A stretch of DNA of 64,000 nucleotides from Bacteroidales bacterium (GTDB taxonomy: Bacteria > Bacteroidota > Bacteroidia > Bacteroidales > UBA12077): contig JAQIBH010000040.1 of the NCBI GenBank assembly GCA_027859205.1, positions 1,825 to 65,824 of the forward strand. The letters run 5' to 3'. This document shows positions 1 through 64,000 of the stretch, piece after piece. The position numbers and the translations under genes were made by a program. Numbering within the stretch: the stretch's first letter is position 1; each line of letters begins with the position of its first letter. The notes beneath the pieces are model-generated. The model ran no database searches and had not been told where the DNA came from. It saw nothing but the letters and a program-made list of their open reading frames with translations.

Positions 1-2
1 TT

Positions 3-626
3 CATGAATTCGGGCATATCTTTGATGGATTGTCTTATAATGGTGAGTTTGCGGCACAAGCCAGTTCAAAATCTGATTTTGGTGAGTCTATGTCTCAAAT
101 TTTTGAGAACTGGATCTGGGATTATGAAATGCTTAGCTCGTTTGCAAAGCATTACGAAACAGGAGAGGTGTTGCCAAAAGAAATGTTTGATAATATGTTA
201 AATGCTAAAAATGTTTCTTCAGGTTATTACACTTTATCTTCACTGCGAAGTTGTATATACGACCTGAATTTATACGACAAATACAATCCTAAAACCCCGA
301 TTTCTACAGACGAATTATGGAGGAAAATAGATAAGAAATTGGATGTAATGAAAATTTATGAAGAAGGAACACATCCGCAAGCAAGCTGGATTCATATAAA
401 TACACACCCCGTGTACTATTATGGTTATTTATGGGCCGACGTATATGCTCAAGATATGTTTACCGAATTCGAAAAGAATGGGCTTCAAGATCTGGAAACA
501 GGATTAAGATTTCGCGATTTAATTCTTGCTAATGGAACGCAAAGAGATATAGTAGAAGCTGTTGAAGAATTTTTAGGGCGACCTTCAAACAATGAGGCAT
601 ACATTAAAAGTCTCGGACTTAATTAA
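3..626 (+). CDS. M3-family zinc metallopeptidase (oligopeptidase / peptidyl-dipeptidase-like), C-terminal part; 5' end outside window
   Basis: Frame 3 is open from the window edge. Nt 3-17 encode HEFGH (HExxH zinc motif) and run into track ORF 30..626 (GESMSQIFENWIWDYEML...HPVYYYGYLWADVYAQDMF), which reads like the C-terminal half of thimet-oligopeptidase/Dcp-type enzymes. Confidence 0.85.
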   Translation, partial: HEFGHIFDGLSYNGEFAAQASSKSDFGESMSQIFENWIWDYEMLSSFAKHYETGEVLPKEMFDNMLNAKNVSSGYYTLSSLRSCIYDLNLYDKYNPKTPISTDELWRKIDKKLDVMKIYEEGTHPQASWIHINTHPVYYYGYLWADVYAQDMFTEFEKNGLQDLETGLRFRDLILANGTQRDIVEAVEEFLGRPSNNEAYIKSLGLN

Positions 627-722
627 TAAGCAGTTTGTAACATAAAATAAATATCCTTATAACAAGAGTTTATTCAAAAAGTTATGATTCCCTTTATAAC
701 GGATGAATAGCATAACAAACAA

Positions 723-757
723 AAGAAGCTGTCTCAAAAGGACAGCTTCTTTTTTAA
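723..757 (+). terminator. Rho-independent terminator candidate after the peptidase gene
   Basis: Perfect 9-bp stem GAAGCTGTC / GACAGCTTC (725-733 / 741-749) with a 7-nt loop, followed by a T7 run. Confidence 0.6.
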
Positions 758-759
758 AA

Positions 760-1075
760 TATACTCGTAGGGCAAAATCCCGATAGCTATTGGGATGGAG
801 ACATAGTATTAATTATAGCCTGTCTGCCGATAGGCAGATTGACAAATTCGGATTAGGCTTGGCGCAAATTGTTTTAACAGGGCAAACAGTTAGTAACTGT
901 TTGAGCCAGCTTGTGGGAAGACATCGATCACGAACATACTTCGACAAGCTCAGCATGACAGTCCGAGATCTTAAATTATATTAAATACTGCGTATTACGG
1001 AATTTGCTATATAGGTCCTATAATGTTTGCGTTATAGCCTGTCCCGCATTTTCTGCGGGATTAATATAGCTTTGG
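760..1075 (+). repeat. Non-coding scaffold copy R1 (matches the 3' part of the long repeat at 10294-10680 / 19556-19754)
   Basis: 861-973 matches 10369-10481 at 111 of 113 positions by direct comparison. Flanking stretches (TACCCGTAGGGC..., AAATACTGCGTAT..., TTTGTCCTATAAT...) are also shared with the 10.3-10.7 kb and 19.55-19.75 kb regions. Confidence 0.85.
880..920 (+). repeat. H1 hairpin element, copy 1
   Basis: GGGCAAACAGTT-AGT-AACTGTTTGAGCCAGCTTGTGGGAAG; the same architecture occurs in five other copies. Confidence 0.8.
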
Positions 1076-1120
1076 TTAATAACTTATGTGTATGCCTTGA
1101 GGTACGAATGGCATACTCTA

Positions 1121-2959
1121 TCAATGACTTAGATCAATTACGGAAACAATATTCGAAAAATCAGCATTACAATAAATCAAATACGATTTTTTAAGATTTG
1201 AAAGGATTTCTTTTAACTTTTCCTCAGATAACTCAATAAAAACTTTTTTCAAATCTGAATACAATTCATTAAACGTACAAATGTTATTTTCAAGAGCTTT
1301 TAGAACATATCCGTATTCAGGTTCACCAAACACGATATTTTCTATTTCAATATCATTGCAATATTCTGTATAATAATATATGCTATTGTTTTCCTGAATT
1401 TTATAAGAAAACGTATTGTTTTTATAATGATTTTCAATTTCAATTAGTTTATCCCATTCCTTAACGTTATCCGGTACATTCTTCTCATATCTGAATAAAT
1501 GAAAGCGATCTTCAGTATTTGAGAAATAATCCGGCAACAGGGAAGTGATAACATCATAATCATATTTTTTTCTGTCATCATCTGACATTGAGGAATAATA
1601 TTTTGTCATTGACGATAACACCAAATTCACATATATATGGGAAAATGAAACAATACTATTATTATAAAAGAATCTTAAAAAATGTAGATTATTTATGCAT
1701 TCTTGCACATCATTTTCAGTTTCTTCAGGCACATGTTTTATTACATTGGCGGTAGGAGTGATTCCATTTTTAATAGAATGTTTTACTATAAATAGATTAT
1801 CAGAAAAGCTATTACTTTTATTCATTTTCTTTAATAATGAATCAGAAAGCGCATCATAACCGATAAAGATATTTTTAAAGCCTGCAATGGCCATTTTTTT
1901 CATGATTTTTGCATTGAATAGATCATTTGGTATAATCTCGGCCCAGAATATATAATCTTCTTCATTTTTGAATTTTAAGTCAATTATTAAGTCAAGTAAT
2001 TTCTCGAAATGCTCGAAGCTACCGAAAGTATCGCTATCCACAAATGAAAATGTTGTAATCCCATAATACTTTGAGATATGATCTATCTCATTCACAATAC
2101 ATTCAGGACTCCTGACTCGCAATTTGTATCCTTGATTAAAATCACAAAATTTGCATTTTCTCCAATGACAAGAGCGAATTGTATTTATGGGAATACTTAT
2201 TTGATCACTCTTTTTAGGATAAGGGTAGTTATTTATATAATCATCATAGTCAGGGAAAATATAATTCTTAAAATCTAAATAATCACTTTTATTTGTTGAC
2301 GATTGCAAAATCTCTTCTGCATCACGATACATCAAGCGAGGAACTACTTTAAAATCAGAAGTGTCTTTCTTTATTTGATTAGATAATTCTAATAATGGGT
2401 ATTCGCCTTCGCCCCAGGTAACAAAATCAAAATAAGGACAAACTTTAATTGCCTCTTTTGCAGCTTTCTCACTACCAAAACCGCCAACAATAATTTTTAC
2501 TTCAGGTGCAATTTTCTTTATTTCTTCGGCTAAAATTATGCCCGGAATCCATTGATTATACTTAGCACTAATTCCAAAAAGCAAAATCTCAGTAAAATCA
2601 ATTTTTGTAATCTCACGATGAATTATTTCGAAAATTTCTTCTTTTTTAGTTTGTAAAAACTCCAAATAATACTTCGAGTTAATAGTTTTATAAGTAGAAT
2701 CTAATTTCTGAAGTAATGAAATGATTCGATTGTTGCCTTTTGCATTATTATCACGATCATTTAGGATTGAGAGAAAAGGAAGAATTCTAATTTCGGTATC
2801 TTCAGTTTTCACATAATCAGACATTAAGGATAATAAAAAATTCCAATATTTTATTTCTGTTTCAACACCATTGCTTACCATAAACTTTTTAAGGATGGAT
2901 AGTGAAATAGAAGGACTATATATATCAGCAGGAGGTAGGCAATTTAGAAGAATCTTCAT
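1121..2959 (-). CDS. B12-binding-domain radical SAM protein (class B rSAM-like), 612 aa
   Basis: The N-terminal ~200 aa have a Rossmann-like B12-binding-domain pattern (ILLFGISAKYNQWIPG...KIIVGGFG). The central cysteine cluster is IRSCHWRKCKFCDF, followed by TIM-barrel-like rSAM core strings (FSFVDSDTFG, IFIGYDALSD). There is a C-terminal ~90-aa extension. Confidence 0.8.
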   Translation of the reverse strand: MKILLNCLPPADIYSPSISLSILKKFMVSNGVETEIKYWNFLLSLMSDYVKTEDTEIRILPFLSILNDRDNNAKGNNRIISLLQKLDSTYKTINSKYYLEFLQTKKEEIFEIIHREITKIDFTEILLFGISAKYNQWIPGIILAEEIKKIAPEVKIIVGGFGSEKAAKEAIKVCPYFDFVTWGEGEYPLLELSNQIKKDTSDFKVVPRLMYRDAEEILQSSTNKSDYLDFKNYIFPDYDDYINNYPYPKKSDQISIPINTIRSCHWRKCKFCDFNQGYKLRVRSPECIVNEIDHISKYYGITTFSFVDSDTFGSFEHFEKLLDLIIDLKFKNEEDYIFWAEIIPNDLFNAKIMKKMAIAGFKNIFIGYDALSDSLLKKMNKSNSFSDNLFIVKHSIKNGITPTANVIKHVPEETENDVQECINNLHFLRFFYNNSIVSFSHIYVNLVLSSMTKYYSSMSDDDRKKYDYDVITSLLPDYFSNTEDRFHLFRYEKNVPDNVKEWDKLIEIENHYKNNTFSYKIQENNSIYYYTEYCNDIEIENIVFGEPEYGYVLKALENNICTFNELYSDLKKVFIELSEEKLKEILSNLKKSYLIYCNADFSNIVSVIDLSH

Positions 2960-3191
2960 CAGCTTTTCATATAAGGTATTTAGCTATTATTTACACAAAA
3001 ATAAGTTAAATATGAGCATAATATGGAAATATTCGGATGTTTTAATATTCTATTTAATACAATAGCTTTAAAGCAATCCTTATTTCGATATTGAATAATT
3101 AGTTCTAAAATAGGTAAACTAAATCAATTGAATATAAATTCATTGTTAAAAGTAACCCAAAATAAAACGCGTACAATATTTAAGTCGTTGA

Positions 3192-3316
3192 CAATCGCAT
3201 ACCTGTCTGCCGACAGGCAGGATTACCCGAATAAGACAACTCGAAGTGCATTCTATTTACCCGTAGGGCGAAATCCCGATAGCTATCGGGATGAAGTAAA
3301 ATGTGTGTGGAGTGAT
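3192..3316 (+). repeat. Non-coding scaffold copy R2 (short variant)
   Basis: AATCGCATA...ATTACCCGAATAAGACAACTCGAAG...TATTTACCCGTAGGGCGAA...GAAGTAAAATGTGTGTGGAGTGA aligns with 10235-10307 / 19497-19569 and with the scaffold end at 10762-10785. It carries two inserted palindromes (3202-3221, 3273-3292). Confidence 0.8.
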
Positions 3317-3608
3317 TATTAAAAATAATTTTAGTTCCAATAAATCATCTTTCTAATTTAAATGTCATTGTAATTTATTAAACAAATAAAGATCATTTTT
3401 TTACTAATCATCCTACGCGCTCATTATCAGCACTTTCTGTATTCTGTTAATATCTTTCTAAAAAAAGCCTAACAATTGGGGGTCACCTTTTTGTATATTA
3501 AGGAATTAATAGGTGAAGGCTTAAGAGTAAATATACAGTCACCAGAATTGTTAGAGGTAATTTGCTAATTAAAGAACATTTTTATTCGAAACTTAAACAT
3601 CGATAATA

Positions 3609-4607
3609 ATGAAACAAAAAGTAATTTTTACTGCCGATGATTATGGTCCTATACCATCTATAAATGATGGCATAATTGAGGCTGTTAAAACTGGATGCAT
3701 TAATTCCGTGGAAGCATTTGCAAACCACGATAATTTTAAAGAATCAATTAATCGTTTAATTAATGAATGCGATTCTGATAGCTTTGAGTTGGGATGCCAC
3801 CTAACTATTACTTCGGGTAAACCTATTACAGGTATGAAAAGTTTATTTGTACGTAACTTATCTTTTAATAAAAAAGGATATTTCCGAAAATACACTGATC
3901 TCAGAAGACCATTTAAACAAGCAAAACGAGATGATCAAGTAAAAATACTTAAAGAGGAGCTTAATGCTCAGATTTATCAATTCGAAAAACATGGTTTTAA
4001 AGATAAACTTACACACCTAAGTTGCCATCATAATGCATTATTCTTTTTCGAAGACTACCTAAATACATATTTTGAGCTAGCTAAAGAAAATAACCTCGCA
4101 GTTCGGACTCCTCACGGGATTCCATTTAAAAGACATAAAAGTTTTATACAAATTGTTGTTGCACTATCGGCAAAAAATCTAAGCCTTAAAGACAGGAACT
4201 ATATGATTCAATTTGCTAAAAAAATACCAGATTTATCTAACATGATTAAAAATCCACCTCCTCCGAATCGTCCTGTTTATCATATAAATGCTAATTATGG
4301 ACCTTTGGGTTTAAAAGTATTAGACGAAGAAGATATTGACGAATATGCAGAAGAAAAACATGCCTTACTTAAAAATTATTTAGAAAAATATGAGAATAAA
4401 GGTATCTCGGAATACGTATTTCATTTAATTACTGATGATTTTGCTAAACATCAGGAGTATAAAAATCAGGCTTTATTTAAAAATTGTAATTATACTGGAA
4501 TAGACAGCACTTATTTTGATAGTAGAATGGCTGAAATACGCTCTTTAATTAAATATAAAAATGTAATTGATAATATGACTGATAAAGTATCCTGGAAACA
4601 AGTATAA
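3609..4607 (+). CDS. YdjC/ChbG-family (carbohydrate deacetylase-like) protein, divergent, 332 aa
   Basis: The N-terminus VIFTADDYGPIPSINDGIIEAVKTGCINSVE fits the YdjC-family DD(F/Y)G opening. Later His-containing strings are LGCHLTITSGKPI and THLSCHHN. An 18-nt gap to the next ORF suggests an operon. Confidence 0.65.
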   Translation: MKQKVIFTADDYGPIPSINDGIIEAVKTGCINSVEAFANHDNFKESINRLINECDSDSFELGCHLTITSGKPITGMKSLFVRNLSFNKKGYFRKYTDLRRPFKQAKRDDQVKILKEELNAQIYQFEKHGFKDKLTHLSCHHNALFFFEDYLNTYFELAKENNLAVRTPHGIPFKRHKSFIQIVVALSAKNLSLKDRNYMIQFAKKIPDLSNMIKNPPPPNRPVYHINANYGPLGLKVLDEEDIDEYAEEKHALLKNYLEKYENKGISEYVFHLITDDFAKHQEYKNQALFKNCNYTGIDSTYFDSRMAEIRSLIKYKNVIDNMTDKVSWKQV

Positions 4608-4624
4608 AATTAAAACTTAATATT

Positions 4625-6193
4625 ATGCCACAATATTACGATGCACATTGTCATATCTTTAATAAGAATATTTTTCTGAGACAGGTGGTTGAAATTGCAG
4701 TAAGCTTGCACGAACTCACTAAATTAGCTGAAAAGAAAAAAAAGTTAAAACTTATTAAAAAAACAGTTAAAAATATTGATTTAGGACTAGATACATTTAT
4801 GAATAATAATATTAGTAATGTATTTGACGACTTAAATAATGCATATAATGGTAAGTTTATTATTACTCCTTTACCTATAGACTTGACCTATACCGATGAT
4901 AATGACGGAAGTACCAGAGAAGATTTAAGATATGTTAATCAACTCAAATGGTTTTTAATAAAGATTTTGGCTATTATTGGATTAATAAAAGGATTTACGA
5001 ATAAAGAAATTGATGAAATTCTAAATAAAATAAAGGTCAATATTAAGAAATTAATTAAATCGCTTAAAAATGATCTTGAGCATAATGAATGGCTTATTGA
5101 TAGTAATAATTACAATGATCAGATAAAAAATCATTTGCAGCTTGCAAAAGCAAATCCAAAAGTTAAACCTTTTCTATCTCTTGATCCTCGAAGACAACGC
5201 CGTGATAATAAGAACCTAATGGATCTGGTAGAAAAGTATTTCAAAGAAGATCCTGGATACTTTGTCGGTATTAAATTATATGCCCCTGTTGGATTTTCTC
5301 CAACAGATCCAATTTTAATGGGAGATGATGAGCATAATCAAAGTATTTATAAATATTGCCAAGAAAAGAAAATCCCAATTACAATACACAATTCAAATTC
5401 TGGGTTTTCGTGTTTTTCTAAAGAACTAAGAGTTACCGGATTAATTCGTAACGATAGAGGAAACTTAGTGGCATGCGATAATAAGAAGTATAAGTTTAAA
5501 AAGAAATTCTTTAAAGTTGTAGGTATTGGCGAGGCTATTGAAGAGCGTGCCAGAGTTTTAAATCATCCATCATTATGGGAAAAAGTATTGGAAAAATTTC
5601 CAAATTTAATACTGAATTTTGGCCACTTTGGAGGAAGTAGCCAAATTATGGAAAGGGTTAATTATAGTTTCCCTAATAATTTTAAAGATCTGGATACTTT
5701 TGATGTGACTAAAATGGCAAAAAAAGTAAAAGACAAAGCGAAAAGAGGAAAAGTCTGGGATCTTTTTATGGAAATAGATGGAGTTTATAATATTAAATCT
5801 AATCTTTCAAAAAAAGATCGAAAAGAAACTTGGGAAATATTATACAAAGCAGGAGTAATTGATAACTGGAGTCAGGCAATATTTGATATTATTATTAAAT
5901 ATCCTAATGCATACACCGATTTGTCTTGTTTTAGGGCATTTGATAAAAAAGGGGATACCTCATTTATTAATAATTTAACAAAATTTAAAAAGAACTTTTT
6001 TGATCCTTTAGATGCAAAACACAAAGAAAAGTTTTTATATGGTACCGATTTCTTTTTAATTCTGTTATCGGGTATTGAACCAAAAAATTATGTTAAAACC
6101 TTTGACAAAGTTTTTAATACAGATGAAAGCAAAGATTTTGATTTAATTGCAAGTAAGAATCCTGAAAAGTTTCTTGGAATCAGTAATAATTAG
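4625..6193 (+). CDS. Amidohydrolase-superfamily (TIM-barrel metal-dependent hydrolase, TatD/amidohydrolase_2-like) protein, 522 aa
   Basis: YYDAHCHIF (HxH on strand 1), ITIHNSN, NFGHFGG and LYGTDFF (strand-8 Asp) appear in the order expected for the amidohydrolase metal site. A long Lys-rich insertion follows the first motif. Confidence 0.55.
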   Translation: MPQYYDAHCHIFNKNIFLRQVVEIAVSLHELTKLAEKKKKLKLIKKTVKNIDLGLDTFMNNNISNVFDDLNNAYNGKFIITPLPIDLTYTDDNDGSTREDLRYVNQLKWFLIKILAIIGLIKGFTNKEIDEILNKIKVNIKKLIKSLKNDLEHNEWLIDSNNYNDQIKNHLQLAKANPKVKPFLSLDPRRQRRDNKNLMDLVEKYFKEDPGYFVGIKLYAPVGFSPTDPILMGDDEHNQSIYKYCQEKKIPITIHNSNSGFSCFSKELRVTGLIRNDRGNLVACDNKKYKFKKKFFKVVGIGEAIEERARVLNHPSLWEKVLEKFPNLILNFGHFGGSSQIMERVNYSFPNNFKDLDTFDVTKMAKKVKDKAKRGKVWDLFMEIDGVYNIKSNLSKKDRKETWEILYKAGVIDNWSQAIFDIIIKYPNAYTDLSCFRAFDKKGDTSFINNLTKFKKNFFDPLDAKHKEKFLYGTDFFLILLSGIEPKNYVKTFDKVFNTDESKDFDLIASKNPEKFLGISNN

Positions 6194-6248
6194 AACAAAA
6201 TTCCACTACGTTCAATAATCCAATTAATGCAATTCGAAGGCAAGCGGT

Positions 6249-6545
6249 ATGTATACACAATTTACTAGCATTTGTCCTATAACTTTAGCGCACTTAGCGA
6301 AGCGATTTCACGAACAAAGTGAGTAACAAAGCGTTCTCACGACCCAAGGGAGTAATGTCCTGCATGGAGCCTGTCCCGAACTCCTGCCTGCCGGCAGGCA
6401 AGGTGATTCGGGATTAACATAGCTTCGCTCAATAATTAATTGCTTTTTTTTAGGGTAAGAAAATAAAAATTCTACTTTCTCGCACTACCCAAACGAAATA
6501 CTTTTTTTACGTAATGAAATGGAGTGAAATGGGTGTGGAGTGATA
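6249..6545 (+). repeat. Non-coding scaffold copy R3
   Basis: TACACAATTTACTAGCATTTGTCCTATAA...TAACATAGCTTCGCTCAATAATTAATTGC...AGGGTAAGAAAATAAAAATTCTAC...GAAATGGGTGTGGAGTGA aligns with 10503-10785. A ~130-nt block of nested hairpin elements is inserted at 6281-6414. Confidence 0.85.
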
Positions 6546-6802
6546 ACTACGTTAGTGAAAATTATAAAGAAATCACTAACTTAAAGCAGTTTATAATAAA
6601 TTCACTAAAATGAAAGTACAAATAGGGAAGTATAGTTTATTGTAAAAACTAATAATAAGAAAGTTGCTTAATTTATTTGAATCAAAAATGTAGGAAATAC
6701 TAGCGATTATAACAATAAACTGTAAATATTAGTAAATTCATTTGTTTTTATTGATTATTAATTGCAATATTTGCATAAATTGTGTAAATAATTCAAATAA
6801 AA

Positions 6803-8059
6803 ATGTTAATAGAAATTTCAATAACTAATTATAGGTCGTTAAAAGAAAAATCAACATTAAGCTTAATAGCTGATGGGTACGATTCTAAATCAGAGAACAT
6901 AAATCTATTTGAATATGCCAATGATAAAAAGCTTAGACTTCATAATAGTGTTCTTATTTTTGGAGCAAATGGATCTGGTAAATCAAATATTGTTCGTGGA
7001 TTATGGACTCTAACGTGGTTATTAAATAACCCTAGACACGAAGGAGAACCTATAAATTTCTTTGATCCTTTTAAATTTAATGTAAATACAAAAAATCAAC
7101 CTAATAAATTTGAGATTAAATTCTTAGACTCAGATGCGATTCCATATTTGTATGTAGTTTCTTTTAATAGTGAGAAGATAACAGAAGAAAAGCTAACATA
7201 TTGGCCAAATAATAGAGAAACAGAAGTCTTTACTAGAGAAATCTTGGACGAAAATAGTAAGGTGCATGTAATTAAAATAGGAAAAGCTGCACAAGAAAAG
7301 AATAGTGAAGAAAACATCTACAAAAACAATTTCGCGATTTCGCACTTTTCTTCTCTAACTCCAAATGAAGTGATTCTAAATGCCTTCAATTCACTAAAGC
7401 GAATTCGCATTTGTAATAGCCTTAACATCGGTCATAGAATTAAAATATCTGATGATTTTGGTGAATTACTAATTAATAATGAATGGTTTAATAGAAGAGT
7501 CAATGCGCTTATCCGATATGCTGATTTAAATATAAATCTTGTGCGAGCTGAAAAGAAAGTTGACTCAGATGATCGAAAAGGAATTGACAAATTTAAGTTT
7601 TATACTCAACATTATTTATATAATGGAGATCAACGAACAGATATTTCTCTTGATATTCCTTTGAAAGAAGAGTCTGAAGGTTCACAAACAATTATAAGTC
7701 TTGGAAGTGAAATCATACACGCTTTGGATGAAGGAGGAGCGCTAATCGTTGACGAATTCGAAACTAGTCTTCATCCGAAACTTAGCAAAGCTTTGATACG
7801 TATTTTTCAAAGTAAAAAATTAAACCCCAAAAAGGCTCAATTAATTTTTACTACACACGATACTAATTTAATGGATCATCATATTTTTAGACGTGATCAA
7901 ATCTGGTTTACGGAAAAAAATAGTAGGGGTGAAACTGAATTATTTTCGATGATTGATTTTGATAATTTAAGAGAAGGTCATGTTTTCGAAAAATGGTATT
8001 TGTCAGGCAAATTTGGAGCATTACCACAATTAGAAACTATCGAAAAAGCGTTTGGATGA
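6803..8059 (+). CDS. AAA-family ATPase (AAA_21/ABC-like), AbiLi / OLD-ATPase-like
   Basis: Walker A FGANGSGKSN near the N-terminus; Walker B-like LIVDEFETSLHP followed by IFTTHD (ABC-type H-loop region). It is translationally coupled to an RloB-like gene. Confidence 0.8.
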   Translation: MLIEISITNYRSLKEKSTLSLIADGYDSKSENINLFEYANDKKLRLHNSVLIFGANGSGKSNIVRGLWTLTWLLNNPRHEGEPINFFDPFKFNVNTKNQPNKFEIKFLDSDAIPYLYVVSFNSEKITEEKLTYWPNNRETEVFTREILDENSKVHVIKIGKAAQEKNSEENIYKNNFAISHFSSLTPNEVILNAFNSLKRIRICNSLNIGHRIKISDDFGELLINNEWFNRRVNALIRYADLNINLVRAEKKVDSDDRKGIDKFKFYTQHYLYNGDQRTDISLDIPLKEESEGSQTIISLGSEIIHALDEGGALIVDEFETSLHPKLSKALIRIFQSKKLNPKKAQLIFTTHDTNLMDHHIFRRDQIWFTEKNSRGETELFSMIDFDNLREGHVFEKWYLSGKFGALPQLETIEKAFG

Positions 8060-9177
8060 GCAGAATCACAGGATCAAAAAAGACAGCTCATACTGTATTA
8101 ATTGTCTGTGAAGGAAAAAATACTGAACCTTCATATTTTGAGTCCTTAGAATCCTATATTCGTGATAAATATTCTGATCATTATCCAAACGGAATAACTT
8201 TTGATATTTTCCCAATCGGTCCCGAAACTCAGGAAGCTATAAAGCAAGAGAGTGAACTGTTTTCAAGAAAAAAAACTACTAGAGTAGTTAAAAATGCTGA
8301 ACAAATAATTAATGAAGACATAGAAGAAGAATATAGCCCAGCGCCAATACGATGGGTTCGATATGCTCAGAAACAATCTATAAATGTTGGGTATAACCAA
8401 GTTTGGAGTGTTTTTGACTATGACAATCGAAGTGCCTCACACATAGAAAAGTCTTTTAATCAAGCCGAAACGGCAACGACTGACGGTATTGATAAAGTAC
8501 AAATAGCTTATAGCTCATATTCATTTGAATATTGGATACTATTACATTATGAACTTTATGAGAAGTATTTGGGTTTTTCTGAATGTAAGGATGAAAAAAG
8601 AGAACCTATTGCATGCGGAACTAAAGCTCATTCTGATGATTGCAATGGAAATAAATGTTTAACTGGTTATTTATATCTTAATGATCCTAAGGTTGGGTCT
8701 ATTTTAAAAACTGAGGAATCAACTTTTCCATACATAAAAGAAAATATGAGGAAAGCATGTATTAGGGCTAAGTATATGAGAACATTGCATTCAAAAGAGA
8801 CTACTAACAAATGGGAGATGAAACCTGTAACTACTATGGATGAAATGTTAGAATCATTGATCCCAGGATTAAATAATATTACATGGCATTTAGCAACAAA
8901 CGAAATTGTTTTTACTAATTGGAAAATTAGTTGGTCTCGTAATGAAAGCTTACTAACAATAAAACTTATAACTAATGGGAGAGAAACAGTTTTAATCAAT
9001 GCCTATAATATCTGTCTTTACGATGAAAAATTAGATCACGATGGAGTTAATCAAAGAATATTGAAACAAGGACAAGGAGAGTATGACATTGTTGAAATAG
9101 ATATTAGCAAATTAGACATTATACCTTGTTATATTTCTATAAAAAAAGGTGTAGATACACATTTTTCAAAATTGTAA
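8056..9177 (+). CDS. RloB-like (Toprim-like) protein, AbiLii-like
   Basis: The likely start is the ATG at 8056, overlapping the upstream stop (ATGA). VLIVCEGKNTEPSYFESL is the characteristic RloB N-terminal motif. Later WSVFDYD... and a Cys-rich stretch. The track ORF 7993.. begins upstream inside the ATPase gene. Confidence 0.75.
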   Translation: MSRITGSKKTAHTVLIVCEGKNTEPSYFESLESYIRDKYSDHYPNGITFDIFPIGPETQEAIKQESELFSRKKTTRVVKNAEQIINEDIEEEYSPAPIRWVRYAQKQSINVGYNQVWSVFDYDNRSASHIEKSFNQAETATTDGIDKVQIAYSSYSFEYWILLHYELYEKYLGFSECKDEKREPIACGTKAHSDDCNGNKCLTGYLYLNDPKVGSILKTEESTFPYIKENMRKACIRAKYMRTLHSKETTNKWEMKPVTTMDEMLESLIPGLNNITWHLATNEIVFTNWKISWSRNESLLTIKLITNGRETVLINAYNICLYDEKLDHDGVNQRILKQGQGEYDIVEIDISKLDIIPCYISIKKGVDTHFSKL

Positions 9178-9272
9178 AAGCTGCTGATTAAGTTCTAATA
9201 AGACTATATACATTATGTTAAATAGAAAGTCAACTCAAGGCTTTTCTGGCATCTTAATAATTTTGTCTTAAA

Positions 9273-9314
9273 GGGCGAACATCCAGTGGATGTTTGAGCC
9301 AGGTTGTGGGGAGG
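9273..9314 (+). repeat. H1 hairpin element, copy 2
   Basis: GGGCGAACATCC-AGT-GGATGTTTGAGCCAGGTTGTGGGGAGG. Confidence 0.8.
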
Positions 9315-9444
9315 CGAGTAGTTTACGAGCGATAGGTCTGGTAAGCTTTACACGAGTTTTAGGCTTCTAAATTAACCATAAAACACTATATTTTAACTAA
9401 AACGGCTTGTAATGTGTGGAGTAAGCTATTCCGTAGTTTTAGAA

Positions 9445-9486
9445 GGGCAGTTGTCTAGTAGACAACTGAGCCAGGATGTGCGGAAG
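9445..9486 (+). repeat. H1 hairpin element, copy 3
   Basis: GGGCAGTTGTCT-AGT-AGACAACTGAGCCAGGATGTGCGGAAG. Confidence 0.75.
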
Positions 9487-9829
9487 CCTTGATCAGTTAC
9501 TCGCCAAAAATGGCTCGTGAGATCGTTCTCCCGATATTCATCGGGATCACTAAGTTGGTTCTTTTTGTATTAACTAAGCGAAGCGATCTCACGAACACAA
9601 AGTGTGAGTAACCAAAAAGAATGAAAGAACGGCGGTAGGAAAACATGTGTTAAGAAACCATTTGAATTATATAGATCCCGAATGACTTCGTATCGAGATT
9701 AATTATTCCCGTTGGTCATGAGAACGCTACGCTAAGTACAACCAAATTCGTTAGTCACTAAAACTTCCAAACAAATGGTTTCATTAACTTATGTTGTGCG
9801 TTAGCAAAGAATTTTTATTGCGGGTTGGA

Positions 9830-9871
9830 GGGCAAATATCCAGTGGATATTTGAGCCAGCTTGTGGGAAGG
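9830..9871 (+). repeat. H1 hairpin element, copy 4
   Basis: GGGCAAATATCC-AGT-GGATATTTGAGCCAGCTTGTGGGAAGG. Confidence 0.8.
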
Positions 9872-10007
9872 AAATAAATTATTGGAATGCGTTAGCCAGC
9901 GTTGGGCAACGACGAAGTCCTCACGAACACAATTTTTTATAATTAATCCGTGAGTAATTGTTTTTGAAAATTTATTTAGTAATATTTCACTCAAAAGAAA
10001 TTGTAAA

Positions 10008-10050
10008 GGGCAAACATTCAGTGAATGTTTGAGCCAGCATGTGCGAAAGA
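10008..10050 (+). repeat. H1 hairpin element, copy 5
   Basis: GGGCAAACATTC-AGT-GAATGTTTGAGCCAGCATGTGCGAAAG. Confidence 0.8.
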
Positions 10051-10083
10051 AAGGCTGGCAAAGCGGCTATTTAAAATAATGAC

Positions 10084-10175
10084 TAACTGCGAAGCTCTCA
10101 CGAACACATATAAAATTTACAATAGTGAGTAACTGCGAAGCTCTCACGAACACACATAAAATATACAATAGTGAG
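10084..10175 (+). repeat. Tandem duplication (2 x 46 nt) of an H4-type element
   Basis: TAACTGCGAAGCTCTCACGAACACATATAAAATTTACAATAGTGAG is followed immediately by TAACTGCGAAGCTCTCACGAACACACATAAAATATACAATAGTGAG. The 19.4-kb copy reads ...AATGACTA|ATTATAGG... with neither unit. Confidence 0.85.
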
Positions 10176-10387
10176 TAATTATAGGACTAAGCTTAGGAAG
10201 TTTAATTATCGTACGAATAAGTCCCTTAGAATCGCATATTAGAACCATTTCTGTACAATTACCCGAATAAAGTAAACTCGAAGCGAACTATTTACCCGTA
10301 GGGCGAATCCCGATAGCTATCGGAAGGAGACATAGTATAAATTATAGGTACAAATTCGGATCAGGGTTGGCGCAAATTGTTTTAACA

Positions 10388-10430
10388 GGGCAAACAGTTA
10401 GTAACTGTTTGAGCCAGCTTGTGGGAAGGC
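10388..10430 (+). repeat. H1 hairpin element, copy 6
   Basis: Identical to copy 1 except for one base in the 3' tail (GGGAAGGC vs GGGAAGAC). Confidence 0.8.
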
Positions 10431-10965
10431 ATCGATCACGAACATACTTCGACAAGCTCAGTATGACAGTCCGAGATCTTATTTTATATAAAATACTGCG
10501 TATACACAATGCAAAAGTTATCGTTGTGATAGTCCGCAAATTCCTTAACATAATTTCAATACCGATATCGGACAAAAGTCAACGATATCTGAAATTATGT
10601 TAAATACTGCGTATTACAGAATTTGCTAGCATTTGTCCTATAATGTTTGCGTTATGTTAACATAGCTTCGCTCAATAATTAATTACTTTTTTTAGGGTAA
10701 GAAAATAGAAATTCTACTTCCTCGCACTATCCAAGCGAAACACTTTTTTTACGCAATGAAATGAAGTGAAATGGGTGTGGAGTGAATTCTTAGCTAAAAC
10801 ACATTTTGTTTACTTTTAGATTTGCATTTTGAAACATATTTATTACTTTTAATTAATGTTTTTATAAACAGGGAGATATAATGTATGGAACAATGTTCCA
10901 CCTATCCACTAGTTAGGTTTCATGCAAAAAAAACTCCCGAATCATATTTATTCATTTTGTATTTT

Positions 10966-11604
10966 TTAAACTTCTTTATACAAAATCCAACCAAAAACTA
11001 ATGTCAGTATCAGAACATATATGACCAGTACATAAACCCACTTCCCTCCAAATTTTGGGGTATTGATTGATGATAAATTAAATACAGACAGAATCATTAA
11101 GATGACATAAAGAAGTATTGAAAAAGTAAAATGCGTGAAGAAACTTTCGAATAAAAAGACAAAAGCCAGAATCAATACATTATTATCAAGGGCAAGACCT
11201 TTATACGTTTTACTGTCAATAAGACCATGAACATTAAAATAGCTCAGGCGAATGGCACTGGTAGCAATAATTACAAATGCTCCGGGTATATACAAAACAT
11301 TATAATTTCCGTAGCTTAAAAGTATAATTGCAGGTAATATACCAAAGCTTACAATATCTATCAATGAGTCGAGCTGAGCTCCAAATACACCTTGTACTTC
11401 TGTTCTGTTTTTCATTTTTCGTGCTATTATTCCATCGTACCAATCAAATAATACTGCCCATAATACGCCAATTATAGCTGCAGGAAAGTTTCCACCTATG
11501 GCGAAATATATCCCCAATACTGCACTCAATAATCCAAGTAGAGAACAAATGTTTGGTAAATCCTTAGCATAAGTAAGCATGCTTGCTTGTTGTTTGTTGC
11601 TCAT
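10966..11604 (-). CDS. CDP-alcohol phosphatidyltransferase family protein, 212 aa, polytopic membrane protein
   Basis: DWYDGIIARKMKNRTEVQGVFGAQLDSLIDIVS fits the family signature D-x2-D-G-x2-A-R...G-x3-D-x3-D. The rest of the protein is hydrophobic helices. Confidence 0.85.
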   Translation of the reverse strand: MSNKQQASMLTYAKDLPNICSLLGLLSAVLGIYFAIGGNFPAAIIGVLWAVLFDWYDGIIARKMKNRTEVQGVFGAQLDSLIDIVSFGILPAIILLSYGNYNVLYIPGAFVIIATSAIRLSYFNVHGLIDSKTYKGLALDNNVLILAFVFLFESFFTHFTFSILLYVILMILSVFNLSSINTPKFGGKWVYVLVIYVLILTLVFGWILYKEV

Positions 11605-11605
11605 G

Positions 11606-12715
11606 TTATATGTTTTTTGAATACATTACATCCTTTAGCGCTTCAAGGAGCTTTGTGTTTTCCTCATTGGTTCTGCTTGCAATTCGAATATATCGGTCGG
11701 CATCAGGTTGCATTTTACCTGCAGTGTCTTTTATATAAATATTGTACTCAATAAATAAGCGTTTAGTTAGCTCAGGTCCGCTTAGAGCATTATCAGGTAA
11801 GCGACAATAAATATAGTTTGCATCAGGTTTAAAAACCGTCATTCCCTCGATACTACAAAGCATTTTATAGAAAGCATCTCTATCTGTTTTTACCTTTTCG
11901 CAGCTGTCTTCAAATTCCTGTTTATACTGGGGTAAAATTCGCAGAAACTCTTCTGCAAAACCATTAATATTCCATATATGAATACCGTTTCGAACTACTG
12001 CCGCAAATTCTAAGTTTGCCGTTAACATATATCCAATTCTGAGTCCGCATATGCCATAAGCTTTACTCATGCTTTTAAGAATAGCCATGTTCGGATATTT
12101 GTCAATATCTTGTTCCATACATATTTGTTCCTTATTATCGGCAAAATCAAGAAAAGATTCATCAATGATAAGCATGATATTGTGTTTGTCGAGCTTTTGT
12201 GCCAAGCTTATTAAGTCGGCTTTTGGAACCAATATTGATGTTGGATTATTGGGAGTAACCACTACAGCCATATCGGCTCCAACTTTTATTGCCTCGTCAG
12301 CAAATTTATCAACATCGAGCTGAAAAGATGGGAAATCCAACGGAAATTCTATGGCATGACCTTCCGGTGCAGCATTAGCATATTCATTAAATGAGGGTAC
12401 CGGAACAATTATCTTTTTGGCTAAATGTCCTGAAAGAATTTTAATAATTTCAGCAGCACCATTTCCAACAATTATTCTATCGGTTGGTTGCTTTATTATG
12501 TCCCCAATCAATTCGGCCAGTGCATCTTGCGCCATTGGGTAATTCAATACTAAATTATGAATATTGTCTTTTAGGTGTGTAAACACTGCTTTTGGAGGAA
12601 AATAAAGATTATATAAGTAAGCATGGTCAGTAAAATTATGTCGGTAATAACCGCCATGTTGTTTTGATAGGTATTCGTATTTCTCAGCTTGTGTTTTGTA
12701 TTTATTTTCCATCAT
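11606..12715 (-). CDS. PLP-dependent class I/II aminotransferase-fold enzyme (HisC / CobD threonine-phosphate-decarboxylase-like)
   Basis: IVGNGAAEIIKIL, VVTPNNPT, IIDESFLDF and SMSKAYGICGLRIGY (PLP-lysine context) appear in the canonical order. A 1-nt gap separates it from the downstream gene. Confidence 0.8.
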   Translation of the reverse strand: MMENKYKTQAEKYEYLSKQHGGYYRHNFTDHAYLYNLYFPPKAVFTHLKDNIHNLVLNYPMAQDALAELIGDIIKQPTDRIIVGNGAAEIIKILSGHLAKKIIVPVPSFNEYANAAPEGHAIEFPLDFPSFQLDVDKFADEAIKVGADMAVVVTPNNPTSILVPKADLISLAQKLDKHNIMLIIDESFLDFADNKEQICMEQDIDKYPNMAILKSMSKAYGICGLRIGYMLTANLEFAAVVRNGIHIWNINGFAEEFLRILPQYKQEFEDSCEKVKTDRDAFYKMLCSIEGMTVFKPDANYIYCRLPDNALSGPELTKRLFIEYNIYIKDTAGKMQPDADRYIRIASRTNEENTKLLEALKDVMYSKNI

Positions 12716-12800
12716 GTGTTTATTTCTGCCTTTTCATTATTTATTGATTTATAAAAATAAATATTGATTCTTGATACTTAGCTTCTTAATTCTATATAAT

Positions 12801-13598
12801 CTAAGCACTTGCCTTTTCAAGCTTAACATGTTTTTTCCTTTCCATAGGGAAAAGTTTTTCAGCTTCAGCTAAATCATGAATTGTATCAATTTCGTACCAT
12901 GGTTTATGATCAAAAGAAACCGATTCAAGTGTTAAGCTTTTATTATCAATCATATCAGAAAAAACGGTTTCGTAATAGCAGTTAACATTACCTTCTGAGA
13001 TATATTGATTGAGGCTCTTAATAATTGCCCGCCAAGATGATATCGAAAAACTGTAAATATTAACTGTTTTATATCGAATATCAGAGTAGGAATCTGTTGT
13101 TCCTTTTTGAAACTGAGTAACCTGATTCATTTTATTAACCGAAACAGTTGTTCCATTTAGCCAAGGTTGCATTAGAGCAACAGCTATTCTATCAGGGTAA
13201 ATCATTTCGTCAAGCAAGGATGTGTTTAAGACCAAATCGCTTTCAAATAGCACAAAAGGCTCATTAATAATATTACGAGCTATCCAAAGTGAATAAATGT
13301 TATTAGTGGTTCTGTACAACGGACTATGAATGTATTCAATGCTTATATCTCCTAATCTATTGCCAAGATAATCCATAATACAGTCTTTTTCATAACCGGT
13401 AACAATTACAAGACGTTTAAATCCTTGCTTTTTTAAGTTATTTACTAGTCTTTCAAGAATTGATTTTTCATTGACGAGGGTAAGGCATTTTGGAGAGCTC
13501 TTCGTTAAAGGGAAAAGACGACTACCTGTTCCAGCAGCAAGAAGTAATGCTGTGGTAATACGATTGTCACCATAATAATTGTCTGAATTAATATTCAT
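12801..13598 (-). CDS. Nucleotidyltransferase (LicC / phospho-alcohol cytidylyltransferase-like)
   Basis: LLLAAGTGSRLFPLTKSSPKCL (G-x-G-x-R-L NTP-binding loop), NNIYSLW and a C-terminal WYEIDTIHDL resemble LicC-type cytidylyltransferases. Confidence 0.75.
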   Translation of the reverse strand: MNINSDNYYGDNRITTALLLAAGTGSRLFPLTKSSPKCLTLVNEKSILERLVNNLKKQGFKRLVIVTGYEKDCIMDYLGNRLGDISIEYIHSPLYRTTNNIYSLWIARNIINEPFVLFESDLVLNTSLLDEMIYPDRIAVALMQPWLNGTTVSVNKMNQVTQFQKGTTDSYSDIRYKTVNIYSFSISSWRAIIKSLNQYISEGNVNCYYETVFSDMIDNKSLTLESVSFDHKPWYEIDTIHDLAEAEKLFPMERKKHVKLEKASA

Positions 13599-14337
13599 AC
13601 GTTATTTAATTGGTGTCATCAAAAAAGACTTAAACACTCGACTAAAAGCACCTAGGTGTACTAATTTTTAGCACTCTGATGGCTGGACTGGTCACTGATA
13701 ACTCAACTATAAGTATGAAGTCTGCTAATGTGATGATAGATTGCTTTGAAAGCTCATCAACAAAATTGATAGTGAATGATTGATATCATAAGATATGTAA
13801 TCCGTATGCGAAGGTACTCTAAATATCGATAATTACCAATACTTGCTATTCTTCTTATTTTGTGTGACTTAACGAATAGTACAAACAGATAGCAAAAGCC
13901 TACATTTAATGGCATACAGATTAATAATTCGAAAAGCAAAGCACGAAAACCTAACAATGCATCATAAAACATAAGGGTTCTCATGCGTTTTTAAAGGTTT
14001 ATGCAAGAAATTAACTCCGCCAAATCTGTGATTTGACGGGTAAATATAAAATGCTAAATTTGTGTCTAATCGCATATTTGGCTCAGGGTAATTTTGACAA
14101 GTAAACTTTTCAAAATCCCTTACAGTTTCATATGCTCACCGTTAGGTGCAGGCTAGGAGAGATGAAACGTAGTGCTTAATTAATGGTATTTTTGATTTGC
14201 CGACCCGCAAAGAAAAGAAATGCCAACACACAGGCTGAAATTTCAGCTTGTAAAAGAGCCAAGTTTCCGCCATCTCATATCAAAATACAGAAGCTAAAAT
14301 TGTATATTGCGGAGTTGAAAAATGAGAATTATATTAA

Positions 14338-17300
14338 ATGATAGATAAAAATAATTTCAAAGACCTTCTAGTAAATCTTGGATTTTCAATTAAGGGAGAC
14401 ACATATACTAAGAAATTTAAAGAAACGGATGCTTATCTAAAAGTTGACTTCAAAGCTGAAAAGCTCATTTATCCAGAAGACAAAGGTTTTACAATAAACG
14501 AAAAGCAAACATGCAATTTTAAACAAAAGGAAAATTTTGTTGTCTTTGAATGTGTCCACAGACTTTTTGAAAAACAATATAAACCTGAACATATTGAACT
14601 TGAACCAAAATGGAAAGTTGGGCATGGTGCCAGTGGAGGACGTGCGGATATCATGGTAAAAGACAATTCAGGTAAATCACTACTTATTATTGAGTGTAAA
14701 ACAGAAGGGAAGGAATTTAATGATGCATGGAAGAAAACACTAATAAATGGAGGGCAATTGCTTTCTTATGCAAAGCAAGCAGGAAGCACACAATTTGTTT
14801 GCTTGTATGCTTCTGATTATTTGGACAACAAAGTTCTAGCTGATTATCGTCTTATTACACTAAAAGACAATGAAAAACTACTAACAGAGCTAGTAGACAA
14901 AAACCTCTTTCGTTTGATAAAGCAAAAGGCTTAGATGTTGAAGATATTTTCAAAGCGTGGAAAAAAACCTACAGTCAAGATTACGCTACTAAAGGGGTTT
15001 TCGAGAAAGATATTCCAGCTTATGAAATTGGGAAAACGAAATATACTCTAAAGGATTTAAACACAATCAGCAGCAACCATATTCAGGGGAAATACCATGA
15101 ATTTGCCACCATATTAAGACAACACAATGTTTCTGGTCGAGAAAATGCTTTTGATAAACTAGTCAACTTATTTCTATGTAAAATAGTAGACGAAACCAAT
15201 AACCCTGAAGAACTTAAATTCTATTGGAAAGGAATCGCCTATGATGATCAATTCAGTTTAATTGACAGACTTCAAAAACTGTATCAAGATGGTATGCAGC
15301 GTTTTCTGGGAGAAGATGTGGTATATATCAGTGCAGACCAAATAGATAAAGCCTTTGATTTTTTCAAGAACGATCCAGATGCCACAAAAGATACCATTAA
15401 AAAGTATTTCAAAGAATTAAAATTTTTCAACAACAATGATTTTGGATTTATTGATGTCCATAATGAAAAACTGTTCTATCAAAACACAGCTATACTTCTA
15501 AAAATAGTACAAATGCTTCAAGACATTAAATTAAAGTCTGAAGCTGATTCAATAGAAGAGCACCAGTTTTTAGGGGATATGTTCGAAGGTTTCTTAGATC
15601 AAGGAGTGAAACAATCTGAAGGACAGTTTTTCACACCTATGCCAATTGTAAAATTCATTTTAAAATCATTGCCTCTAGATTCCATAATTACTAAAGGTGA
15701 TGAAATCCCTAAGGTGATTGATTTTGCTTGTGGTGCAGGGCATTTCTTAAATGAATATGCTAAAGAAATTAAACCTATAGTTGAAAAAGAGAAGGAAGCG
15801 AAAATTACCGACTTCTATGAAAATATTTTTGGAGTTGAAAAGGAATACCGTTTGTCTAAAGTGGCTAAAGTATCCTCTTTTATGTACGGTCAGGACGATA
15901 TAAACATTGTTTATTCAGATGCCTTGTCTTCTGGTAAAGCTATGGACGACAAAAATATCAAAGACAATAGCTTTTCTGTTTTAGTTGCAAATCCCCCGTA
16001 CAGTGTTAAGGGGTTTTTAGAAACGCTAACTGATATAGAAAGAAAAAAATATGAACTCATTGATACGGTTGAAGAAAAGAGTTATCCAAACAATAATAGT
16101 ATTGAAACCTTCTTTATTGAACGTGCAAAGCAATTACTAAAATCTGGAGGAGTTGCTGCTATTATAGTTCCTACATCAATTCTGACCAAAGGAAAGGCAA
16201 AAAGCACCTCTACGTCCACTAATATTTATGTGGCGACTCGTGAAATCTTGTTAAAATATTTTGACATTGTAGCAATTGCAGAATTTGGTAGTGGGACATT
16301 TGGCAAAACAGGAACAAATACCGTAACACTTTTCATTAGGCGTAAAAAAGAAAACCCTGCTCCAGCAGACCATTTCAAGAATCGGATAAATGCTTGGTTC
16401 AAATATGATAGATCGAAAGACGAATTATTTGAAGATGAGCATTTAATAAAGCAATATTGTAATCATTTGGAATTAGAGTTTAAAGACTATCAAACACTTT
16501 TAGAAGGAAAGCCGAATAAAGCACTATTAGATACAGATGTTTTTAAGGATTATCAAAAAGAATTTGATAAATGGTCGGAAATTAAAAACCTTAAAAAGAA
16601 AACAACCTTTAAGGCTTTAGGTGCAGACAAAAAGGAAGCTGAAATTAAGAAACGCTTTATTGCTTATCTCACTGAAAATGAAAAAGAGAAACTCTATTAT
16701 TTTGTAATAGCTAGTCAGAACCCTCAAAAAGTATTGATTGTTAGGAGTCCATCTAAAACTACTCAAATGAAAGAATTTCTGGGTTACGAGTGGAGTGCTG
16801 CTAAAGGAAATGAGGGGATTAAATATTTGGGTGGTGTTAAACTTGACAAATTAGAGGGCGAGGATGAAGACGAAGGAAATGTGGCATTAGAAGAAGAAGA
16901 TAAGCGTGTGTTGAGTAATATTTTCAATTTGGACAATATCAATACACCTCTTTACGACCCTCATTACAAAAACAATACTGATAAAATCAACCATCTGATT
17001 AATCAGAACTTTAAAGGAAAAAACATTGATATTCCAGAAGAATTAAAAGAACATGTTACACTCTCTAGGCTATCTGATATGTTGGACTTTACTAAAGTTG
17101 ATTTCAACAAATATCTCTCCCTTACTCCAAAATCAACTTTAGCTTTTGAAACTAAATGGGACACTAAAAAACTATCAGATATTGCTCTTGTAAATCCATC
17201 TAAAACAGAAATGAAGAAACTAAATGAAAGTACCAAAGTGTCTTTTGTAGAGATGGCTTCTGTTAGTGATGAGGGATATATCGCAGAAAAAGAAGATAAA

Positions 17301-18323
17301 AAATATCAAGAAATAAAGAAAGGTAGCTACACCTATTTTGCTGAAAACGATATCATTCTTGCCAAGATAACACCTTGCATGGAAAACGGAAAGTGTGCAA
17401 TTGCAACAGATTTAACAAATAAAATTGGTTTTGGTAGTTCAGAGTTTCATGTAATTAGGGTTGGTTCTGAAATATTGAATAGATATTTGTTTGAATTGCT
17501 TAACCAAGAAGAAGTTAGGTTGGTTGCAGAAAAGAATATGACTGGGTCAAGTGGGCATAGACGAGTTCCCAAAGAATTTTATGAGTCTCTAAAAATTCCA
17601 TTTCTACCAATTGAAATTCAGACCGAATTAGTTAATGAATGTAATACGATTAATAAAGAAGCTGAAAAGGCTAAGAAAGTTTTAAATGTTTCAGAAGAAG
17701 AAATAGAAGCTTTATTCCAAAGAGCATTTTCTAAGGCTGATAAAACCTTTAGAATAAATAACACAGATGTGTTCGAGCTATCGATTGGAAAAAGGGTTCT
17801 AAAAAATGAAATCAATCAGGAAGGAATTGGAATTCCTGTTTTTAGTGCTAATGTCTTTGAACCTTTTGGCCACATCAACAAAGAGCTAATTAAAGATTTC
17901 AATCGACCATCCGTACTCTGGGGAATTGATGGAGATTGGATGGTAAATTGCTTGCCTAAAAACATTCCGTTTTATCCAACAGACCATTGTGGAGTTCTCA
18001 GAATTAAAGGAGACACTATTCATCCCAAATATGTAGCTTGGGTATTAGAAAAAGAAGGAGAACGTGTTAGGTTTTCTAGAACAAATCGTGCTTCTATGGA
18101 TAGCATGAGAGGAATAAATGTAAAAGCTCCTTCGCAGGACATACAGATCAAACTCATTAAAGAGGTTGAGAAAAGGGAAAAGAAAATCAACGCATCACAG
18201 GAAATCATTAATGGAATAGCCAAACGAAAAGAAGAAGTGATTAAGTCCTATTTAATGGATAAAGCTTCATCGCCAAAAATAGTTAGGGCAGCAGAACCAA
18301 AAGTAGATTACAAAAAGAAATAA
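14338..18323 (+). pseudogene. Fused R-M-S restriction-modification enzyme (Type IIB/IIG-like: PD-(D/E)xK nuclease + gamma-class N6-adenine methyltransferase + two target-recognition domains), interrupted by a frameshift near 14899-14934
   Basis: ORF 14338..14934 carries GGRADIMVKDNSGKSLLIIECK (D...ExK). Frame 3 is open from 14874 and encodes clearly coding sequence (DVEDIFKAWKKTY...KYHEFATILRQHNVSGRENAFDKLVNLFLCKIVDE) upstream of the first ATG at 15294. Methyltransferase motifs are VIDFACGAGHFL and VLVANPPYSVKGF. Two HsdS-like TRDs lie in the C-terminal ~400 aa. Confidence 0.75.
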
Positions 18324-18357
18324 TGACTCCAGCCACAATGAAGAAGATAAGTAGTTC

Positions 18358-18795
18358 ATGAATAAACTAACTAAATACGCCCAACACTTCGTTAAACTCG
18401 AATTAATGAAAGCTCGCTTAGAGGTTTTTCAAAATGAAAGTGCAAATAATGGAGTTGAATTTATTGTAAAGACAAACTCGGGGAAATATCATGAGTTGTT
18501 TTTACAAACTATTAATTTAGAAAAGGATAGGAGCGTTAAAATTATTAAACAAGAAATAGGGGAGCCCAAAGACACACTTTGGGTTGCATTAGTACTATTC
18601 ATGAAGTAAATGGAGCCTGTTTTATATTTAATTCCATCTAAAACACTTGCAAAACCAGACGATTATATTTTCATCGAAAATGATCAAAGTGATAGGTTCA
18701 AACACTTGTCTAATTGGGAGATAAAAGTGTTTACTAAAGCAATACCACAACTAAGCAAATACGCATTTGCTAATATGATTAAAGAAATTTCATAG
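18358..18795 (+). pseudogene. Small hypothetical gene split by an in-frame TAA (83 + 61 codons, same frame)
   Basis: ORFs 18358..18609 and 18610..18795 are in the same frame and separated only by the TAA at 18607-18609 (...VALVLFMK*MEPVLYLIPS...). Confidence 0.45.
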
Positions 18796-18824
18796 AAATA
18801 CTTGCTTAAATCAAGGTCAAAATA

Positions 18825-19754
18825 ACATTATGTTAAATAGAAAGCTAACTCAAGGCTTTTTCTGGCATCTTAATAATTTTGTCTTAAAACAAGGAGTGGC
18901 TTACGAGTGATTGGTCTGGTAAGCATTGCACGAGTTTTAGGATTCATAATTAACCATAAAACGCTATATTTCAGCTAAAACGGCTTGTAATGTGTGGAGT
19001 AAGCTATTCTGTAGTTTTAGAGAAATTAGTGAGCAGCCTTGATTTTTTTGGTTCTTTTTGTATTAAGACAAAAAGAATAATAGAACGGTGGTCGGAAAAC
19101 ATGTGTTAAGAAACCATTTGAATTATATAGATCCCGAATAACATCGTATTGGGATTAATCCATGCAAATTCGTTTGTGACTAAAAATTCCAAACAAATGG
19201 TTTCATTAACTTATGTTGAGCGTATGCAAAGAATTTTTATTGCGCGTTGGAAAAAAAAGAAATAAATTATTGAACGCGTTTGTAAAGCGTCGGGCAACGA
19301 CGAAGTCCTCATGAACACCATTTTTTATAATTAATCCGTGAGTAATTGTTTTTGAAAATTTGTTTTGTATAATATTCTTCAAAAGAAATTGTAAAACAAT
19401 TTTGGGCTTAGCCGAAGCGGCTATTTAAAATAATGACTAATTATAGGACTAAGCTTAGGAAGTTAATTAATAGTACAAATAAGTCCCTTAGAATCGCATA
19501 TTAGAACCATTTCTGTATAATTACCCGAATAAAGTAAACTCGAAGCACACTATTTACCCGTAGGGCGAAGTGTAAACGGAGACATAGTATTAATTATAGT
19601 TGACAAATAAGGATCAGGGTTGGCGCAAATTGTGTTAACATAAAATAAAACGATCACGAACAGATAAACTGTCCGAGATCTTATTTTATATTAAATACTG
19701 CGTATATACAATTTGCTGGGATTTGTCCTATAATTTATATTATGTTAAATAGGA
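18825..19754 (+). repeat. Non-coding scaffold copy R6 (~0.93 kb, 'empty' version lacking most hairpin inserts)
   Basis: Collinear with 9210-10660. It starts ACATTATGTTAAATAGAAAG and ends ATTATGTTAAATAGGA, so it is bounded by a TTATGTTAAATAG direct repeat. Confidence 0.9.
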
Positions 19755-19765
19755 TATTTAAATAT

Positions 19766-19794
19766 ATAGGGAGATAAATTAATTACCTCCCTAT
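19766..19794 (-). terminator. Terminator-like hairpin downstream of the TPR gene
   Basis: ATAGGGAG / CTCCCTAT 8-bp stem with a 13-nt loop, 12 nt past the stop codon, followed on the minus strand by a T/A-rich run. Confidence 0.45.
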
Positions 19795-19806
19795 TTGAAT
19801 ATAATA

Positions 19807-20976
19807 TTATTCCATTTTTTTACTTATCTCTTCATACTTTTCGGTCATTCCTAAACGATAATATAAAGTTTTTAGTGTTGACATTATACCAATATCTTCT
19901 GGTGTTAATTTATACGCGTATTCAATATATGGTAAAGCTTCCAAAAATTTAGCATCAGCTTTTTCTTTAGCAACCTGATATTCTGTATTATCAGAAATTG
20001 CATTAGCTTCATCACTTAGCTCAACGGCTTCGTTAAAATAAATAACACCTAAGTTATATTGTGCATCAAATAACTCAGGATCTATTTCAATAGCTTGCTT
20101 ATATTTTTCTTTTGCTTTATCCAACTCCCCTATTTTATTATATAGATGTGCTTCAGCCGAGAAATATTGTGGATTATCTGGGTCTTTTTCTTTTGCTAAA
20201 TTAATATATTCAAAAGCACCTTCAGTGTTTTCATCTTCTAAAAGGTAATAATTAATTATTCCACCAATTACATCAAAATTACCAGGATATTTTTCAAAAC
20301 CAGCTTTTAATAGTTTTAAATAGTTTTCCTTGTCTCCTTTAGCTTTATAACATCCGGCATATAATAAATATGTATCACCTGCGCCATACTCGTATTCAAT
20401 TAATTTTTCATAATATTTTAGTGCTTCATCATATTTCTCAACTCTTTGTGCTGCAATTGCTGTGTTAAAGAGAATTGCGGTATCAATTTCACCACCAAAA
20501 ACTGACATTTCTTTAAGCTCAACGCTTTTAGCAAAATACAAAAATGAATTTTCGTAATCGTTTTCATTATACGTATCAATCGCTTTTTGAATGAAGTTAT
20601 TTGCTAGTGTTATTAATTTAATATCTATGGCATTTTTATATGCTCCACCACCATCCATATTATAAGCTTTTTTATAATTATCAAAAGCTTTTATCAATGG
20701 ATTTTCGCAAATATTTTGAAATTCGGGATTTTCACTACTTGAAATTGCGTTATAAACTAATGCTTTTACATAATATGTTTTAGCCCAATCCTTAGTTTTT
20801 TCCTGTGTTTCGGCAAATTCAGTAGCTTTTAAAGCAGTATCAAGTTTTTCTCCGCTTTCTGCCCAAATTTGAGCTTTTCTTACATGTTTCTTTTGCGCCT
20901 GTACATGGTTGTTTAACATCAGTGTTAACACAAAAACAACAGATATAGTTGTTACTATAAATCTTTTCATTTTCAT
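19807..20976 (-). CDS. Secreted tetratricopeptide-repeat (TPR) protein
   Basis: N-terminal signal peptide (MKMKRFIVTTISVVFVLTLMLNNHVQA) and repeated A/Y/L-patterned 34-aa units (YFSAEAHLYNKIGELDKAKEKYKQAIEIDP...). Confidence 0.8.
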   Translation of the reverse strand: MKMKRFIVTTISVVFVLTLMLNNHVQAQKKHVRKAQIWAESGEKLDTALKATEFAETQEKTKDWAKTYYVKALVYNAISSSENPEFQNICENPLIKAFDNYKKAYNMDGGGAYKNAIDIKLITLANNFIQKAIDTYNENDYENSFLYFAKSVELKEMSVFGGEIDTAILFNTAIAAQRVEKYDEALKYYEKLIEYEYGAGDTYLLYAGCYKAKGDKENYLKLLKAGFEKYPGNFDVIGGIINYYLLEDENTEGAFEYINLAKEKDPDNPQYFSAEAHLYNKIGELDKAKEKYKQAIEIDPELFDAQYNLGVIYFNEAVELSDEANAISDNTEYQVAKEKADAKFLEALPYIEYAYKLTPEDIGIMSTLKTLYYRLGMTEKYEEISKKME

Positions 20977-21063
20977 AATAAATTGCTATTTAGGTTTTTA
21001 ATTAATTTTTTTCAAAAATAAACTATATTTAATTTAAGTCAAATTTTAAGCCAAATATTTAAC

Positions 21064-23607
21064 CTATTCTTTAACATCTTTATTTGGCTCCGAACTTTCT
21101 TTATTTTCAATATTACTATCAATTGGTTCATTTTCTACAATACTATCAATAACCGGAACCTCATCTTCGACTTTAGTAACCTGTGTTACAGCTGCAATAG
21201 TGTCGTCATTACGCAAGTTTATTAAACGAACACCCTGCGTTGCACGACCTGTAACTCTTAAGTTAGCAACACCGAGTCTAATAGTAATACCGGATCTATT
21301 AATAATCATTAAATCCATATCATCATTAACACCCTTTATAGCTATTACTTTCCCTGTTTTTTCGGTAATGTTAAGAGTTTTTACTCCTTTTCCACCTCTG
21401 TTAGTAATCCTATAATCCTCTATATCTGAGCGTTTACCATATCCTTTTTCCGAAACCACAAGAACTTCCTTATCCGATTGCTCAACCCATACCATTCCAA
21501 TAACTTCATCGTCGGGTTTGCTTAATCTTATACCTCTCACTCCTGCTCCAGTTCTTCCAATAGTTCTAACTTTTTGTTCATTAAAACGTATTGCTTTTCC
21601 TTCTCGAGTAGCTAAAACAATATCACTTTTTCCATCAGTTAATTTAACTTCGAGTAACATATCTCCGTCCTTAATGGTAATTGCATTCACACCATTTTGT
21701 CTTGGTCTGGAATATGCTTCAAGTTTTGTTTTCTTTATTATGCCCTTCTTAGTACTCATAACGATAAAGTTATTCTCTATATATTCTTTATCGTCAAGAT
21801 TTTTAACATTAATAAAAGCTTTTACATTATCTTCAGCTGATATATTTACAACATTTTGTATTGCTCTTCCTTTTGTAATTTTTGAACCTTCAGGTATTTG
21901 ATAAACCTTCAGCCAGAAACATTTTCCTTGCTCGGTAAAAAATAACATTGTATTATGCATCGAAGCAATAAACATGTATTCAAGAAAATCTTCATCACGA
22001 GTAGTACTTCCTTTTGATCCTACTCCACCTCTGTGTTGTGTTCTAAACTCAGTTACTGGTGTACGTTTAATGTAACCCATATGCGAAATGGTAACAACCA
22101 TATCTTCATCAGCATAAAAATCTTCCGGATTAAATTCGCCTTCGTCAGGAATGATATCTGATCTGCGTTCATCTCCAAAAGCTTCTCTAACCTCAATCAA
22201 TTCATCTTTAATAATAGTCATTCGAAGCGATTCATCATCCAAAACTGAACGTAAATATTCAATTAATTTCTTTAGTTCAGCATACTCCTCTTTAATCTTT
22301 TCTCTCTCTAAACCAGTAAGTTTCTGCAATCTCATATCAAGTATTGCTTTAGCTTGTAATTCGGAAAGATTAAATGTACTCATTAATCCTTCTTTCGCTT
22401 CTTCCGGAGTTTTAGAAGCACGAATTAAAGCAATAACTTCATCTAAATGATCAAGTGCAATTAATAAGCCTTCTAAAATATGTGCTTTCTTTTCTGCCTG
22501 CTTTAATTCAAACTGTGTTCTACGAACAACTACGTCATGTCTGTGTGCTACAAATTTCTCAATCATAGTCTTAAGGTTTAACACCTTAGGACGACCATTT
22601 ACAAGTGCAATATTATTTACACTGAATGAAGTTTGTAGTTGTGTATATTTAAAAAGTTTATTCAATACAACATTAGCGATAGCATCTTTACGAATTTCAT
22701 AAACAATACGCATACCTGTTCTATCCGACTCATCATTTAGATTGGAAATGCCTTCTATCTTCTTATCGTTAACTAGTTCAGCAGTTTTTTTAATCATTTC
22801 TGCTTTGTTAACCATATACGGTATTTCGGTAACAATAATTCTTTCTCTTCCGTTTGCTTCAGTTTCAATTTCAGTTTTTGATCGAACCATTATTCGCCCT
22901 CGACCTGTCTCAAATGCGTCTTTTACGCCTTGATAACCATATATTATACCCCCGGTTGGAAAATCAGGAGCTTTTATATATTCCATTAACTCAGAGATTT
23001 CAATGTCATTGTTATCAATGTATGCAATTGTTCCATTGATAATCTCGGTTAAATTGTGAGGTGGCATATTAGTAGCCATACCAACAGCAATTCCAGAAGC
23101 ACCATTTACCAATAAATTTGGTATTCGAGTAGGCAATACAGTAGGTTCTTGAAGCGAATCATCAAAATTTAATTGAAAATCTACTGTATTTTTATCAATA
23201 TCCCGAAGTACTTCTTCAGAAATCTTTTTTAAACGTGCCTCTGTATAACGCATTGCAGCAGCGCTGTCACCATCAACGGACCCAAAGTTACCCTGACCAT
23301 CAACTAAAGGATAACGTAAAGACCAGGGTTGTGCCATCCTTACCATAGCTTCATATACAGACGAATCACCATGAGGATGATATTTTCCTAACACCTCTCC
23401 TACAATTCTTGCAGATTTTTTATAAGATCTATTCGATGCTAATCCCAAATCAGACATTCCAAATAGAACTCTTCTATGCACAGGTTTTAAACCATCTCTT
23501 ACATCAGGTAGTGCCCTTGAAACAATAACAGACATTGAATAATCAATGTATGCCGATTTCATTTCTTCTTCAATATTAATCTTAACTATTCGTTCTCCTT
23601 CAGCCAT
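21064..23607 (-). CDS. gyrA: DNA gyrase subunit A
   Basis: [30 protein letters not shown] (QRDR region), [10 protein letters not shown], and C-terminal beta-pinwheel repeats. Confidence 0.97.
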
Positions 23608-23958
23608 ATATAAAGGTATTAATTTGTTTTATTTATCAAATTTAAAAATTCATACAAAAGTACTAAATTAGCCTTTTTAAACCGAATATTTTAGCGTAAT
23701 AATTTCTACTTTTCAACATAAAACTGTTCATAAACAAAGCTAATTATTTAAGATAATTTTTTAGCATTTTTTACGAGCTGAACAAGTTGATTATTAAATT
23801 GTTTTATAAACTATTGTAAACGTTTGAAAAATATTTTAACTTGCATTTGTATTATATATCAAAGAAACTGGTTTATTTATTTTATTTTTAAATACCATTA
23901 AGTTAATTTTGTAAGGATTAATATCAAGTATAAGTAGTTAAAAATTATTATTATAAAA

Positions 23959-26514
23959 ATGGACGCAAAATTTTCACAAAGAATAAAAGATGTTTTAAGT
24001 TATAGTAAAGAAGAGGCTGTACGCCTTGGTAATGCTTATATGGGAACGGAGCATTTACTTTTGGGTATTTTAAGAGAAGGTGAAGGTATGGCTATTACTA
24101 TATTGGAAAACTTAAATATCAATCTGAACCAACTCAAAAAATCAATTGAATTTAGGATAAGATCAGAAGAAAACTTTAAAATTGCTGATACTGATAATAT
24201 TCCTTTATTTAAAACTGCAGAAAGAGCATTAAAATTAGTTTATCTTGAAGCAAAATCATTCAATAGTTCAACTATTAATACTGGTCATTTATTATTGTCG
24301 ATATTAAAAGATGAGAATAGTATTGTGACTCAGATCCTTGAAGAGCAACATGTAGATTATCAAAACGTAAGAACTGAAATGGAAAGCAATCAAACAGAAG
24401 CAAAAGCTGATTTTGAAGACGAAGAAAACGAAATGCCTTTTGGAACTGGCAAAGGAAGTGGTGGATTTTCTGGAGGATCAGCACAGCAAAGTCAAAAAAT
24501 TAAATCTGAAACTCCGGTATTGGATAATTTCGGAATAGATTTAACAAAAGCAGCTGAGGACAATGCTCTTGATCCTATCGTAGGACGAGAATTAGAGATA
24601 GAACGATTAGCTCAAATATTAAGTCGTAGAAAGAAGAATAACCCTGTTTTAATTGGTGAGCCCGGAGTTGGTAAATCTGCTATTGTTGAAGGTTTAGCTC
24701 TTCGCATTATCCAAAGAAAAGTATCAAGAGTGCTTTTCGATAAAAGGGTTGTTACTCTTGATTTAGCGTCTATTGTTGCTGGTACTAAGTATCGTGGGCA
24801 GTTTGAGGAAAGAATGAAAGCAATTTTAAATGAGCTAGGAAAATCAACAAATATTATTTTATTTATTGATGAGATTCACACTATTGTTGGTGCGGGTGGT
24901 GCAACAGGTTCTTTAGATGCAGCAAATATGCTAAAACCATCACTTGCACGAGGCGAAATTCAATGTATTGGAGCTACTACTCTTGATGAATATCGACAAC
25001 ATATTGAAAAAGATGGAGCTTTAGAAAGACGATTCCAGAAAATCATGGTAGATCCTACAAGTGAGGAGGAAACAATAGAGATATTACATAATATAAAAAG
25101 CAGGTACGAAGAACATCATAATGTAAATTATACTGATGATGCTATTGAAGCTTGTGTAAAATTAACAACACGTTATATTAGCGATCGACACTTACCAGAT
25201 AAAGCTATTGATGCTTTAGATGAATCAGGATCAAGAGTACATATTTCAAATATAGTAGTTCCAAATAAAATAATTGAAATTGAAGAGCAAATTGAAACTG
25301 TTCGTAAAGAAAAAGTGTCGGCTGTAAAAAATCAAAATTTTGAGTTAGCTGCTAATTTTAGAGATGGCGAAAAGAAATTAATGGATGCTCTGGAAAAGGA
25401 AAAAGAAACCTGGGAAAGTGATCTAGAAAAAAACCGAGAAACAGTATCAGAAGAGGAAGTAGCTGAAGTTGTAGCAATGATGACAGGTGTTCCTGTTCAA
25501 CGTATTGCACAAGCCGAAGGTAGTCGTTTAATGAAAATGGGCGATGAACTTAAAAAGTATGTAATAGGTCAAGATGAAGCTATTGTAAAAATAGTTAAAT
25601 CGATTCAACGAAATCGTGCAGGGTTGAAAGATCCTAATAAACCGATTGGCTCATTTATCTTCTTAGGTCCTACCGGAGTTGGAAAAACTCAATTGGCAAA
25701 AATTCTAGCGCTTTATTTGTTTGATAATATTGATAATCTTATCAGAATGGATATGAGTGAGTATATGGAAAAATTCTCAGTATCGCGATTAGTTGGAGCT
25801 CCTCCAGGATATATTGGTTATGAAGAAGGTGGTCAGTTAACAGAAAAAGTTAGAAGAAAACCTTATTCTGTAATTTTACTGGACGAAATTGAAAAAGCAC
25901 ATCCTGATGTGTTTCATTTACTCCTACAAGTTTTAGATGAAGGTCAATTGACAGACAGTTTAGGACGTAGAGTCGATTTTAGAAATACAATTATCATAAT
26001 GACTTCGAATATAGGAAGTAGACAATTAAAAGATTTTGGACAAGGGGTTGGATTTTCAACACGTGCAAAACAGGAATCTTCAAGCCAACATGTTAAAAGT
26101 GTTATACAAAATGCTCTTAAGCGCTCTTTTGCTCCAGAATTTATTAATCGATTAGATGATATCGTAATATTTAATTCATTAAACAAAGATCATATCTATA
26201 AGATTATTGATATTGAACTTAAAGGTCTGTATAGTAGAGTTAATGCACTAGGTTATGGTGTTGAATTAACAGATGTAGCTAAAGATTATGTTACAGAAAA
26301 AGGATTTGATCCTGATTTTGGAGCAAGACCACTTAAGAGGGCAATTCAAAAATATTTGGAAGACCCTATGGCTGAAGCAATTATTAAAACTACACTAAAA
26401 GAAGGTGATATTCTTTTGGTAGATTATGACAAAGTGAAAGATGAAATCACAATTAAAACGAAAAAGAAAAAGTCTATTCAGTCTGCAAGCGAAAAGAAAG
26501 AATTGAAGGAATAA
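23959..26514 (+). CDS. clpC: ATP-dependent Clp protease ATP-binding subunit (ClpC-type Hsp100)
   Basis: Double Clp_N repeat; two AAA+ modules (GEPGVGKSA, GPTGVGKTQ); a short middle domain with a UVR-like stretch (NQNFELAANFRDGEKKL); signature SRYISDRHLPDKAIDALDE. Confidence 0.9.
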   Translation: MDAKFSQRIKDVLSYSKEEAVRLGNAYMGTEHLLLGILREGEGMAITILENLNINLNQLKKSIEFRIRSEENFKIADTDNIPLFKTAERALKLVYLEAKSFNSSTINTGHLLLSILKDENSIVTQILEEQHVDYQNVRTEMESNQTEAKADFEDEENEMPFGTGKGSGGFSGGSAQQSQKIKSETPVLDNFGIDLTKAAEDNALDPIVGRELEIERLAQILSRRKKNNPVLIGEPGVGKSAIVEGLALRIIQRKVSRVLFDKRVVTLDLASIVAGTKYRGQFEERMKAILNELGKSTNIILFIDEIHTIVGAGGATGSLDAANMLKPSLARGEIQCIGATTLDEYRQHIEKDGALERRFQKIMVDPTSEEETIEILHNIKSRYEEHHNVNYTDDAIEACVKLTTRYISDRHLPDKAIDALDESGSRVHISNIVVPNKIIEIEEQIETVRKEKVSAVKNQNFELAANFRDGEKKLMDALEKEKETWESDLEKNRETVSEEEVAEVVAMMTGVPVQRIAQAEGSRLMKMGDELKKYVIGQDEAIVKIVKSIQRNRAGLKDPNKPIGSFIFLGPTGVGKTQLAKILALYLFDNIDNLIRMDMSEYMEKFSVSRLVGAPPGYIGYEEGGQLTEKVRRKPYSVILLDEIEKAHPDVFHLLLQVLDEGQLTDSLGRRVDFRNTIIIMTSNIGSRQLKDFGQGVGFSTRAKQESSSQHVKSVIQNALKRSFAPEFINRLDDIVIFNSLNKDHIYKIIDIELKGLYSRVNALGYGVELTDVAKDYVTEKGFDPDFGARPLKRAIQKYLEDPMAEAIIKTTLKEGDILLVDYDKVKDEITIKTKKKKSIQSASEKKELKE

Positions 26515-26534
26515 TATCTAATAATATTAAACAA

Positions 26535-26569
26535 AACCTTACTTAATATGTTACAAGTAAGGTTTTTTT
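26535..26569 (+). terminator. Rho-independent terminator candidate after clpC
   Basis: AACCTTACTT / AAGTAAGGTT 10-bp stem followed by a T run. Confidence 0.6.
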
Positions 26570-26593
26570 ATGTAAAAATTAAACACATTTAAT

Positions 26594-27109
26594 ATGGAAA
26601 AGAATAATTCAAAAATAACTTCAAAAGGAAATCCTTTAACGCTGATTGGTCCTGAAACTAAGCTTAACGATAAAGCTGTAGATTTTACTGTTTCAAATAA
26701 TAGTTTTGGAGAAGTTAAATTATCTGATTTTGAAGGAAAAGTGAAAATACTTTCATTATTTCCATCAATTGATACAGGCGTTTGCTCTAAACAAGCACAT
26801 ACTTTTAATAAGGAAGCTGCTAACTTAAGCGATAATGTTGTAATACTGGCAATATCTAACGATTTACCATTTGCTCTTAATCGCTTTTGTGGTGCAGAAG
26901 GAATTGATAATATAATCACTTTATCTGATCACAAAAACCTTGATTTTTCAGCTAAATATGGTTTTTTAATCGAAGAATTGCGATTATTAGCCAGAGGAGT
27001 TATCGTAATTGATAAAAACAATATTGTAAAATACGTACAATATGTTCCCGAAATTACGAACGAACCCGATTATCAGAGTGCTTTGTCGGTTGCAAAGGAG
27101 CTAATATAA
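26594..27109 (+). CDS. tpx: Thiol peroxidase (atypical 2-Cys peroxiredoxin)
   Basis: FPSIDTGVCSKQ peroxidatic-Cys context, ISNDLPFALNRFCGAEG resolving-Cys context, ~170 aa. Confidence 0.9.
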   Translation: MEKNNSKITSKGNPLTLIGPETKLNDKAVDFTVSNNSFGEVKLSDFEGKVKILSLFPSIDTGVCSKQAHTFNKEAANLSDNVVILAISNDLPFALNRFCGAEGIDNIITLSDHKNLDFSAKYGFLIEELRLLARGVIVIDKNNIVKYVQYVPEITNEPDYQSALSVAKELI

Positions 27110-27124
27110 TTTATTGTATAAAAA

Positions 27125-27195
27125 AGTTGTCTATACTTCGATAAACTCAGTATGACAACTTTTTTTATGTCACACTGAGCTTGTCGAAGTGTTTT
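27125..27195. terminator. Bidirectional terminator region made of two inverted REP-like units
   Basis: AGTTGTC...GACAACT stem plus a T7 run, enclosing CTTCGATAAACTCAGTATGAC. The inverted unit GTCACACTGAGCTTGTCGAAG follows immediately. It lies between convergent tpx and rimO. Confidence 0.55.
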
Positions 27196-27218
27196 TAAAA
27201 ATTATCTTTGAAATCTTT

Positions 27219-28523
27219 CTATTCTATCTCTCCTATTAAATCAAAATCATCGGCACTTTTAATTTTCACATTATAAAAATTACCGAGGCGTAAATTCTTC
27301 TTTTCTGATTTTACAATTACCTCATTATCAACATCCAGTGAATCAAATTCTGTTCTGCCCACATAATAATCACCTTCTTTTCTATCAATTATTACTTTAA
27401 ATGACTTTCCTATTTTATTAACATTCAAGCCATTAGATATTTCTCTCTGAATATCCATTATTTCATCCATGCGCGATTGCTTAATGGAAAAAGGAATATC
27501 ATCTTTAAAATTAATAGCAGAATATGTATTTTCTTCTTCGGAATATGTAAAAACTCCTAACCTTTCGAATTTTGCAAAACGAACAAATTCAACAAGTTCA
27601 TTAAAATCTTCATCGGTTTCCCCTGGATGTCCAACTAACAAGGTAGTTCGCAAAACCATTTCGGGAATTTCTTTTCTAAAATATTCTATTAATTCGTAGG
27701 TTTGCTTTTTTGTTATACCTCTACGCATATTGCTCAAAATTTTATCGCTTATATGCTGTACAGGGATATCCATATATTTACAAATATTTGGTTTTACTTT
27801 CATTACATCGATAACATCTTTTGGAAACTTTGCCGGGAAAGTGTAATGTAAACGCAACCATTTCAAGCCCTTTAAATCCGATAATTTATCTATTAACTCG
27901 CTTAGTTTGGGCTCTTTGTAAATATCAATGCCATAATAAGATAAATCCTGAGCAATTAATATAATTTCTTTTACTCCTTTTCTTATAAGAAATTCGGCTT
28001 CACGAACTAAATCTTCAATTGGTCTTGACTGATGCTTACCCTTTATTAAAGGTATTGCACAAAATGAACACGTTCTATCGCATCCTTCAGATATTTTTAA
28101 ATAGGCATAATGCTTTGGTGTGGTTAAGGATCTCTCACCAACCAGCTCTACTTTGAAATGTCCACCTATTGATTCAATCAAGTCCTTAAGATCATATACT
28201 CCAAAGTATTTATCAACCAGCGGAATTTCCTTTTCTAAATTTTCTTTGTATCTTTCTGACAAACAGCCAAATACAAATAGTTTTTCTATTTTATTCTTAT
28301 TTCTTAAATCTTCGTATTGTAAAATAGTTTCTATAGATTCTTTTTTAGCATCGTTAATAAATCCACAAGTATTAATAATTACTATTTCGGCAGGTTTATT
28401 AGAATCATGCGCAACTCTAAATCCATTAGACTCCAATTGCAACATTAAGGACTCTGAATCGACAAGATTTTTGGAGCAACCCAAAGTTATTACATTTACC
28501 CTCTTTATCCCCTTTGTCTTCAT
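27219..28523 (-). CDS. rimO: Ribosomal protein S12 methylthiotransferase
   Basis: MTTase N-domain (VITLGCSKNLVDSE), rSAM cluster EGCDRTCSFCAIP, C-terminal TRAM domain, ~434 aa. Confidence 0.9.
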   Translation of the reverse strand: MKTKGIKRVNVITLGCSKNLVDSESLMLQLESNGFRVAHDSNKPAEIVIINTCGFINDAKKESIETILQYEDLRNKNKIEKLFVFGCLSERYKENLEKEIPLVDKYFGVYDLKDLIESIGGHFKVELVGERSLTTPKHYAYLKISEGCDRTCSFCAIPLIKGKHQSRPIEDLVREAEFLIRKGVKEIILIAQDLSYYGIDIYKEPKLSELIDKLSDLKGLKWLRLHYTFPAKFPKDVIDVMKVKPNICKYMDIPVQHISDKILSNMRRGITKKQTYELIEYFRKEIPEMVLRTTLLVGHPGETDEDFNELVEFVRFAKFERLGVFTYSEEENTYSAINFKDDIPFSIKQSRMDEIMDIQREISNGLNVNKIGKSFKVIIDRKEGDYYVGRTEFDSLDVDNEVIVKSEKKNLRLGNFYNVKIKSADDFDLIGEIE

Positions 28524-28687
28524 GTTGTTATATAATAATGATTATCAAAAAGAAAGATTTGTCATCTCCAACTTGATTGGAGATCTATTATTAGTTACAA
28601 TTTACACCGAATAAAAGATTCCCGTTTTCACGGGAATGACATTATTTATTAACTTTTTGGATAATCCAAACCAAAAAGCATTTATTG

Positions 28688-29638
28688 TTACTTTGAAAAA
28701 AGCGAATCAACAAATTCCTTTTTGTTAAATATTTGAAGATCTTCAATCCCTTCGCCAATTCCAATATATTTTACAGGAATTTTAAACTGATCTGATATTC
28801 CAATAGCTACTCCACCTTTAGCTGTTCCATCAAGCTTAGTAAGAGCTAATGCGGTAACATCAGTAACATTTGTAAATTGCTTAGCTTGTTCGAACGCATT
28901 TTGACCAGTAGAACCGTCTAAAATAAGTAATATCTCATGAGGAGCATCAGAAATTACCTTTTGCATAACCTTTTTAATCTTACCCAGTTCGTTCATAAGA
29001 TTTACTTTATTATGCAATCGCCCGGCTGTATCAATAATAACTATATCGGCATTATTGGCTTTTGCAGAAGTTAAAGTATCGAATGCCACAGAAGCTGGAT
29101 CGGAACCCATACCTTGTTTTACAATTGGCACACCAACACGATCGGCCCAAATTGTAAGCTGATCCACAGCTGCTGCTCTAAAAGTGTCGGCTGCTCCTAA
29201 ATACACATTTTTGCCAAGTTGTTTAAATTGATGTGCTAGTTTTCCAATTGTTGTTGTCTTTCCTACTCCATTAACCCCAACAACCATAATAACATACGGT
29301 CCATTACTTGAACTAAATGATAAATCAATATTTTCTGAATTATTCTCCTCAAGTAATGAAGCTATTTCTTCTTTTAGTATGATATTTAATTCACTAGTAC
29401 CAAGATATTTTTCATTAGAAACACGTTCTTCAATTCGCTTAATTATTTTTAGCGTAGTATTTACTCCAACATCAGAAGATATTAATACTTCTTCCAGGTT
29501 ATCAAGAACTTCGTCATCAACTTTTGATTTACCAACAACAACACGAGATAACTTTTTAAAAACACTTTCTTTTGTTTTCTCAAGTCCTTTATCGAGTGTT
29601 TCTTTTTTCTCATTTGAAAATATACCAAACGTAGCCAT
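28688..29638 (-). CDS. ftsY: Signal recognition particle receptor
   Basis: SRP54-type GTPase motifs GVNGVGKTTTIGKLA, DTAGRLHNK, TKLDGTAKGG. Confidence 0.92.
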   Translation of the reverse strand: MATFGIFSNEKKETLDKGLEKTKESVFKKLSRVVVGKSKVDDEVLDNLEEVLISSDVGVNTTLKIIKRIEERVSNEKYLGTSELNIILKEEIASLLEENNSENIDLSFSSSNGPYVIMVVGVNGVGKTTTIGKLAHQFKQLGKNVYLGAADTFRAAAVDQLTIWADRVGVPIVKQGMGSDPASVAFDTLTSAKANNADIVIIDTAGRLHNKVNLMNELGKIKKVMQKVISDAPHEILLILDGSTGQNAFEQAKQFTNVTDVTALALTKLDGTAKGGVAIGISDQFKIPVKYIGIGEGIEDLQIFNKKEFVDSLFSK

Positions 29639-29766
29639 TAAATAATATTTAAATCTAATTATAAGGTTTTCAGCTGATAAATTTACTATAAAATTGTGAA
29701 TGCAGAAATAAAAAAAGCCTTCTTTAAAATAAGAAAGCTTTTTTATACAAGTATATTTTGTTTGAA

Positions 29767-29916
29767 TTACTTCTTAGCAAAGAATTCTTTAATATTATCA
29801 TTATGCACTATTTCTTGTGCATACTGGAATCCTTTTTCTGATTTAAACATTTTAATACATTTGGTAAAAGTCCTTCCAGTACCTTTTTGTAAACTTGCAA
29901 CTGCTTTCTTAGCCAT
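29767..29916 (-). CDS. DUF4295-family small protein (49 aa)
   Basis: My own translation of the minus strand gives MAKKAVASLQKGTGRTFTKCIKMFKSEKGFQYAQEIVHNDNIKEFFAKK. It sits directly downstream of rpmG, as is typical in Bacteroidota. It is too short for the ORF track. Confidence 0.7.
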   Translation of the reverse strand: MAKKAVASLQKGTGRTFTKCIKMFKSEKGFQYAQEIVHNDNIKEFFAKK

Positions 29917-29923
29917 AACTTAA

Positions 29924-30109
29924 TTATTTAATTTCTTTATGTACTGTTATCTTTTTAAGAATAGGATTGTATTTTTTTAATTCTAATCTTTCAGTAGTAT
30001 TCTTTTTATTTTTTGTTGTAATATATCTTGAAGTTCCAGGTTGTCCTGATACTTTGTGCTCAGTACATTCCATTATTACCTGAATTCTATTACCTTTTCT
30101 CGATGCCAT
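29924..30109 (-). CDS. rpmG: 50S ribosomal protein L33
   Basis: [19 protein letters not shown]...[23 protein letters not shown]. Confidence 0.95.
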
Positions 30110-30128
30110 TTCTTAGCCCTCCTTTATT

Positions 30129-30371
30129 TTAATAGTTTGCAATAAAGCCTTTATTTTTTGCTTCTTTTAAGGCAACTTTCAAGCCTTTTTTTGTAATAGT
30201 TCTGATTCCTGAAGTTGAAACCCTAAGATCAACCCAACGATCTTCTTCTTCAAAATAGAATTTCTGATCCATTAAGTTTGGATAGAATTTTCTCTTAGTT
30301 CTCCTCTTAGAGTGAGAAACATTGTTTCCAACCATTACTTTCTTTCCGGTTATTTGACAGATTCGTGACAT
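30129..30371 (-). CDS. rpmB: 50S ribosomal protein L28
   Basis: [33 protein letters not shown]. Confidence 0.95.
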
Positions 30372-30476
30372 TTTATTTTAATTTTTTATCTTATTTTTTA
30401 TCAAACAGATCGCAAAATACGTGATTTTTATTCAATTATTCAAGTATATTTATAAAAAAATTGCAAGAAAATTACA

Positions 30477-31718
30477 TTATTTTTCTAAAATAAGCTTTCG
30501 AAGCATATTTATTGCCGTTAAGGATGCAAAATTTATGTTTCTACCCCTATGATTTCCAAAAATAAACTTTTTTGATACTACTTTTGATTTATTCGAAACT
30601 GCAATCCAAGTTGTTCCTATTGGTTTATCTTCAGTACCTCCAGTTGGACCAGCAATACCAGAAGTTGCTATTGCAAAATCTGTTTCATAAAGTTTCCTAA
30701 CTCCTTCAGCCATACCTTCAACAACCTGTTTACTTACAGCGCCATAATTATCTAAATTACTTTTACTTACAGATAATATATTTTCTTTTATACTATTTGA
30801 ATAAGCTATTATTCCACCTGCAAAATATGCCGAACTTCCAGATATAGATGTTATTAAATGAGCTATTTTCCCACCCGTACAACTTTCTGCTACACTTAAT
30901 GTTTTATTATGTTTAATAAGTAAGCGTCCTATAAGCTCTTCAAGTTTATCAGAATCGTAACCACAAATTAATTTAGGAATTACTTTTTCTAAAGTAACAA
31001 TTTGTTCATCTATAAGTTTTTCAAGCAAGTTCTGGGTTTTTCCTTTAGCTGTTAATCTAAGTTTAATTAAACCAGGAGTTGGTAAATACGCTACTGATAT
31101 AACATCTGGCAAGTTATATTCCCAATTTTCAAGTATTTCTGCTAATTTTGATTCAGAACAACCCTGCGTAAGTATCGTTTTATGAACAATTGAACTGTTT
31201 GTTGATTTTTTAGCTAACACAGGAAGAATGTATGAACTCATCATTTCTTTCATTTCGAAAGGAACTCCCGGCATCGAAATAACTATTCTTCCCTCCTGTT
31301 CAAACCACATTCCAGGAGCAGTACCAATACTATTATTTATAATTTTGCAATTTTTGGGTACATTGGCTTGTTGTACATTGCGCTCGTTCATTGAGCTTTT
31401 TCTCCTAATAACAAATTGCTCTATATTATTTAAAACTTCCTTATTTTGAATAAGCTCAGTTTTAAAATATTCAACCAAGGTTTTTTTTGTAATATCGTCA
31501 TCTGTAGGTCCTAATCCTCCGGTTAGTAAAATAATATCAGCTAAATGCTTTGCATTATCTATGGCCTTAAATATTTCATCTTTTTTATCTGAAATTGAAG
31601 TTATTCTTAATACATCAACTCCTATAATGTTTAACTCGCTAGCTATCCATGCTGAGTTTGTATCTACAGTCTGGCCAATTAAAATTTCATCGCCTATAGT
31701 GATTATTTCTGCTTTCAT
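30477..31718 (-). CDS. cinA: CinA-family competence/damage-inducible protein (MoCF-binding domain + nicotinamide-nucleotide amidase domain)
   Basis: MKAEIITIGDEILIGQTVDTNSAWIA..., LTGGLGPTDDDITK, C-terminal ESCTGG...GGTEDKPIGT. Confidence 0.85.
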   Translation of the reverse strand: MKAEIITIGDEILIGQTVDTNSAWIASELNIIGVDVLRITSISDKKDEIFKAIDNAKHLADIILLTGGLGPTDDDITKKTLVEYFKTELIQNKEVLNNIEQFVIRRKSSMNERNVQQANVPKNCKIINNSIGTAPGMWFEQEGRIVISMPGVPFEMKEMMSSYILPVLAKKSTNSSIVHKTILTQGCSESKLAEILENWEYNLPDVISVAYLPTPGLIKLRLTAKGKTQNLLEKLIDEQIVTLEKVIPKLICGYDSDKLEELIGRLLIKHNKTLSVAESCTGGKIAHLITSISGSSAYFAGGIIAYSNSIKENILSVSKSNLDNYGAVSKQVVEGMAEGVRKLYETDFAIATSGIAGPTGGTEDKPIGTTWIAVSNKSKVVSKKFIFGNHRGRNINFASLTAINMLRKLILEK

Positions 31719-31721
31719 GCT

Positions 31722-32960
31722 TTAACTGTTGAATTTTCCGATAAATTTTAATCGTTGTAAAAGTGTCGGATGAGAATAGTTAAAAAACACAAACACAGGA
31801 TGTGGAGTTAAATTGGAAAGGTTTGTAACCGAAAGAGTTTTCAATGCATTCTGTAAGTGTACGCCCTTATAATTCTCTGCTGCATATTGATCAGCAACAT
31901 ACTCGTTTTTTCGAGATATTACATTCATAAATAATCCAATTATAGTAGATATAGGACTGTATAAGAATCCAAATGTTATTAATCCTAAGTGAAAACTTGG
32001 AATATCAGAACCTAACGCTTTCGATAATTCCGGATTCCCAACAAATAATGATAATATAAAAAGAGTAAGACCTGTTTGAATTATTGAACTAAATACTGAT
32101 ATTAAGGTGTGTTTTTTCTTATAATGACCAATTTCATGTGCTAGTACCGCAACAATCTCTTCTTTGCTTAATTTCTCTATTAAAGTGTCAAATAAAACTA
32201 TTTTCTTTCTTTTACCCAAACCACTGAAATATGCATTTGCTTTAGTGCTACGTTTTGAACCATCTATTACAAATACATTATCTAATTTAAAACCTACTCC
32301 ATTGCAAAAGGAAGTTATTTCATCTTTTAAATCACCGTCTTCCAGTGGTTTTAACTTATTAAATAAAGGAACTATTAATGATGTATAAAACATGGTCATA
32401 AATAGCATAAAGGTACTTACTACTATCCATGCATAAATCCAAAAGTATTCTCCTACTGTATTATAAAACCAAATAATTAAAGCCAGTAGTCCACCGCCAA
32501 TTATAGCTGCTATAAACCATCCTTTAACTTTATCGAGAATAAAGGTTTTAACTGTCGTTTTATTAAAACCGAATTTTTCTTCAATAACGAATGTATCGTA
32601 AATATTGAATGGTGTATTTAATATATCTGAGGCAAGCATAATTATACCAAAAAAAATCAATGATATAAGAATAATATTTGCGCTAAAGGATCTAGCTAGG
32701 TTGTCAATAATGGCAAATCCCGAGAAATAAAGAAAAACTAAGATTAATAGTAAATTAAAGCTACTTGTAAGTATCGAGAATTTATGGTTTACCTTATCGT
32801 AATCCTGTGATTTTTTATATTTTTCTTCGTCGTAAATTCCATTTAATACCGATGGAAGTTTTGAACTTCTTTTAGTAGAATTTAAATAATCCAGAAACTG
32901 ATCCAGAACATAATCGAAAATTAAAATACCTATTATGAAATAAAAAATGATTTGGTGCAT
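31722..32960 (-). CDS. M48-family (Ste24/HtpX-like) membrane zinc metalloprotease
   Basis: HEIGHYKKKH zinc motif and multiple TM helices. The ATG at 32960 is preferred over the upstream TTG used by the track. Confidence 0.8.
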   Translation of the reverse strand: MHQIIFYFIIGILIFDYVLDQFLDYLNSTKRSSKLPSVLNGIYDEEKYKKSQDYDKVNHKFSILTSSFNLLLILVFLYFSGFAIIDNLARSFSANIILISLIFFGIIMLASDILNTPFNIYDTFVIEEKFGFNKTTVKTFILDKVKGWFIAAIIGGGLLALIIWFYNTVGEYFWIYAWIVVSTFMLFMTMFYTSLIVPLFNKLKPLEDGDLKDEITSFCNGVGFKLDNVFVIDGSKRSTKANAYFSGLGKRKKIVLFDTLIEKLSKEEIVAVLAHEIGHYKKKHTLISVFSSIIQTGLTLFILSLFVGNPELSKALGSDIPSFHLGLITFGFLYSPISTIIGLFMNVISRKNEYVADQYAAENYKGVHLQNALKTLSVTNLSNLTPHPVFVFFNYSHPTLLQRLKFIGKFNS

Positions 32961-33035
32961 ATCTATTATTATTTTTTGAAACAAGGTTTCAAAATTACTA
33001 AAAAGCAAACATTTAAATTGATTTCTTTTGATTAA

Positions 33036-34025
33036 TTAATAAATCTGTTTTTGAAGTTTTTCCAAATCCTTTTTTCGAGTTTTTAATAATGAGATATAAT
33101 ATCGTGTCTTTGTTTTATTTTTTATATCCTTAGACTTTTGTGCCCACGCTATTGCCAAATCTATATTTCCACTTAATTCATTATAAAAAGCTAAATTGAA
33201 ACAAGCTCTACTTGCTATTTCTTTATCAACATCATCTGTATATTTTTTCCACAAATCTAAAGCTTCTTCCCAACTACTATCACTTATAAACTGAGCTGCT
33301 AACACAAAATCTTTATTCCCTTTACTAAAAAAATATCTTGTTTCCGATCTCCATCCAGGAAATATTCTACCTGCATAATCTGCAGCAGCAAAATAACTAG
33401 TTTCTCTTATAGATCTCTCAACACTTGGCATTTTTCTTTCCAAGTCAGCTTTTAAGTAACTACTAGCATCCCAAAGTAAGGTGTCCTTATAATAATAATT
33501 ATCTAATCTCTTTTTTTCAATTAAATCAAAAAGACTCCAATAAATATTAACAGCTAACTCTCTATATTTATAATACTCATTAGGATATGTATTATATTCT
33601 TTATACAAATCGCTTTCCATTGACATATTTATTGAATCCAAAACAATAAAAATATCAGCTTTACTCACATCTGAAATCTTTTCTAAATATTGCCATGAAA
33701 TAGTATCTAATTTATATAAGTCATTCTTGACAGGAAATCCTTTAACATATAAAAAATTCGTGGAATCAACACCGACTGAAGTTTGAATAGCATCCATAAA
33801 ACCTAGACTCATTTCTTCAGTTATCATTTTATAAAGGACAGTATCTATTTCACCATCGTGATTTATATCAGTGGCAAAGTTTACAAATACAATTTTATTA
33901 AAATTGCCCGGAAATTCAACCTTAGCCGGGATTATTGTTTCAATTTGCAATGATGTATATGGCTGACAACTACTTAAGACAATTATTACTACACCTAAAA
34001 TTAATAAATTAAATCGATATTTCAT
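33036..34025 (-). CDS. Hypothetical lipoprotein
   Basis: Signal peptide with a lipobox-like VLSSC. A C-terminal TPR-like helix pair. No catalytic motif recognised. Confidence 0.5.
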   Translation of the reverse strand: MKYRFNLLILGVVIIVLSSCQPYTSLQIETIIPAKVEFPGNFNKIVFVNFATDINHDGEIDTVLYKMITEEMSLGFMDAIQTSVGVDSTNFLYVKGFPVKNDLYKLDTISWQYLEKISDVSKADIFIVLDSINMSMESDLYKEYNTYPNEYYKYRELAVNIYWSLFDLIEKKRLDNYYYKDTLLWDASSYLKADLERKMPSVERSIRETSYFAAADYAGRIFPGWRSETRYFFSKGNKDFVLAAQFISDSSWEEALDLWKKYTDDVDKEIASRACFNLAFYNELSGNIDLAIAWAQKSKDIKNKTKTRYYISLLKTRKKDLEKLQKQIY

Positions 34026-34149
34026 AACTATAAATTTGAATGTTCTGCAGAAAATTAATTTACCACAAAAATAATACCATCACGATAAAAAAAGACACAT
34101 ATTTTTTATAATAAGTACCTTCTTTTTATTTTCTTATCTCATTTAGAGA

Positions 34150-34896
34150 TTAAGTATTCATTGCACCACAAACATTAATTACCTGGCCACTAACATATGA
34201 TGATAAATCTGAAGCTAAAAACAATGTAGTATTTGCAACATCTTCAGGTGTTCCTCCTCTACGTAAGGGAATTTGTTGTTCCCAAGCTTTACGAACATCT
34301 TCAGGTAATTTAGCCGTCATTTCTGTAATAATAAACCCAGGGGCAATTGCATTACAACGTATATTTCTTGATCCCACTTCTTTAGCTACAGATTTAGTAA
34401 ATCCAATTATTCCTGCTTTTGAGGCTGAATAATTTGCCTGACCAGCATTACCACTAACACCAACAACAGAACTCATATTTATTATAGATCCAGATCTTTG
34501 TTTCAGCATAAATTTTTGTGCGGCTTTTGTAAAATTAAAAACTGATTTAAGATTAACATTTATAACAGCATCCCATTGTTGCTCTGTCATTCTCATCATT
34601 AGAGTATCCTGTGTAATACCCGCATTATTAACTAAAATATCAACACTACCGAATTCTTTTTGAATTTCATCCACAAGATTTTGAGTTTCCTCATACTTAC
34701 TTGCATCCGAGGCATATCCTTTTGCTTTAACACCTAAATCCTGAAGTTGCTTTTCTACATCTTTTGCAGCTTCGCTATATTCTAAATCTGTAAATGCAAT
34801 ATTTGCTCCTTGCTCAGCTAATTTTATTGCAATAGATTTTCCTATTCCTCTGGCTGCACCAGTAATTAAAGCAGTTTTTCCTTCTAGAAGTTTCAT
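34150..34896 (-). CDS. fabG: 3-oxoacyl-[ACP] reductase (SDR family)
   Basis: TGAARGIGKSIA, NNAG, YSASKAG catalytic motif, 248 aa. Confidence 0.88.
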   Translation of the reverse strand: MKLLEGKTALITGAARGIGKSIAIKLAEQGANIAFTDLEYSEAAKDVEKQLQDLGVKAKGYASDASKYEETQNLVDEIQKEFGSVDILVNNAGITQDTLMMRMTEQQWDAVINVNLKSVFNFTKAAQKFMLKQRSGSIINMSSVVGVSGNAGQANYSASKAGIIGFTKSVAKEVGSRNIRCNAIAPGFIITEMTAKLPEDVRKAWEQQIPLRRGGTPEDVANTTLFLASDLSSYVSGQVINVCGAMNT

Positions 34897-35169
34897 AAGT
34901 TTATAATTTTGATTATTGATTTATACTGTTACTTTTTGTTAACTATAAAAAACAAAAATAAGGAAACTAAGTTTATTTTTACAAAAAAATAATCTTATCA
35001 ATCCGGACACAGTAAATAAATAATTTTAACAAGCGTAGTCAAACCAATACATTGAATGTCTTTGAAAAGTTTTAAAAAATGATTTTTTTTTTATACATTG
35101 TGAGCTTGAAATATTGATTATATCTAATCCTTAAACGTTAAAATACCTAAACATAAAACCATCCTACAC

Positions 35170-37470
35170 ATGAAAATTAAGATGAACTTAAAGACAAAAA
35201 TGCTTATCTACATTCTTACTGTATCGTCTGTAATTTATGCATTAGCTTTAGGATATGTTAGTTTAAAACTTAACAATATTGCGTTTGATAATGCAAAAGA
35301 ACTAACAAATACCTATGCAAGAGAATATGCAAATTATACAAAAGCGGATTTAAGTGTTGATATGAATATGGCTCGTGCTCTTGCAAACGTATCTATGATA
35401 TATAAAAATCTACCTCTAGATCAAATGTACGACGTAATGAACGAGATGATTTTTCATTTACTTGAAGAAAACCCTAATTTTTTATCAACTTGGTACAACT
35501 GGGAACTAAGCGCCATATGGCCTGACTGGGAAAAACCATTTGGACGTGAAAGATTAACGTATTACAGAATGGATGGACAAATTTTATATAGAACAGAAAT
35601 AATCGATACAGTTGCCGGGTTTACAAAAGGTGCTTATTATGAAATGCTTGAGAAACAGCAAGAATTTGTTATGGACCCATATTATTTTACATATAAGGAA
35701 GGCGAAGAAGAAATTTTAGAAACCAGTGTTGCTGTGCCGATTGTTATGGATGGTATCTCTGTTGGTGTAGCTGGATTTGATCTACCATTACAACGTTTTC
35801 AGGATATAATTAAAGACATTCATCCTATTACAGGAAGTTATTCATTTCTAACGTCTTACAATGGACAATTTGTTGCACACTTTGAGGAAGAAAATGTGGG
35901 TAATTTTATATATGATATAACTGATGAAGAACATAATATATTGGAAAAAATTCAGAATGGCGAAGAATATTCTTATGTTATAAAAAAGGAAGGTAAAGAT
36001 TATTGGGTTTCTATAGCACCTGTTTACATTGGAGAAAGCCTCACTCCATGGTCGTTTGGTTTTGTAGTGCCTGCTCATGTTATTATGGCAGAAGAAAAAG
36101 CGACCCTGAAAAAATCAATATTAGTAGGTATTATCGGATTAATATTAATTGCAGTGATAATTTGGATTATTGCTCATAGTATTTCACGGCCGATAATAAA
36201 GACTACAACAATTTTAGGTGATTTAGCAAAAGGTGATATTGATGAAAGTAAAAAAATAAACACAAAACTGAAAGATGAGATTGGCGAAATGAGTAATTCA
36301 GTTAATATGCTCATTGAAGGATTAAATAAAACTGCAATTTTTGCTCAAGAAATTGGCAAAGGGAATTTAGAACAGGAATTTGATTTACTGAGCGATAAAG
36401 ATGTTCTTGGGAATTCTCTTATAGAAATGCGTAAAAGTCTTATCGATGCAAATACGCAAGAAGCTGAAAGAAAAATTGAAGACCAAAAGCAGAATTGGAC
36501 TACACAGGGATTAGCCAAATTTGGTGAAATTCTTCGTCAAAATAATGACGACATGAACGAATTTTCATATCATATTATAAGTAATCTAGTTAAATATATT
36601 GATGCCAATCAAGGTGGTATTTTCATGATTAATGATGACGAAAAAAGCGATGTGTTTATTGAACTTTTAGCATTCTACGCTTATGAGAAACGTAAATACA
36701 TGGAAAAAAGAATTGAAATTGGTGTTGGTCTTATAGGAAGATGTGCTCAAGAGCAAAAAACAATTTATATGACAGACTTACCAGATGAGTATATTAAAGT
36801 AACATCGGGTTTGGGACAATCTGTACCTAATGCATTATTAATTGTTCCATTAAAAGTTAACGATGAAATATTTGGTGTAGTTGAAATAGCCGGATTTAAT
36901 GAATTTGAAGATCATGTTATTAAATTTATTGAAGAAGTTGGAGAAAGTATTGCTTCGACAATCTCAACAACTAAAATAAATATTAGAACAAACCAGCTTT
37001 TGTTGCAATCTCAGCAACAAAGTGAAGAAATGTCCGCACAAGAAGAAGAAATGCGACAAAATATGGAAGAACTGCAAGCAACTCAGGAAGAAGCCGGACG
37101 TAGAAGTTTTGAAATGCAAGGATTACTAAATGCATTAAATACTGCCAATTTGGTTATTGAATACGACTTAAGTGGTAATATTATTGAAATAAATGATAAT
37201 TATTTACAGCTTGTTGGAATAAAACGTGAACAGATGATTGGCTCTCATCATACCGACAACATGCAATTAACAAAAACTCAGAAAAAAGATAATGATCAGT
37301 TCTGGGCTGACTTACGAAATGGTAAAGCGAAAAAGGAGACTGACCATGTTGAATTTAGTGGTAAAGAATATGTTTTTGTTGCAACTTACACTCCTATTCT
37401 TGATGAAGAAGGTAATCCAATTAAAATTTTAAAAATTGCAACTGATATTACTGGATTGCAAAAAAAATAA
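35170..37470 (+). CDS. Membrane sensor protein: Cache-like periplasmic domain, HAMP, GAF, coiled coil, PAS; no recognisable output domain
   Basis: Two TM segments flank a Cache-like region (PYYFTYKEGEEEILETSVAVPI...GVAGFDLPL). HAMP (ISRPIIKTTTILGDLAKGDID...EIGEMSNSVNML), GAF (GLIGRCAQEQKTIYMTD...IFGVVEIAGF) and a PAS-like C-terminus follow. Confidence 0.7.
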   Translation: MKIKMNLKTKMLIYILTVSSVIYALALGYVSLKLNNIAFDNAKELTNTYAREYANYTKADLSVDMNMARALANVSMIYKNLPLDQMYDVMNEMIFHLLEENPNFLSTWYNWELSAIWPDWEKPFGRERLTYYRMDGQILYRTEIIDTVAGFTKGAYYEMLEKQQEFVMDPYYFTYKEGEEEILETSVAVPIVMDGISVGVAGFDLPLQRFQDIIKDIHPITGSYSFLTSYNGQFVAHFEEENVGNFIYDITDEEHNILEKIQNGEEYSYVIKKEGKDYWVSIAPVYIGESLTPWSFGFVVPAHVIMAEEKATLKKSILVGIIGLILIAVIIWIIAHSISRPIIKTTTILGDLAKGDIDESKKINTKLKDEIGEMSNSVNMLIEGLNKTAIFAQEIGKGNLEQEFDLLSDKDVLGNSLIEMRKSLIDANTQEAERKIEDQKQNWTTQGLAKFGEILRQNNDDMNEFSYHIISNLVKYIDANQGGIFMINDDEKSDVFIELLAFYAYEKRKYMEKRIEIGVGLIGRCAQEQKTIYMTDLPDEYIKVTSGLGQSVPNALLIVPLKVNDEIFGVVEIAGFNEFEDHVIKFIEEVGESIASTISTTKINIRTNQLLLQSQQQSEEMSAQEEEMRQNMEELQATQEEAGRRSFEMQGLLNALNTANLVIEYDLSGNIIEINDNYLQLVGIKREQMIGSHHTDNMQLTKTQKKDNDQFWADLRNGKAKKETDHVEFSGKEYVFVATYTPILDEEGNPIKILKIATDITGLQKK

Positions 37471-37490
37471 AATTATAATTTTATTCAATT

Positions 37491-37527
37491 AAAAAACCCG
37501 TACTATTATTTACGGGTTTTTTATTTT
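37491..37527. terminator. Bidirectional terminator hairpin between convergent genes
   Basis: AAAAACCCGTA / TACGGGTTTTT stem flanked by A- and T-runs. A GTCATTCCTGCGCATGCAGGAATC element follows at 37528-37551. Confidence 0.6.
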
Positions 37528-37563
37528 TGTCATTCCTGCGCATGCAGGAATCTATTTTGTTTT

Positions 37564-38697
37564 CTATCTAAAACTAATTCCCAGGCCAGCACTAGCAACA
37601 GAGTAATTTGCATAAGTATAATCAAAATTAAGAGTTACAACAGCAAACTTTAATCTAAAACCTGCATTAAAACGTGGTTTTGTTACGCTACCATCACTAC
37701 TTTCTATTTTTATATCAATTGGATCAACTAAAGCAGTTGTTTCATCAATTATAATTTGTGTACTTGAAGTAATGTCTACAAACTCTGGATATGGATAATT
37801 GCCATTTAATTGCAAAATTGCAGATGAAGAACTAATACCCACTCCACCATATATGCATATTATCTTAAAATCACCAGAAAAAATCACATTAGCTGTAATA
37901 TTACTTACATCCAATAAAAGTTCTTGATTATCGTAAAATCCAGGTAAATCTTGTACAATGTCCCCAGCATCTGTAATATTATCATAAAAGGACGGTTGCA
38001 CATTAAGCGCTGATGTTGATTTTAATTTAGTATACCCGCCCTGTACGGATAAATCAAATAAAGGAAGTTTATTAATCGCTGGAATCCATTGCTTTATACT
38101 ATGTTTTAATCCAATACCCCACAAACCAATTTTACTTCCATTTCCCCACTCTATATCCGGTGAATAACGAAATTGCAAATCAGTTTCTTTCACTAAACCA
38201 ACACCCAATTGTATCATTGGTGCAGGTGTATATCCAAACCCAGTACCTTTTGGCAAGTTAAATTGTGCAATTAGAACAGGCGCATCAAGAATATCTTGAT
38301 TGTAAGTTAGTTGTTGACCAGGATCATTTGAACCGGCAGCAGTGGAAGAATTTGCACCATCGATGGCTACATTTAATCCATTACTCGGATCACCAAGATT
38401 TAAATCTTCAGCATTATAACTTTTACCGGCCGTAGGAATTATTGCTAAATTAAAAGAAACACTAATATCAAATCCTCCAATTTTATGTGCTTTAGCAGTA
38501 TTATACCAGCCAGTGCTTAAACTAGCTCCAATTCCATTTGCATAAGGCGAAAGATAAGCCTCAAATATTTTTTCAGCATCATCTGTGCCTGCGGATAAAA
38601 CTTGCCCTAGTTGTCCAAATTGTGCGTAGGACGAAACGCTTAGTAGCAATGTTAAAGAGAATGTTAAAATTGTTAAAAGAAGCTTATTCCTTTTCAT
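37564..38697 (-). CDS. Hypothetical secreted / outer-membrane beta-barrel-like protein
   Basis: Signal peptide, alternating beta-strand pattern, C-terminal ...GLGISFR aromatic terminus. Confidence 0.5.
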   Translation of the reverse strand: MKRNKLLLTILTFSLTLLLSVSSYAQFGQLGQVLSAGTDDAEKIFEAYLSPYANGIGASLSTGWYNTAKAHKIGGFDISVSFNLAIIPTAGKSYNAEDLNLGDPSNGLNVAIDGANSSTAAGSNDPGQQLTYNQDILDAPVLIAQFNLPKGTGFGYTPAPMIQLGVGLVKETDLQFRYSPDIEWGNGSKIGLWGIGLKHSIKQWIPAINKLPLFDLSVQGGYTKLKSTSALNVQPSFYDNITDAGDIVQDLPGFYDNQELLLDVSNITANVIFSGDFKIICIYGGVGISSSSAILQLNGNYPYPEFVDITSSTQIIIDETTALVDPIDIKIESSDGSVTKPRFNAGFRLKFAVVTLNFDYTYANYSVASAGLGISFR

Positions 38698-38932
38698 AGA
38701 TTTATAATTTTAGATTATTAATATTGACTATTTTTGTGTTGTATTATATGAAGATGTAAAAAACACACTAAAGGTTTCATATAAATTTAAATTAAGTGAT
38801 TTATTGTTATTAAGGCTTGATAAAAATAGATAAAGCCTTTTAATTGTTCAACAATTTTCCTTAATTGTACGCTATTATTAAAAAAATGTTCACTTAATTT
38901 TTGATATCATTTAAACGCATAATTTAATTCAT

Positions 38933-40222
38933 ATGGCAATAAATCAACCATTAGCCGATAGAATGAGGCCTAAATCATTAAACGATTATTTAGGTCAGAA
39001 ACATTTAGTGGGAGAAAATGCAATTTTGCGTAAGGCCATTGAATCTGGGAATATTCCTTCGTTTATTCTTTGGGGCCCTCCCGGAGTAGGAAAAACCACT
39101 TTAGCTAAAATCATTGCTAATCAGCAAAACAGACCGTTTTTTACTTTAAGTGCAGTGCATTCCGGTGTAAAAGATGTTCGTGAAACAATTGCTAAAGCAA
39201 AAACTCAACAATTTTTTGATTCTCCTAACCCAATACTTTTCATCGATGAAATTCATCGTTTCAACAAATCACAACAAGATTCTTTATTATCTGCAGTGGA
39301 ACAAGGAACCATTATATTAATTGGTGCTACAACCGAAAATCCATCATTTGAGATAATATCTCCACTCCTTTCTCGCTCACAGGTATATATTCTTAAACCG
39401 CTTGAAAAAGAGGATTTAATTGAGCTTTTAAATAAATCATTAAAAGAAGATAATTACCTTAAGGAAATAAATGTTAAAATAAAAGAATATGAATCTCTCC
39501 TTCGATTTTCGGGTGGAGATGCTCGTAAACTTTATAATACGCTTGAGTTAGTTGTAAATACAGAAAAATCTAAATCCAAGAAGAAAATTACCATCACAAA
39601 TGAAATTGTTTTAGAAGTATTACAACAAAACATAGCTATTTATGATAAAAATGGAGAACAGCATTACGATATTATTTCTGCGTTTATAAAATCAATCCGT
39701 GGTAGTGATCCAAATGCAGCAGTTTATTGGCTTGCACGGATGATTGAAGGTGGAGAAGATCCAAAGTTTATAGCTCGTCGTTTACTCATATTAGCATCGG
39801 AAGATATTGGACTAGCAAATCCTAATGCACTTCTTTTAGCCAATAGTTGTTTTGATGCTGTAAATAAAATTGGTTGGCCGGAATCACGTATTATTTTATC
39901 ACAAGCCACAATATATTTAGCAACATCTGCAAAAAGCAATTCTGCATATCAAGCTATAAAAGATGCTCAAAGCCTGGTAAGAAAAACTGGGGACTTGCCT
40001 GTTCCATTGCATATTAGGAATGCTCCAACCAAATTAATGAAAGATATTGGATATGGTAAAGATTATAAATATGCTCATAGTTACGAAGGCAATTTTATTC
40101 AAGACAATTTTATGCCGGAACAAATAAAAGAAGATATTATTTATAAGCCTCAAGGTAATTCCAAGGAAATAGATATATTAAAACGTCTGCAAAATCAATG
40201 GAAAGGAAAATATAATTACTAA
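38933..40222 (+). CDS. rarA: Replication-associated recombination protein A (AAA+ ATPase)
   Basis: LADRMRPKSLNDYLGQKHL, GPPGVGKTT, FIDEIHRFNK, C-terminal MgsA domain (AVYWLARMIEGGEDP). Confidence 0.9.
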   Translation: MAINQPLADRMRPKSLNDYLGQKHLVGENAILRKAIESGNIPSFILWGPPGVGKTTLAKIIANQQNRPFFTLSAVHSGVKDVRETIAKAKTQQFFDSPNPILFIDEIHRFNKSQQDSLLSAVEQGTIILIGATTENPSFEIISPLLSRSQVYILKPLEKEDLIELLNKSLKEDNYLKEINVKIKEYESLLRFSGGDARKLYNTLELVVNTEKSKSKKKITITNEIVLEVLQQNIAIYDKNGEQHYDIISAFIKSIRGSDPNAAVYWLARMIEGGEDPKFIARRLLILASEDIGLANPNALLLANSCFDAVNKIGWPESRIILSQATIYLATSAKSNSAYQAIKDAQSLVRKTGDLPVPLHIRNAPTKLMKDIGYGKDYKYAHSYEGNFIQDNFMPEQIKEDIIYKPQGNSKEIDILKRLQNQWKGKYNY

Positions 40223-40250
40223 TTTTGGTTTGTAATTTTAAAAAAAAGAT

Positions 40251-41069
40251 ATGATAGAAAATATACCATTTATAAAAAATATAGATTCAAATAACTTTTT
40301 ATTGCTTGCCGGACCATGTGTTGTTGAAAGTGAAGAAAATGTTTTTGAAATTGCTGAAAAAATTATTGAAATAACCAACAAGTTACAAATACCTGTTGTG
40401 TTTAAAGCATCGTACAGAAAAGCAAACCGTTCAAGGTTAGATTCTTTTACGGGAATAGGTGATATTCAAGCATTACGTATTCTGGGGAAGGTTCGTGATC
40501 AGCTAAAAGTTCCTATTGTAACTGATATTCATACAGAAGAAGAAGCCTTTGTTGCAGCTGAATATGTTGATATTTTGCAGATTCCTGCTTTTTTATGCCG
40601 TCAAACAAATTTATTAGTTGCAGCAGCTAAAACAGGAAAAGTAGTTAATATAAAGAAAGGTCAGTTTTTGGCGCCTGCATCCATGAAATTTGCAGCTGAT
40701 AAGGTATTAGAAGCAGGTAATAAAAATGTTATGATTACAGACCGCGGAACAATGTTTGGTTACCAGGACATGATAATTGATTATAGAGGCATTCCTGAAA
40801 TGAAAAAATTTGGTCATCCTGTTATTTTAGACATTACACATAGTTTGCAACAACCAAATCAATCGTCGGGTGTAACCGGAGGTAAACCTGAATTAATTGA
40901 GACAGTAGCTCGTGCAGGAATTGCAGTTGGTGCCGATGGTATTTTTATTGAAACACACCCGGATCCTGCTAATGCAAAATCCGATGGTGCTAATATGCTT
41001 AATTTAAATTATTTAGAGAATTTACTTAACAACTTAGTTGAGATTCGGAAGACAATAAATAAGTTTTAG
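40251..41069 (+). CDS. kdsA: 3-deoxy-8-phosphooctulonate (KDO-8-P) synthase
   Basis: LLAGPCVVESEE, FKASYRKANRS, LQIPAFLCRQT, ILDITHSLQ. Confidence 0.92.
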   Translation: MIENIPFIKNIDSNNFLLLAGPCVVESEENVFEIAEKIIEITNKLQIPVVFKASYRKANRSRLDSFTGIGDIQALRILGKVRDQLKVPIVTDIHTEEEAFVAAEYVDILQIPAFLCRQTNLLVAAAKTGKVVNIKKGQFLAPASMKFAADKVLEAGNKNVMITDRGTMFGYQDMIIDYRGIPEMKKFGHPVILDITHSLQQPNQSSGVTGGKPELIETVARAGIAVGADGIFIETHPDPANAKSDGANMLNLNYLENLLNNLVEIRKTINKF

Positions 41070-41202
41070 TCTTTATAGTTTGGTACTGGATTAACAAGAT
41101 AGTAGTATTGAGATTTGAGTATTGAGACTAATCAATTCCTGGAATATCTTTTCAGAACGGTTTACATTATCTGTTGATGGCTTATTAGGTTTTGTGCTGT
41201 TT

Positions 41203-41553
41203 TCAGTTTTCGGATTCCAAAATTTCTTTTATTTGATTCAGGTTTTCTGGCAAATAGGTTGATATAATATCCCAAACAATTTCATAATCGACTCCAAAAT
41301 ACTCATGAATAGTTTTATTTCTCATTCGATACATTTCATCCCAAGGAACTGAAGAATATTTTTCTCTTATATTTTTAGGAATTTTATTAGAAGCTTCTCC
41401 AATTATTTCAAGGTTTCGAATTACTGCATCAACTGTCTTATCATCGTTTTTAAACTTTTCAATATCATACGAATTTGTATATCTAAGTATCTTCGTTATT
41501 GATTCAACAATATCTTCTAGAAAAAGTATAAAAGTTCTTTCCGCCTTTTTCAC
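41203..41553 (-). CDS. hepT: HepT-like (DUF86, HEPN) toxin
   Basis: RNKTIHEY contains the R-x4-H HEPN motif. ~116 aa. It overlaps the upstream nucleotidyltransferase gene by 4 nt. Confidence 0.8.
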   Translation of the reverse strand: MKKAERTFILFLEDIVESITKILRYTNSYDIEKFKNDDKTVDAVIRNLEIIGEASNKIPKNIREKYSSVPWDEMYRMRNKTIHEYFGVDYEIVWDIISTYLPENLNQIKEILESEN

Positions 41554-41840
41554 AAAAATAATGTTTGATTTATAATTCTATCTTTTAATTGCCTCTTTAA
41601 AGCTTTTCTCGTCACAAGATCCACTTTCCTTTTAAAAATATCTTCAAGATACTTTTCTAAAGTGAAAAATTTCCAACCTACCGGTTTTTTAAATTCAACA
41701 AGAATATCAATATCACTATCTTCATTCTGCTTATTATCAGAATATGAACCAAATAAACCAATCTCCTTTACATTAAATTCTTCAGATAGAGTTGGCTTTA
41801 ATTCACTTAATATATCTAATATTTCATTCTTTGACAACAT
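41550..41840 (-). CDS. mntA: MntA-like minimal nucleotidyltransferase antitoxin
   Basis: GLFGSYSDNKQNEDSDIDILV (G-S...D-x-D polymerase-beta-type NTase motif). The ATG at 41840 is preferred over the TTG at 41855. Confidence 0.8.
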   Translation of the reverse strand: MLSKNEILDILSELKPTLSEEFNVKEIGLFGSYSDNKQNEDSDIDILVEFKKPVGWKFFTLEKYLEDIFKRKVDLVTRKALKRQLKDRIINQTLFL

Positions 41841-41978
41841 GTGAGCAATATACAAAAAATTGTTTATATACTTATTTCTGGCATTAAAAAATGCATTAAA
41901 ACTAGCTAATTCTTATATGCCAAAACCGATTATTGTCATTAAATAATCTTTTAACTAATAAAATCATTCTAAATGATT

Positions 41979-44573
41979 TTATGCCAAGTATTTATCAAGC
42001 TTTATTAAAAACTGATTTAGTGAAATTGGTTTTGAAATATAATCGTCACAACCGGCATCGAAACATTTGTAACTATCTTGAGGCAATGCGTAAGCTGTTT
42101 GTGCAACGATTGGAATATTAGAAGTTATCTGCTTAATTTGTCTTGCGCACTCGTATCCATCCATTACCGGCATTTGTATATCTAAAAGAATTAGATCAAT
42201 TTTAATCTTATTTTCGACATGACTTAAAGCCTCTTTCCCGTTTTTAGCCCAAATAATATCAACATTTGTAATACTTAAAGTCTCCTTTACCAAGTCATAG
42301 TTTATTCTTTTATCTTCAGCAAGAAGAATTACTTTATTTTTCCAGTCAAACTGCCTTGGTTGAGTTTCCGAATCAGCAATTTGTTCAAGAGTTTTTGATG
42401 GTAAGCTAAAAAAGAATGTAGTTCCTTTGCCAACAGTAGATTCAAAATAAATACTACCATTTAATAATCCAACTAAATTTTTTGCCACAGATAAACCTAT
42501 TCCTGCTCCCTTATATTCTTTAGTTGAACTTTCATCTACTTGTCTAAATCGTTCAAAAATAATATCAGAATAATCTTCATCGATTCCCACACCCGTATCC
42601 TTTACAAAAAACTGTATTTCATTTTTATTTGGATGTACAAAACCAAACTCTACATGCCCACTTTTAGTGAATTTTATAGCATTATCTATTAATATTGAAA
42701 GTATCTGTTTAAGTCTTACTGCATCAGTTATTAAAGTAGTATCAATATCCCGATTTTCATTTGCATATGACAATATTAAATTTGTTTTATCCAATTTCAC
42801 AAGTTCATTTGTAAAATGATCATGTAAAAACTCTAATATTGGATGCGGATTAAATTCTTTTTTCTCAACTTTTGCCTGACCAGATTCTATAGTTGCAAAA
42901 GCAACAATGTCATCAATTAAGTTTGTAAGACTACTGCATCCTTCATGAACTAAATTTATATATTCGTTTCTTTTACTAATACTAAGGTTATTTCGGGATA
43001 ACATTTGAGAAAACCCGGTAATTGAATTCATTGGTTTACGAACTTCGTGCGAAATATTTGTTAAAAAATTTGTCTTCAATCTATCGGCCTCTTCTGCTTT
43101 ATTTTTAGCAATTTCAAGGTTTTTCATCGTAGATTTATGCTCTTCAATTTCCTTAATTAGCTTATTATTTGAGCTTTCCAAATCAATTGTGCGTTCAGCA
43201 ACTCTATCCTCAAGCTCATTCTTTATATTATTTAGTTGAGCCTCGGTTTTTCTTTTTTCTTTAATTTCATTTTGAAATTTTTCAGACAGCGTTTTCTGTT
43301 TCCTTGCAAATAGGAATAATACAAAAGTTGTAACAATTCCCAGTAATGAACTTAATATTAATATAAGATTTTGAGTTTCCTTTTTCTTTAATCTGGAATC
43401 TTGTAATTCCTGATCTAATTTCATGAATGCTATTTCTTTATCATGCTGTGCTGATTGAAACTGCGCTTCTATTTCACCAATTTGTTTATGTTTTTCTTCA
43501 TTAAACAAAGAATCTTTTATAGTAGCATATTTTTTATAATTATCTAATGCCAAAGAGTATTTGCCCGACTCCTCGTATAGTCCGGATAGTGCCTCATAAT
43601 TATAAGAAATATAATCGTTCATTGGTAATTCAATAGAGAGATTTAAGCCTTTAATAAAATATTCCTTTGATTTCGAGTAGTTTTTTATATTTCGATATAA
43701 TGAGCCTAAATTATAAAATATATACACTAAGCTAGATTTAGACTCAATTTCTTCAAAAATAATAAGGGCTTTTTGATAATAATCTAAAGCCTTATCGTAA
43801 TTTTCACATTCTTCGTAAACCAAACCAATATTGCTTAAAGAAATGGCCACATTTTGTTTTTCTTGAAGCTCCTCATAAACAACTAAAGATTTTTCATAAA
43901 ACTCCAGAGACTGATCATAATTACCCCAATTATAATGCAATACACCTATATTTTGATATATAGCAGCAATTCTCTCTTCGTTATTTGTTTGTTTATATAT
44001 TTCCAATGCTTTTTCATAGTAATTTTGTGCTGTAGAATATTCCTGCAAATCATTATACAAAGTACCAATATCATGGTAACATAAAGCTGCTTTTTCATTG
44101 TTCCCAATTAATTCGGCTACTTCAATCTGTTTTTGATAATAACTTAAAGCAGCATCATAATTATTAATAAACTGATTTACAAGACCAAGACTATGGTAAA
44201 CTTCTATTATTTGGTTCTTATTATCTAATGAAAGGTATAAAGTGAGTGCTTTATTCAAATACTTTTCTGAATTTTCAAAATTATCATTTTTTAAATAATA
44301 ATTACCTAAATAGTAATTTGAAAATGCCTCAGAGTTATCATTATTTAGCGATTCAGAGAGTTTTAAAAGCTCTTCTGAATATTTTAATACTATATCTAAA
44401 TGATCCGGGTAACTTAATTCTATAATATCTTTATAAACAGAAATCTTCAATTTTGATTCACTAATATCTTGAATATTTTGTTCAAGTCTAAATAGTTCGA
44501 TTTCATAAGTATCTTCTTGGGCAAAAGAAAATAAAAAACACATTATTAAAAAAGTGCTAAATAAACCTCTCAT
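41979..44573 (-). CDS. Hybrid sensor histidine kinase with N-terminal TPR array and C-terminal receiver domain
   Basis: ~9 TPR-like units, one TM helix, coiled coil, H-box FLTNISHEVRKPMN, N/G boxes (DNAIKFT, DTGVGI, GAGIGL), and receiver (ILLAEDKRINY...ILLDIQMPVMDG). Confidence 0.85.
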   Translation of the reverse strand: MRGLFSTFLIMCFLFSFAQEDTYEIELFRLEQNIQDISESKLKISVYKDIIELSYPDHLDIVLKYSEELLKLSESLNNDNSEAFSNYYLGNYYLKNDNFENSEKYLNKALTLYLSLDNKNQIIEVYHSLGLVNQFINNYDAALSYYQKQIEVAELIGNNEKAALCYHDIGTLYNDLQEYSTAQNYYEKALEIYKQTNNEERIAAIYQNIGVLHYNWGNYDQSLEFYEKSLVVYEELQEKQNVAISLSNIGLVYEECENYDKALDYYQKALIIFEEIESKSSLVYIFYNLGSLYRNIKNYSKSKEYFIKGLNLSIELPMNDYISYNYEALSGLYEESGKYSLALDNYKKYATIKDSLFNEEKHKQIGEIEAQFQSAQHDKEIAFMKLDQELQDSRLKKKETQNLILILSSLLGIVTTFVLFLFARKQKTLSEKFQNEIKEKRKTEAQLNNIKNELEDRVAERTIDLESSNNKLIKEIEEHKSTMKNLEIAKNKAEEADRLKTNFLTNISHEVRKPMNSITGFSQMLSRNNLSISKRNEYINLVHEGCSSLTNLIDDIVAFATIESGQAKVEKKEFNPHPILEFLHDHFTNELVKLDKTNLILSYANENRDIDTTLITDAVRLKQILSILIDNAIKFTKSGHVEFGFVHPNKNEIQFFVKDTGVGIDEDYSDIIFERFRQVDESSTKEYKGAGIGLSVAKNLVGLLNGSIYFESTVGKGTTFFFSLPSKTLEQIADSETQPRQFDWKNKVILLAEDKRINYDLVKETLSITNVDIIWAKNGKEALSHVENKIKIDLILLDIQMPVMDGYECARQIKQITSNIPIVAQTAYALPQDSYKCFDAGCDDYISKPISLNQFLIKLDKYLA

Positions 44574-44662
44574 AAATATTGATTTTTTATGTAGAGTTTA
44601 AATATACAATAAATTAGGAAATAGTTGCAGAATTCATTTTAGATATTTGAAGAATTACTATG

Positions 44663-45046
44663 CTACTCAATATCGAAAAAGGCTATAATAGCACCAATAT
44701 AATATTCATTCCAGCCTTCAACAATATTTTCATAATTTTCGTCCGGGATATTTGTATGAATTACTTCTAGCTGAGTTCCTCTTTTATTTTCAAAGATTTT
44801 TAAAGTAACAATTGATTTTTCAGATTGATCCCCAAAATACCATTCTTGTACAATTTTCGTGTTAGAAATTATCTCAAGGTTTTTACCTGTGATATCGCCT
44901 TCCCAGAGCGAAAATTCCGTTCCTACTTCAGTATTCATTGTTGCCGGAAATCCAGACCACAATTCTATTGTAAATGGATTTGTAAGAGCATAAAAAACTT
45001 CTTCAGGCTCAGCATGAATAACAAAATACTTTTTAAAATCTTTCAT
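44663..45046 (-). CDS. SRPBCC/AHSA1-fold small protein
   Basis: 127 aa with the pattern ...PEEVFYALTNPFTIELWSG...GTQLEVIHTNIP... typical of Aha1-like START-fold proteins. Confidence 0.65.
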   Translation of the reverse strand: MKDFKKYFVIHAEPEEVFYALTNPFTIELWSGFPATMNTEVGTEFSLWEGDITGKNLEIISNTKIVQEWYFGDQSEKSIVTLKIFENKRGTQLEVIHTNIPDENYENIVEGWNEYYIGAIIAFFDIE

Positions 45047-45049
45047 TCA

Positions 45050-46681
45050 TTAAATTCTTTTTAACTCAACATTGTATAACGACACAGAAATTGACTGGTT
45101 ATTTTTAAAATAGAAAACACCGCCCCATTTATGCTTTACTTTAAGAAATATTCTAACAACATCATTATCAATAGCGATCGTACGAGTAATATGCATACCA
45201 AATTTTTCAAATTCCTCAACTGTTTTTCCTTTTGGATAATCTCTTTTAACCTCAGAAAATTCTTTAGCTGTCTTTTTTGCTAAAACATTAATTTTACGTT
45301 GTTCAATATCTTTTCTTAAACTCTTTTGTTTATCAATTTCAGCTTGCACCTGTGCAGCTTCTTCAGCTTTATTACGTTCATCAGATAATCGTCTCTCTTC
45401 GGCAAGTCTTGCTTGTTTCTGCACTTCAAGCAAAGCAGAATTTGCTTCTTCTTCTTTCTTCCGTATTTCTGATTCCTCTTTTAATAGAGCCATTTGCCTC
45501 TCATGTTCTTGAGCTTCACGCAATGCTTTTTCTTCGGCAGCTTTTTTAAGTGAATCGGCTTCAGCTTTGTACCTTGCCTCATTAGCAGCCCTTAATCTTG
45601 CTTCTTCTTCAGCTTCATTTTTAGCACGTTCTTCAGCAACTATTCTTTGTTGTTCTTTTATACGTTCTTTTTCAAGCAAATCTGCTTGCTTTTTAGCGTT
45701 ATCTTCTTGTTTACGCCTTTCAGTGTCTGCTTGTTGTTGGGCCAAAAATATTGCTTTGCGTTCAGCTTCTATTTTTGCTGCTTCTTCAGTAGCTTTCTTT
45801 CTTGCTTCTGCATCTGCTTTAATTTTAGCTTCTAATGCTGCCCTTTTCCTGGCTTCCTCTTCGGCTTTAATTTTAGCCCTTTCTTCTGCTTGAATGCGTT
45901 GTTGATCAGCTATACGTTGTTTTTCTAACAATTCTGCTTGCAATCGTGCTTCTTCTTCTTGTTTTCTACGCAATGCATTTTCTTCTTGCTGTTTTCGTAA
46001 ATTTTCCTTTTCTAATTCTGATTGTATTATTGCTTGTTCTATGGCTTTTTTCCGTGCTTCGGCAATCGCTTTTTGTTCTTCATACTGTTTTAAACGCTCA
46101 GCTACTTCCGCTGCTTTTTTAGCTGCTATCACTGCTCTTTGTTCCTCAATAGCTTTTTGACGCTGTTCCTCCAGATAATCTTTGTGAGCTTGCGCTAAAT
46201 CTTTTTCAGCTTGAGCAATCTTATTTCTGACCTCAGTTGAATAATCAACATCATAATCAAAATCCCCTATTTGTGTATAAAACTTGATTATCCCTACTGG
46301 TTGAGAAAAAATCACTGTATTAACTCCCTCGTACTGTTGTGGAAGGTCTACCGCAAAATATATCGGTGTAAAAGCCTTATCCCGATATTTTTCAGGAACA
46401 TCAGTATTTATGCTTATTTTCTTTGATACATAACCAGCCTGCGAAAACTCGAAAATATAATCCTTATTTATTTGAAGATCAATACTAAATTTGCCTGATC
46501 TATCTAATGCCATTGACTGAATTAAACTCCCAGCTTCGTATAATTTAATCTTTCCTTCTTTCGCACTGCCTCCTTCTTTTAAAGCCAATCTACCTTTTAC
46601 TTCAAGATTATTTTGCGAAAAAATATTATTTGAAAGTAAACTAAATAATATCGTAACTGAAAGTAAAAATAATTTTCTCAT
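45050..46681 (-). CDS. Secreted protein with an N-terminal beta-sandwich-like domain, a ~270-aa K/E/A/R-rich coiled coil with internal duplication, and a small C-terminal domain
   Basis: Signal peptide. GRLALKEGGSAKEGKIKLYEAGSLIQ (CarboxypepD_reg-like pattern). Two related units (...LLEKQRIADQQRIQAEERAKIKAEEEARKRAALEAKIKADAEARKKATEEA... and ...LLEKERIKEQQRIVAEERAKNEAEEEARLRAANEARYKAEADSLKKAAEEK...). Confidence 0.6.
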   Translation of the reverse strand: MRKLFLLSVTILFSLLSNNIFSQNNLEVKGRLALKEGGSAKEGKIKLYEAGSLIQSMALDRSGKFSIDLQINKDYIFEFSQAGYVSKKISINTDVPEKYRDKAFTPIYFAVDLPQQYEGVNTVIFSQPVGIIKFYTQIGDFDYDVDYSTEVRNKIAQAEKDLAQAHKDYLEEQRQKAIEEQRAVIAAKKAAEVAERLKQYEEQKAIAEARKKAIEQAIIQSELEKENLRKQQEENALRRKQEEEARLQAELLEKQRIADQQRIQAEERAKIKAEEEARKRAALEAKIKADAEARKKATEEAAKIEAERKAIFLAQQQADTERRKQEDNAKKQADLLEKERIKEQQRIVAEERAKNEAEEEARLRAANEARYKAEADSLKKAAEEKALREAQEHERQMALLKEESEIRKKEEEANSALLEVQKQARLAEERRLSDERNKAEEAAQVQAEIDKQKSLRKDIEQRKINVLAKKTAKEFSEVKRDYPKGKTVEEFEKFGMHITRTIAIDNDVVRIFLKVKHKWGGVFYFKNNQSISVSLYNVELKRI

Positions 46682-46703
46682 TAATTCATAATCTTTTAAT
46701 TGA

Positions 46704-47918
46704 CTAATCTTTATATAAAGGAACTGTAAACATAAACTGAGTTCCTTCTCCTTCCTCGCTTTTTACAATTATTGTACCACCATTTTTTTCTACAAATTCT
46801 GAAGATATAATTAATCCCAGACCTGTACCTGTCTCTTCTTTAGTACCTTGAGTTGAAATATTTGAATCAATTTTAAAAATCTTATCAATACTATTTTTTG
46901 GTATTCCAACACCAGAATCAATAACACTTATTTCGATAAAATCCTTATTAACTTTAGCTTCTAATGATATGATATCATTAGAATTTGTAAATTTTATAGA
47001 ATTAGATATTAAATTTCGTAAAACAGTAGTAATCATATTTCTATCTATAAAAGCATACAGATCTGAAGTAATTTTAGATTCTAAGATTACACCTTTCTTT
47101 TCAGCAATTTCTAGAAAAATATCCGTATTTTCTCTGGCCAAATCAAAAATGTTTATTTTTTCTAATTTAACTTCCATTTTGCCAGTTTGTGATCTAGCCC
47201 ATTGGAGTAAATCTTCGAGTAAATTATAAGCATTAGTTGAAAATATATAAATCTGATTAATGAATTCCTTTATTTTTTTCGAATCATAGGATTCATATCT
47301 TTCAATTAATAATTCTGATAAACCTATAACTGTATTAAATGGATTTTTTAAGTCGTGAGCTATAATGGTAAAGAATTTATCTTTTGTAGCATTCAACTCT
47401 TCAAGTTCCTTTTTTTGATTATCAAGTATGTCTCTTTGATGTGCAATTTTGATAGTGTTTTGCGCCAACTTTTCCTCGGATATATTATTGTTTCTTAATC
47501 TCTTAATCAAAGCCTTTAATACTGCTCTTGAAACATCGGGATTATCATCCATTATTTTTTGAAACTCAATTTGATCTAAACACAGTAAATGAGTATTTTC
47601 AGTAGCAGTTACAGTGGCTGATCGAACAGATGAATCAATTAATGAATATTCGCCGAAAAAATCCTTCTCTTTGAGCTGAGCAAATATGTGACCCTCATCA
47701 TGAACCTTTACATTCCCATTCACAATAATATACATGGCATTTTGCTGATCTCCTTTATGAAAAATGGCTTGGTCTTTTACTATAAAAACATCTAACAAAG
47801 AAGAAGCAAGACGTTTAAGTATATTTTTGTTAGATTCTGAAAATATAATTACGTCCTTTAAAATATCAATTCTTTCTTTAATGCTATTGGAATTTTTCTC
47901 TTTTATATTTAATACCAT
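46704..47918 (-). CDS. Cyclic-nucleotide-binding-domain sensor histidine kinase
   Basis: cNMP-binding beta-roll (FFGEYSLIDSSVRSATVTA), H-box FFTIIAHDLKNPFN, and ATPase boxes (SNSIKFT, DSGVGI, GTGLGL). Confidence 0.8.
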   Translation of the reverse strand: MVLNIKEKNSNSIKERIDILKDVIIFSESNKNILKRLASSLLDVFIVKDQAIFHKGDQQNAMYIIVNGNVKVHDEGHIFAQLKEKDFFGEYSLIDSSVRSATVTATENTHLLCLDQIEFQKIMDDNPDVSRAVLKALIKRLRNNNISEEKLAQNTIKIAHQRDILDNQKKELEELNATKDKFFTIIAHDLKNPFNTVIGLSELLIERYESYDSKKIKEFINQIYIFSTNAYNLLEDLLQWARSQTGKMEVKLEKINIFDLARENTDIFLEIAEKKGVILESKITSDLYAFIDRNMITTVLRNLISNSIKFTNSNDIISLEAKVNKDFIEISVIDSGVGIPKNSIDKIFKIDSNISTQGTKEETGTGLGLIISSEFVEKNGGTIIVKSEEGEGTQFMFTVPLYKD

Positions 47919-48071
47919 AATTTCTCAACGCTTTGAATATAATACTACAACTACGAAATTTAACATTACATAGTTGCAATATAATTCTAAACAAATATAA
48001 CAATTAATATAAATAATTTTTGGAATATAAACGGATTAAATAAAAATCTAAAATTTCAAACTATAGGGATT

Positions 48072-49403
48072 TTAATTAATAAAAGATAAACTTTCATTTT
48101 TCATTGATTTTGGTTCGTAATAATCGAATAAATCGTAACTAGGCCAATCATCAACCGTAGATAATCCTTTAATCATAGTTTTATTAATTTGAACTGGAAA
48201 GCGAGCACCATATTTAGGAGTAGTGTTTATAATTAATACCCAACTTAATCCATTTTGTTCTCTTTTCAATAATGTAGAAGTACCTGATAAAGTTCCAGTA
48301 CGCCACCAAGATCCATTTTTATCGGTTCCTGTCCAACCAAATGGTCGAATTCTTTTAGTCGATTTTGTCATTTTTGCAATAGATTCAGAACTTAAAAGAT
48401 CGTCTCTAAAATTCAATCCGTCAATGGCAACTAAAAATTTCATAAGTTCAGCGGGAGTTGCCAGCCAACCACCAGCTGATCCAAGAGTTTCAATGGAATT
48501 CCCACCGTAATATTTTGGTACTCTTTCGCCAGTACCTAAACTTGATAATACCTTGCGTTCACCTTTAAGTCCGTAATACTTAACTTCATTTTCGAATCGA
48601 TCTTGTTCAAGAGATTTTCCGAGCCGCATATCGTAAATTCCTAAAGGATTTAATATTTGAGTTATAACGTAATCTTCATAAGAAGTTTTAGTCACTTCTT
48701 CGATTACTAAACCTAAAATTGCATAGCCAAGATTTGAATATGAAGATTTGTTACCTGGCGTATAATCTAATTTTGAATTTTGGAGTACATACTGGACAAT
48801 AGTTTCTTGTTTTAATGGTAATTCAACGTTCATTTTTCTGGCTATTGCCAAATTTAAAAACATTGGGTCACCTTTTTTGTTTGTCCAGCCAGGAGTATGG
48901 TTTAAAAGATTTTCTACAGTAATACTACATACTTTTTTATCTTTTATTTTGAGATATTCCTCATTATTTAAAATTCCAGATTCTCCAAAAACTGTATCAC
49001 TAAGATTAATTTTACCATCGTCAACAAGCTTCATTACTGCTGTTGCGGTTATTAATTTAGAAACACTTGCAATACGAAATAAATGTTTTGGTTCTACTGT
49101 CAAATCATTTTCCTTATCGGCATATCCAAAACCTTTTGCATATATTAGTCGCTCATCTTTTACAATAGCTACTGAAGCACCTACAACATTCCATTTTTGC
49201 ATAAAGATTTCGATCTGATGATCAAACTCTTGCATTGATTCATAGGCTGATAAATTATTTGATAATCTGAGAGAGATTGGTATTCTATCTTCTGAAGGAA
49301 ATATTTTTTCTGTTGTTGATTTATCAGAAAAACTAATCGCTATTTCTCCAAAATATACTAAAACAAATATTAAAGCTATTTTTAAAAATTTTATAAATTT
49401 CAT
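48072..49403 (-). CDS. Serine hydrolase of the beta-lactamase / PBP4*-like family
   Basis: FRIASVSKLITA (S-x-x-K), YSNLGY (Y-x-N). The signal/anchor begins at the ATG at 49403 (MKFIKFLKIALIF); the track ORF starts at an upstream TTG. Confidence 0.8.
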   Translation of the reverse strand: MKFIKFLKIALIFVLVYFGEIAISFSDKSTTEKIFPSEDRIPISLRLSNNLSAYESMQEFDHQIEIFMQKWNVVGASVAIVKDERLIYAKGFGYADKENDLTVEPKHLFRIASVSKLITATAVMKLVDDGKINLSDTVFGESGILNNEEYLKIKDKKVCSITVENLLNHTPGWTNKKGDPMFLNLAIARKMNVELPLKQETIVQYVLQNSKLDYTPGNKSSYSNLGYAILGLVIEEVTKTSYEDYVITQILNPLGIYDMRLGKSLEQDRFENEVKYYGLKGERKVLSSLGTGERVPKYYGGNSIETLGSAGGWLATPAELMKFLVAIDGLNFRDDLLSSESIAKMTKSTKRIRPFGWTGTDKNGSWWRTGTLSGTSTLLKREQNGLSWVLIINTTPKYGARFPVQINKTMIKGLSTVDDWPSYDLFDYYEPKSMKNESLSFIN

Positions 49404-49615
49404 AAATAAATAATTCGTTCCTACTAAAATCAACACCCTAAATAATAATCTATTGGTTAACTGTGTCTTATTTAAAATCAAATAAGCAAAAGGGTGCAAA
49501 TCTATACAATTATTTCAAACAACAACTATATCCAACAAAGGTTTTGATAAACACTAAAAAATTGATGATGAGTTTATTAACAATTTCAGAAGGAAATAAC
49601 TGGAAAGCATAAAGA

Positions 49616-49643
49616 AACCACTACTTTGCTAAAAATAGTGGTT
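49616..49643 (-). terminator. Terminator-like hairpin after the beta-barrel protein gene
   Basis: AACCACTA...TAGTGGTT stem ~25 nt downstream of the stop at 49667, followed by a T-rich run on the minus strand. Confidence 0.45.
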
Positions 49644-49666
49644 GTTGAAAACTTTTAACTAATATT

Positions 49667-50308
49667 TTAGAAGAAATATCCTAAGGAAACTACGGTTTGA
49701 CTACTTCTTGAATCAAAATCAAATGATTGACCCCCAATATTCACACCATCAGCTAATTTGCTAAGGCTTCCTTCGTATTTCACATCTATTGTAAGTTTTT
49801 TACCAACATCTAAACCTAATCCGACCTGGTAACCCCAAGTTGCTCCATTAAATTCTTCTTCGTAATTACTGTAATCTTCTAAAATAGATTTATTGCTTAC
49901 AACAATACTTGCAATTGGCCCCGCTTGTAGACGTAAAGGTCCTATTTTATAGCCAAGCATAATTGGAATATCAATTTTATTAAATTGTTGGTCTTCAATT
50001 GTAGTTATTGGGTCGCCTGTTGTATATTCTGTAACCTCAACTTCACCTCCGGTTGATGTAAATAGCAATTCAGGCTGTACGTATAATTTAAGAATTGTTA
50101 TGCGTGCCATTACACCACCCTGGATACCCACTTTTGAGTTAGCTCCCTTTACTAATAAATTATTCAAGCCTGTATCATCAACAACTATTAAATCATCTAC
50201 AGTAATACTTGTCGAAGTTATTCCGGCTTTTAATCCAAATTTAATTTGCGCATTAGAAACCATTGTAAACGGTATAACTAACAGTGCAATTAATATTATT
50301 CGTTTCAT
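49667..50308 (-). CDS. Small outer-membrane beta-barrel (porin-family/OprF-N-like) protein
   Basis: Signal peptide, alternating hydrophobic beta-strands, C-terminal ...VVSLGYFF. Confidence 0.6.
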   Translation of the reverse strand: MKRIILIALLVIPFTMVSNAQIKFGLKAGITSTSITVDDLIVVDDTGLNNLLVKGANSKVGIQGGVMARITILKLYVQPELLFTSTGGEVEVTEYTTGDPITTIEDQQFNKIDIPIMLGYKIGPLRLQAGPIASIVVSNKSILEDYSNYEEEFNGATWGYQVGLGLDVGKKLTIDVKYEGSLSKLADGVNIGGQSFDFDSRSSQTVVSLGYFF

Positions 50309-50459
50309 ATTTTTAAATTTTTAGTTTGTGCATTGTTATTTTCAAAAACCATTCCAAAGTCTATTTCCAATAATTTGTAAAAATAAGGAATCTCTTTAAA
50401 TCAATAAAAAAGGGTAAAGAAAATATTTCCTCACCCAATTAGATCTATATCTTTATTTA

Positions 50460-50945
50460 TTAATGAACGTGTCCGTGATCGATTTCTTCTTTTGATGCGT
50501 CTCTAACTTCAACTACAACACCAGCAAAATGTAAATCATCGCCTGCTAAAGGGTGATTAAAGTCCATTTTAACGTTTTCGTCGCCAACTTCCATTATTAC
50601 ACCATTAAACTTATTCCCGTCGTCATTTTGCATTGGAATAACATTACCTTCTGCTAAAAGTCCCTCTTCGACTTTACCTTCAACTTCGAAAATATTCTTT
50701 GGTAAATCCATTACAGCCTCTTCAGTTGCTTTTCCGTAAGCATCTTCACATTTTAATAAGAATTCAAATTTATCTTTTGCTTTTAAATCCTTTAAATGTT
50801 CTTCGAATTTTGGAAGCATTGTTCCTGCTCCATATAAAAATACAAATGGTTTATCAACTTTAACTGACTCTACAACATCACCTTTATTATTATCAACTCT
50901 TAATTCATAAGTTAAGGTAACTACTTTTTCATTTGAAATTGTCAT
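50460..50945 (-). CDS. slyD: FKBP-type peptidyl-prolyl isomerase (SlyD-like)
   Basis: VVTLTYELRVD...FVFLYGAGTMLPKFEEHL...DFNHPLAGDDLHFAGVVVEVR, with a His-containing tail. Confidence 0.85.
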   Translation of the reverse strand: MTISNEKVVTLTYELRVDNNKGDVVESVKVDKPFVFLYGAGTMLPKFEEHLKDLKAKDKFEFLLKCEDAYGKATEEAVMDLPKNIFEVEGKVEEGLLAEGNVIPMQNDDGNKFNGVIMEVGDENVKMDFNHPLAGDDLHFAGVVVEVRDASKEEIDHGHVH

Positions 50946-51101
50946 AAATATTTATTTAAAAATTAATAATTGTAGCAAAGAAAGATTTTAATTTTTAAAA
51001 TACCAAAAAATATTGTTTTAATAATGCTTAATTTATATGTATTTTACAATTATTTAAGTGAAAAATATTTGTAGTTTTATTTGATCTTTTAATCTGTGGT
51101 T

Positions 51102-52193
51102 ATGGAGAAAGTGATTCTAAAAAAATTCAATAAGCTAATTATATATTACTTTTCAGGTACAGGAAATGCCAGAAACGTGGCTTACTGGATTGAAAATATT
51201 GCAATTAATAATAATATTGAAGCTCAAATAATTGATATAAGTAAACTTAAAAGTAGGAAAAGCTTAAAAATTCATGAAACTGCTTTAATTGGATTTTGTT
51301 CTCCAACCCACGGTTTCAACTTCCCACCTATAATGTTTCATTTTCTTCTAAGATTTCCCAAATCAAAACTAGTTGGTACTGCGGTTGCAGAAAATAAAGT
51401 TTTTATAATAAACACGCGCGCTGGACTAAAAGCCGGAAAATATTTTTTGCCAGGACTAGGTGGAATGGCACAATATTTTTCTGCCTTGATTCTATTATTA
51501 AAAGGATGTAAAATAGTTGGAATTCATCCTATTGACTTGCCTTCGAATTGGATTTCATTTCATCCAGGTGTAAAACCCAATGTTGTTGATTCTATTTATA
51601 AAAAAAGAAAGAGGGAGACTGAAAGATTTGCTTCAAAAGTAATAAATGGAGGAAAAGATCTTAGGGGATTAAAAACTATACTAATAGATGTATTAATTTC
51701 ACCTATAGCGTTTTTATATTACATTATAGGCCGATTTATATTGGCTAAATCATTTTATGCATCTAAAGATTGTACCAACTGCAATATTTGCATTCAAAAA
51801 TGCCCAATTCATGCAATAAAAACAATTGATAATCGTCCTTTTTGGACTTATAAATGTGAAAGTTGTATGCAATGTATGAATATATGTCCTGAACGAGCCA
51901 TTGAAGCAGCACATGGTTATTTGTTTGCTATTTACTATTTAATAACTTCTGTACTAATTGTCAAGATTTATAAGTTATTAAATATAAGTGAGTATTTGAA
52001 CAATATATTCCCAAGTTGGCTGAATAATGTTTTTAGTTTCATTATTGATACTTCGCTTCTTCTTTTCTTGTTTTTTGTTTTTTATAGAATCTTTCATTAT
52101 TTATTACGCTATCGTTTGTTTGAAAGAATAATTGTATTTACATCACTTACAAAATTTAAATTTTGGAGAAGATATAAATCACCTAAATATTAA
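51102..52193 (+). CDS. EFR1-like flavodoxin-fold + 2x[4Fe-4S] ferredoxin-domain membrane protein
   Basis: IIYYFSGTGNARNVA (flavodoxin-like), CTNCNICIQKCP and CESCMQCMNICP clusters, and hydrophobic C-terminal helices. Confidence 0.7.
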   Translation: MEKVILKKFNKLIIYYFSGTGNARNVAYWIENIAINNNIEAQIIDISKLKSRKSLKIHETALIGFCSPTHGFNFPPIMFHFLLRFPKSKLVGTAVAENKVFIINTRAGLKAGKYFLPGLGGMAQYFSALILLLKGCKIVGIHPIDLPSNWISFHPGVKPNVVDSIYKKRKRETERFASKVINGGKDLRGLKTILIDVLISPIAFLYYIIGRFILAKSFYASKDCTNCNICIQKCPIHAIKTIDNRPFWTYKCESCMQCMNICPERAIEAAHGYLFAIYYLITSVLIVKIYKLLNISEYLNNIFPSWLNNVFSFIIDTSLLLFLFFVFYRIFHYLLRYRLFERIIVFTSLTKFKFWRRYKSPKY

Positions 52194-52272
52194 CATTCAT
52201 AAATCTTTGAATGCAGTTTATAAAGTTTTTGTAACTAATATAAAATTAAACAGTATATTTTAATAAAAAAAT

Positions 52273-52554
52273 ATGCAAAAGAAGAATTGTTGGGAGTTTA
52301 TGGAGTGTGGCAGAGAACCTGGAGGTAAAAATGTTGAAAAATCCGGAATTTGTCCCGTTTCCACAAGTATTTCACATGATTCAATTAATTCCGGTAAAAA
52401 TGCAGGAAGATTCTGTTGGACCGTTGCAGGAACTTTTTGCGATGGTACTCCTTCCGGAACATACTCAGAAAAATTGCTTAGTTGTTTAAATTGTAAATTT
52501 TTGAAACATGTAAATAATCAAGAAAATAGAGATTTCACACTGAATCCTGATTAA
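52273..52554 (+). CDS. Small cysteine-rich 'two-CW'-type protein (93 aa)
   Basis: NCWEFMECGREPGG...GICPV...GRFCWTVAGTFCDG...CLNCKF: two C-W motifs plus additional Cys pairs. Confidence 0.6.
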   Translation: MQKKNCWEFMECGREPGGKNVEKSGICPVSTSISHDSINSGKNAGRFCWTVAGTFCDGTPSGTYSEKLLSCLNCKFLKHVNNQENRDFTLNPD

Positions 52555-52560
52555 AAAAAA

Positions 52561-52899
52561 GCAGTAGGCCTATAAGCCGGGTTCTGTTCCACAACGAATT
52601 ATGGTTCTCATCATTTATCTAAGCAACCTACCCCCCGACATTGAACGAGTAGCTCTTAATTGTCGGTATACATGGTCTTGCAACCCAAAAGACAGACAGC
52701 ATTCGATATTGCTACCGAAACTGGTGAGCTCTTACCTCACCTTCTCACCCTTACTTTAACGAATTAAAGCGGTAATTTTCTTCTCTGTTACTATACTCTC
52801 ACGAACATCTCTCATTTCGAGAGTTTGGTACTCTTTGTTGTCCGGACTTTCCTCTTCACCTGATAGATATCGGGAGAAGCGATGAAACAGCCTACTACA
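52561..52899 (-). ncRNA. rnpB: RNase P RNA, bacterial type A
   Basis: The minus strand reads GTAGTAGGCTG...GAGGAAAGTCCGGACA...GTAAGGGTGAGAAGGTGAGGTAAGAGCTCACC...GGGTAGGTTGCTTAGA...ACAGAACCCGGCTTATAGGCCTACTGC. The universal GAGGAAAGUCCGG and ACAGAACCCGGCUUA blocks are present, and the 5' and 3' ends pair as P1. Confidence 0.92.
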
Positions 52900-53076
52900 A
52901 TGCAAATTTATATCTTAATTTTCAACTTACAATAATGAACTTCAAACAATGTGGCTTTCTTTATGCTTCGACATCCCGATAATTATCGGGACAGCATGAC
53001 AAGATTTTAAAATAATTAATACGAAATATAAGATATTAACTTTTTAGTATTTGTACTCTGTACTCAATACTTTGTA

Positions 53077-54132
53077 CTATTTGATAATTACCATTGTTGC
53101 TCCGTATCCATATTCTTTAAATGAAGCATCTTGATATTTTAATTTAGGGTACTTGCGATCAAGCGTTTTTGAAACTTCGTGTTTTAATCTACCATTTCCT
53201 ATTCCATGAATAAAAACCATTTTTCGTGTTCCTGCAATTATTCCGCCTTCCAAAGTAGTTGTAAAGCGACTCATTTGAATATCTAAAATTTCGCTATTAG
53301 ATAATTTACTGTGGTCATCAACTAATTCATGGATATGTAAGTCTACTTCTTCAATTTCTTGATTACTACCACTCTTACTGCTCTTAAGTCTTTTCCTAGG
53401 TTCTTTTATATCTTTTTCTTTTTTAGATTTCTCAATATCTGAATCAGAAATATGATCGGCTAAATTAATTTCTTCAGAAGTAAGTGTATAAATAAACGCA
53501 TTTTCGTGAAAAAAATCATTCTCGGTAAATGCTGATTGCTTAAAAAATCTAGCAGGTTTTACATTCCATGTTTTATTTACCGGAGAAAGTAAGAAATAGT
53601 TACCTTTCCTAAAAAATAGCAATTGAAAGTTAATTTCTTCAAAATTATTAAGATTTTCTCTCTTTATGGTTTCTAAAATAACCTTGGTATTATCTTCTAA
53701 AGTACCATAAGCAAATAATGATTGAAATTTATCTTCTGCTTTCGATATAGCATAAGAAACTCTGAAATTACTATCGTTAATTAAATATACCCCCAAATCG
53801 GAATTTACCATATCATTTTGGTTCTTAGGTACTAATGCAAAAAACACTTTTGCCTCAGTATCAGTATTTAGTCCATCTTCTTCTAAATCATCTTCTTCAA
53901 TAATTATTTTTTGAGGCTTTGATGATTCATTATTATTTCCAGAACTTTGCTCATTGTTTTTGTTAAATGTATAATCACCTTCAATTTTTAAAAGTTCGCT
54001 TATTAAAACAGGAATTTCAAAGCCATCTTCATTTAATACAAGCGCTATTTTTTCATCTTGAAACTTAACAATTGTACCTTGCCCCACATCATTCAAAAAC
54101 TTTACTTGATCCCCTTTTCTGAAATTCATCAT
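53077..54132 (-). CDS. Smr-domain protein (DUF2027 + C-terminal Smr/MutS2-like nuclease domain)
   Basis: C-terminal VDLHIHEL...MVFIHGIGNGRLKHEV... fits the Smr pattern. The N-terminal KOW-like opening is FRKGDQVKFLNDVGQGTIV. Confidence 0.75.
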   Translation of the reverse strand: MMNFRKGDQVKFLNDVGQGTIVKFQDEKIALVLNEDGFEIPVLISELLKIEGDYTFNKNNEQSSGNNNESSKPQKIIIEEDDLEEDGLNTDTEAKVFFALVPKNQNDMVNSDLGVYLINDSNFRVSYAISKAEDKFQSLFAYGTLEDNTKVILETIKRENLNNFEEINFQLLFFRKGNYFLLSPVNKTWNVKPARFFKQSAFTENDFFHENAFIYTLTSEEINLADHISDSDIEKSKKEKDIKEPRKRLKSSKSGSNQEIEEVDLHIHELVDDHSKLSNSEILDIQMSRFTTTLEGGIIAGTRKMVFIHGIGNGRLKHEVSKTLDRKYPKLKYQDASFKEYGYGATMVIIK

Positions 54133-54192
54133 TTTATATTTTAATTATAATCACGCAAAATTAGTTATTTTTGCACTCTCAAACAGTAAAAG

Positions 54193-55407
54193 ATGAACAT
54201 AAATCCCGAAAATATAAAAATTGAAGATTATAGTTATAATTTGCCCAATGACCGTATTGCAAAATATCCTTTGAAACAAAGAGATCAATCACAGTTATTG
54301 ATTTACAATCAAGGAAATATTACAAGTGATCAATTCATTAATATTGAGCAGTACATCGGTTCAGAAACTACTTGTGTTTTTAATAATACCAAGGTAATTC
54401 AGGCGCGATTAAAATTTCAGAAAGAAACCGGAGCACAGATTGAAATTTTTTGCCTTGAACCTATTGAACCCGCGGATTATGTGATTGCGTTTCAGCAAAC
54501 CGAAAGAATTAAATGGAAATGTATTGTTGGAAATCTTAAAAAATGGAAAGATCATAATTTAAAGAAAATAATTACAATTATTGATACAGAAATTGAGCTT
54601 AACGCTTCAAAAATATCGAGTGAAGGAAATGCGCAAATAATAGAATTTACTTGGTGTAATAATAAATATACGTTCAGCGAAATACTTGAAAATATTGGTC
54701 TTACTCCTATCCCACCATATTTAAATCGCGAATCGGAAGACCTTGATAAAGACAGATACCAAACTATTTATTCAAAACTTAAAGGATCGGTTGCTGCACC
54801 AACAGCAGGATTACACTTTACAGAAACAGTATTATCTAAATTCAGAGATAAACAAATAAAATTTGAAGAAATTACACTACATGTTGGAGCAGGGACTTTT
54901 AAACCTGTTACATCGGAAACTATTGCTGAGCACGAAATGCACACAGAGCATTTTGTAGTAACAAAAGAATCGATTATAAATTTTATAAAATCAAAAAAGA
55001 TTGTTGCCATTGGTACAACTTCGGTTAGAACACTTGAAAGTTTATATTGGCTCGGAGTTAAATTATTACAAAATAAATATTTCGATTCTCACATATCGCA
55101 ATGGGAAGCTTATAAAATAGCAAGTGATATTAATAAAACAGATTCATTAAATGCTTTAATAGATTATATGGCCAATAATGATATTAATGAACTTCATGCA
55201 TCAACACAAATAATGATTTACCCTGGCTACATTTTTAAAATGGTTGATATACTTATTACAAATTTTCATCAACCTAATAGTACTTTATTGTTATTAATAG
55301 CAGCTTTTATTGGTAAAGACTGGAATAAAGTTTACGATTTTGCATTAACAAATAATTTCAGGTTTTTAAGTTATGGGGATAGTTCGTTATTAATGCCTAG
55401 AGTTTAA
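54193..55407 (+). CDS. queA: S-adenosylmethionine:tRNA ribosyltransferase-isomerase
   Basis: YSYNLPNDRIAKYPL, IPPYLNR, VAAPTAGLHFT, GTTSVRTLES, NFHQPNSTLL. Confidence 0.92.
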   Translation: MNINPENIKIEDYSYNLPNDRIAKYPLKQRDQSQLLIYNQGNITSDQFINIEQYIGSETTCVFNNTKVIQARLKFQKETGAQIEIFCLEPIEPADYVIAFQQTERIKWKCIVGNLKKWKDHNLKKIITIIDTEIELNASKISSEGNAQIIEFTWCNNKYTFSEILENIGLTPIPPYLNRESEDLDKDRYQTIYSKLKGSVAAPTAGLHFTETVLSKFRDKQIKFEEITLHVGAGTFKPVTSETIAEHEMHTEHFVVTKESIINFIKSKKIVAIGTTSVRTLESLYWLGVKLLQNKYFDSHISQWEAYKIASDINKTDSLNALIDYMANNDINELHASTQIMIYPGYIFKMVDILITNFHQPNSTLLLLIAAFIGKDWNKVYDFALTNNFRFLSYGDSSLLMPRV

Positions 55408-55575
55408 AAATGGTTAAAATGCCTAAAGTTATTTTTGAATTATTAATTCAAATTAAAGAATTAGTTACTTACGAATAGCACTATCGCTAATTAATTCAAA
55501 AACAATTCTCAACTCACTCAAATCTGAATTATAGGAATATCTCGTCCATTTAAGCTAACTTTGTGTTTACTTATC

Positions 55576-57447
55576 ATGCAAGAAAATAAGCCTACATATA
55601 GAATAAATGATTATTTGCCTACAACCAAAAAAGAAGTAGTTGCAAGAGGCTGGGATGAATTAGATGTTATTCTTTTTAGTGGTGATGCGTATGTTGATCA
55701 TCCATCATTTGGACCCGCAGTAATAGGACGGCTTTTAGAATCTCATAATTTGAAAGTAGCAATTGTTCCCCAACCGAATTGGCAGGACGATTTGCGTGAT
55801 TTCAAAAAGCTTGGTAAACCTCGATTATTTTTTGCTGTAACAGCCGGATGTATGGACTCCATGGTAAATCATTATACGGCAAATAAACGTTTACGGTCGA
55901 ATGATGCATATACTCCTGGTGGTAAAGCTGGATTTAGACCCGATTACGCTACCATTACGTATTCAAATATATTAAAGGATTTATTTCCAGAAGTCCCTAT
56001 TGTTATTGGTGGTGTGGAAGCCTCGCTTCGTAGATTAACACATTACGATTATTGGTCGGATAAACTAAAACCAGGAATTCTGGAAGATAGCAAGGCTGAT
56101 TTACTTATTTATGGAATGGGTGAAAAGCCCTTAGGAATGTTGATTAAATTATTAGAAAAAGGTGTTTCATTTAATACTATTCGAAATATTCCGCAAACAG
56201 CATTTAATAAAATTGATAAAATTGATTTAGAAATAGAAGGATGGGAAGATTTTTATTTACAAAGTCACGATGATTGTGTTAATGATAAAGTCAAATATGC
56301 AGAAAACTTTAAAGTAATTGAAGAAGAATCGAATAGCTTTAAGAGTGCGAAGAGATTAATACAAAAAGTTGGGCAAAAATCAATTGTTGTAAATCCCCCT
56401 TTTGAACCACTTACTGAACACGAAATTGATGCAGTTTATGATTTGCCTTTTACAAGAATACCGCATCCTAAATACGCTAAAAAAGGGTCGATTCCCGCAT
56501 ATGAAATGATAAGACATTCGATCACTTTGCATCGTGGTTGTTTTGGAGCTTGCTCCTTTTGCACCATATCCGCTCATCAAGGTAAATTTATTAATAGCAG
56601 ATCTGAGAAATCAATTTTAAAGGAAGTGGATAAAGTTACTGAAATGCACGATTTTAGAGGCTATATTTCGGATCTGGGAGGTCCTTCTGCTAACATGTAT
56701 AAGATGCAAGGCATTGATCTTGATATATGTAAGAAATGCAAAAGAGCCTCATGTTTGCATCCAAATGTTTGTAAAAATTTAAATACAAATCCGAAACCAT
56801 TAACACAAATTTACAAGAAGGTACAGAACCATAATAAGATAAAAAAAGCTTTTGTTGGAAGTGGCATTCGTTACGATTTATTTATGCATAAGCTTAATAC
56901 ACCTGAATATGCAGAATATGCTGATGAATTAATTAAAAACCATATTTCGGGACGATTAAAGATTGCACCTGAACATACCGCTAAGGATGTTTTAGATATT
57001 ATGCGAAAGCCAGATTTTGCAATGTTTCACGAATTCAAAAAACTATTTGATCAAATAAATAAAAAACATCAATTAAATCAACAATTAATTCCATATTTTA
57101 TTTCGAGTCATCCCGGATGCAATAATATTCATATGGCAGAACTAGCCGTAGAAACTAAAATGATGAGTTTTCAATTGGAACAAGTACAGGACTTTACTCC
57201 CACTCCAATGACGCTTGCTACTGTTATGTATTATTCAGGAATTAATCCTTATACCATGGAAAAAATTTCTGTAGCTCGTGGAAAGGATGCAAAATTATCG
57301 CAACGCAAATTCTTCTTTTGGTATAAAAAAGAGTTTAGAAATGAAATTATTTCTGAACTCCGAAAGAATGATAGAGAGGATTTAATTGACAAACTTTTTG
57401 GAAAAATAAGTCATAAAAAAACTTCCAAATACAATAAAAGAAGATAA
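55576..57447 (+). CDS. ygiQ: YgiQ-family (UPF0313) radical SAM protein
   Basis: ILFSGDAYVDHPSFG at the N-terminus, HRGCFGACSFCTI cluster, ~620 aa with a basic tail. The ATG at 55576 is preferred. Confidence 0.85.
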   Translation: MQENKPTYRINDYLPTTKKEVVARGWDELDVILFSGDAYVDHPSFGPAVIGRLLESHNLKVAIVPQPNWQDDLRDFKKLGKPRLFFAVTAGCMDSMVNHYTANKRLRSNDAYTPGGKAGFRPDYATITYSNILKDLFPEVPIVIGGVEASLRRLTHYDYWSDKLKPGILEDSKADLLIYGMGEKPLGMLIKLLEKGVSFNTIRNIPQTAFNKIDKIDLEIEGWEDFYLQSHDDCVNDKVKYAENFKVIEEESNSFKSAKRLIQKVGQKSIVVNPPFEPLTEHEIDAVYDLPFTRIPHPKYAKKGSIPAYEMIRHSITLHRGCFGACSFCTISAHQGKFINSRSEKSILKEVDKVTEMHDFRGYISDLGGPSANMYKMQGIDLDICKKCKRASCLHPNVCKNLNTNPKPLTQIYKKVQNHNKIKKAFVGSGIRYDLFMHKLNTPEYAEYADELIKNHISGRLKIAPEHTAKDVLDIMRKPDFAMFHEFKKLFDQINKKHQLNQQLIPYFISSHPGCNNIHMAELAVETKMMSFQLEQVQDFTPTPMTLATVMYYSGINPYTMEKISVARGKDAKLSQRKFFFWYKKEFRNEIISELRKNDREDLIDKLFGKISHKKTSKYNKRR

Positions 57448-57612
57448 TAAGTCACTAACTAAGAGTTATTTTTTACTGTATTATAATAGTATTCGCAAGT
57501 GACTTTTTTACCTTATTAATCAATTAATAACTATAAATTCTAAACATTAAAATAATCAAAATACGACTATTAACGTATTATTATCACAAAATATTCGATT
57601 ACTTTTGCTTAT

Positions 57613-58548
57613 ATGTTAATTCAGGTAGCACTTATATTATCGGTCGTTTTACAATTTGGAGCTTCCATACTTGCGATTGGACTGATCAGAAAAACAAGAT
57701 TTAATATCTCATGGATATTGATATCTACAGGTTTCTTTCTGATGGCATTTCGTAGGTTATATGAACTCATTGAATTAATAGGAGATAATTATCATCATGA
57801 AACAGCTATAAGTAGTTGGGCAGCAGTTCTGATTTCGCTGTTAATATTTATTGGTACAATTTATATTCGTAGAATATTTAATTTTCAGGAAAGAATAAAT
57901 AATCTGCGTAAAAAAAATGAAGCATACGTTCTTTCAGCAATTATCAGAGCAGAAGAAAAAGAACGACAGGAATTCTCAAAAGAACTGCATGATGGATTAG
58001 GACCAGTTTTATCATCTATAAAAATGGCGATTTCGGCAATAAATAAAGCAGTTTTAAAAGATCATAATAAGAAAATAATTAATAAAACCGAACAAATAAT
58101 TGACGAAGCAATAATTACTGTAAAAGAGATTTCAAATAAACTCAATCCACATATTTTAGAAAATTTTGGACTTGAAAAGGCTATTAAATCATTTATGAAA
58201 ACCCTTATTATTGGAAAAGAATCTGAAATAAAGTTCCTTTCTAATACAAATGGAAAACGTTATGATTATAATACTGAAGTGATAATTTATAGAATTGTGG
58301 GAGAATTACTCACAAATACTTTAAAACATGCTTCAGCAACAAGCATAGATATTTCTCTACACGATTATGAAAGTAAACTAGAGTTATTCTATTCAGATAA
58401 TGGAATTGGATTTGACATAAACAGAAAAACAGATCAGGGAATGGGTTTATCAAATATCCGATCTCGGGTTAAATCGATTGATGGAAAATTAGAAATAAAA
58501 AGTAAACCTAAAAAGGGATTATTTATTAAATTAAATGTTCCGATATGA
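57613..58548 (+). CDS. NarL/DesK-type sensor histidine kinase (HisKA_3)
   Basis: Three N-terminal TM helices, H-box ERQEFSKELHDGLGP, and ATPase boxes (TNTLKHA, DNGIGF, GMGLSN). Confidence 0.85.
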   Translation: MLIQVALILSVVLQFGASILAIGLIRKTRFNISWILISTGFFLMAFRRLYELIELIGDNYHHETAISSWAAVLISLLIFIGTIYIRRIFNFQERINNLRKKNEAYVLSAIIRAEEKERQEFSKELHDGLGPVLSSIKMAISAINKAVLKDHNKKIINKTEQIIDEAIITVKEISNKLNPHILENFGLEKAIKSFMKTLIIGKESEIKFLSNTNGKRYDYNTEVIIYRIVGELLTNTLKHASATSIDISLHDYESKLELFYSDNGIGFDINRKTDQGMGLSNIRSRVKSIDGKLEIKSKPKKGLFIKLNVPI

Positions 58549-59186
58549 AAGAAAAAATAAAAATATTTCTGGTTGACGACCATACTCTTTTCCGAGAAGG
58601 TCTTGTATTTTTATTATCGGATAGTAATTTTATTTCGGAAATTTACGAAGCAGAAAATGGTAAGGAATTACTAAAAAAAATTCTGAATGTAAAACCGGAT
58701 ATTATTTTAATGGATATAGAAATGCCAGAAATGAATGGTATTGAAGCAACGAGAGAAGTTTTAAAATTGTATCCGGAAACCAAAATAATTGCTTTATCGA
58801 TGTACGCAAACGAGAACTACTATTCAGAAATGATTGATGCAGGTGCAAGAGGGTTTTTACTAAAAAATTCAAAATTTGAAGATGTTCAAAAAGCTATTAA
58901 TGAAGTACATCAAGGGAAAAACTATTTTTCTCCGGAAATTTTAGATGCCATAATTAAGAGTCTGAATAAAAAAAATAAAAAACAAAATACTGATTTAACC
59001 GAACGTGAAATTGAAATTCTTTATAATATTTGTAAGGGATTATCAAATCAGGCAATAGCAGACATTCTATACATCAGTAAACGTACAGTCGACAAACACC
59101 GTGAAAATATACTATTTAAAACCCAGTCTAAAAACACCGCCGGATTAGTTATATATGCTATAAAAAATGATATTTTTGAAGTTTAG
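58545..59186 (+). CDS. LuxR/NarL-family response regulator
   Basis: Receiver (IFLVDDH...ILMDIEMPEMNG...LSMY) plus HTH_LuxR (LTEREIEILYNICKGLSNQAIADILYISKRTVDKH). It overlaps the kinase gene by 4 nt. Confidence 0.9.
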   Translation: MKEKIKIFLVDDHTLFREGLVFLLSDSNFISEIYEAENGKELLKKILNVKPDIILMDIEMPEMNGIEATREVLKLYPETKIIALSMYANENYYSEMIDAGARGFLLKNSKFEDVQKAINEVHQGKNYFSPEILDAIIKSLNKKNKKQNTDLTEREIEILYNICKGLSNQAIADILYISKRTVDKHRENILFKTQSKNTAGLVIYAIKNDIFEV

Positions 59187-59333
59187 AATTTAATTTAAAA
59201 AGATATCTTATACGTTTATAAACTAATAAAATAAGTTCGAATACGTATTTTTCAATTTACGTTTTAAAGCTATTCTATAGACATTCCAATTGAAATACTT
59301 TTGGTTCAGCGTTAATCAAATATATTCTCAATT

Positions 59334-60359
59334 ATGCTAATCCCTTTTTTAATTCCGTTTATCATAGCTATTTTTTTAGCAATAAATATGGGAGGTAGCG
59401 GCACTGCTCCTGCTTTTTCTGCAGCTTATGGTGCAAATATTATTCGAAAGGCATTAATTCCAGGGATGTTTGGAATTATGGTATTTATTGGTGCAATTGT
59501 TGGGGGAAAAGAAACAGCAAAAACTGTTGGAAAAGGATTGCTTGACCCTGCTTTGATGGATTATATAATAGTTTCAATAATCCTTTTGTCCGTTGCAATA
59601 TCATTACTTATTGCTAATTTATTCGGGATTCCTCAATCTACCAGTCAGGCTACGGTAATGTCTGTTATTGCTCCGGCAGTTTATTTTCACTCTTTAAATA
59701 CAAATAAATTATTTTTTGAAATCCTTCCAACCTGGTTCATAATGCCGATTATATCCTTTGTTTTGGCTTTTTTAATTGGCAAATATATTTATAAACCTAT
59801 TAGAAAAAGAGGCTACACAATTTCAAAAAAAGTGAATGAAAGTTATGTTCTTAAAGGTCTTATTGTTTTAATGTCACTATATGTTGCTTTTTCTATTGGT
59901 ACAAATAATGTGGCAAACGCAGTTGGACCACTTGCTACTATGGCAAGTAATGAATTAAATATTGCTGATAAACATTTTGTTCATTTAATGATATTAGCAA
60001 CCTTAATTGTAGCACCGAGTTTCGGTATTGGCAGTTCTTTTTTCGGTCACAAAGTTGTAAAAAATACCGGAAAGGAAATTGTATTATTCGGCAGAATTGA
60101 AGCAGTTATTATTGCGTTTCTTTCTGCAAGTTTATTATTAACTGCTTCACTAATTAAAGGCGTTCCAACATCGTTGGTACAGATAAATGTGGGTGCCATA
60201 ATAGGTATTGGAGTAGCAAAGCTTGGTTTTAAAAATATATTTCGAAAAACTGAGGTAAACAGATTTTTTGTAATGTGGATTTTTGCTCCACTTATTGCAT
60301 TCTTTATTTCTTTGGTTTTAACTTATTTTGCTGACGAAATTAATCTTATAAATGTTTAA
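59334..60359 (+). CDS. PiT-family inorganic phosphate/sulfate transporter
   Basis: INMGGSGTAPAFSAAYGA and FSIGTNNVANAVGP (duplicated PHO4 signature); ~10 TM helices. Confidence 0.85.
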   Translation: MLIPFLIPFIIAIFLAINMGGSGTAPAFSAAYGANIIRKALIPGMFGIMVFIGAIVGGKETAKTVGKGLLDPALMDYIIVSIILLSVAISLLIANLFGIPQSTSQATVMSVIAPAVYFHSLNTNKLFFEILPTWFIMPIISFVLAFLIGKYIYKPIRKRGYTISKKVNESYVLKGLIVLMSLYVAFSIGTNNVANAVGPLATMASNELNIADKHFVHLMILATLIVAPSFGIGSSFFGHKVVKNTGKEIVLFGRIEAVIIAFLSASLLLTASLIKGVPTSLVQINVGAIIGIGVAKLGFKNIFRKTEVNRFFVMWIFAPLIAFFISLVLTYFADEINLINV

Positions 60360-60434
60360 TTTCTTTTATCTATAAAAAAAAGTTCTATTCTAATTTTTTA
60401 AATTTTGTAATAGTAAACTGCTTAAGAAAATATA

Positions 60435-61472
60435 TCAAATAATCTTCTGCTTAATCAACTTCACAAAATTATTGATATCTTCTTCCTTTGTATCAAATGA
60501 TGTCATCCAACGTACTTCTGATTTTGATTCATCCCAATCGTAAAAAAAATATTCTTGTTTTAATTCAGGAATAATTTCTTTAGGCACAATGGCAAAAATA
60601 CCGTTTGCTTCAACATTTTGCGTAATTTGTATTTGTGTTATATCTTTTATTTTAGAAGCTAATAATTGCGCCATATAATTTGAATGCTTTGCATTTTTGT
60701 ACCACAAATTATCAGATAAGTAGCGTTCAAATTGAGCTGAAATAAATCGCATTTTTGATGCTAATTGCATTCCTTGTTTTCGAATATACTTAAAATCCTG
60801 CCCTAATTCCTTATTTAGAAATAAAATAGCCTCACCGTACATCATTCCATTTTTTGTACCACCAAACGAAAGGATATCAACACCTGCATCTTTTGTAAAT
60901 TCTTTAAATCCGGAATCCAATGCGACAGCTGCGTTAGCAATACGAGCACCATCCATATGTAAATACATTTTATTTTGATGTGCAAAATCAGCTAATTCCT
61001 TTATTTCATGAATGGTATAAACGGTTCCTAACTCTGTAGCTTGGGTTATAGAGATTATTTTAGCTTGTGAATGATGCTCAAAATCAAAACCTTTCATGTG
61101 TTTTTGAATCAAATCTACCGTCAGTTTGCCATTAGGAGTTTCAACTGTAAGAAGTTTAAATCCATTGAATTTTTCAGGTGCGCCACATTCATCTTCATTA
61201 ATATGAGAAGTTTCTGCACAAATTACTGAATTCCATGAACGAGTAGCAGCGTTTAAACCCAAAACATTTGCAGCGGTACCTATAAAAACAAAATAAATAT
61301 CTATATCTGTTCCAAAATGTTCATGCAATTTTGCTTTTGCCCGATCGGTATATACATCATCACCATACGCTATTGTATGACCTTCGTTAGCTTCAATAAT
61401 TGCTTTCATTATTTCAGGATGAACACCTGAATTATTATCGCTTGCAAAACCACGTTTGTTTATTATTGACAT
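60435..61472 (-). CDS. ltaE: Low-specificity threonine aldolase-family PLP enzyme
   Basis: FASDNNSGVHPEIM, DGARIANA, SFGGTKNG (PLP-Lys context), 345 aa. Confidence 0.8.
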   Translation of the reverse strand: MSIINKRGFASDNNSGVHPEIMKAIIEANEGHTIAYGDDVYTDRAKAKLHEHFGTDIDIYFVFIGTAANVLGLNAATRSWNSVICAETSHINEDECGAPEKFNGFKLLTVETPNGKLTVDLIQKHMKGFDFEHHSQAKIISITQATELGTVYTIHEIKELADFAHQNKMYLHMDGARIANAAVALDSGFKEFTKDAGVDILSFGGTKNGMMYGEAILFLNKELGQDFKYIRKQGMQLASKMRFISAQFERYLSDNLWYKNAKHSNYMAQLLASKIKDITQIQITQNVEANGIFAIVPKEIIPELKQEYFFYDWDESKSEVRWMTSFDTKEEDINNFVKLIKQKII

Positions 61473-61486
61473 AACATAACTATTAT

Positions 61487-61558
61487 TTTGTCATATTGAG
61501 CAAAGCGAAATATCTCATTTTAACAAATAGATTCTTCACTTCGTTCAGAATGACGAAT
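61487..61558. repeat. Inverted pair of REP-like units forming a long hairpin between two minus-strand genes
   Basis: TGTCATATTGAGCAAAGCGAAATATC (61489-61514) and GATTCTTCACTTCGTTCAGAATGACG (61531-61556) are imperfect reverse complements of each other. Confidence 0.6.
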
Positions 61559-61579
61559 TATATATTTTATATAAATCGA

Positions 61580-63211
61580 TTAAAATTTTTCATCGTATTT
61601 AGTCCAAAGAAAATCACCTAGGTTCCATGCTTTATCAACTACTTTATTGCCCCAATCATTTGAGTATTTAGTAAGGTAGTTGATAGTTTTCTGTGGTTTA
61701 TTTTCATCGTAAAGCCTTAAAGCCTCTTCTTCAAATGTTTTTTGATTCTCAAATAATTCTGTTTGCATAGGGTTCCAAACATCATCAACATCATGACGCA
61801 TATCTCCCCAACGCTGAGCAGTTAAAGTGCCTAAACGATTAAAAGCCCACCAAGCCGATTCTCTTGTATAACCATTTACTCTACCAGGAATTTTATAAGA
61901 TACCGGTAAATCTGTTGTGCTGGCATATATAGGAATATAAATTGAAGATGCAACATTATCTTGAGCCAACCATACAACGCCACCAATTTCATTAGGTAAC
62001 CAATCGCGACACTGAATAATTGTCGCATACATTGTATACCAACGAGCAATAGTTCTTTCACCAAGAAACATTATGCTATTTTTTTCATGATCAACACTAT
62101 ACCATCCTCCGCTTACATTTGAAATTTCTAATTGATCATACGGCATAAAAGGGTTTGCCAATGGCGATATAATTGATTTCCCATCACCATCAGTAGCTTT
62201 AATGCTTCGAGTCATATCATAAGGTGTTCCTTCATAGTAATCTTTAAAAACAGTAACCAGATCGTCTAAAGAAACTTTTTTGTCAGGTTTAACAGAAAAA
62301 GGATAGTTTTCGGCATTTGGATCTAAATGTAATGATGGTGCCAGCAGATCAAAAATTCTCCACTCACGACGACGAGCAGCAAAAGAGTTTCTGCTTTCGG
62401 GTGCATAAGCATAACAAAATTGAAAAGTCTCATTTTCATTCCAATATCCATTTTCTTTAGCAACATCATATATATTTTCAGAAGCTAGAAAATAATCAGG
62501 TTTTGTTAGATCTATCTCTTTTATAGTACTTGCATTTACATTAGCAGCAATGTGATCATCAGGTACACGTTGTGCTACCCAAACTCCACCAACTTTATCT
62601 TTACCAGGACCTACTATTTCGAAATGCCAAACTTCTTTTGGGTCAGCTATTGTTAAGCACTCACCAGAATCATTCCAACCATATTCTTTAACCAATTCAC
62701 CAGCCATTTTAATAGCTTCACGTGCAGTTGAACAACGCCCAACCATTAACAAACATAATCTCTGACAATCAATTAAACCTGCATCTGATTGTAGTTCACT
62801 TCTCCCTCCAAAAGTAGATTCACCAATTCCTAACTGTTTTTCATTCATACAAGGATATGCCGAATTAACAAATTGAAATGTATGATCCACCTGTGGAATT
62901 TCACCAATTTTATCATGTTTATAGGCTGGCATTGCTTTTGTATTATCTGCATTACGTTTATACATTGAAACCATATCGCCCGATTTATGATCCTTTGCAG
63001 GTTGAATATTCATCCATGACCGAGTTCTGTGACTATCATCGGTATGTGAAGTAATTACAGAACCATCTTCTGATGCTAATTTACCAACAGTAATTGAAGT
63101 ACAACCTTCAGGAACTCCGCCTTTCCAATCGCTCTTATCCTGTGCATTTATAGAATTAAAGATTAAAATACTTAATAATAAATTCAATGATAGTTTAACT
63201 ATTTTTTTCAT
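61580..63211 (-). CDS. C69-family dipeptidase, secreted
   Basis: Signal peptide, then GCTSITVGKLASEDGSVITSHTDD (N-terminal nucleophile Cys context), ~540 aa. Confidence 0.85.
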   Translation of the reverse strand: MKKIVKLSLNLLLSILIFNSINAQDKSDWKGGVPEGCTSITVGKLASEDGSVITSHTDDSHRTRSWMNIQPAKDHKSGDMVSMYKRNADNTKAMPAYKHDKIGEIPQVDHTFQFVNSAYPCMNEKQLGIGESTFGGRSELQSDAGLIDCQRLCLLMVGRCSTAREAIKMAGELVKEYGWNDSGECLTIADPKEVWHFEIVGPGKDKVGGVWVAQRVPDDHIAANVNASTIKEIDLTKPDYFLASENIYDVAKENGYWNENETFQFCYAYAPESRNSFAARRREWRIFDLLAPSLHLDPNAENYPFSVKPDKKVSLDDLVTVFKDYYEGTPYDMTRSIKATDGDGKSIISPLANPFMPYDQLEISNVSGGWYSVDHEKNSIMFLGERTIARWYTMYATIIQCRDWLPNEIGGVVWLAQDNVASSIYIPIYASTTDLPVSYKIPGRVNGYTRESAWWAFNRLGTLTAQRWGDMRHDVDDVWNPMQTELFENQKTFEEEALRLYDENKPQKTINYLTKYSNDWGNKVVDKAWNLGDFLWTKYDEKF

Positions 63212-63335
63212 ATTTATCCGTTTAATTTTGAATTGCCAATTTACTAAAATGTAATAGAAAATTGATTATTTCATGTTTTTTATATTTGTAATACCTAACA
63301 ATCGGAGTACGAAGTATCTGACAATGTTATATGTG

Positions 63336-64000
63336 CTACAATAATGCATCATACAAAATTTCAACCGGATGCAATGCTTTGCGTCCTGTTCCGTCCTTAA
63401 TTTGATGTCGGCAACTTGTTCCCGGGGCAGCAATTAAAGTTTCCATATTTGCTTCACGTACAGCAGGAAATAACACCATCTCTCCTATTTTCATTGATAC
63501 TTCATAATGTTCTTTTTCGTATCCAAACGAACCTGCCATTCCGCAACATCCTGACGATATCTCCTCTACTGTATAGTTTTCAGGAAATGACAATAAAAAT
63601 TTAGTAGGATCGGTAGATGCTACTGCTTTCTGTTGACAATGCCCGTGTAGTTTTATATTCCTTTCCTCTTTAGTAAATTGTTCTTTTGCAATGTTTCCAC
63701 TTTCGATTTCTCTACTTAAAAATTCATCAATCATTATGGCTTTTTTTCCTAAATCGATTGCAGTTTGTTTTAATTCCTTACCAACCAAATCTGGATATTC
63801 ATCTCTGAATGTTAATATTGCAGAAGGTTCTATTCCTATTAAAGGTGATTTTTCTGTAATAATATTTTTTAAATAGTTAACGTTCTTTATTGCTATTTTT
63901 TTGGCTTTACGAACTAAACCCTTTGACAAATAGGTTCGTCCACTATCTATATGTTTAGGGATGATAACTTGGTATCCTAATCGAGTTAATAATTGAACCG
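63336..64000 (-). CDS. (Fe-S)-binding CCG-domain protein, C-terminal part (GlcF/HdrD-like end of a larger oxidoreductase); 5' end outside window
   Basis: CCGMAGSFGYEKEHYEVS and APGTSCRHQI (CCG-domain cysteine motifs). The minus-strand frame stays open from 63929 to the window edge (...LLTRLGYQVIIPKHIDSGRTYLSKG...). Confidence 0.7.
   Translation of the reverse strand, partial: VQLLTRLGYQVIIPKHIDSGRTYLSKGLVRKAKKIAIKNVNYLKNIITEKSPLIGIEPSAILTFRDEYPDLVGKELKQTAIDLGKKAIMIDEFLSREIESGNIAKEQFTKEERNIKLHGHCQQKAVASTDPTKFLLSFPENYTVEEISSGCCGMAGSFGYEKEHYEVSMKIGEMVLFPAVREANMETLIAAPGTSCRHQIKDGTGRKALHPVEILYDALL

Follow-up and report, generated by a model that had tools for sequence, protein, structure and literature searches.

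The window analysed here is a 64-kb stretch of DNA from a Bacteroidales bacterium, in which a 19-kb island of cargo genes is bordered on the left, in the source genome, by the 3' part of an M3 peptidase gene (30..626, + strand; Pfam Peptidase_M3). On the right it is bordered by genes for a TPR protein and gyrA (19807..23607, - strand), a conserved flank according to Pfam and to synteny in seven relatives. From left to right, the cargo comprises a B12-binding radical SAM enzyme (1121..2959, -; Pfam and NCBIfam), a YdjC-like deacetylase with an Amidohydro_2 protein (3609..6193, +; domain calls), an AbiLi/AbiLii defence pair of an AAA_21 ATPase and RloB (6803..9177, +; Pfam and PADLOC), and a CDP-alcohol phosphatidyltransferase (CDP-OH) with a CobD/HisC-like PLP enzyme and a nucleotidyltransferase (10966..13598, -; domain calls). 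These are followed by a single Type IIG restriction-modification-specificity gene with a 1-nt frameshift (14338..18323, +; PADLOC and reading frames) and by orf145 (18358..18795, +), which belongs to no known family and has an in-frame stop at 18607-18609. The PADLOC scores of the AbiL pair were 7.8e-84 for AbiLi and 2e-19 for AbiLii, and no database record identical to the RloB protein was found. The ORF map and domain calls first described for this DNA were reproduced, except that the restriction-modification-specificity enzyme and the ORF at 14338-14934, listed there as separate, form one Type IIG gene. Its two ORFs cover residues 1-190 and 314-1270 of the PADLOC model, and the frameshift is most simply placed in the A5 run at 14897-14901. 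The modules contained no replication or transfer genes. Integrases and transposases had been reported absent, and Pfam likewise detected no recombinase or transposase domain in the island ORFs, four scaffold ORFs and 21 further ORFs of the window.

A candidate chromosomal dif site, TTGTCCTATAA TTTATA TTATGTTAAAT, was located at 19723..19750 (+), with the TPR stop codon 57 bp away, by its match to published predictions and by synteny. The 28-mer had 26/28 positions identical with the predicted dif of Gramella forsetii and with that of Flavobacterium johnsoniae, and 25/28 with that of Cytophaga hutchinsonii (Bacteroidetes predictions in the supplement of Kono et al., 2011; PMC3025954). In 867 kb, covering the window and the related loci, the only sites with six or fewer mismatches to it were this one and its orthologues. 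We regard 19723-19750 as the candidate site of host XerC/XerD action. Both xerC and xerD are reported to be present in Bacteroidetes (PMC3091885), where integrase-less ssDNA phages occupy dif-like sites (PMC3091885, PMC9719478). The exact 24-nt core of the site also occurred in 29 viral contigs, a microvirus and an inovirus-like element among them; beyond that core they had no similarity to the non-coding scaffold of the island. The cumulative GC skew reached its maximum near 20 kb, but it is given little weight as evidence for the terminus because skew in the window tracks the coding strand and gene orientation.

Repeated copies of an ORF-free scaffold, all on the + strand, accompany the cargo. 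BLAST and colinear alignment to the master copy (9210-10790) confirmed these repeats at 18825-19752 (BLAST E 1e-52 to 1e-79), 759-1035, 3177-3315 and 6251-6543. S1 (759..1090, +) corresponds to master positions 10290-10690 and carries a dif-like site, AGGTCCTATAA TGTTTGCG TTAT (1013-1035); a GC-rich palindrome interrupts this site at about 1036-1063. S2 (3177..3315, +) is a remnant in which master 10218-10323 is fused to 10761-10785, the segment expected to contain the core site having been deleted. S3 (6251..6543, +) has the XerC arm and spacer TTGTCCTATAA CTTTAGCG at 6272-6290, and downstream of the spacer small hairpin insertions totalling about 123 nt replace TTATG. After these insertions S3 has a conserved segment of 130 bp (6414-6543) with 93% identity to 10657-10785. 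S4 (9210..10662, +) is a full copy. It begins with an XerD-arm half-site, TTATGTTAAAT (9213-9223), contains five GGGC-hairpin units (at 9273, 9445, 9830, 10008 and 10388) and, at 10067-10189, an inverted dif-like site that two 46-nt units split, and closes with the dif-like site TTGTCCTATAA TGTTTGCG TTATGTTAACA (10633-10662). The conserved segment of about 130 bp follows at 10663..10785 (+), after the secondary sites and ahead of the cargo. S5 (18825..19722, +), which has no GGGC hairpins, begins with the same half-site TTATGTTAAAT (18828-18838) and includes an inverted dif-like site at 19423-19451 and a degenerate inverted copy that starts at 19581, 146 nt upstream of position 19727 inside dif. 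A further degenerate piece had been described near 14065-14200. It shares only an 11-mer with the scaffold (E = 0.6), and therefore not all inter-module gaps hold the repeat. The gap between the divergent operons (13599-14337) had neither a dif-like site nor scaffold, so unit 4 contains two operons.

Outside the island, no scaffold copy was found within 24-64 kb of the window, apart from a 23-nt motif at 27133-27190. The master scaffold had no BLAST match in phage and plasmid collections, two scaffold patterns had none in IMG/VR, and a scaffold pattern matched only three loci in JGI metagenomes. Promoter and terminator scans gave no more hits than shuffled sequence.

That the repeats mark module borders, as the earlier note proposed, was borne out; what it did not recognise is that chromosomal dif and dif-like sites form the ends of the scaffold. 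The terminus of every long copy is either dif or a dif-like site whose spacer is 8 nt long. The repeat unit runs from a dif-like site through the 130-bp segment, the cargo, an XerD-arm half-site and about 0.9-1.5 kb of scaffold to the next dif or dif-like site. The direct sites at 1013, 6272, 10633 and 19723 are all in + orientation, those at 1013 and 6272 being interrupted. The secondary sites have spacers of 8-9 nt, and the sites at scaffold starts have a 2-nt gap after the ATAA motif. Only the copy adjoining the conserved flank is a perfect dif; those to its left are interrupted or truncated or have spacers of 8 nt. The further a copy lies from dif, the more it has decayed: S5 is clean, S4 has its five hairpins and split inverted site, the cores of S3 and S1 are interrupted, and that of S2 is lost. 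Homology between copies stops exactly at the junction of XerC arm and spacer. In S5, S4, S1 and S3 the breakpoints coincide with the core site, and the spacer moves together with the XerD arm. S4 and S5 (74-86% identity) differ about as much as S5 and the scaffolds of other species (78-86%), which favours separate acquisitions over duplication in place.

The same dif lies just beyond the TPR-gyrA block in eleven related loci, with at most two changes, or four in the distant L019. It was found at the equivalent place in L001-4, L063, L114-L116 and L118-L122, and 60-90 bp beyond the TPR gene in L063, L114, L115, L116 and L118-L122, with the variant so placed in L019. The right flank cinA-gyrA-TPR was kept in all seven loci that had 10-kb flanks. 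Across dif from TPR-gyrA, gene content differs between lineages, as the earlier note had expected of relatives. L118 and L119 are 99.9% identical across 11,248 bp, and their homology stops within the XerC arm of dif; beyond it L118 has a defence island (Vsr, AAA_21, response regulator, histidine kinase and Dcm), and L119 has holin and glucosaminidase genes resembling phage lysis genes. L116 and L118 have one cargo in common. At one border this cargo has scaffold and dif, the same architecture in a distant relative, and at the other a scaffold end, the long-spacer site CCTATAA TGTCCTGCA TTATGTTAAT and the 130-bp segment; the border sites are again in direct orientation in both loci. Unbroken homologues of orf145 occupy the same place, adjoining scaffold, in L114, L120 and L122, and orf145 had no relative in Pfam, PHROG, PADLOC or PDB sequences. 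Within the L121 locus, no second dif-like site was found at which its phage-like block would end. The M3 peptidase gene, complete in L124, had been taken as a core flank. Although a core gene, it does not consistently adjoin this locus: it lies about 1.96 Mb from dif in one relative of 4.6 Mb and has different neighbours in another. A search of relatives for M3 adjoining dif (an "empty site") found none, M3 being located elsewhere in these relatives. The island's left border has no anchor in them.

These breakpoints bear on the earlier proposal of recombination at a repeated scaffold, of which the border role of the scaffold stands, free breakage along it being less likely. Because homology breaks exactly at the XerC-arm/spacer junction, both among copies and in the strain pair, site-specific recombination by host XerC/XerD is indicated. 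It is unlikely that the scaffold instead serves as portable homology, with modules exchanged by general homologous recombination anywhere in the copies, for example after natural transformation, and no site-specific step. The copies do have stretches of up to 230 bp with 85-95% identity in common, S2 resembles a deletion between scaffold parts, and 861-973 and 10369-10481 differ, as first reported, at only 2/113 positions (98% identity), suggesting recent gene conversion. However, in all copies and in L118/L119 the right-hand breakpoint falls on the dif core without scatter, the spacer type changes along with the XerD arm, and the locus is the dif site in 11/11 related loci.

Quite improbable, in our judgement, is that the scaffold is a functional terminus element, either Xer/FtsK accessory DNA or a long non-coding RNA, whose partial copies are by-products of unrelated duplicating insertions. 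Aligned scaffold is as conserved across species as the coding DNA of gyrA and TPR (78-86% versus 71-84%), a XerC-side stretch of about 60 nt and the inverted dif-like copy at 19581 are retained in several lineages, and the ssDNA fold computed for 19410-19765 has a z-score of -3.8. Against this, the one Rfam 15 match at gathering score was RNase P (52557-52898), and positions 1-20000 had no credible match even at E<=1. The backbone also tolerates many presence/absence insertions, dif stands with little or no adjoining scaffold in L115, L119 and L121, and scaffold copies follow unrelated genes in L106 and L113. Readings as an origin of replication or a giant ncRNA were dropped, having no support at all. 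That the repeats produced a chimeric contig with a false island order is hardly credible: short-read contigs of the same population frequently end in or near scaffold copies, but the order M3, S1, rSAM, S2, YdjC, S3, AbiL, S4, CDP-OH recurs in L124 (14.5 kb, another sample), L001 and L002 extend from gyrA to CDP-OH, and the M3-to-gyrA gene order is reproduced by independent contigs of two other metagenomes.

Xer-mediated site-specific recombination is the known route of IMEX elements. Arrays of these elements, such as TLC-CTX-RS1 of Vibrio cholerae and the gonococcal genetic island, likewise lie at the chromosomal dif between dif-like direct repeats and encode no integrase; they are tandem, with one functional dif at one end, and poor secondary sites stabilise them. 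Location at dif, direct dif or dif-like borders and the lack of an element-encoded recombinase were all found here at the sequence level. The present modules differ in having no phage, replication or secretion genes and in consisting of a common 1-1.6-kb non-coding backbone with defence or enzyme cargo in uncultured Bacteroidales; their Xer dependence and mobility we infer. The ssDNA proviruses of Bacteroidetes (BMV microviruses and PhiCjT23-like; PMC3091885, PMC9719478) share the phylum and the kind of attachment site, but are viruses of 5-8 kb that carry genes for capsid and Rep proteins. The pdif modules of Acinetobacter plasmids are also small gene modules (resistance, toxin-antitoxin) with XerC/D-like borders and no recombinase of their own; they are plasmid-borne with alternately inverted borders, and the direct-repeat borders and chromosomal core-gene context rule out that class. 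Tandem tRNA/tmRNA islands resemble the locus in that serial insertion at one site leaves partial target copies in the same orientation that mark former borders. They require a tRNA gene and a tyrosine integrase encoded by the island itself, and are ruled out because no integrase is present and ARAGORN found no tRNA or tmRNA in the 64 kb. In agreement with the earlier note, the locus is not an integron, transposon or ICE, such machinery being absent: an integron is ruled out by the lack of an integrase domain, the mixed gene orientation and repeats of 0.1-1.6 kb that are not attC-like, and a composite transposon or IS-bounded element by the lack of a transposase domain and repeats that are all direct. 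The folded single-strand site attP(+) of CTXphi also has a counterpart here in the inverted dif-like copies near the direct site (146 nt and about 270 nt upstream), with arms that are predicted to pair and leave the spacer unpaired. The likeness comes from in-silico folding alone, and both copies lie at one end, unlike those of an integrated CTX prophage.

The island is probably a stack of gene modules accumulated at dif by host XerC/XerD, an IMEX-like array, since it abuts dif and its scaffold carries dif-like sites at module borders. Such serial Xer-dependent insertion needs host recombinases, which would explain the absence of an integrase. An incoming circular or single-stranded module with a dif-like attP would recombine with dif by XerC-side exchange; its spacer and XerD arm would be placed at the far (left) junction, a functional dif would remain beside TPR, and the next module would again insert at this regenerated site. 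Because each new module would land beside TPR, the oldest would be furthest left and decaying, and long spacers and insertions in old sites could protect the array from deletion during dimer resolution. As the modules encode nothing for transfer, they would rely on transformation or a helper. With two stretches 98% identical, as noted above, copies may in addition exchange sequence by homologous recombination or gene conversion. Counting against stacking at dif are the two-operon unit 4, the absence of an xerC or xerD gene from the 64-kb window, the spacing in the secondary and scaffold-start sites, the lack of replication or transfer genes in the modules and the left border without an anchor in relatives. 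Presence/absence with dif-core junctions was seen in relatives (L118 versus L119). The swapping of modules proposed earlier was not seen within the species: the source-island modules were identical in three metagenomes, in a single arrangement, with no excised circle, empty site or other module order.

A tentative extension, on which we would not count, is that these modules form a non-autonomous family of cargo carriers in uncultured Bacteroidales, with a protein-free backbone of 1-1.6 kb, a dif-like attP and CTXphi-like folding inverted copies, using dif as an integrase-free, integron-like platform. Host Xer would then deliver any cassette, whether a defence system or an enzyme operon, to dif; entry could be by ssDNA uptake or by hitch-hiking on ssDNA phages that share the site, and small hairpin elements landing in old core sites could lock the array. 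The dif-array type itself is known; defence and enzyme cargo modules on a conserved non-coding backbone at dif, in uncultured Bacteroidales, appear to be what is new here.

If stacking at dif by host Xer is correct, the dimer-resolution site of Bacteroidota would gather phage-defence and metabolic modules besides small ssDNA phages, and modules without mobility genes would travel on a common non-coding backbone. The absence of a recombinase nearby does not exclude site-specific recombination. The locus would offer a testable case for how integrase-less islands form, and searching beside dif would be a simple rule for locating variable defence islands in this phylum's MAGs.

The scaffold copy at 18825-19752 was found to be bracketed by a 14-nt direct repeat, ATTATGTTAAATAG, which also begins the master copy of the scaffold. 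Within this repeat is TTATGTTAAAT, the sequence that forms the XerD arm in E. coli dif. The full site, located at 19723-19750, was TTGTCCTATAA TTTATA TTATGTTAAAT. Comparison of this 28-mer with the dif sites predicted for Gramella forsetii (TTGTACTATAATTTATATTATGTAAAAT), F. johnsoniae (TTGACCTATAATTTATATTATGTAAAAT) and C. hutchinsonii (TTGTTATATAATTTACATTATGTTAAAT) (Kono et al. 2011, PMC3025954 supplement) showed agreement at 26/28 positions for G. forsetii and F. johnsoniae, and at 25/28 for C. hutchinsonii. Only orthologous sites lay within 6 mismatches of it elsewhere in the 867 kb made up of the window and the fetched loci. The GC skew had its peak near 20 kb, although skew in the window tracks gene orientation. 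An inverted, degenerate dif-like copy (GACATAGTATTAATTATAG..ACAAAT) started 146 nt upstream of position 19727 within dif, at the same spacing in the window and in two relatives, L114 and L116. In single-stranded form, 19581-19607 was predicted to pair with 19719-19744, with about 100 nt looped out (z = -3.8), and a better inverted dif-like site was present at 19423-19451. Inverted copies predicted to pair with dif may recall the folded attP of CTXphi, which is only a lead.

Related loci with 10-kb flanks were gathered through TPR homologues. The gene content of the right flank was the same in seven of them (L115, L116 and L118-L122), with the order cinA, L28, L33, ftsY, rimO, (redoxin,) clpB, gyrA, TPR. 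The 28-mer, altered at no more than 2 positions, lay 60-90 bp past the TPR gene in all seven and also in L063 and L114, and L019 had a variant with 4 changes. Locus content differed among relatives, as the earlier note had proposed, and the genes across dif from TPR changed with the lineage: DUF2007, a hydrolase and an 878-aa protein in L115; Vsr, AAA_21, a response regulator, a histidine kinase and Dcm in L116 and L118; holin and glucosaminidase genes in L119; orf145, a small gene described below, in L120; an amidase/endolysin block in L121; PIN, AAA_33 and orf145 in L122; M78, DUF4411 and orf145 in L114; and a sugar transferase with a Mur-ligase-like gene in L063. The TPR protein is the same in L118 and L119, and the two loci were 99.9% identical over 11,248 bp. 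Their homology breaks off within the XerC arm of dif, which is direct evidence that close strains exchange content at dif. The M3 peptidase gene, whose 3' end occupies 30-626 and which had been regarded as a core neighbour of the island, did not keep its position in relatives: it was about 1.96 Mb away from dif in the 4.6-Mb contig holding L118, and in another relative unrelated genes come after it.

Self-comparison of the window showed that the master scaffold is one long ORF-free stretch at 9210-10790 and that its colinear copies are all on the same strand. The copy at 18825-19752 was 74-86% identical to it, depending on the segment, with E values as low as 1e-79; 759-1035 corresponded to master 10290-10655, 3177-3315 to 10218-10323 plus 10761-10785, and 6251-6543 to 10612-10785; comparable copies were absent from 24-64 kb. 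The figure of 2/113 differences between 861-973 and 10369-10481 was exact. The degenerate piece that the earlier note placed near 14065-14200 was not upheld, as only an 11-mer was common with the scaffold (E = 0.6). The scaffold had no Rfam match, and no relatives were found in the phage, plasmid or viral collections searched. An assembly artefact was excluded because independent contigs from two other samples (L124, L001 and L002) reproduced the order from M3 to gyrA; no variant of the island was found in three samples. Upstream of scaffold copies elsewhere, other cargo was present, namely SIR2, AAA_21 and DUF4276 in L106, and pbpC with a small ORF in L113. L106 (JAUVLT010000077.1) is a 4-kb contig whose scaffold copy is of the Bacteroidales kind described here; its binning as 'Mycoplasmatota' is probably wrong.

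Alignments and direct reading gave the order of a unit as dif-like site, conserved segment of about 130 bp, cargo genes, half-site with the sequence (AATAACA)TTATGTTAAAT AGAAAG, non-coding scaffold of about 0.9-1.5 kb, and next site. The secondary sites kept the XerC arm and had a slightly different right arm and a longer spacer (8-9 nt in these candidate Xer sites). They were found at 10633 (TTGTCCTATAA TGTTTGCG TTATGTTAACA), at 1013 (AGGTCCTATAA TGTTTGCG TTAT, then a GC-rich palindrome) and at 6272 (TTGTCCTATAA CTTTAGCG, followed by small hairpin elements over about 123 nt). Scaffold copies ceased to be homologous where the XerC arm meets the spacer. Rightward of this point, sites of the dif type led into the TPR side, and those of the secondary type into the 130-bp segment. 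The L118/L116 island was built in the same way, with scaffold and dif at one side and, at the other, the scaffold end, CCTATAA TGTCCTGCA TTATGTTAAT and the 130-bp segment.

Decay of the copies increased with distance from dif, a gradient that serial insertion at an active dif predicts, the oldest units being furthest away. The only perfect dif was in the copy adjoining the conserved flank, which was also without GGGC-hairpin insertions. In the next copy leftward, hairpins had inserted at five places and two 46-nt units divided an inverted dif-like site; in the two copies after it the cores were interrupted, and in one remnant the core was lost. The two long copies were 74-86% identical to each other, and the dif-proximal copy was 78-86% identical to scaffolds of other species; the two divergences are of about the same size, which favours separate arrivals over duplication on the spot. 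The 98% identity of 861-973 with 10369-10481 suggests some later gene conversion.

The small repeats in the scaffold were of several kinds. A hairpin motif of 36-43 nt, GGGC-N8-AGT-N8'-GAGCCAG-NN-TGTG, occurred on the plus strand at 880-915, 9273-9308, 9445-9480, 9830-9865, 10008-10043 and 10388-10423, and also in loci L005-L111. GTDB genomes gave 107 stretches with this motif, almost all of them from MAGs of uncultured Bacteroidota, where one MAG could carry it on as many as about 10 contigs; 87/107 were outside long open frames. At least 7/8 pairs formed in the unconstrained arms of 73/80 distinct matches, which had 54 different arms; pairing of the flanks around the motif was often seen, and Rfam gave no match to it. 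Its precise presence or absence between scaffold copies resembles that of a REP-like or small mobile element. A tandem pair of 46-nt units (TAACTGCGAAGCTCTCACGAACACA...GTGAG), with TTA repeated at the joints, lay at 10086-10177 within an inverted dif-like site, in its spacer, and related CTCACGAAC units at 6287-6340, 9574-9610 and 9915-9960. GC-rich mini-palindromes (CCTGTCTGCCGAYAGGCAG and similar) were inserted into the AT-rich scaffold at 821-840, 1040-1063, 3204-3222 and 6372-6402, and at about 3427 in L106 and 3108 in L113. Several of these lay within a Xer-type core site or immediately behind one, as though old sites attracted the insertions or selection favoured the disruption of such sites. 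The motif ACTTCGAYAARCTCAGTRTGAC was present once per scaffold copy (e.g. 10446-10468), and an inverted pair of it at 27133-27190, in the gap that separates the redoxin gene from rimO, resembles a terminator-type hairpin made from a dispersed short repeat.

ORF and domain calls agreed with the gene map drawn earlier. The cargo comprised defence and enzyme modules: a B12/radical-SAM enzyme (1121-2959, minus strand), a YdjC-like deacetylase with Amidohydro_2 (3609-6193), AAA_21 with RloB, i.e. AbiLi/AbiLii (6803-9177), a three-gene head-group-type operon of CDP-alcohol phosphatidyltransferase, PLP enzyme and nucleotidyltransferase (10966-13598, minus strand), and a Type IIG restriction-modification system. 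In the latter, a small 198-aa HSDR_N ORF (14338-14934) lies upstream of a methylase/specificity fusion of 1009 aa (15294-18323), and the two are the ends of one gene (14338-18323) set apart by a 1-nt frameshift, for which the loss of one A from the A5 run at 14897-14901 is the simplest account. The split was called identically in two other samples, and in a third (L003) the gene was split differently. The two small ORFs at 18358-18795 form orf145, with an in-frame stop at 18607-18609 in the window. It belongs to no known family and has relatives at L114 4973-5410, L120 12056-12496 and L122 12139-12663; in all four lineages the gene stands immediately before the scaffold start. Conceivably the gene is part of the backbone itself, e.g. 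as a Xer helper, although nothing was found in support of any function. TPR (19807-20976) and gyrA (21064-23607), both on the minus strand, follow. The absence of an integrase or transposase was borne out: no recombinase was found among the island ORFs or in another 21 ORFs examined from the rest of the window, which also had no xer gene. RNase P RNA of bacterial class A was located at 52557-52898 (minus strand, 199 bits).

XerC/XerD act at dif, and IMEX elements such as CTXphi, TLCphi, VGJphi and the gonococcal island use Xer for integration. Taken from sequence, the location of the island at dif, its dif-like borders with breakpoints at the core, the lack of a recombinase among the ORFs tested and the strain-level exchange in relatives are best explained by cargo modules stacked serially at dif by host XerC/XerD. 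The modules would have entered via exchange on the XerC side, by which the spacer stays with the XerD arm, as observed. Old sites would be made inert by long spacers and insertions, and transfer between cells would rely on transformation or a helper. Bacteroidetes are reported to carry xerC and xerD, and integrase-less microviruses and PhiCjT23-like phages lie between dif-like repeats in them (PMC3091885, PMC9719478). The exact 24-nt dif core CCTATAATTTATATTATGTTAAAT was present in 29 IMG/VR viral contigs (L129-L157), mostly near contig ends, including a microvirus (Phage_F and Rep) and an inovirus-like element (Rep_trans and Zot). Phage-like lysis genes were directly at dif in two relatives (L119 11253-21176, L121 11490-15061).

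A defining feature is missing for the tRNA-island reading and for the pdif-module reading, and the integron and transposon readings, which the earlier note had rejected, likewise each miss one. No description of defence-carrying modules at dif in Bacteroidota was found in the literature searched, which had partial coverage. Among known systems, IMEX arrays at dif come closest: like the island, they have the dif position, direct dif-like borders and no recombinase of their own. In contrast to known IMEXs, the window's modules are without phage, replication or secretion genes, have a long non-coding backbone in common, and carry defence and enzyme modules as cargo.

Follow-up and report, generated by a model that had tools for sequence, protein, structure and literature searches.

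The 64-kb stretch of DNA analysed here, hereafter the window, contains three related non-coding scaffolds, A, B and C, two of which carry copies of a short hairpin element that we call H1. The features are listed below by position and strand; for H1 copies the covariance model (CM) score is given.

760..1010, + strand: scaffold C, a partial third copy of the 3' part of the scaffold, downstream of an M3 peptidase gene
880..920, + strand: H1 copy of the site 5 type, in partial scaffold C (CM 63.7 bits)
9200..10650, + strand: scaffold A, a non-coding mosaic of five H1 copies and other small insert modules, downstream of AbiL genes (from alignments)
9273..9314, + strand: H1 at scaffold A site 1, stem GAACATCC/GGATGTTT, the first pair being G.T (CM 60.9 bits)
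9445..9485, + strand: H1 at scaffold A site 2, stem AGTTGTCT/AGACAACT (CM 55.4 bits)
9830..9871, + strand: H1 at scaffold A site 3, stem AAATATCC/GGATATTT (CM 68.8 bits)
10008..10048, + strand: H1 at scaffold A site 4, stem AAACATTC/GAATGTTT (CM 65.9 bits)
10388..10429, + strand: H1 at scaffold A site 5, stem identical to that of the copy at 880 (CM 64.9 bits)
18812..19750, + strand: scaffold B, a non-coding paralogue of A with about 90% identity, adjoining a TPR gene and gyrA (from alignments)
18889..18893, + strand: empty site 1, ACAAG, a filler identical in L059, L108, L109 and L110
19023..19036, + strand: empty site 2, AAATTAGTGAGCAG
19251..19258, + strand: empty site 3, an A-run, a filler identical in L108, L109 and L110
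19396..19403, + strand: empty site 4, ACAATTTT, a filler identical in L059, L108 and L110
19641..19650, + strand: empty site 5, TAAAATAAAA

The initial annotation of this DNA had reported six H1 copies, and their coordinates, + strand and sequences all proved to be as given. The pattern GGGC-N8-AGT-N8-GAGCCAG-NN-TGTG has six matches in the window, all on the + strand, against 0.05 expected from shuffles, and GAGCCAGNNTGTG used as sole query retrieves the same six sites and nothing else in the window. A scan of the 64 kb with the covariance model, filters off, found no further copies: six are clustered within 10 kb and there are none in the remaining 54 kb. Their spacing is irregular, at 172, 385, 178 and 380 nt. 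The copy at 880, with stem AAACAGTT/AACTGTTT, loop AGT and tail GAGCCAG-CT-TGTGGGAAG, and that at 10388 represent a single site within a duplicated stretch of 154 nt that is 95% identical, so that the window has five distinct H1 stems.

Structure and spread of H1

H1 is about 42 nt long and as a discrete unit spans 41-46 nt; positions are counted here from the initial G of GGGC, taken as 0. At its foot is a basal clamp of two pairs, G0:C27 and G1:C26, followed by a fixed 1x2 internal loop in which G2 faces A24 and G25. Above this lie C3:G23 and then an 8-bp stem constrained by pairing alone, closed by an apical loop of the form Y-AGT-R. The conserved 3' tail reads AG-NN-TGTG-BG-NNRG. All stems in the window pair throughout, over 8 bp and C3:G23, and the copies folded as single-stranded DNA reach -6.8 to -9.5 kcal/mol, with z = -2.6 to -4.1.

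From the window copies, whose stem arms change together, it had been proposed that selection acts on structure, either as RNA or as ssDNA, and not on stem sequence. The proposal is upheld by an independent set of 91 unique copies from other genomes, retrieved with a search pattern that left the stem unspecified. Pairing is found in 97.1% of cells and double-sided changes in 8/8 pairs, while controls with slid partners pair in only 27-51%. When divergent copies are included, 97.8% of cells are paired across 60 different 5' stem arms, and in every divergent variant changed on either side of G0:C27 the pair has become C:G. The structure of H1 is therefore under selection. Positions lying outside the search pattern are also kept, namely A at -1 (85/92 copies) and G at 37 (74/92), and the foot A-GGGC is present in 85-92 of the 92 copies.

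Across the genome collection the H1 pattern matched 107 loci, of which 103 are in Bacteroidota MAGs, about 47 in number, with 6-8 of the 8 stem positions paired; the other four matches, in other phyla, are chance-like. Freshwater and activated-sludge series are the source of several of the positive MAGs. H1 is widespread in uncultured Bacteroidota. Strict copies number about 10 per MAG at most, and each 8-kb block from other genomes has a single match. An inverted partner accompanies only about 3 in 100 copies, clusters being in direct orientation. Searches of phage, plasmid and IMG/VR collections gave no matches.

These data bear on the most trivial account of the pattern, which is that a handful of newly duplicated copies of a single hairpin, or palindromes arising by chance, produce it. 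The single duplicated site at 880 and 10388 is of the kind that this account predicts, but the stem arms come in 60 different versions across about 47 MAGs, and shuffle and slid-partner controls stay far below the observed pairing, which refutes the account and leaves it with practically no probability.

Among the stem mismatches G.T outnumbers A.C by 16 to 7, a weak excess (p = 0.09) of the sort that would mark the folding strand. Taken with the strong covariation and the strand-asymmetric conservation of the 3' tail and of A at -1, this raises the idea that H1 works in transcripts as a structured RNA module, a hairpin for protein binding or processing, and that several ncRNAs or repeat-derived transcripts carry it as a helix that can be exchanged or left out. 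Against such a role, the tail pairs with differing partners according to context, or with none. The idea that the tail builds a second, constant helix was dropped, its partners varying between AGCCA/TGGCT, TGTGCG/CGCACA and AGCTTGT/ACAAGCT.

Filled and empty sites

Scaffold B had been described as carrying, at 18.8-19.75 kb, a short filler in place of H1 at every matching position. All five were checked and five of five are indeed empty. The TTAGTGAGCAG at empty site 2 is resident sequence, also retained 3' of H1 in L102. In total, 11 filled/empty pairs from 7 genomes set a 41-46-nt unit against an unrelated filler of 2-12 nt, mostly A-rich, and neither target duplication nor terminal inverted repeats were found at these pairs. 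The fillers of sites 1, 3 and 4 are identical between the group of B, L108 and L110 on the one hand and L059 or L109 on the other. This shows that the empty state is ancestral and, therefore, that the H1 copies are insertions. The opposite view, of scaffold B fillers as remnants of H1 deletion, was dropped given identical fillers in separate scaffold lineages.

Occupancy among the scaffold copies is nested: H1 fills site 2 in L109, sites 1 and 2 in L102, sites 2 and 3 in L059 and all five sites in A. The orientation of H1 is uniform across scaffold copies, including all five in A. At both site 2 (9445..9485) and site 3 (9830..9871) the site and the stem recur together in L059; at site 4 (10008..10048) H1 is present in scaffold A only. 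L059 has a further H1, with the stem and right flank of site 5, lying some 75 nt upstream of the place where its own site 5 is empty. L109 has the site-1 stem at its site 2, suggestive of local copying. The DNA between H1 copies stays in place where H1 is absent, and H1 is kept at homologous sites between species with 71-82% identity in GyrA.

H1 enters, then, as a discrete unit in one orientation, replacing 2-12 nt without target duplication, and its targets are short, mostly A-rich linkers or loops in hairpin-rich non-coding DNA. The A-rich sites, the single orientation with respect to the A-run, the small deletions and the lack of target duplication, along with the purine-rich 3' end of H1, would also suit spread through an RNA intermediate, by SINE-like or reverse-splicing-like retro-insertion of a small transcript into A-rich single-stranded targets. 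We regard this as very improbable: the reverse-transcriptase motif YxDD occurs in none of the 1038 ORFs of H1 loci, nor in the window, and H1 has no promoter. To our knowledge, no bacterial element of this SINE-like or reverse-splicing-like kind has been described.

Genomic context and the search for a partner

Nearly all H1 copies are intergenic. The upstream gene is on the same strand as H1 in 54 cases and on the opposite strand in 38, and the downstream gene in 29 and 55, respectively, counts that are confounded by the many copies that ride on carrier repeats. Copies are rare between divergent genes (9/76) and lie mostly at gene 3' ends. H1 shows no orientation preference relative to its flanking genes and does not look like a cis-RNA element. 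The Bacteroidota promoter motif TAnnTTTG was not found at a fixed distance from H1, and a terminator scan gave no hit at any copy, the tail being GAGCCAG..TGTG with no T-run. GC skew, used as a proxy for the replication strand, revealed no bias, with 37 of 86 loci positive (p = 0.24).

The carriers of H1 are unrelated, genome-specific repeats: a 290-bp MITE with 30-bp TIRs in one MAG, a 280-bp repeat and other composites. Once inserted, H1 also spreads passively within larger repeats. Its core is identical in otherwise unrelated flanks. H1 is often flanked by other hairpins or nested within them, with a stem enclosing it, as in CCCCTGAAGC...GCTTCAGGGG of MAG009, and it shares mosaics with further conserved palindromes, CCCGATAGCTATCGGG among them.

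Two of the alternatives draw on this context. Placement between or inside other hairpins and retention at homologous sites in diverged genomes add to the case for an RNA module, while the unbiased gene orientation, the identical core in unrelated flanks, the lack of a conserved promoter or terminator and the lack of any Rfam match (below) weigh against it; overall we consider it a possible but rather doubtful explanation. A second alternative is that H1 is a DNA site used by the host and kept for a role in supercoiling, gene insulation or 3'-end stabilisation, at which a chromosomal protein would bind a cruciform or hairpin. E. coli BIMEs are bound by gyrase, IHF and Pol I. The location of H1 between genes, mostly at 3' ends, its depletion between divergent genes, its mosaics with conserved palindromes and its persistence across species would fit such a site. 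Nevertheless, sites are filled or empty without apparent consequence, even between the paralogous scaffolds of one genome, and copy number is low and clustered, so that this role appears distinctly unlikely.

The initial annotation had further suggested a RAYT or Y1 partner. This was looked for near every H1 copy and was not found there: no ORF with HUH plus Y motifs was detected among the 1038 in about 103 8-kb H1 blocks, nor in the window, though a RAYT gene may lie farther away in these genomes. All-against-all clustering of the same 1038 ORFs revealed no recurrent neighbour gene. The sole large ORF cluster near H1 consists of putative surface proteins with long tandem repeats, most likely a widely found family that single-linkage clustering has drawn together. 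One integrase-like family was seen in three H1 loci, and no integrase or intI adjoins H1.

The view that H1 falls outside known families was borne out with Rfam 15, in which no family reaches its gathering score over H1 and none overlaps it at E-values up to 5-10. The only Rfam match in the window is RNase P; the nearest CRISPR match, at 9192-9229, lies off H1 and is not significant (E = 0.93). A likeness between GAGCCAG and the first bases of domain V in group II introns was considered and dropped, the required complementary strand being absent. The literature on Bacteroidetes repeats of the H1 type yielded only the REPs of RAYT subclass 2.6, whose sequences differ: they have GCT[AG]G followed by CGCGAG-type stems and are unrelated to H1 (PMC6006769, supplementary table).

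Interpretation and comparison with known systems

With moderate confidence, we interpret H1 as a small, non-autonomous, REP-like hairpin insertion element of uncultured Bacteroidota, functional as a single-stranded hairpin. On this reading H1 would work as DNA, in the form of ssDNA, and the foremost candidate for its mobiliser is a single-strand enzyme of the HUH type. The invariant parts would most likely form the contact surface for a trans-acting protein, with the fixed stem length setting the distance from loop to base. Set against a mobile element, retention of H1 at homologous sites could instead reflect host function rather than selfish spread. It is also conceivable, though unlikely, that H1 is the cis-acting hairpin of a single-strand insertion mechanism not yet recognised, whose enzyme would be neither Y1/HUH nor encoded beside its substrates, and which would use A-rich single-stranded linkers in a fixed orientation and delete a few bases of the target, perhaps by way of an RNA intermediate.

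H1 represents a phylum-level, structure-constrained module missing from current RNA and repeat databases, and the genomes that hold it are represented by MAGs alone. The unchanging base, loop and tail of H1 specify an exact ligand, ssDNA or RNA, that could be used to fish for a binding or mobilising protein. The covariance model permits annotation of H1 and provides strain-level presence/absence markers in variable defence-gene regions.

Several known systems resemble H1 in part. Like CRISPR repeats and Cas6-type handles it is a hairpin with fixed flanks, a fixed loop and a covarying stem, but it forms no regular arrays and elsewhere occurs singly. It differs from an intrinsic terminator in having no T-run after the hairpin. 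With integron attC sites, on the reading favoured here, it shares a folded single-strand substrate, structure over sequence, asymmetric unpaired bases and arrays in the same orientation. However, attC sites measure 57-141 nt against about 42 nt, and H1 has neither RYYYAAC/GTTRRRY boxes nor intI; moreover, where H1 is missing the DNA between its sites is still there, so that these intervals are not cassettes. TIR-type MITEs are, like H1, small, non-coding and dispersed, and H1 is cargo of one, but itself lacks terminal inverted repeats and target site duplication.

The ends of IS200/IS605 elements and the ORF-less PATEs share with H1, as interpreted above, a subterminal hairpin recognised as ssDNA and a strand- and orientation-specific insertion without target duplication. 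H1 differs in being a single hairpin, with no left-end/right-end pair, in having no conserved 4-5-nt target (its left flank is conserved solely as A at -1), in the loss of a few target bases and in the absence of tnpA/tnpB nearby. We know of no characterised HUH transposition mechanism that matches insertion with the loss of a few target bases.

The likeness to REP/BIME sequences and their RAYT (TnpA_REP) is broad. These too are short extragenic imperfect palindromes (20-40 nt for REP), with conserved bases at the hairpin foot and a stem that need only pair, and they too lie at gene 3' ends, in mosaics with small motifs, and are polymorphic in presence or absence. Unlike REPs, H1 has no GT[AG]G or CGTC, GTAG being absent, and has instead an (A)GGGC foot and a long conserved 3' tail. 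Its copy number is low, compared with tens to hundreds of REPs per genome, and most of its copies stand alone or in clusters of direct orientation, where REPs often form inverted doublets. In contrast to a REPtron, in which REPs surround a single-copy RAYT gene of the Y1 HUH type, no RAYT gene stands beside any copy. The insertion signature of H1, a discrete unit in one orientation at A-rich sites, with a small loss and no duplication, differs from those of characterised bacterial mini-elements, and H1 could for that reason bring to light a new way in which hairpins come to occupy the non-coding DNA of bacteria.

Copies in the window and their setting

H1, a hairpin of about 42 bases with fixed base, loop and tail and a stem free in sequence but always paired, was searched for as GGGC-N8-AGT-N8-GAGCCAG. 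The window contains exactly six matches, against 0.05 expected from dinucleotide shuffles, all on the + strand and starting at 880, 9273, 9445, 9830, 10008 and 10388, just where the initial annotation had placed six copies. A search with the tail motif GAGCCAGNNTGTG returned the identical six and no others, and a covariance model run with filters off found no further copy in the 64 kb. Since copies 880 and 10388 share a 154-nt duplication (95% identical), the window holds five distinct stems. Every stem adopts the predicted fold; energies as DNA lie between -6.8 and -9.5 kcal/mol (z -2.6 to -4.1). The model also gave a weak H1-like match at 14220-14275 on the - strand (10.6 bits, E = 2.1); this hairpin, GCTGAAATTTCAGC then CTGTGTGTTGG, lacks the GAGCCAG box and could be either a degenerate relative or a chance match.

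The chromosome belongs to the Bacteroidota and is low in GC (~31%). The copies fall in a variable region running from an M3 peptidase gene (end 626) to a TPR gene and gyrA (19807-23607). The scaffold, a non-coding sequence in three copies of ~90% identity, lies at the borders of its gene blocks.

Features of the window
760-1010: scaffold, partial copy
6803-9177: AbiLi (AAA_21)/AbiLii (RloB-like) abortive-infection pair, directly upstream of scaffold A
9200-10650: scaffold A, full copy
14338-14934 and 15294-18323: type IIG restriction-methyltransferase gene, split in two ORFs
18812-19750: scaffold B, full copy
52557-52898, - strand: bacterial class A RNase P RNA gene (199 bits, Rfam)
Variable region, further content: radical SAM, YdjC-like and amidohydrolase genes
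Variable region, further content: three sugar- or lipid-related genes

The type IIG ORFs match profile positions 1-190 and 314-1270, and the stretch between them is still coding-like in another frame, which points to a frameshift or sequencing error near 14,930. The scaffold is ~1 kb long, or 1.45 kb in copy A, which holds inserts. Between the M3 peptidase gene and the TPR gene with gyrA, its copies border two variable gene blocks, each ~8-9 kb long, with ~9.3-9.6 kb from one copy to the next in both intervals; a direct repeat, ATTATGTTAAATAG, brackets scaffold B (18826, 19738) and also begins scaffold A (9214). The three copies look like the result of tandem accretion of islands sharing an end sequence. 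Other intergenic repeats (6445-6543/10687-10785, 6254-6290/10615-10651 and 6414-6450/10657-10693; 86-97% identity) join the 6.2-6.8 kb spacer to the 3' flank of scaffold A.

Distribution and structure

A scan of one genome per GTDB species, with 16 stem positions left free, yielded 107 loci with the H1 pattern. Four belong to other phyla, with 1-6 of the 8 stem positions paired, as chance predicts, while 103 come from ~47 Bacteroidota-group assemblies, all of them MAGs (labelled Bacteroidota, Bacteroidia, Sphingobacteriaceae, Flavobacteriales, Cyclobacteriaceae or Cytophagales), and have 6-8 paired. The covariance model recovered ~20 additional divergent copies. H1 was absent from IMG/VR, INPHARED phages and PLSDB plasmids.

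In 91 unique 48-nt cores, standard pairs occupy 97.1% of stem cells, compared with 27-69% in shuffled and slid-partner controls, and double-sided changes occur at all eight pairs (199 cells), bearing out the paired compensatory change first proposed from the window copies. The pooled alignment is 97.8% paired, with 60 different 5' arms. The loop-closing pair is Y:R without exception, and the loop is AGT in 94 of 113 distinct pooled sequences, divergent copies having TGT, AGC, GGT, ACT, TGA and others. Numbering from the first G of GGGC as position 0, C at position 0 (CGGC...) is always accompanied by G at 27 (GAGCGAG), in five copies from four MAGs; this joint switching indicates a further base pair.

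Parts of H1
Clamp: G0:C27 and G1:C26
Internal loop, 1x2: G2 opposite A24 and G25
Stem: C3:G23 and eight covarying pairs
Loop: three bases
Tail, single-stranded: AG-NN-TGTG-BG-NNRG
Bases not imposed by the search pattern: A at -1 (85/92), A at 4 (87/92), T at 22 (89/92), G at 37 (74/92)
Positions 40-41: purine-rich

H1 is a discrete, widely distributed and structure-constrained unit. Its pairing, length, loop, internal loop and tail do not vary, whereas the sequence of the stem is unconstrained; from this we infer that H1 is recognised as a single strand.

Filled and empty sites

Five contigs carry scaffold homologues, two from MAGs (L059, L102) and three from metagenomes (L108-L110); GyrA identity to the window is 91% for L110, 82% for L059 and 71% for another locus, L015. 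The five H1 positions of scaffold A (sites 1-5) were compared by multiple alignment.

Occupancy of H1 sites
Scaffold A: all five filled
L102: sites 1 and 2 filled, contig ending thereafter
L059: sites 2 and 3 filled, site 5 empty
L109: site 2 filled, no other
Scaffold B, L108 and L110: none filled

As had been claimed, scaffold B, ~90% identical to scaffold A, lacks every H1 and has short fillers instead. The site 1 filler, ACAAG, is identical in B, L059, L108, L109 and L110, the A-run of site 3 in B, L108, L109 and L110, and ACAATTTTGGGC of site 4 in B, L059, L108 and L110. Identical fillers of unrelated sequence are not what independent deletions would produce, so the empty state is ancestral, and the copies were gained stepwise, in one orientation throughout. 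Site 2 of L109 holds the stem of scaffold A site 1 (GAACATCC), which suggests copying between nearby sites, and L059 has an extra H1 ~75 nt upstream of site 5, bearing the site-5 stem and right flank.

A flank-based search in other genomes gave six further pairs (filled versus empty: L013 and L013/L055; L050 and L101; L051 and L051; L058 and L072; L078 and L027; L096 and L095), with fillers AAAACT, TAAGTC, AA, TAAACC, GCGACCTTA and GAAAATATTTGT. H1 insertion is polymorphic with a consistent signature: in 11/11 pairs an H1 of 41-46 nt stands opposite a filler of 2-12 nt, with no target duplication. Most fillers are A-rich, and many are located between other hairpins, in linkers or loops. That this marks a truly new insertion mechanism seems doubtful, and an RNA-mediated route of insertion very improbable.

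Scaffold A also has small inserts missing from scaffold B (9494-9554, 9573-9612, 9704-9738, 10084-10175, 10445-10467), among them a 61-nt module containing a TCCCGATATTCATCGGGA hairpin and a family CGAAG..CTCACGAACAC-(N)-GTGAGTAA, which in one place forms a tandem of 2 x 46 nt. As with H1, scaffold homologues differ in which of these inserts they have.

Carriers, interpretation and known families

H1 is intergenic. The upstream gene is on the same strand in 54 cases and the opposite strand in 38, the downstream gene in 29 and 55, and H1 shows no preferred orientation with respect to its neighbours; scarcity between divergent genes (9/76) places H1 mostly at gene 3' ends. No recurrent gene family was found beside it in the H1 loci, and no association with GC skew was seen. 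It is usually embedded in a larger repeat specific to one genome: internal cargo of a ~290 bp MITE whose terminal inverted repeats (ATACCAAGTGAACTTATATTTTAGTC...) are 30 bp long, in the JAAFIL01 MAG (L009, L027, L034, L070, L064), a 280-bp repeat in JAQSCW01, and elsewhere composites in which H1 is accompanied by a CCCTCTCC hairpin and GGGGTGAGGTC, or else by CTTGAT modules and poly-T/poly-A hairpins. These carriers have nothing but the H1 core in common.

No T-run occurs at H1, and the Bacteroidota -7 promoter motif does not recur at a set distance from it. The lack of promoter and terminator, the unbiased gene orientation, the unrelated carriers and the insertion behaviour favour a REP-like mini-element that acts at the DNA level and is mobilised in trans, a reading to which we give about an even chance. 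The main rival, an RNA module that a protein binds or processes, is possible at a distinctly lower probability; a weak excess of G.T over A.C mismatches (16 vs 7, p = 0.09) and persistence at homologous sites fit DNA or RNA alike. A DNA site used by the host is unlikely. For the mobile element, an HUH-type ssDNA enzyme would be the obvious candidate mobiliser, though no gene found here supports it: the search for an HUH/Y1 (RAYT-like) gene that the initial annotation had suggested revealed neither HUH/Y1 nor RT motifs in any ORF of the H1 loci or the window.

H1 belongs to no known family and has no adjacent enzyme gene in the loci and window examined. Rfam 15 gave no match at gathering thresholds, nor at E up to 5-10 over H1 regions, and CRISPR-like arrays and attC boxes are lacking, in agreement with the initial annotation, which did not recognise it as a known ribozyme, riboswitch, CRISPR repeat or attC site. 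The REPs of the Bacteroidetes-specific RAYT subclass 2.6, GCT[AG]G-tagged CGCGAG-type hairpins (PMC6006769), differ from it.

A second conserved palindrome, CCCGATAGCTATCGGG, has 14 matches in 817 kb across genomes, in the window (779-794, 3275-3290, 10309-10324, 52975-52990) and in L003, L007, L033, L038, L044, L052, L059, L068 and L074. Ahead of it at 779, 3275 and 10309 stands GTAGGGCGAA, which supplies the GTAG tag of canonical REPs; this palindrome may be the real RAYT-type REP of these bacteria.

Three loci have a second, divergent, inverted H1 10-80 nt away (L093 5064-5234, L056 1701-1802, L100 7064-7216), that of L093 being of the CGGC/GAGCGAG subtype, and these pairs resemble REPIN doublets. 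By their defining tests, H1 is none of REP/RAYT, PATE, attC, CRISPR, TIR-MITE or any Rfam family, but its behaviour is that of small palindromic interspersed elements in general.

Follow-up and report, generated by a model that had tools for sequence, protein, structure and literature searches.

Long non-coding repeats beside dif in a Bacteroidales genome look like spacers of a landing platform driven by Xer recombinases

Introduction

Elements that exploit the Xer recombinases of their host are known mainly from phages and islands of Vibrio and Neisseria and from plasmids of Acinetobacter. The Acinetobacter pdif modules are plasmid-borne, include toxin-antitoxin and resistance genes, and have at their borders full XerC/XerD sites in inverse orientation, a site being shared between neighbouring modules. 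Another type of Xer-dependent organization is found at the plasmid multimer-resolution sites cer and psi, in which the core site has an 8-bp spacer (cer) and an accessory segment of about 200 bp on the side of the XerC arm controls the reaction. In Vibrio cholerae, the integrase-less elements TLCphi, CTXphi/RS1 and VGJphi (IMEX) form tandem arrays at dif. They are integrated at dif by the host XerC and XerD, and dif is regenerated on one side of the element, while a defective hybrid site is left on the other. The attP of CTXphi folds into a hairpin of about 150 nt, formed from two inverted dif-like sites (PMC5357621). For Bacteroidota, a literature search for IMEX or dif-linked defence islands found nothing relevant beyond a single report, which describes the microvirus proviruses BMV1-7 of Bacteroidales (Krupovic and Forterre 2011, PMC3091885). 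These proviruses of 4.6-6.3 kb carry capsid, pilot and Rep genes, lack an integrase and lie between dif-like direct repeats of about 13 bp, and some of them have an additional dif-like sequence near one end (PMC3091885).

The locus described here lies in a 64-kb stretch of Bacteroidales DNA (the window, meaning the whole stretch that was analysed) and consists of gene modules that alternate with copies of a non-coding scaffold. Like the V. cholerae arrays, it looks like an integrase-less tandem array at dif, and it has two of the features by which IMEX are recognised, namely flanking dif and dif-like sites in direct orientation and the absence of an own integrase. Unlike them, it lacks phage genes, a Rep and any known Xer activation factor, its cargo comprises defence and metabolic genes, and its host belongs to Bacteroidota. 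The sites differ as well, as the left half-sites are defective in the XerC arm rather than the XerD arm, the spacer of the hybrid site is 8-9 nt long, and every unit includes 0.6-1.5 kb of non-coding scaffold. The single-stranded DNA life cycle of the CTXphi type, which involves a rolling-circle Rep and phage or conjugative transfer functions, has no counterpart among the genes of the modules. The array shares with BMV1-7 the host order, the lack of an integrase and the dif-like direct repeats, but none of the capsid, pilot and Rep genes of these proviruses. As in pdif modules, the orientation of the sites alternates, here inside the scaffold only. Unlike pdif modules, the array is chromosomal and located at the true dif, the sites that bound its modules are direct repeats, with a long non-coding scaffold between one module and the next, and no scaffold match was found in the plasmid collection. 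In comparison with the accessory DNA of cer and psi, the scaffold is 3-7 times longer and carries further Xer-like sites and hairpins.

The repeats and the chromosomal dif site

A preliminary description of the window had reported two long gaps without a credible open reading frame, 9178-10965 and 18796-19806, which share a direct collinear repeat (9210-10660 and 18825-19754). Both observations were reproduced. The gaps hold no reading frame above 78 aa, and those present have TTG starts. Their global alignment comprises 883 matches and 77 mismatches, which corresponds to 92.0% identity over the shared backbone, and a repeat search of the window recovered the same collinear pieces at 90-94% identity. 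The coordinates given earlier were right to within a few bases, and where about ten extra blocks had been counted in the upstream copy, the alignment gives about 12, of 15-111 nt each. The upstream repeat extends past the right limit assigned to it, as the stretch 10657-10785 (plus strand) recurs at 6414-6543 with 93% identity. This post-site region opens the next cargo module; it is 91% identical to the corresponding place in a related genome (L127), and its start is recognisable in another (L139).

The motif noticed earlier at both ends of the downstream unit is a 13-mer, TTATGTTAAATA, with exact copies at 9213, 10595, 18828 and 19740. It is the XerD-binding arm of dif. The dif site is located at 19723-19750 on the plus strand and consists of the XerC arm TTGTCCTATAA (19723-33), the 6-nt spacer TTTATA (19734-39) and the XerD arm TTATGTTAAAT (19740-50). 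The criteria for its recognition were a length of 28 bp, divided into an 11-bp XerC arm, a 6-bp central region and an 11-bp XerD arm, a partial palindrome and a match to the consensus of the phylum. The site is identical at 28/28 positions to the dif predicted for Robiginitalea biformata (Kono et al. 2011, PMC3025954, supplementary file 2) and differs by 1-4 nt from other Bacteroidetes dif predictions.

The position of the site is also consistent with a chromosomal dif. It is intergenic and the sole full site with a 6-nt spacer within the window, and the cumulative GC skew peaks at 16-20 kb, as judged from 64 kb of the chromosome and with a skew that also tracks gene orientation. In 16 of the 18 informative related loci, dif lies directly downstream of a TPR-gyrA gene pair. 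Within the synteny set, this position is kept even where TPR identity falls to 32%, and it is also kept in a Cyclobacteriaceae genome (L149) that was reached through the 145-aa gene described below. The same neighbourhood is found in two genomes in which no scaffold adjoins dif (L130 and L132).

Scaffold copies, site B and cargo modules

Five scaffold copies or remnants are present in the window (759-1080, 3180-3318, 6236-6545, 9196-10800 and 18811-19750), all on the plus strand. They separate four unrelated cargo modules, and their decay grows with the distance from dif. The downstream copy (18811-19722) starts with an XerD-arm half-site at 18828-18838, which has no recognisable XerC arm, and ends at dif. 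Its full-length homologues were found in L119, L127, L125/L066, L115, L122 and L109, with 80-88% nucleotide identity. The upstream copy (9196-10632) starts with the corresponding half-site at 9213-9223. The homology between the two opens at ACATTATG, i.e., at the XerD half-site, and breaks off immediately behind the XerC arm, the end of the scaffold reading ...TTTGTCCTATAA.

The older scaffolds each end in a second conserved type of site, which is composed of an XerC arm, an 8-9-nt spacer and an XerD-like arm. The example at the end of the upstream copy, site B (10633-10662, plus strand), has a perfect XerC arm, the 8-nt spacer TGTTTGCG and the variant XerD arm TTATGTTAACA. This class of sites, with a spacer of the form TGNNNTGCR, is conserved in at least five genomes and was seen in L127, L136, L139-143 and L150/151. 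The remaining copies are strongly reduced. The copy at 759-1080 comprises the 3′ third only, with a hairpin element at 879-921 and an XerC arm followed by the site-B spacer at 1013-1035, and its XerD arm is split by a hairpin insertion. The remnant at 3180-3318 retains a portion of the most conserved block, which contains a small hairpin insertion and is joined to the end of a post-site region. In the remnant at 6236-6545, the last 35 nt of the scaffold and a perfect XerC arm (6272-6282) are followed by about 125 nt of hairpin insertions, which replace the spacer and the XerD arm, and then by the post-site region. All bounding sites are direct repeats, those at 1013, 6272, 10633 and 19723 with an XerC arm and those at 9213 and 18828 with the XerD arm only.

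The first cargo module, M1, is a B12-binding radical SAM gene found in annotation scans (1121-2959, minus strand), and M2 holds a YdjC-like deacetylase (3609-4607) and an amidohydrolase-like gene (4625-6193). M3 (6803-9177, plus strand) is an AbiLi/AbiLii abortive-infection pair, identified by PADLOC (7.8e-84 and 2e-19) and with Pfam matches to AAA_21 and RloB. M4 (10966-18323) combines lipid-headgroup genes on the minus strand, encoding a CDP-alcohol phosphatidyltransferase, an aminotransferase and a nucleotidyltransferase, with a type IIG restriction-modification gene that is split in two (14338-14934 and 15294-18323). Annotation of all ORFs of at least 60 aa in 1-19800 with Pfam, NCBIfam and PADLOC revealed no integrase, recombinase or transposase, and the same annotation of the array revealed no Rep, relaxase or virion/phage gene in the modules.

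Between M4 and the downstream scaffold lies a 145-aa gene (18358-18795, plus strand) with a predicted PD-(D/E)xK nuclease fold, which is interrupted here by an in-frame TAA at 18607-18609. It is intact in three related loci (L115, L119 and L127), where it directly adjoins the scaffold and is 87-97% identical. The best PDB matches of the AF2 model (pLDDT 78) are Hjc Holliday-junction resolvases, with weak E-values of about 1e-3, and no catalytic motif could be assigned with confidence in the protein alignment. The family is patchy and comprises 262 clusters. It has no relative in IMG/VR, and its sole plasmid match, at 25% identity, lies in an uninformative context on an Acinetobacter phage-plasmid.

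Small palindromic inserts

The hairpin-sized differences between the scaffold copies are due to inserted small palindromic repeats of different families, and the main family is dispersed through Bacteroidota. Five of the extra blocks in the upstream copy (9272-9314, 9444-9486, 9829-9871, 10007-10049 and 10387-10429) represent one 40-45-nt element, here called type A, in which AGGGC is followed by an 8-bp stem with an AGT loop, GAGCCAG, two variable nucleotides (NN) and TGTG. Together with the element at 879-921, the window contains six copies, all on the plus strand, against 0 expected by chance. In GTDB loci, type A has 107 strict matches, about 90% of them intergenic and in mixed orientation, with up to about 10 per genome. 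In its covariance model, 97.5% of the stem cells are paired and double changes occur in 9 of 11 pairs, and a core of 18 invariant non-palindromic positions is conserved across orders. Comparison of filled and empty sites indicates that type A replaces 5-13 A-rich nt and that no target-site duplication is formed. In JAQSCW01, the element is found inside a unit of about 330 nt with terminal inverted repeats.

Type A and the short palindromes resemble REP/BIME and MITE sequences in being multi-copy, mostly intergenic, present in either orientation to genes and nested in larger repeats. Unlike REPs, which are usually species-specific, type A has a core conserved across orders and a covarying stem, and no GTAG box is apparent. 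In an Rfam search of 18 loci that carry type A, none of the families overlapped with it. The possibilities that type A is a k-turn or one of the known self-cleaving ribozymes were dropped, as there was no Rfam match and the bulge geometry did not fit. The second insert, type B, forms a tandem pair of 46-nt blocks at 10087-10176 (CTGCGAAGCTCTCACGAACACA...GTGAGTAA, plus strand), with single copies at 9578-9612 and 9911-9957. This CACGAAC-containing block was rejected as a partner of type A, since the two are not associated in the 107 other loci.

Inverted dif-like sites and folding of the scaffold

The scaffold contains further Xer-like sites in inverted orientation, and extra XerD half-sites are frequent within it. 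A complete dif-like site, TAGTCCTATAA TTAGTCA TTATTTTAAAT, is located on the minus strand at 19423-19451; in its upstream counterpart (10069-10189), the spacer is split by the tandem 46-nt insertion. Such a site is also present in L119, L122, L125, L127, L129, L135 and L139. A second inverted dif-like stretch, GGAGACATAGTATTAATTATAGTTGACAAAT, is found at 19578-19608 (plus strand; upstream counterpart 10326-10355) and is conserved in L119, L122, L125, L127 and L135. According to the minimum-free-energy DNA fold, this stretch would pair with dif in a hairpin of about 170 nt (-40.9 kcal/mol, z = -3.4). Between them lies a hairpin whose foot is a duplex of XerD arms (19635-19694, plus strand, TTAACATAA.../...TTATGTTAA; upstream counterpart 10545-10603). 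In eight genomes, it has 22 pairs, 9 of which show compensatory double changes.

The predicted structure has the CTXphi type of fold, in which two inverted dif-like sites pair in a forked hairpin with an imperfect centre, and judging from the sequence of the site-B spacer, the centre of the dif/inverted-dif fold would be unpaired in the presence of this spacer. The inverted dif-like sites and the covarying hairpin with its XerD-arm foot suggest that the scaffold may work as a folded single strand, by analogy with the attP of CTXphi, or as an accessory region that controls the Xer reaction.

The same frame in other genomes

The order of elements around dif recurs across Bacteroidota: defence cargo is followed by the 145-aa nuclease-fold gene, an XerD half-site, about 0.6-1.5 kb of non-coding scaffold and then dif. 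Seven additional independent genomes have, in this order, an XerD half-site, 0.6-1.6 kb of non-coding DNA and either dif or site B downstream of the 145-aa gene, and the defence genes upstream of this gene encode pAgo with SIR2, restriction-modification systems, Bub, nSTAND, or RT with DUF2779. The cargo differs in every genome compared, while the frame is kept, as in the window (M4) versus L127, L119, L109, L066 and L150/151. The layout of two scaffolds with a site B arises independently in L150/151 and in L127. An empty dif was found in the distant relatives L130 and L132 only; among close relatives, no excised circle, free replicon or empty dif was seen.

The phage and plasmid collections contained no relative of the scaffold. 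In a metagenome scan, a 21-base pattern from the scaffold remained without a match, and the collection is thus evidently without this clade. A genome scan with TTGGCGCAAATTGTNTTAACA returned chance matches only, one of them inside a cbiM-like gene. Contigs in metagenome assemblies from this clade frequently end just beyond TPR-gyrA, which the repetition of the scaffold would probably explain.

A model of the array

The two long non-coding repeats look like copies of a conserved spacer between gene modules, mostly with genes for anti-phage defence, stacked beside dif, the dimer-resolution site of the chromosome, and the locus looks like a landing platform driven by Xer recombinases in Bacteroidota rather than a giant RNA gene. 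The region is, in our assessment, rather likely to be a tandem array of integrase-less, Xer-dependent (IMEX-like) modules that was built up at dif. The left part of a unit would comprise the XerC arm, the 8-9-nt spacer, the XerD-like arm, the post-site region of about 130 nt and the cargo genes. The right part would often include the 145-aa gene, followed by the XerD-arm half-site, 0.6-1.5 kb of scaffold and the XerC arm of the next unit. The two repeats of the preliminary description would then be the scaffolds of the two units nearest dif.

Formation of the array could proceed as follows. A circular module would bear an attP composed of the XerC arm, the 8-9-nt spacer and the XerD-like arm, and the host XerC and XerD would recombine it with dif, with a crossover at the boundary between the XerC arm and the spacer. 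The hybrid site B would stay on the left, where its long spacer would make it a poor substrate for FtsK-activated excision. On the right, a perfect dif would be regenerated beside TPR-gyrA, where it could again serve dimer resolution and accept the next module. Repeated rounds of integration would displace the older units from dif, and the displaced units would decay.

This model draws on the identity, conserved place and uniqueness within the window of dif together with the GC-skew maximum, on the borders of the repeats at Xer sites, and on the alternation of scaffolds and cargo with a decay graded by distance. The absence of an integrase or transposase, the conserved site B, the constant frame with variable cargo, the covarying hairpin and the predicted pairing of dif also argue for it, and precedents exist (PMC3091885, PMC5357621). 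It accords with what had been suggested before for the region as a recombination substrate, given that the end motif is the XerD arm of dif and that the copies are bounded by dif-type sites. The suggested landing pad for small mobile hairpins is borne out by the main inserted block, a hairpin family with more than 100 copies in other Bacteroidota genomes, and by two shorter palindromes that are also dispersed; of the three options offered, the large structured RNA is the one that the analysis did not support. The view of the downstream repeat as one unit of a tandem array was right in spirit, with an array made of cargo modules alternating with scaffolds.

Several observations speak against the Xer-dependent array. 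In addition to the missing circle, free replicon or empty site in close relatives, the modules have no Rep, relaxase or phage gene to carry them, and the phage and plasmid collections hold no relatives of the scaffold, nor IMG/VR of the 145-aa gene. The left half-sites lack an XerC arm, while classical Xer recombination requires both arms, and recombination between an 8-9-nt and a 6-nt spacer is without tested precedent here. Across orders, the conservation of the scaffold and of the 145-aa gene is similar to that of GyrA (65-75% versus 70-76% aa identity), so a long vertical residence beside dif is possible. The two copies are 92% alike and about 82% identical to those of other genomes, which would also fit gene conversion or a local duplication.

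Alternative explanations

A more active role of the scaffold is conceivable, although we regard it as rather unlikely. The locus could be an integron-like capture platform, in which XerC/XerD, the folded scaffold and the Hjc-like nuclease stack defence modules at dif, and type A would be a functional motif rather than junk. The scaffold, as a folded single strand, would present the Xer arms at the replication terminus, and the small nuclease could resolve the intermediate of a one-strand exchange. The type-A element of about 40 nt, with its 18 invariant bases, covarying stem and absence from Rfam, would then represent a new nucleic-acid motif.

It is unlikely that the scaffold is instead a resident accessory region of dif which serves the host, either in the manner of cer and psi or through XerD-only sites acting on SMC, possibly with the 145-aa protein. 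The modules would then be ordinary islands that are not moved by Xer, and the scaffold would be copied only through homologous recombination with incoming islands. Its place on the XerC-arm side of dif, as for the accessory sequences of cer and psi, the single copy beside dif in many lineages, the GyrA-like conservation and the frequent XerD half-sites are consistent with such a role. Nevertheless, dif lacks a scaffold in L130 and L132, and the 145-aa gene, interrupted by a stop codon here, belongs to a patchy family. Moreover, the boundaries of the repeats lie exactly at the borders of Xer sites and not at arbitrary points, and the long-spacer site B recurs at module borders in several genomes.

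Quite doubtful is the explanation that the scaffold encodes a large structured non-coding RNA and lies next to dif by chance, with the hairpin differences as variable peripheral stems. Whole hairpins are exchanged at fixed positions, e.g., GTTTTAG...CTAAAAC for GTCCGCC...GGCGGAC in L109, and this exchange would suit an RNA, but the features of the scaffold that covary are local hairpins made of Xer arms. RNAalifold of the 5′ 600 nt of six genomes gave 17 pairs and no compensatory change, leaving this part almost without consensus structure. The plus strand folds 30 kcal/mol better than the minus strand (z -3.8 versus -2.6, which are moderate scores), and the type-A stems, read in the plus sense, have more G.U than A.C mismatches (17 versus 8); both wobble pairs and strand asymmetry, however, suit folded single-stranded DNA equally. 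A perfect copy of the Bacteroidetes -7 box, TAATTTTG, is present in a conserved block at 9258/18874, but about one per kb is expected by chance in such AT-rich DNA. The Infernal/Rfam scan proposed in the preliminary description found no known RNA family on the gap. At the gathering score, RNase P RNA, located elsewhere, was the only match in the whole window, and at E <= 10 the region 9100-11000 gave two chance-level matches and nothing meaningful. The covariance models of GOLLD, ROOL, OLE, HEARO, group I/II introns and the rest of Rfam did not match the scaffold.

The least credible explanation is that unequal crossing-over or slipped replication in the terminus region simply duplicated a segment, that the copies diverged later, and that the Xer-like motifs at the borders are incidental. 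It agrees with the closer similarity of the two copies to each other than to any other genome (92% versus about 82%), but not with five copies separating four unrelated cargo sets, with the independent two-scaffold layouts and site B of L150/151 and L127, or with differing insertions that the copies each have in common with different foreign genomes, the upstream copy sharing a 57-nt block and the second and third type-A sites with L125, and the downstream copy sharing empty states with L119 and L127.

Implications

If the dif region of many Bacteroidota is such a stacked array of integrase-less defence and accessory modules in a conserved non-coding frame, part of the variable defence repertoire of the phylum would be placed at dif. 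Such islands would have a simple sequence signature, composed of dif, the long-spacer site B and the scaffold. The locus would also provide a new system for the study of how Xer recombination comes to serve gene acquisition instead of dimer resolution.

The Repeat Pair and Its Copies

Two long gaps without a credible ORF (9178-10965 and 18796-19806) had been described as holding a collinear repeat pair with hairpin-sized indels, the downstream unit carrying one motif at both ends. This preliminary description is accurate, since the ORF check, the pairwise alignment and the motif matches agree. The longest ORF in either gap, with a TTG start, encodes 78 aa. In a global alignment of the gaps, 883 aligned bases are identical and 77 differ (92%), and the upstream copy has about 12 additional blocks, each 15-111 nt long; a repeat search of the window recovered the same collinear segments at 90-94% identity. 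The end motif TTATGTTAAATA matches exactly at 18828 and 19740, and also at 9213 and 10595. A further copy of this non-coding repeat, the scaffold, lies at 759-1080 and corresponds to the 3′ third of the unit, and remnants occur at 3180-3318 and 6236-6545. The repeat extends to the right of the limit first given, 10657-10785 being equivalent to 6414-6543 at 93%. Elsewhere in the window, self-comparison reveals an internal direct repeat in 45524-46072 (+), with a period of ~252 nt and 68% identity over 306 nt, probably reflecting a domain repeated within a coding sequence.

The dif Site and the Order of the Array

Relatives of the TPR gene were compared together with their flanking DNA. Directly downstream of TPR lies GTCCTATAATTWATATTATGTTAAATAG, kept even at 32% TPR protein identity with nothing else alignable. 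The stretch 19723-19750, TTGTCCTATAA-TTTATA-TTATGTTAAAT, is the chromosomal dimer-resolution site dif, composed of a XerC arm, a 6-nt spacer and a XerD arm. It agrees at 28/28 positions with the predicted dif of Robiginitalea biformata, and the predicted sites of Dyadobacter, Cytophaga, Gramella and Flavobacterium differ from it by 1-4 nt (Kono et al. 2011, PMC3025954, supplementary file 2). In a scan of the window for both arms, no second complete site with a 6-nt spacer was found; the window's cumulative GC skew peaks in the 16-20 kb bin. Given the match to the predicted dif, the motif previously recorded as TTATGTTAAATAG is the XerD-binding arm plus two bases. At one foreign locus (L116), only an inverted XerC arm (TTATAGGACAA) stands beside the TPR terminator at 3927 (scaffold-sense coordinates), without a XerD arm, which may reflect inversion or deletion at dif.

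The order of the array was read from the same scan and from inspection of the junctions. A peptidase gene is followed by a truncated scaffold (759-1012) with a XerC arm, the spacer TGTTTGCG and a XerD arm that a hairpin interrupts, then by a radical-SAM gene, the remnant at 3180-3318, YdjC and amidohydrolase genes, and a remnant with a perfect XerC arm at 6272 and hairpins in place of the rest of the site. Next come a post-site region and AbiLi/AbiLii, a XerD half-site at 9213 opening the upstream scaffold, and site B at 10633-10662 (XerC arm, 8-nt spacer, TTATGTTAACA) with its own post-site region. In the last module, lipid-headgroup genes precede a type IIG R-M gene in two pieces and a 145-aa gene interrupted by an in-frame stop; a XerD half-site at 18828, the downstream scaffold, dif, TPR and gyrA complete the order. 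The farther a scaffold copy lies from dif, the more damaged it is. Gene annotation of the array finds no recombinase gene.

In the alignment, homology of the two full copies starts two bases before the XerD half-site and stops one base after the XerC arm, so the borders of the repeats are those of Xer-type sites. The array alternates scaffold with unrelated cargo, and this frame is conserved in many Bacteroidota.

Between the lipid and R-M genes, 13599-14337 (0.74 kb) holds ORFs of 75 aa and 52 aa only, with no Rfam match and no similarity to the scaffold. The R-M gene consists of a 198-aa ORF (14338-14934, +; profile positions 1-190) and a 1009-aa ORF (15294-18323, +; positions 314-1270); because the intervening 359 nt are out of frame, the gene has probably either decayed to a pseudogene or acquired a frameshift.

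Relatives and the 145-aa Gene

Among loci fetched from other genomes (L-numbers), full scaffolds with 80-88% nucleotide identity occupy the same location in L119, L127, L125 (= L066), L115 and L122, and L109 has the 5′ part only. The adjoining cargo varies from locus to locus: DUF4411 + M78 and RDD in L127, PIN and AAA_33 in L119, SIR2 and AAA_21 + DUF4276 in L109, sugar transferase and Mur ligase in L066. L109 (JAUVLT010000077.1), a 3971-nt contig that includes the scaffold 5′ half and is binned as Mycoplasmatota, is almost certainly a mis-binned Bacteroidales fragment. The MAG contigs of L115, L118, L121 and L126 end 0.1-1.5 kb past TPR, inside or at the scaffold, which fits assemblies broken by repeated scaffolds.

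The two-scaffold layout with site B recurs in L127 and L150/151. Site B, a XerC arm followed by TGTTTGCG, TGTTCTGCA, TGTCCTGCG, TGGATTGCA or TGTTTTGCA and then TTATGTTAA, forms a distinct class of site.

The pair of ORFs preceding the downstream scaffold is a single 145-aa gene, interrupted by an in-frame TAA at 18607-18609, where relatives have GAA; with the split R-M gene, this means that both genes are damaged in the module nearest dif. Intact versions with 87-97% identity occur in L115, L119 and L127, and the family comprises 262 clusters (65-92% identity), all without Pfam annotation. Seven more independent genomes (Vicingaceae, Vicingus, Cyclobacteriaceae, marine and other MAGs) have defence genes ahead of it (nSTAND, type I/ISP and MmeI R-M, Bub, pAgo + SIR2, M78 + DUF4411, RT + DUF2779) and, after it, a XerD half-site, 0.6-1.6 kb of gene-free DNA and a full dif or site B. 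The protein model (pLDDT 78) is closest, at a weak E ~1e-3 and TM 0.46-0.6, to archaeal Hjc Holliday-junction resolvases and other PD-(D/E)xK nucleases.

Inverted Sites, Folding and Small Palindromes

In each full scaffold, the opposite strand carries a complete dif-like site (19423-19451 in the downstream copy); in the upstream copy, a tandem 46-nt insertion splits it exactly in the spacer. A second inverted dif-like stretch lies at 19578-19608, and at 19635-19694 the XerD arm pairs with its inverted copy to form the foot of a hairpin. In the predicted single-stranded DNA fold of 19405-19760 (-40.9 kcal/mol, z = -3.4), 19578-19608 pairs with dif and encloses this hairpin, 22 pairs of which are kept across eight genomes, nine via compensatory double changes. 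The scaffold's 5′ 600 nt contrast with this: RNAalifold on six genomes finds 17 pairs there and no compensatory changes, although the folding of a single sequence is better than that of shuffles on both strands (z -3.8 on +, -2.6 on -).

One 40-45-nt element, type A, with the consensus A-GGGC-[8-bp stem, AGT loop]-GAGCCAG-NN-TGTG-YG, accounts for five of the upstream-specific blocks and for another block within the 759-1080 copy. In GTDB representative genomes, the strict pattern has 107 occurrences, nearly all of them in Bacteroidota (Bacteroidales, Flavobacteriales, Sphingobacteriaceae, Cyclobacteriaceae, Chitinophaga), up to about 10 per genome, ~90% intergenic and in either orientation to genes. 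No Rfam family was found at these places. A covariance model recovers 105 copies from 742 kb, with 97.5% of stem positions paired and double changes in 9/11 pairs; the hairpins covary (0.58 vs 0.16 in shuffles). Comparison of filled and empty sites shows 5-13 A-rich bases replaced and no target duplication; at two sites, type A takes the place of an arm in a small AT hairpin. The type-A hairpin is an unexplained conserved motif in its own right. Two divergent copies, in L124 (1716-1760, -) and L061 (3710-3752, +), combine GGGC -> GGAC with GAGCC -> GGGCC, which resembles an exchange of G.A for A.G across the foot of the stem, in two cases only. In MAG JAQSCW01, type A lies near the 5′ end of a ~330-nt repeat that ends in inverted repeats GG(A)TCAATCGGAA and is present in at least 8 near-identical copies (L025, L026, L037, L038, L054, L070, L076, L100).

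The upstream copy and L125 have two type-A insertions and a 57-nt block in common, and the downstream copy shares empty states with L119/L127. These insertions, common to different foreign loci, mean that the two copies partly differ in ancestry. Two shorter palindromes, TCCCGATAGCTATCGGGA and CCTGCC…GGCAGG, of the scaffolds are also dispersed in unrelated loci, and CACGAAC-type blocks are limited to this scaffold lineage. A TCCCGATAATTATCGGGA palindrome of the kind present in the scaffolds lies at 52975, adjoining a full-length bacterial class A RNase P RNA (52557-52898, -; 199 bits).

A Probable IMEX-like Array

With moderate confidence, the region is read as an array like those of integrative mobile elements exploiting Xer (IMEX). 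Modules would enter as circles by XerC/XerD recombination of a long-spacer attP with dif, which would regenerate dif beside TPR-gyrA and leave site B behind, and the array would grow from the dif end. Three less likely readings are a host accessory region of dif that is simply copied, a large RNA gene and a plain duplication. More speculatively, the scaffold might work as a folded single strand, by analogy with the attP of CTXphi (PMC5357621), and the Hjc-like protein might handle the junction intermediate. Bacteroidales microvirus proviruses, which are integrase-less, dif-flanked elements, provide a precedent (PMC3091885); the array differs from them in that gene annotation, and a comparison of the 145-aa gene with IMG/VR, found nothing viral in it.

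Xer-exploiting elements stacked at dif are a known kind; this variant appears to be undescribed in the literature searched. What sets it apart are the non-viral defence and accessory modules, the long-spacer hybrid site, the long non-coding scaffold, which is conserved and includes inverted Xer sites and a covarying hairpin, the associated gene with a predicted nuclease fold, and the spread over several orders of Bacteroidota.
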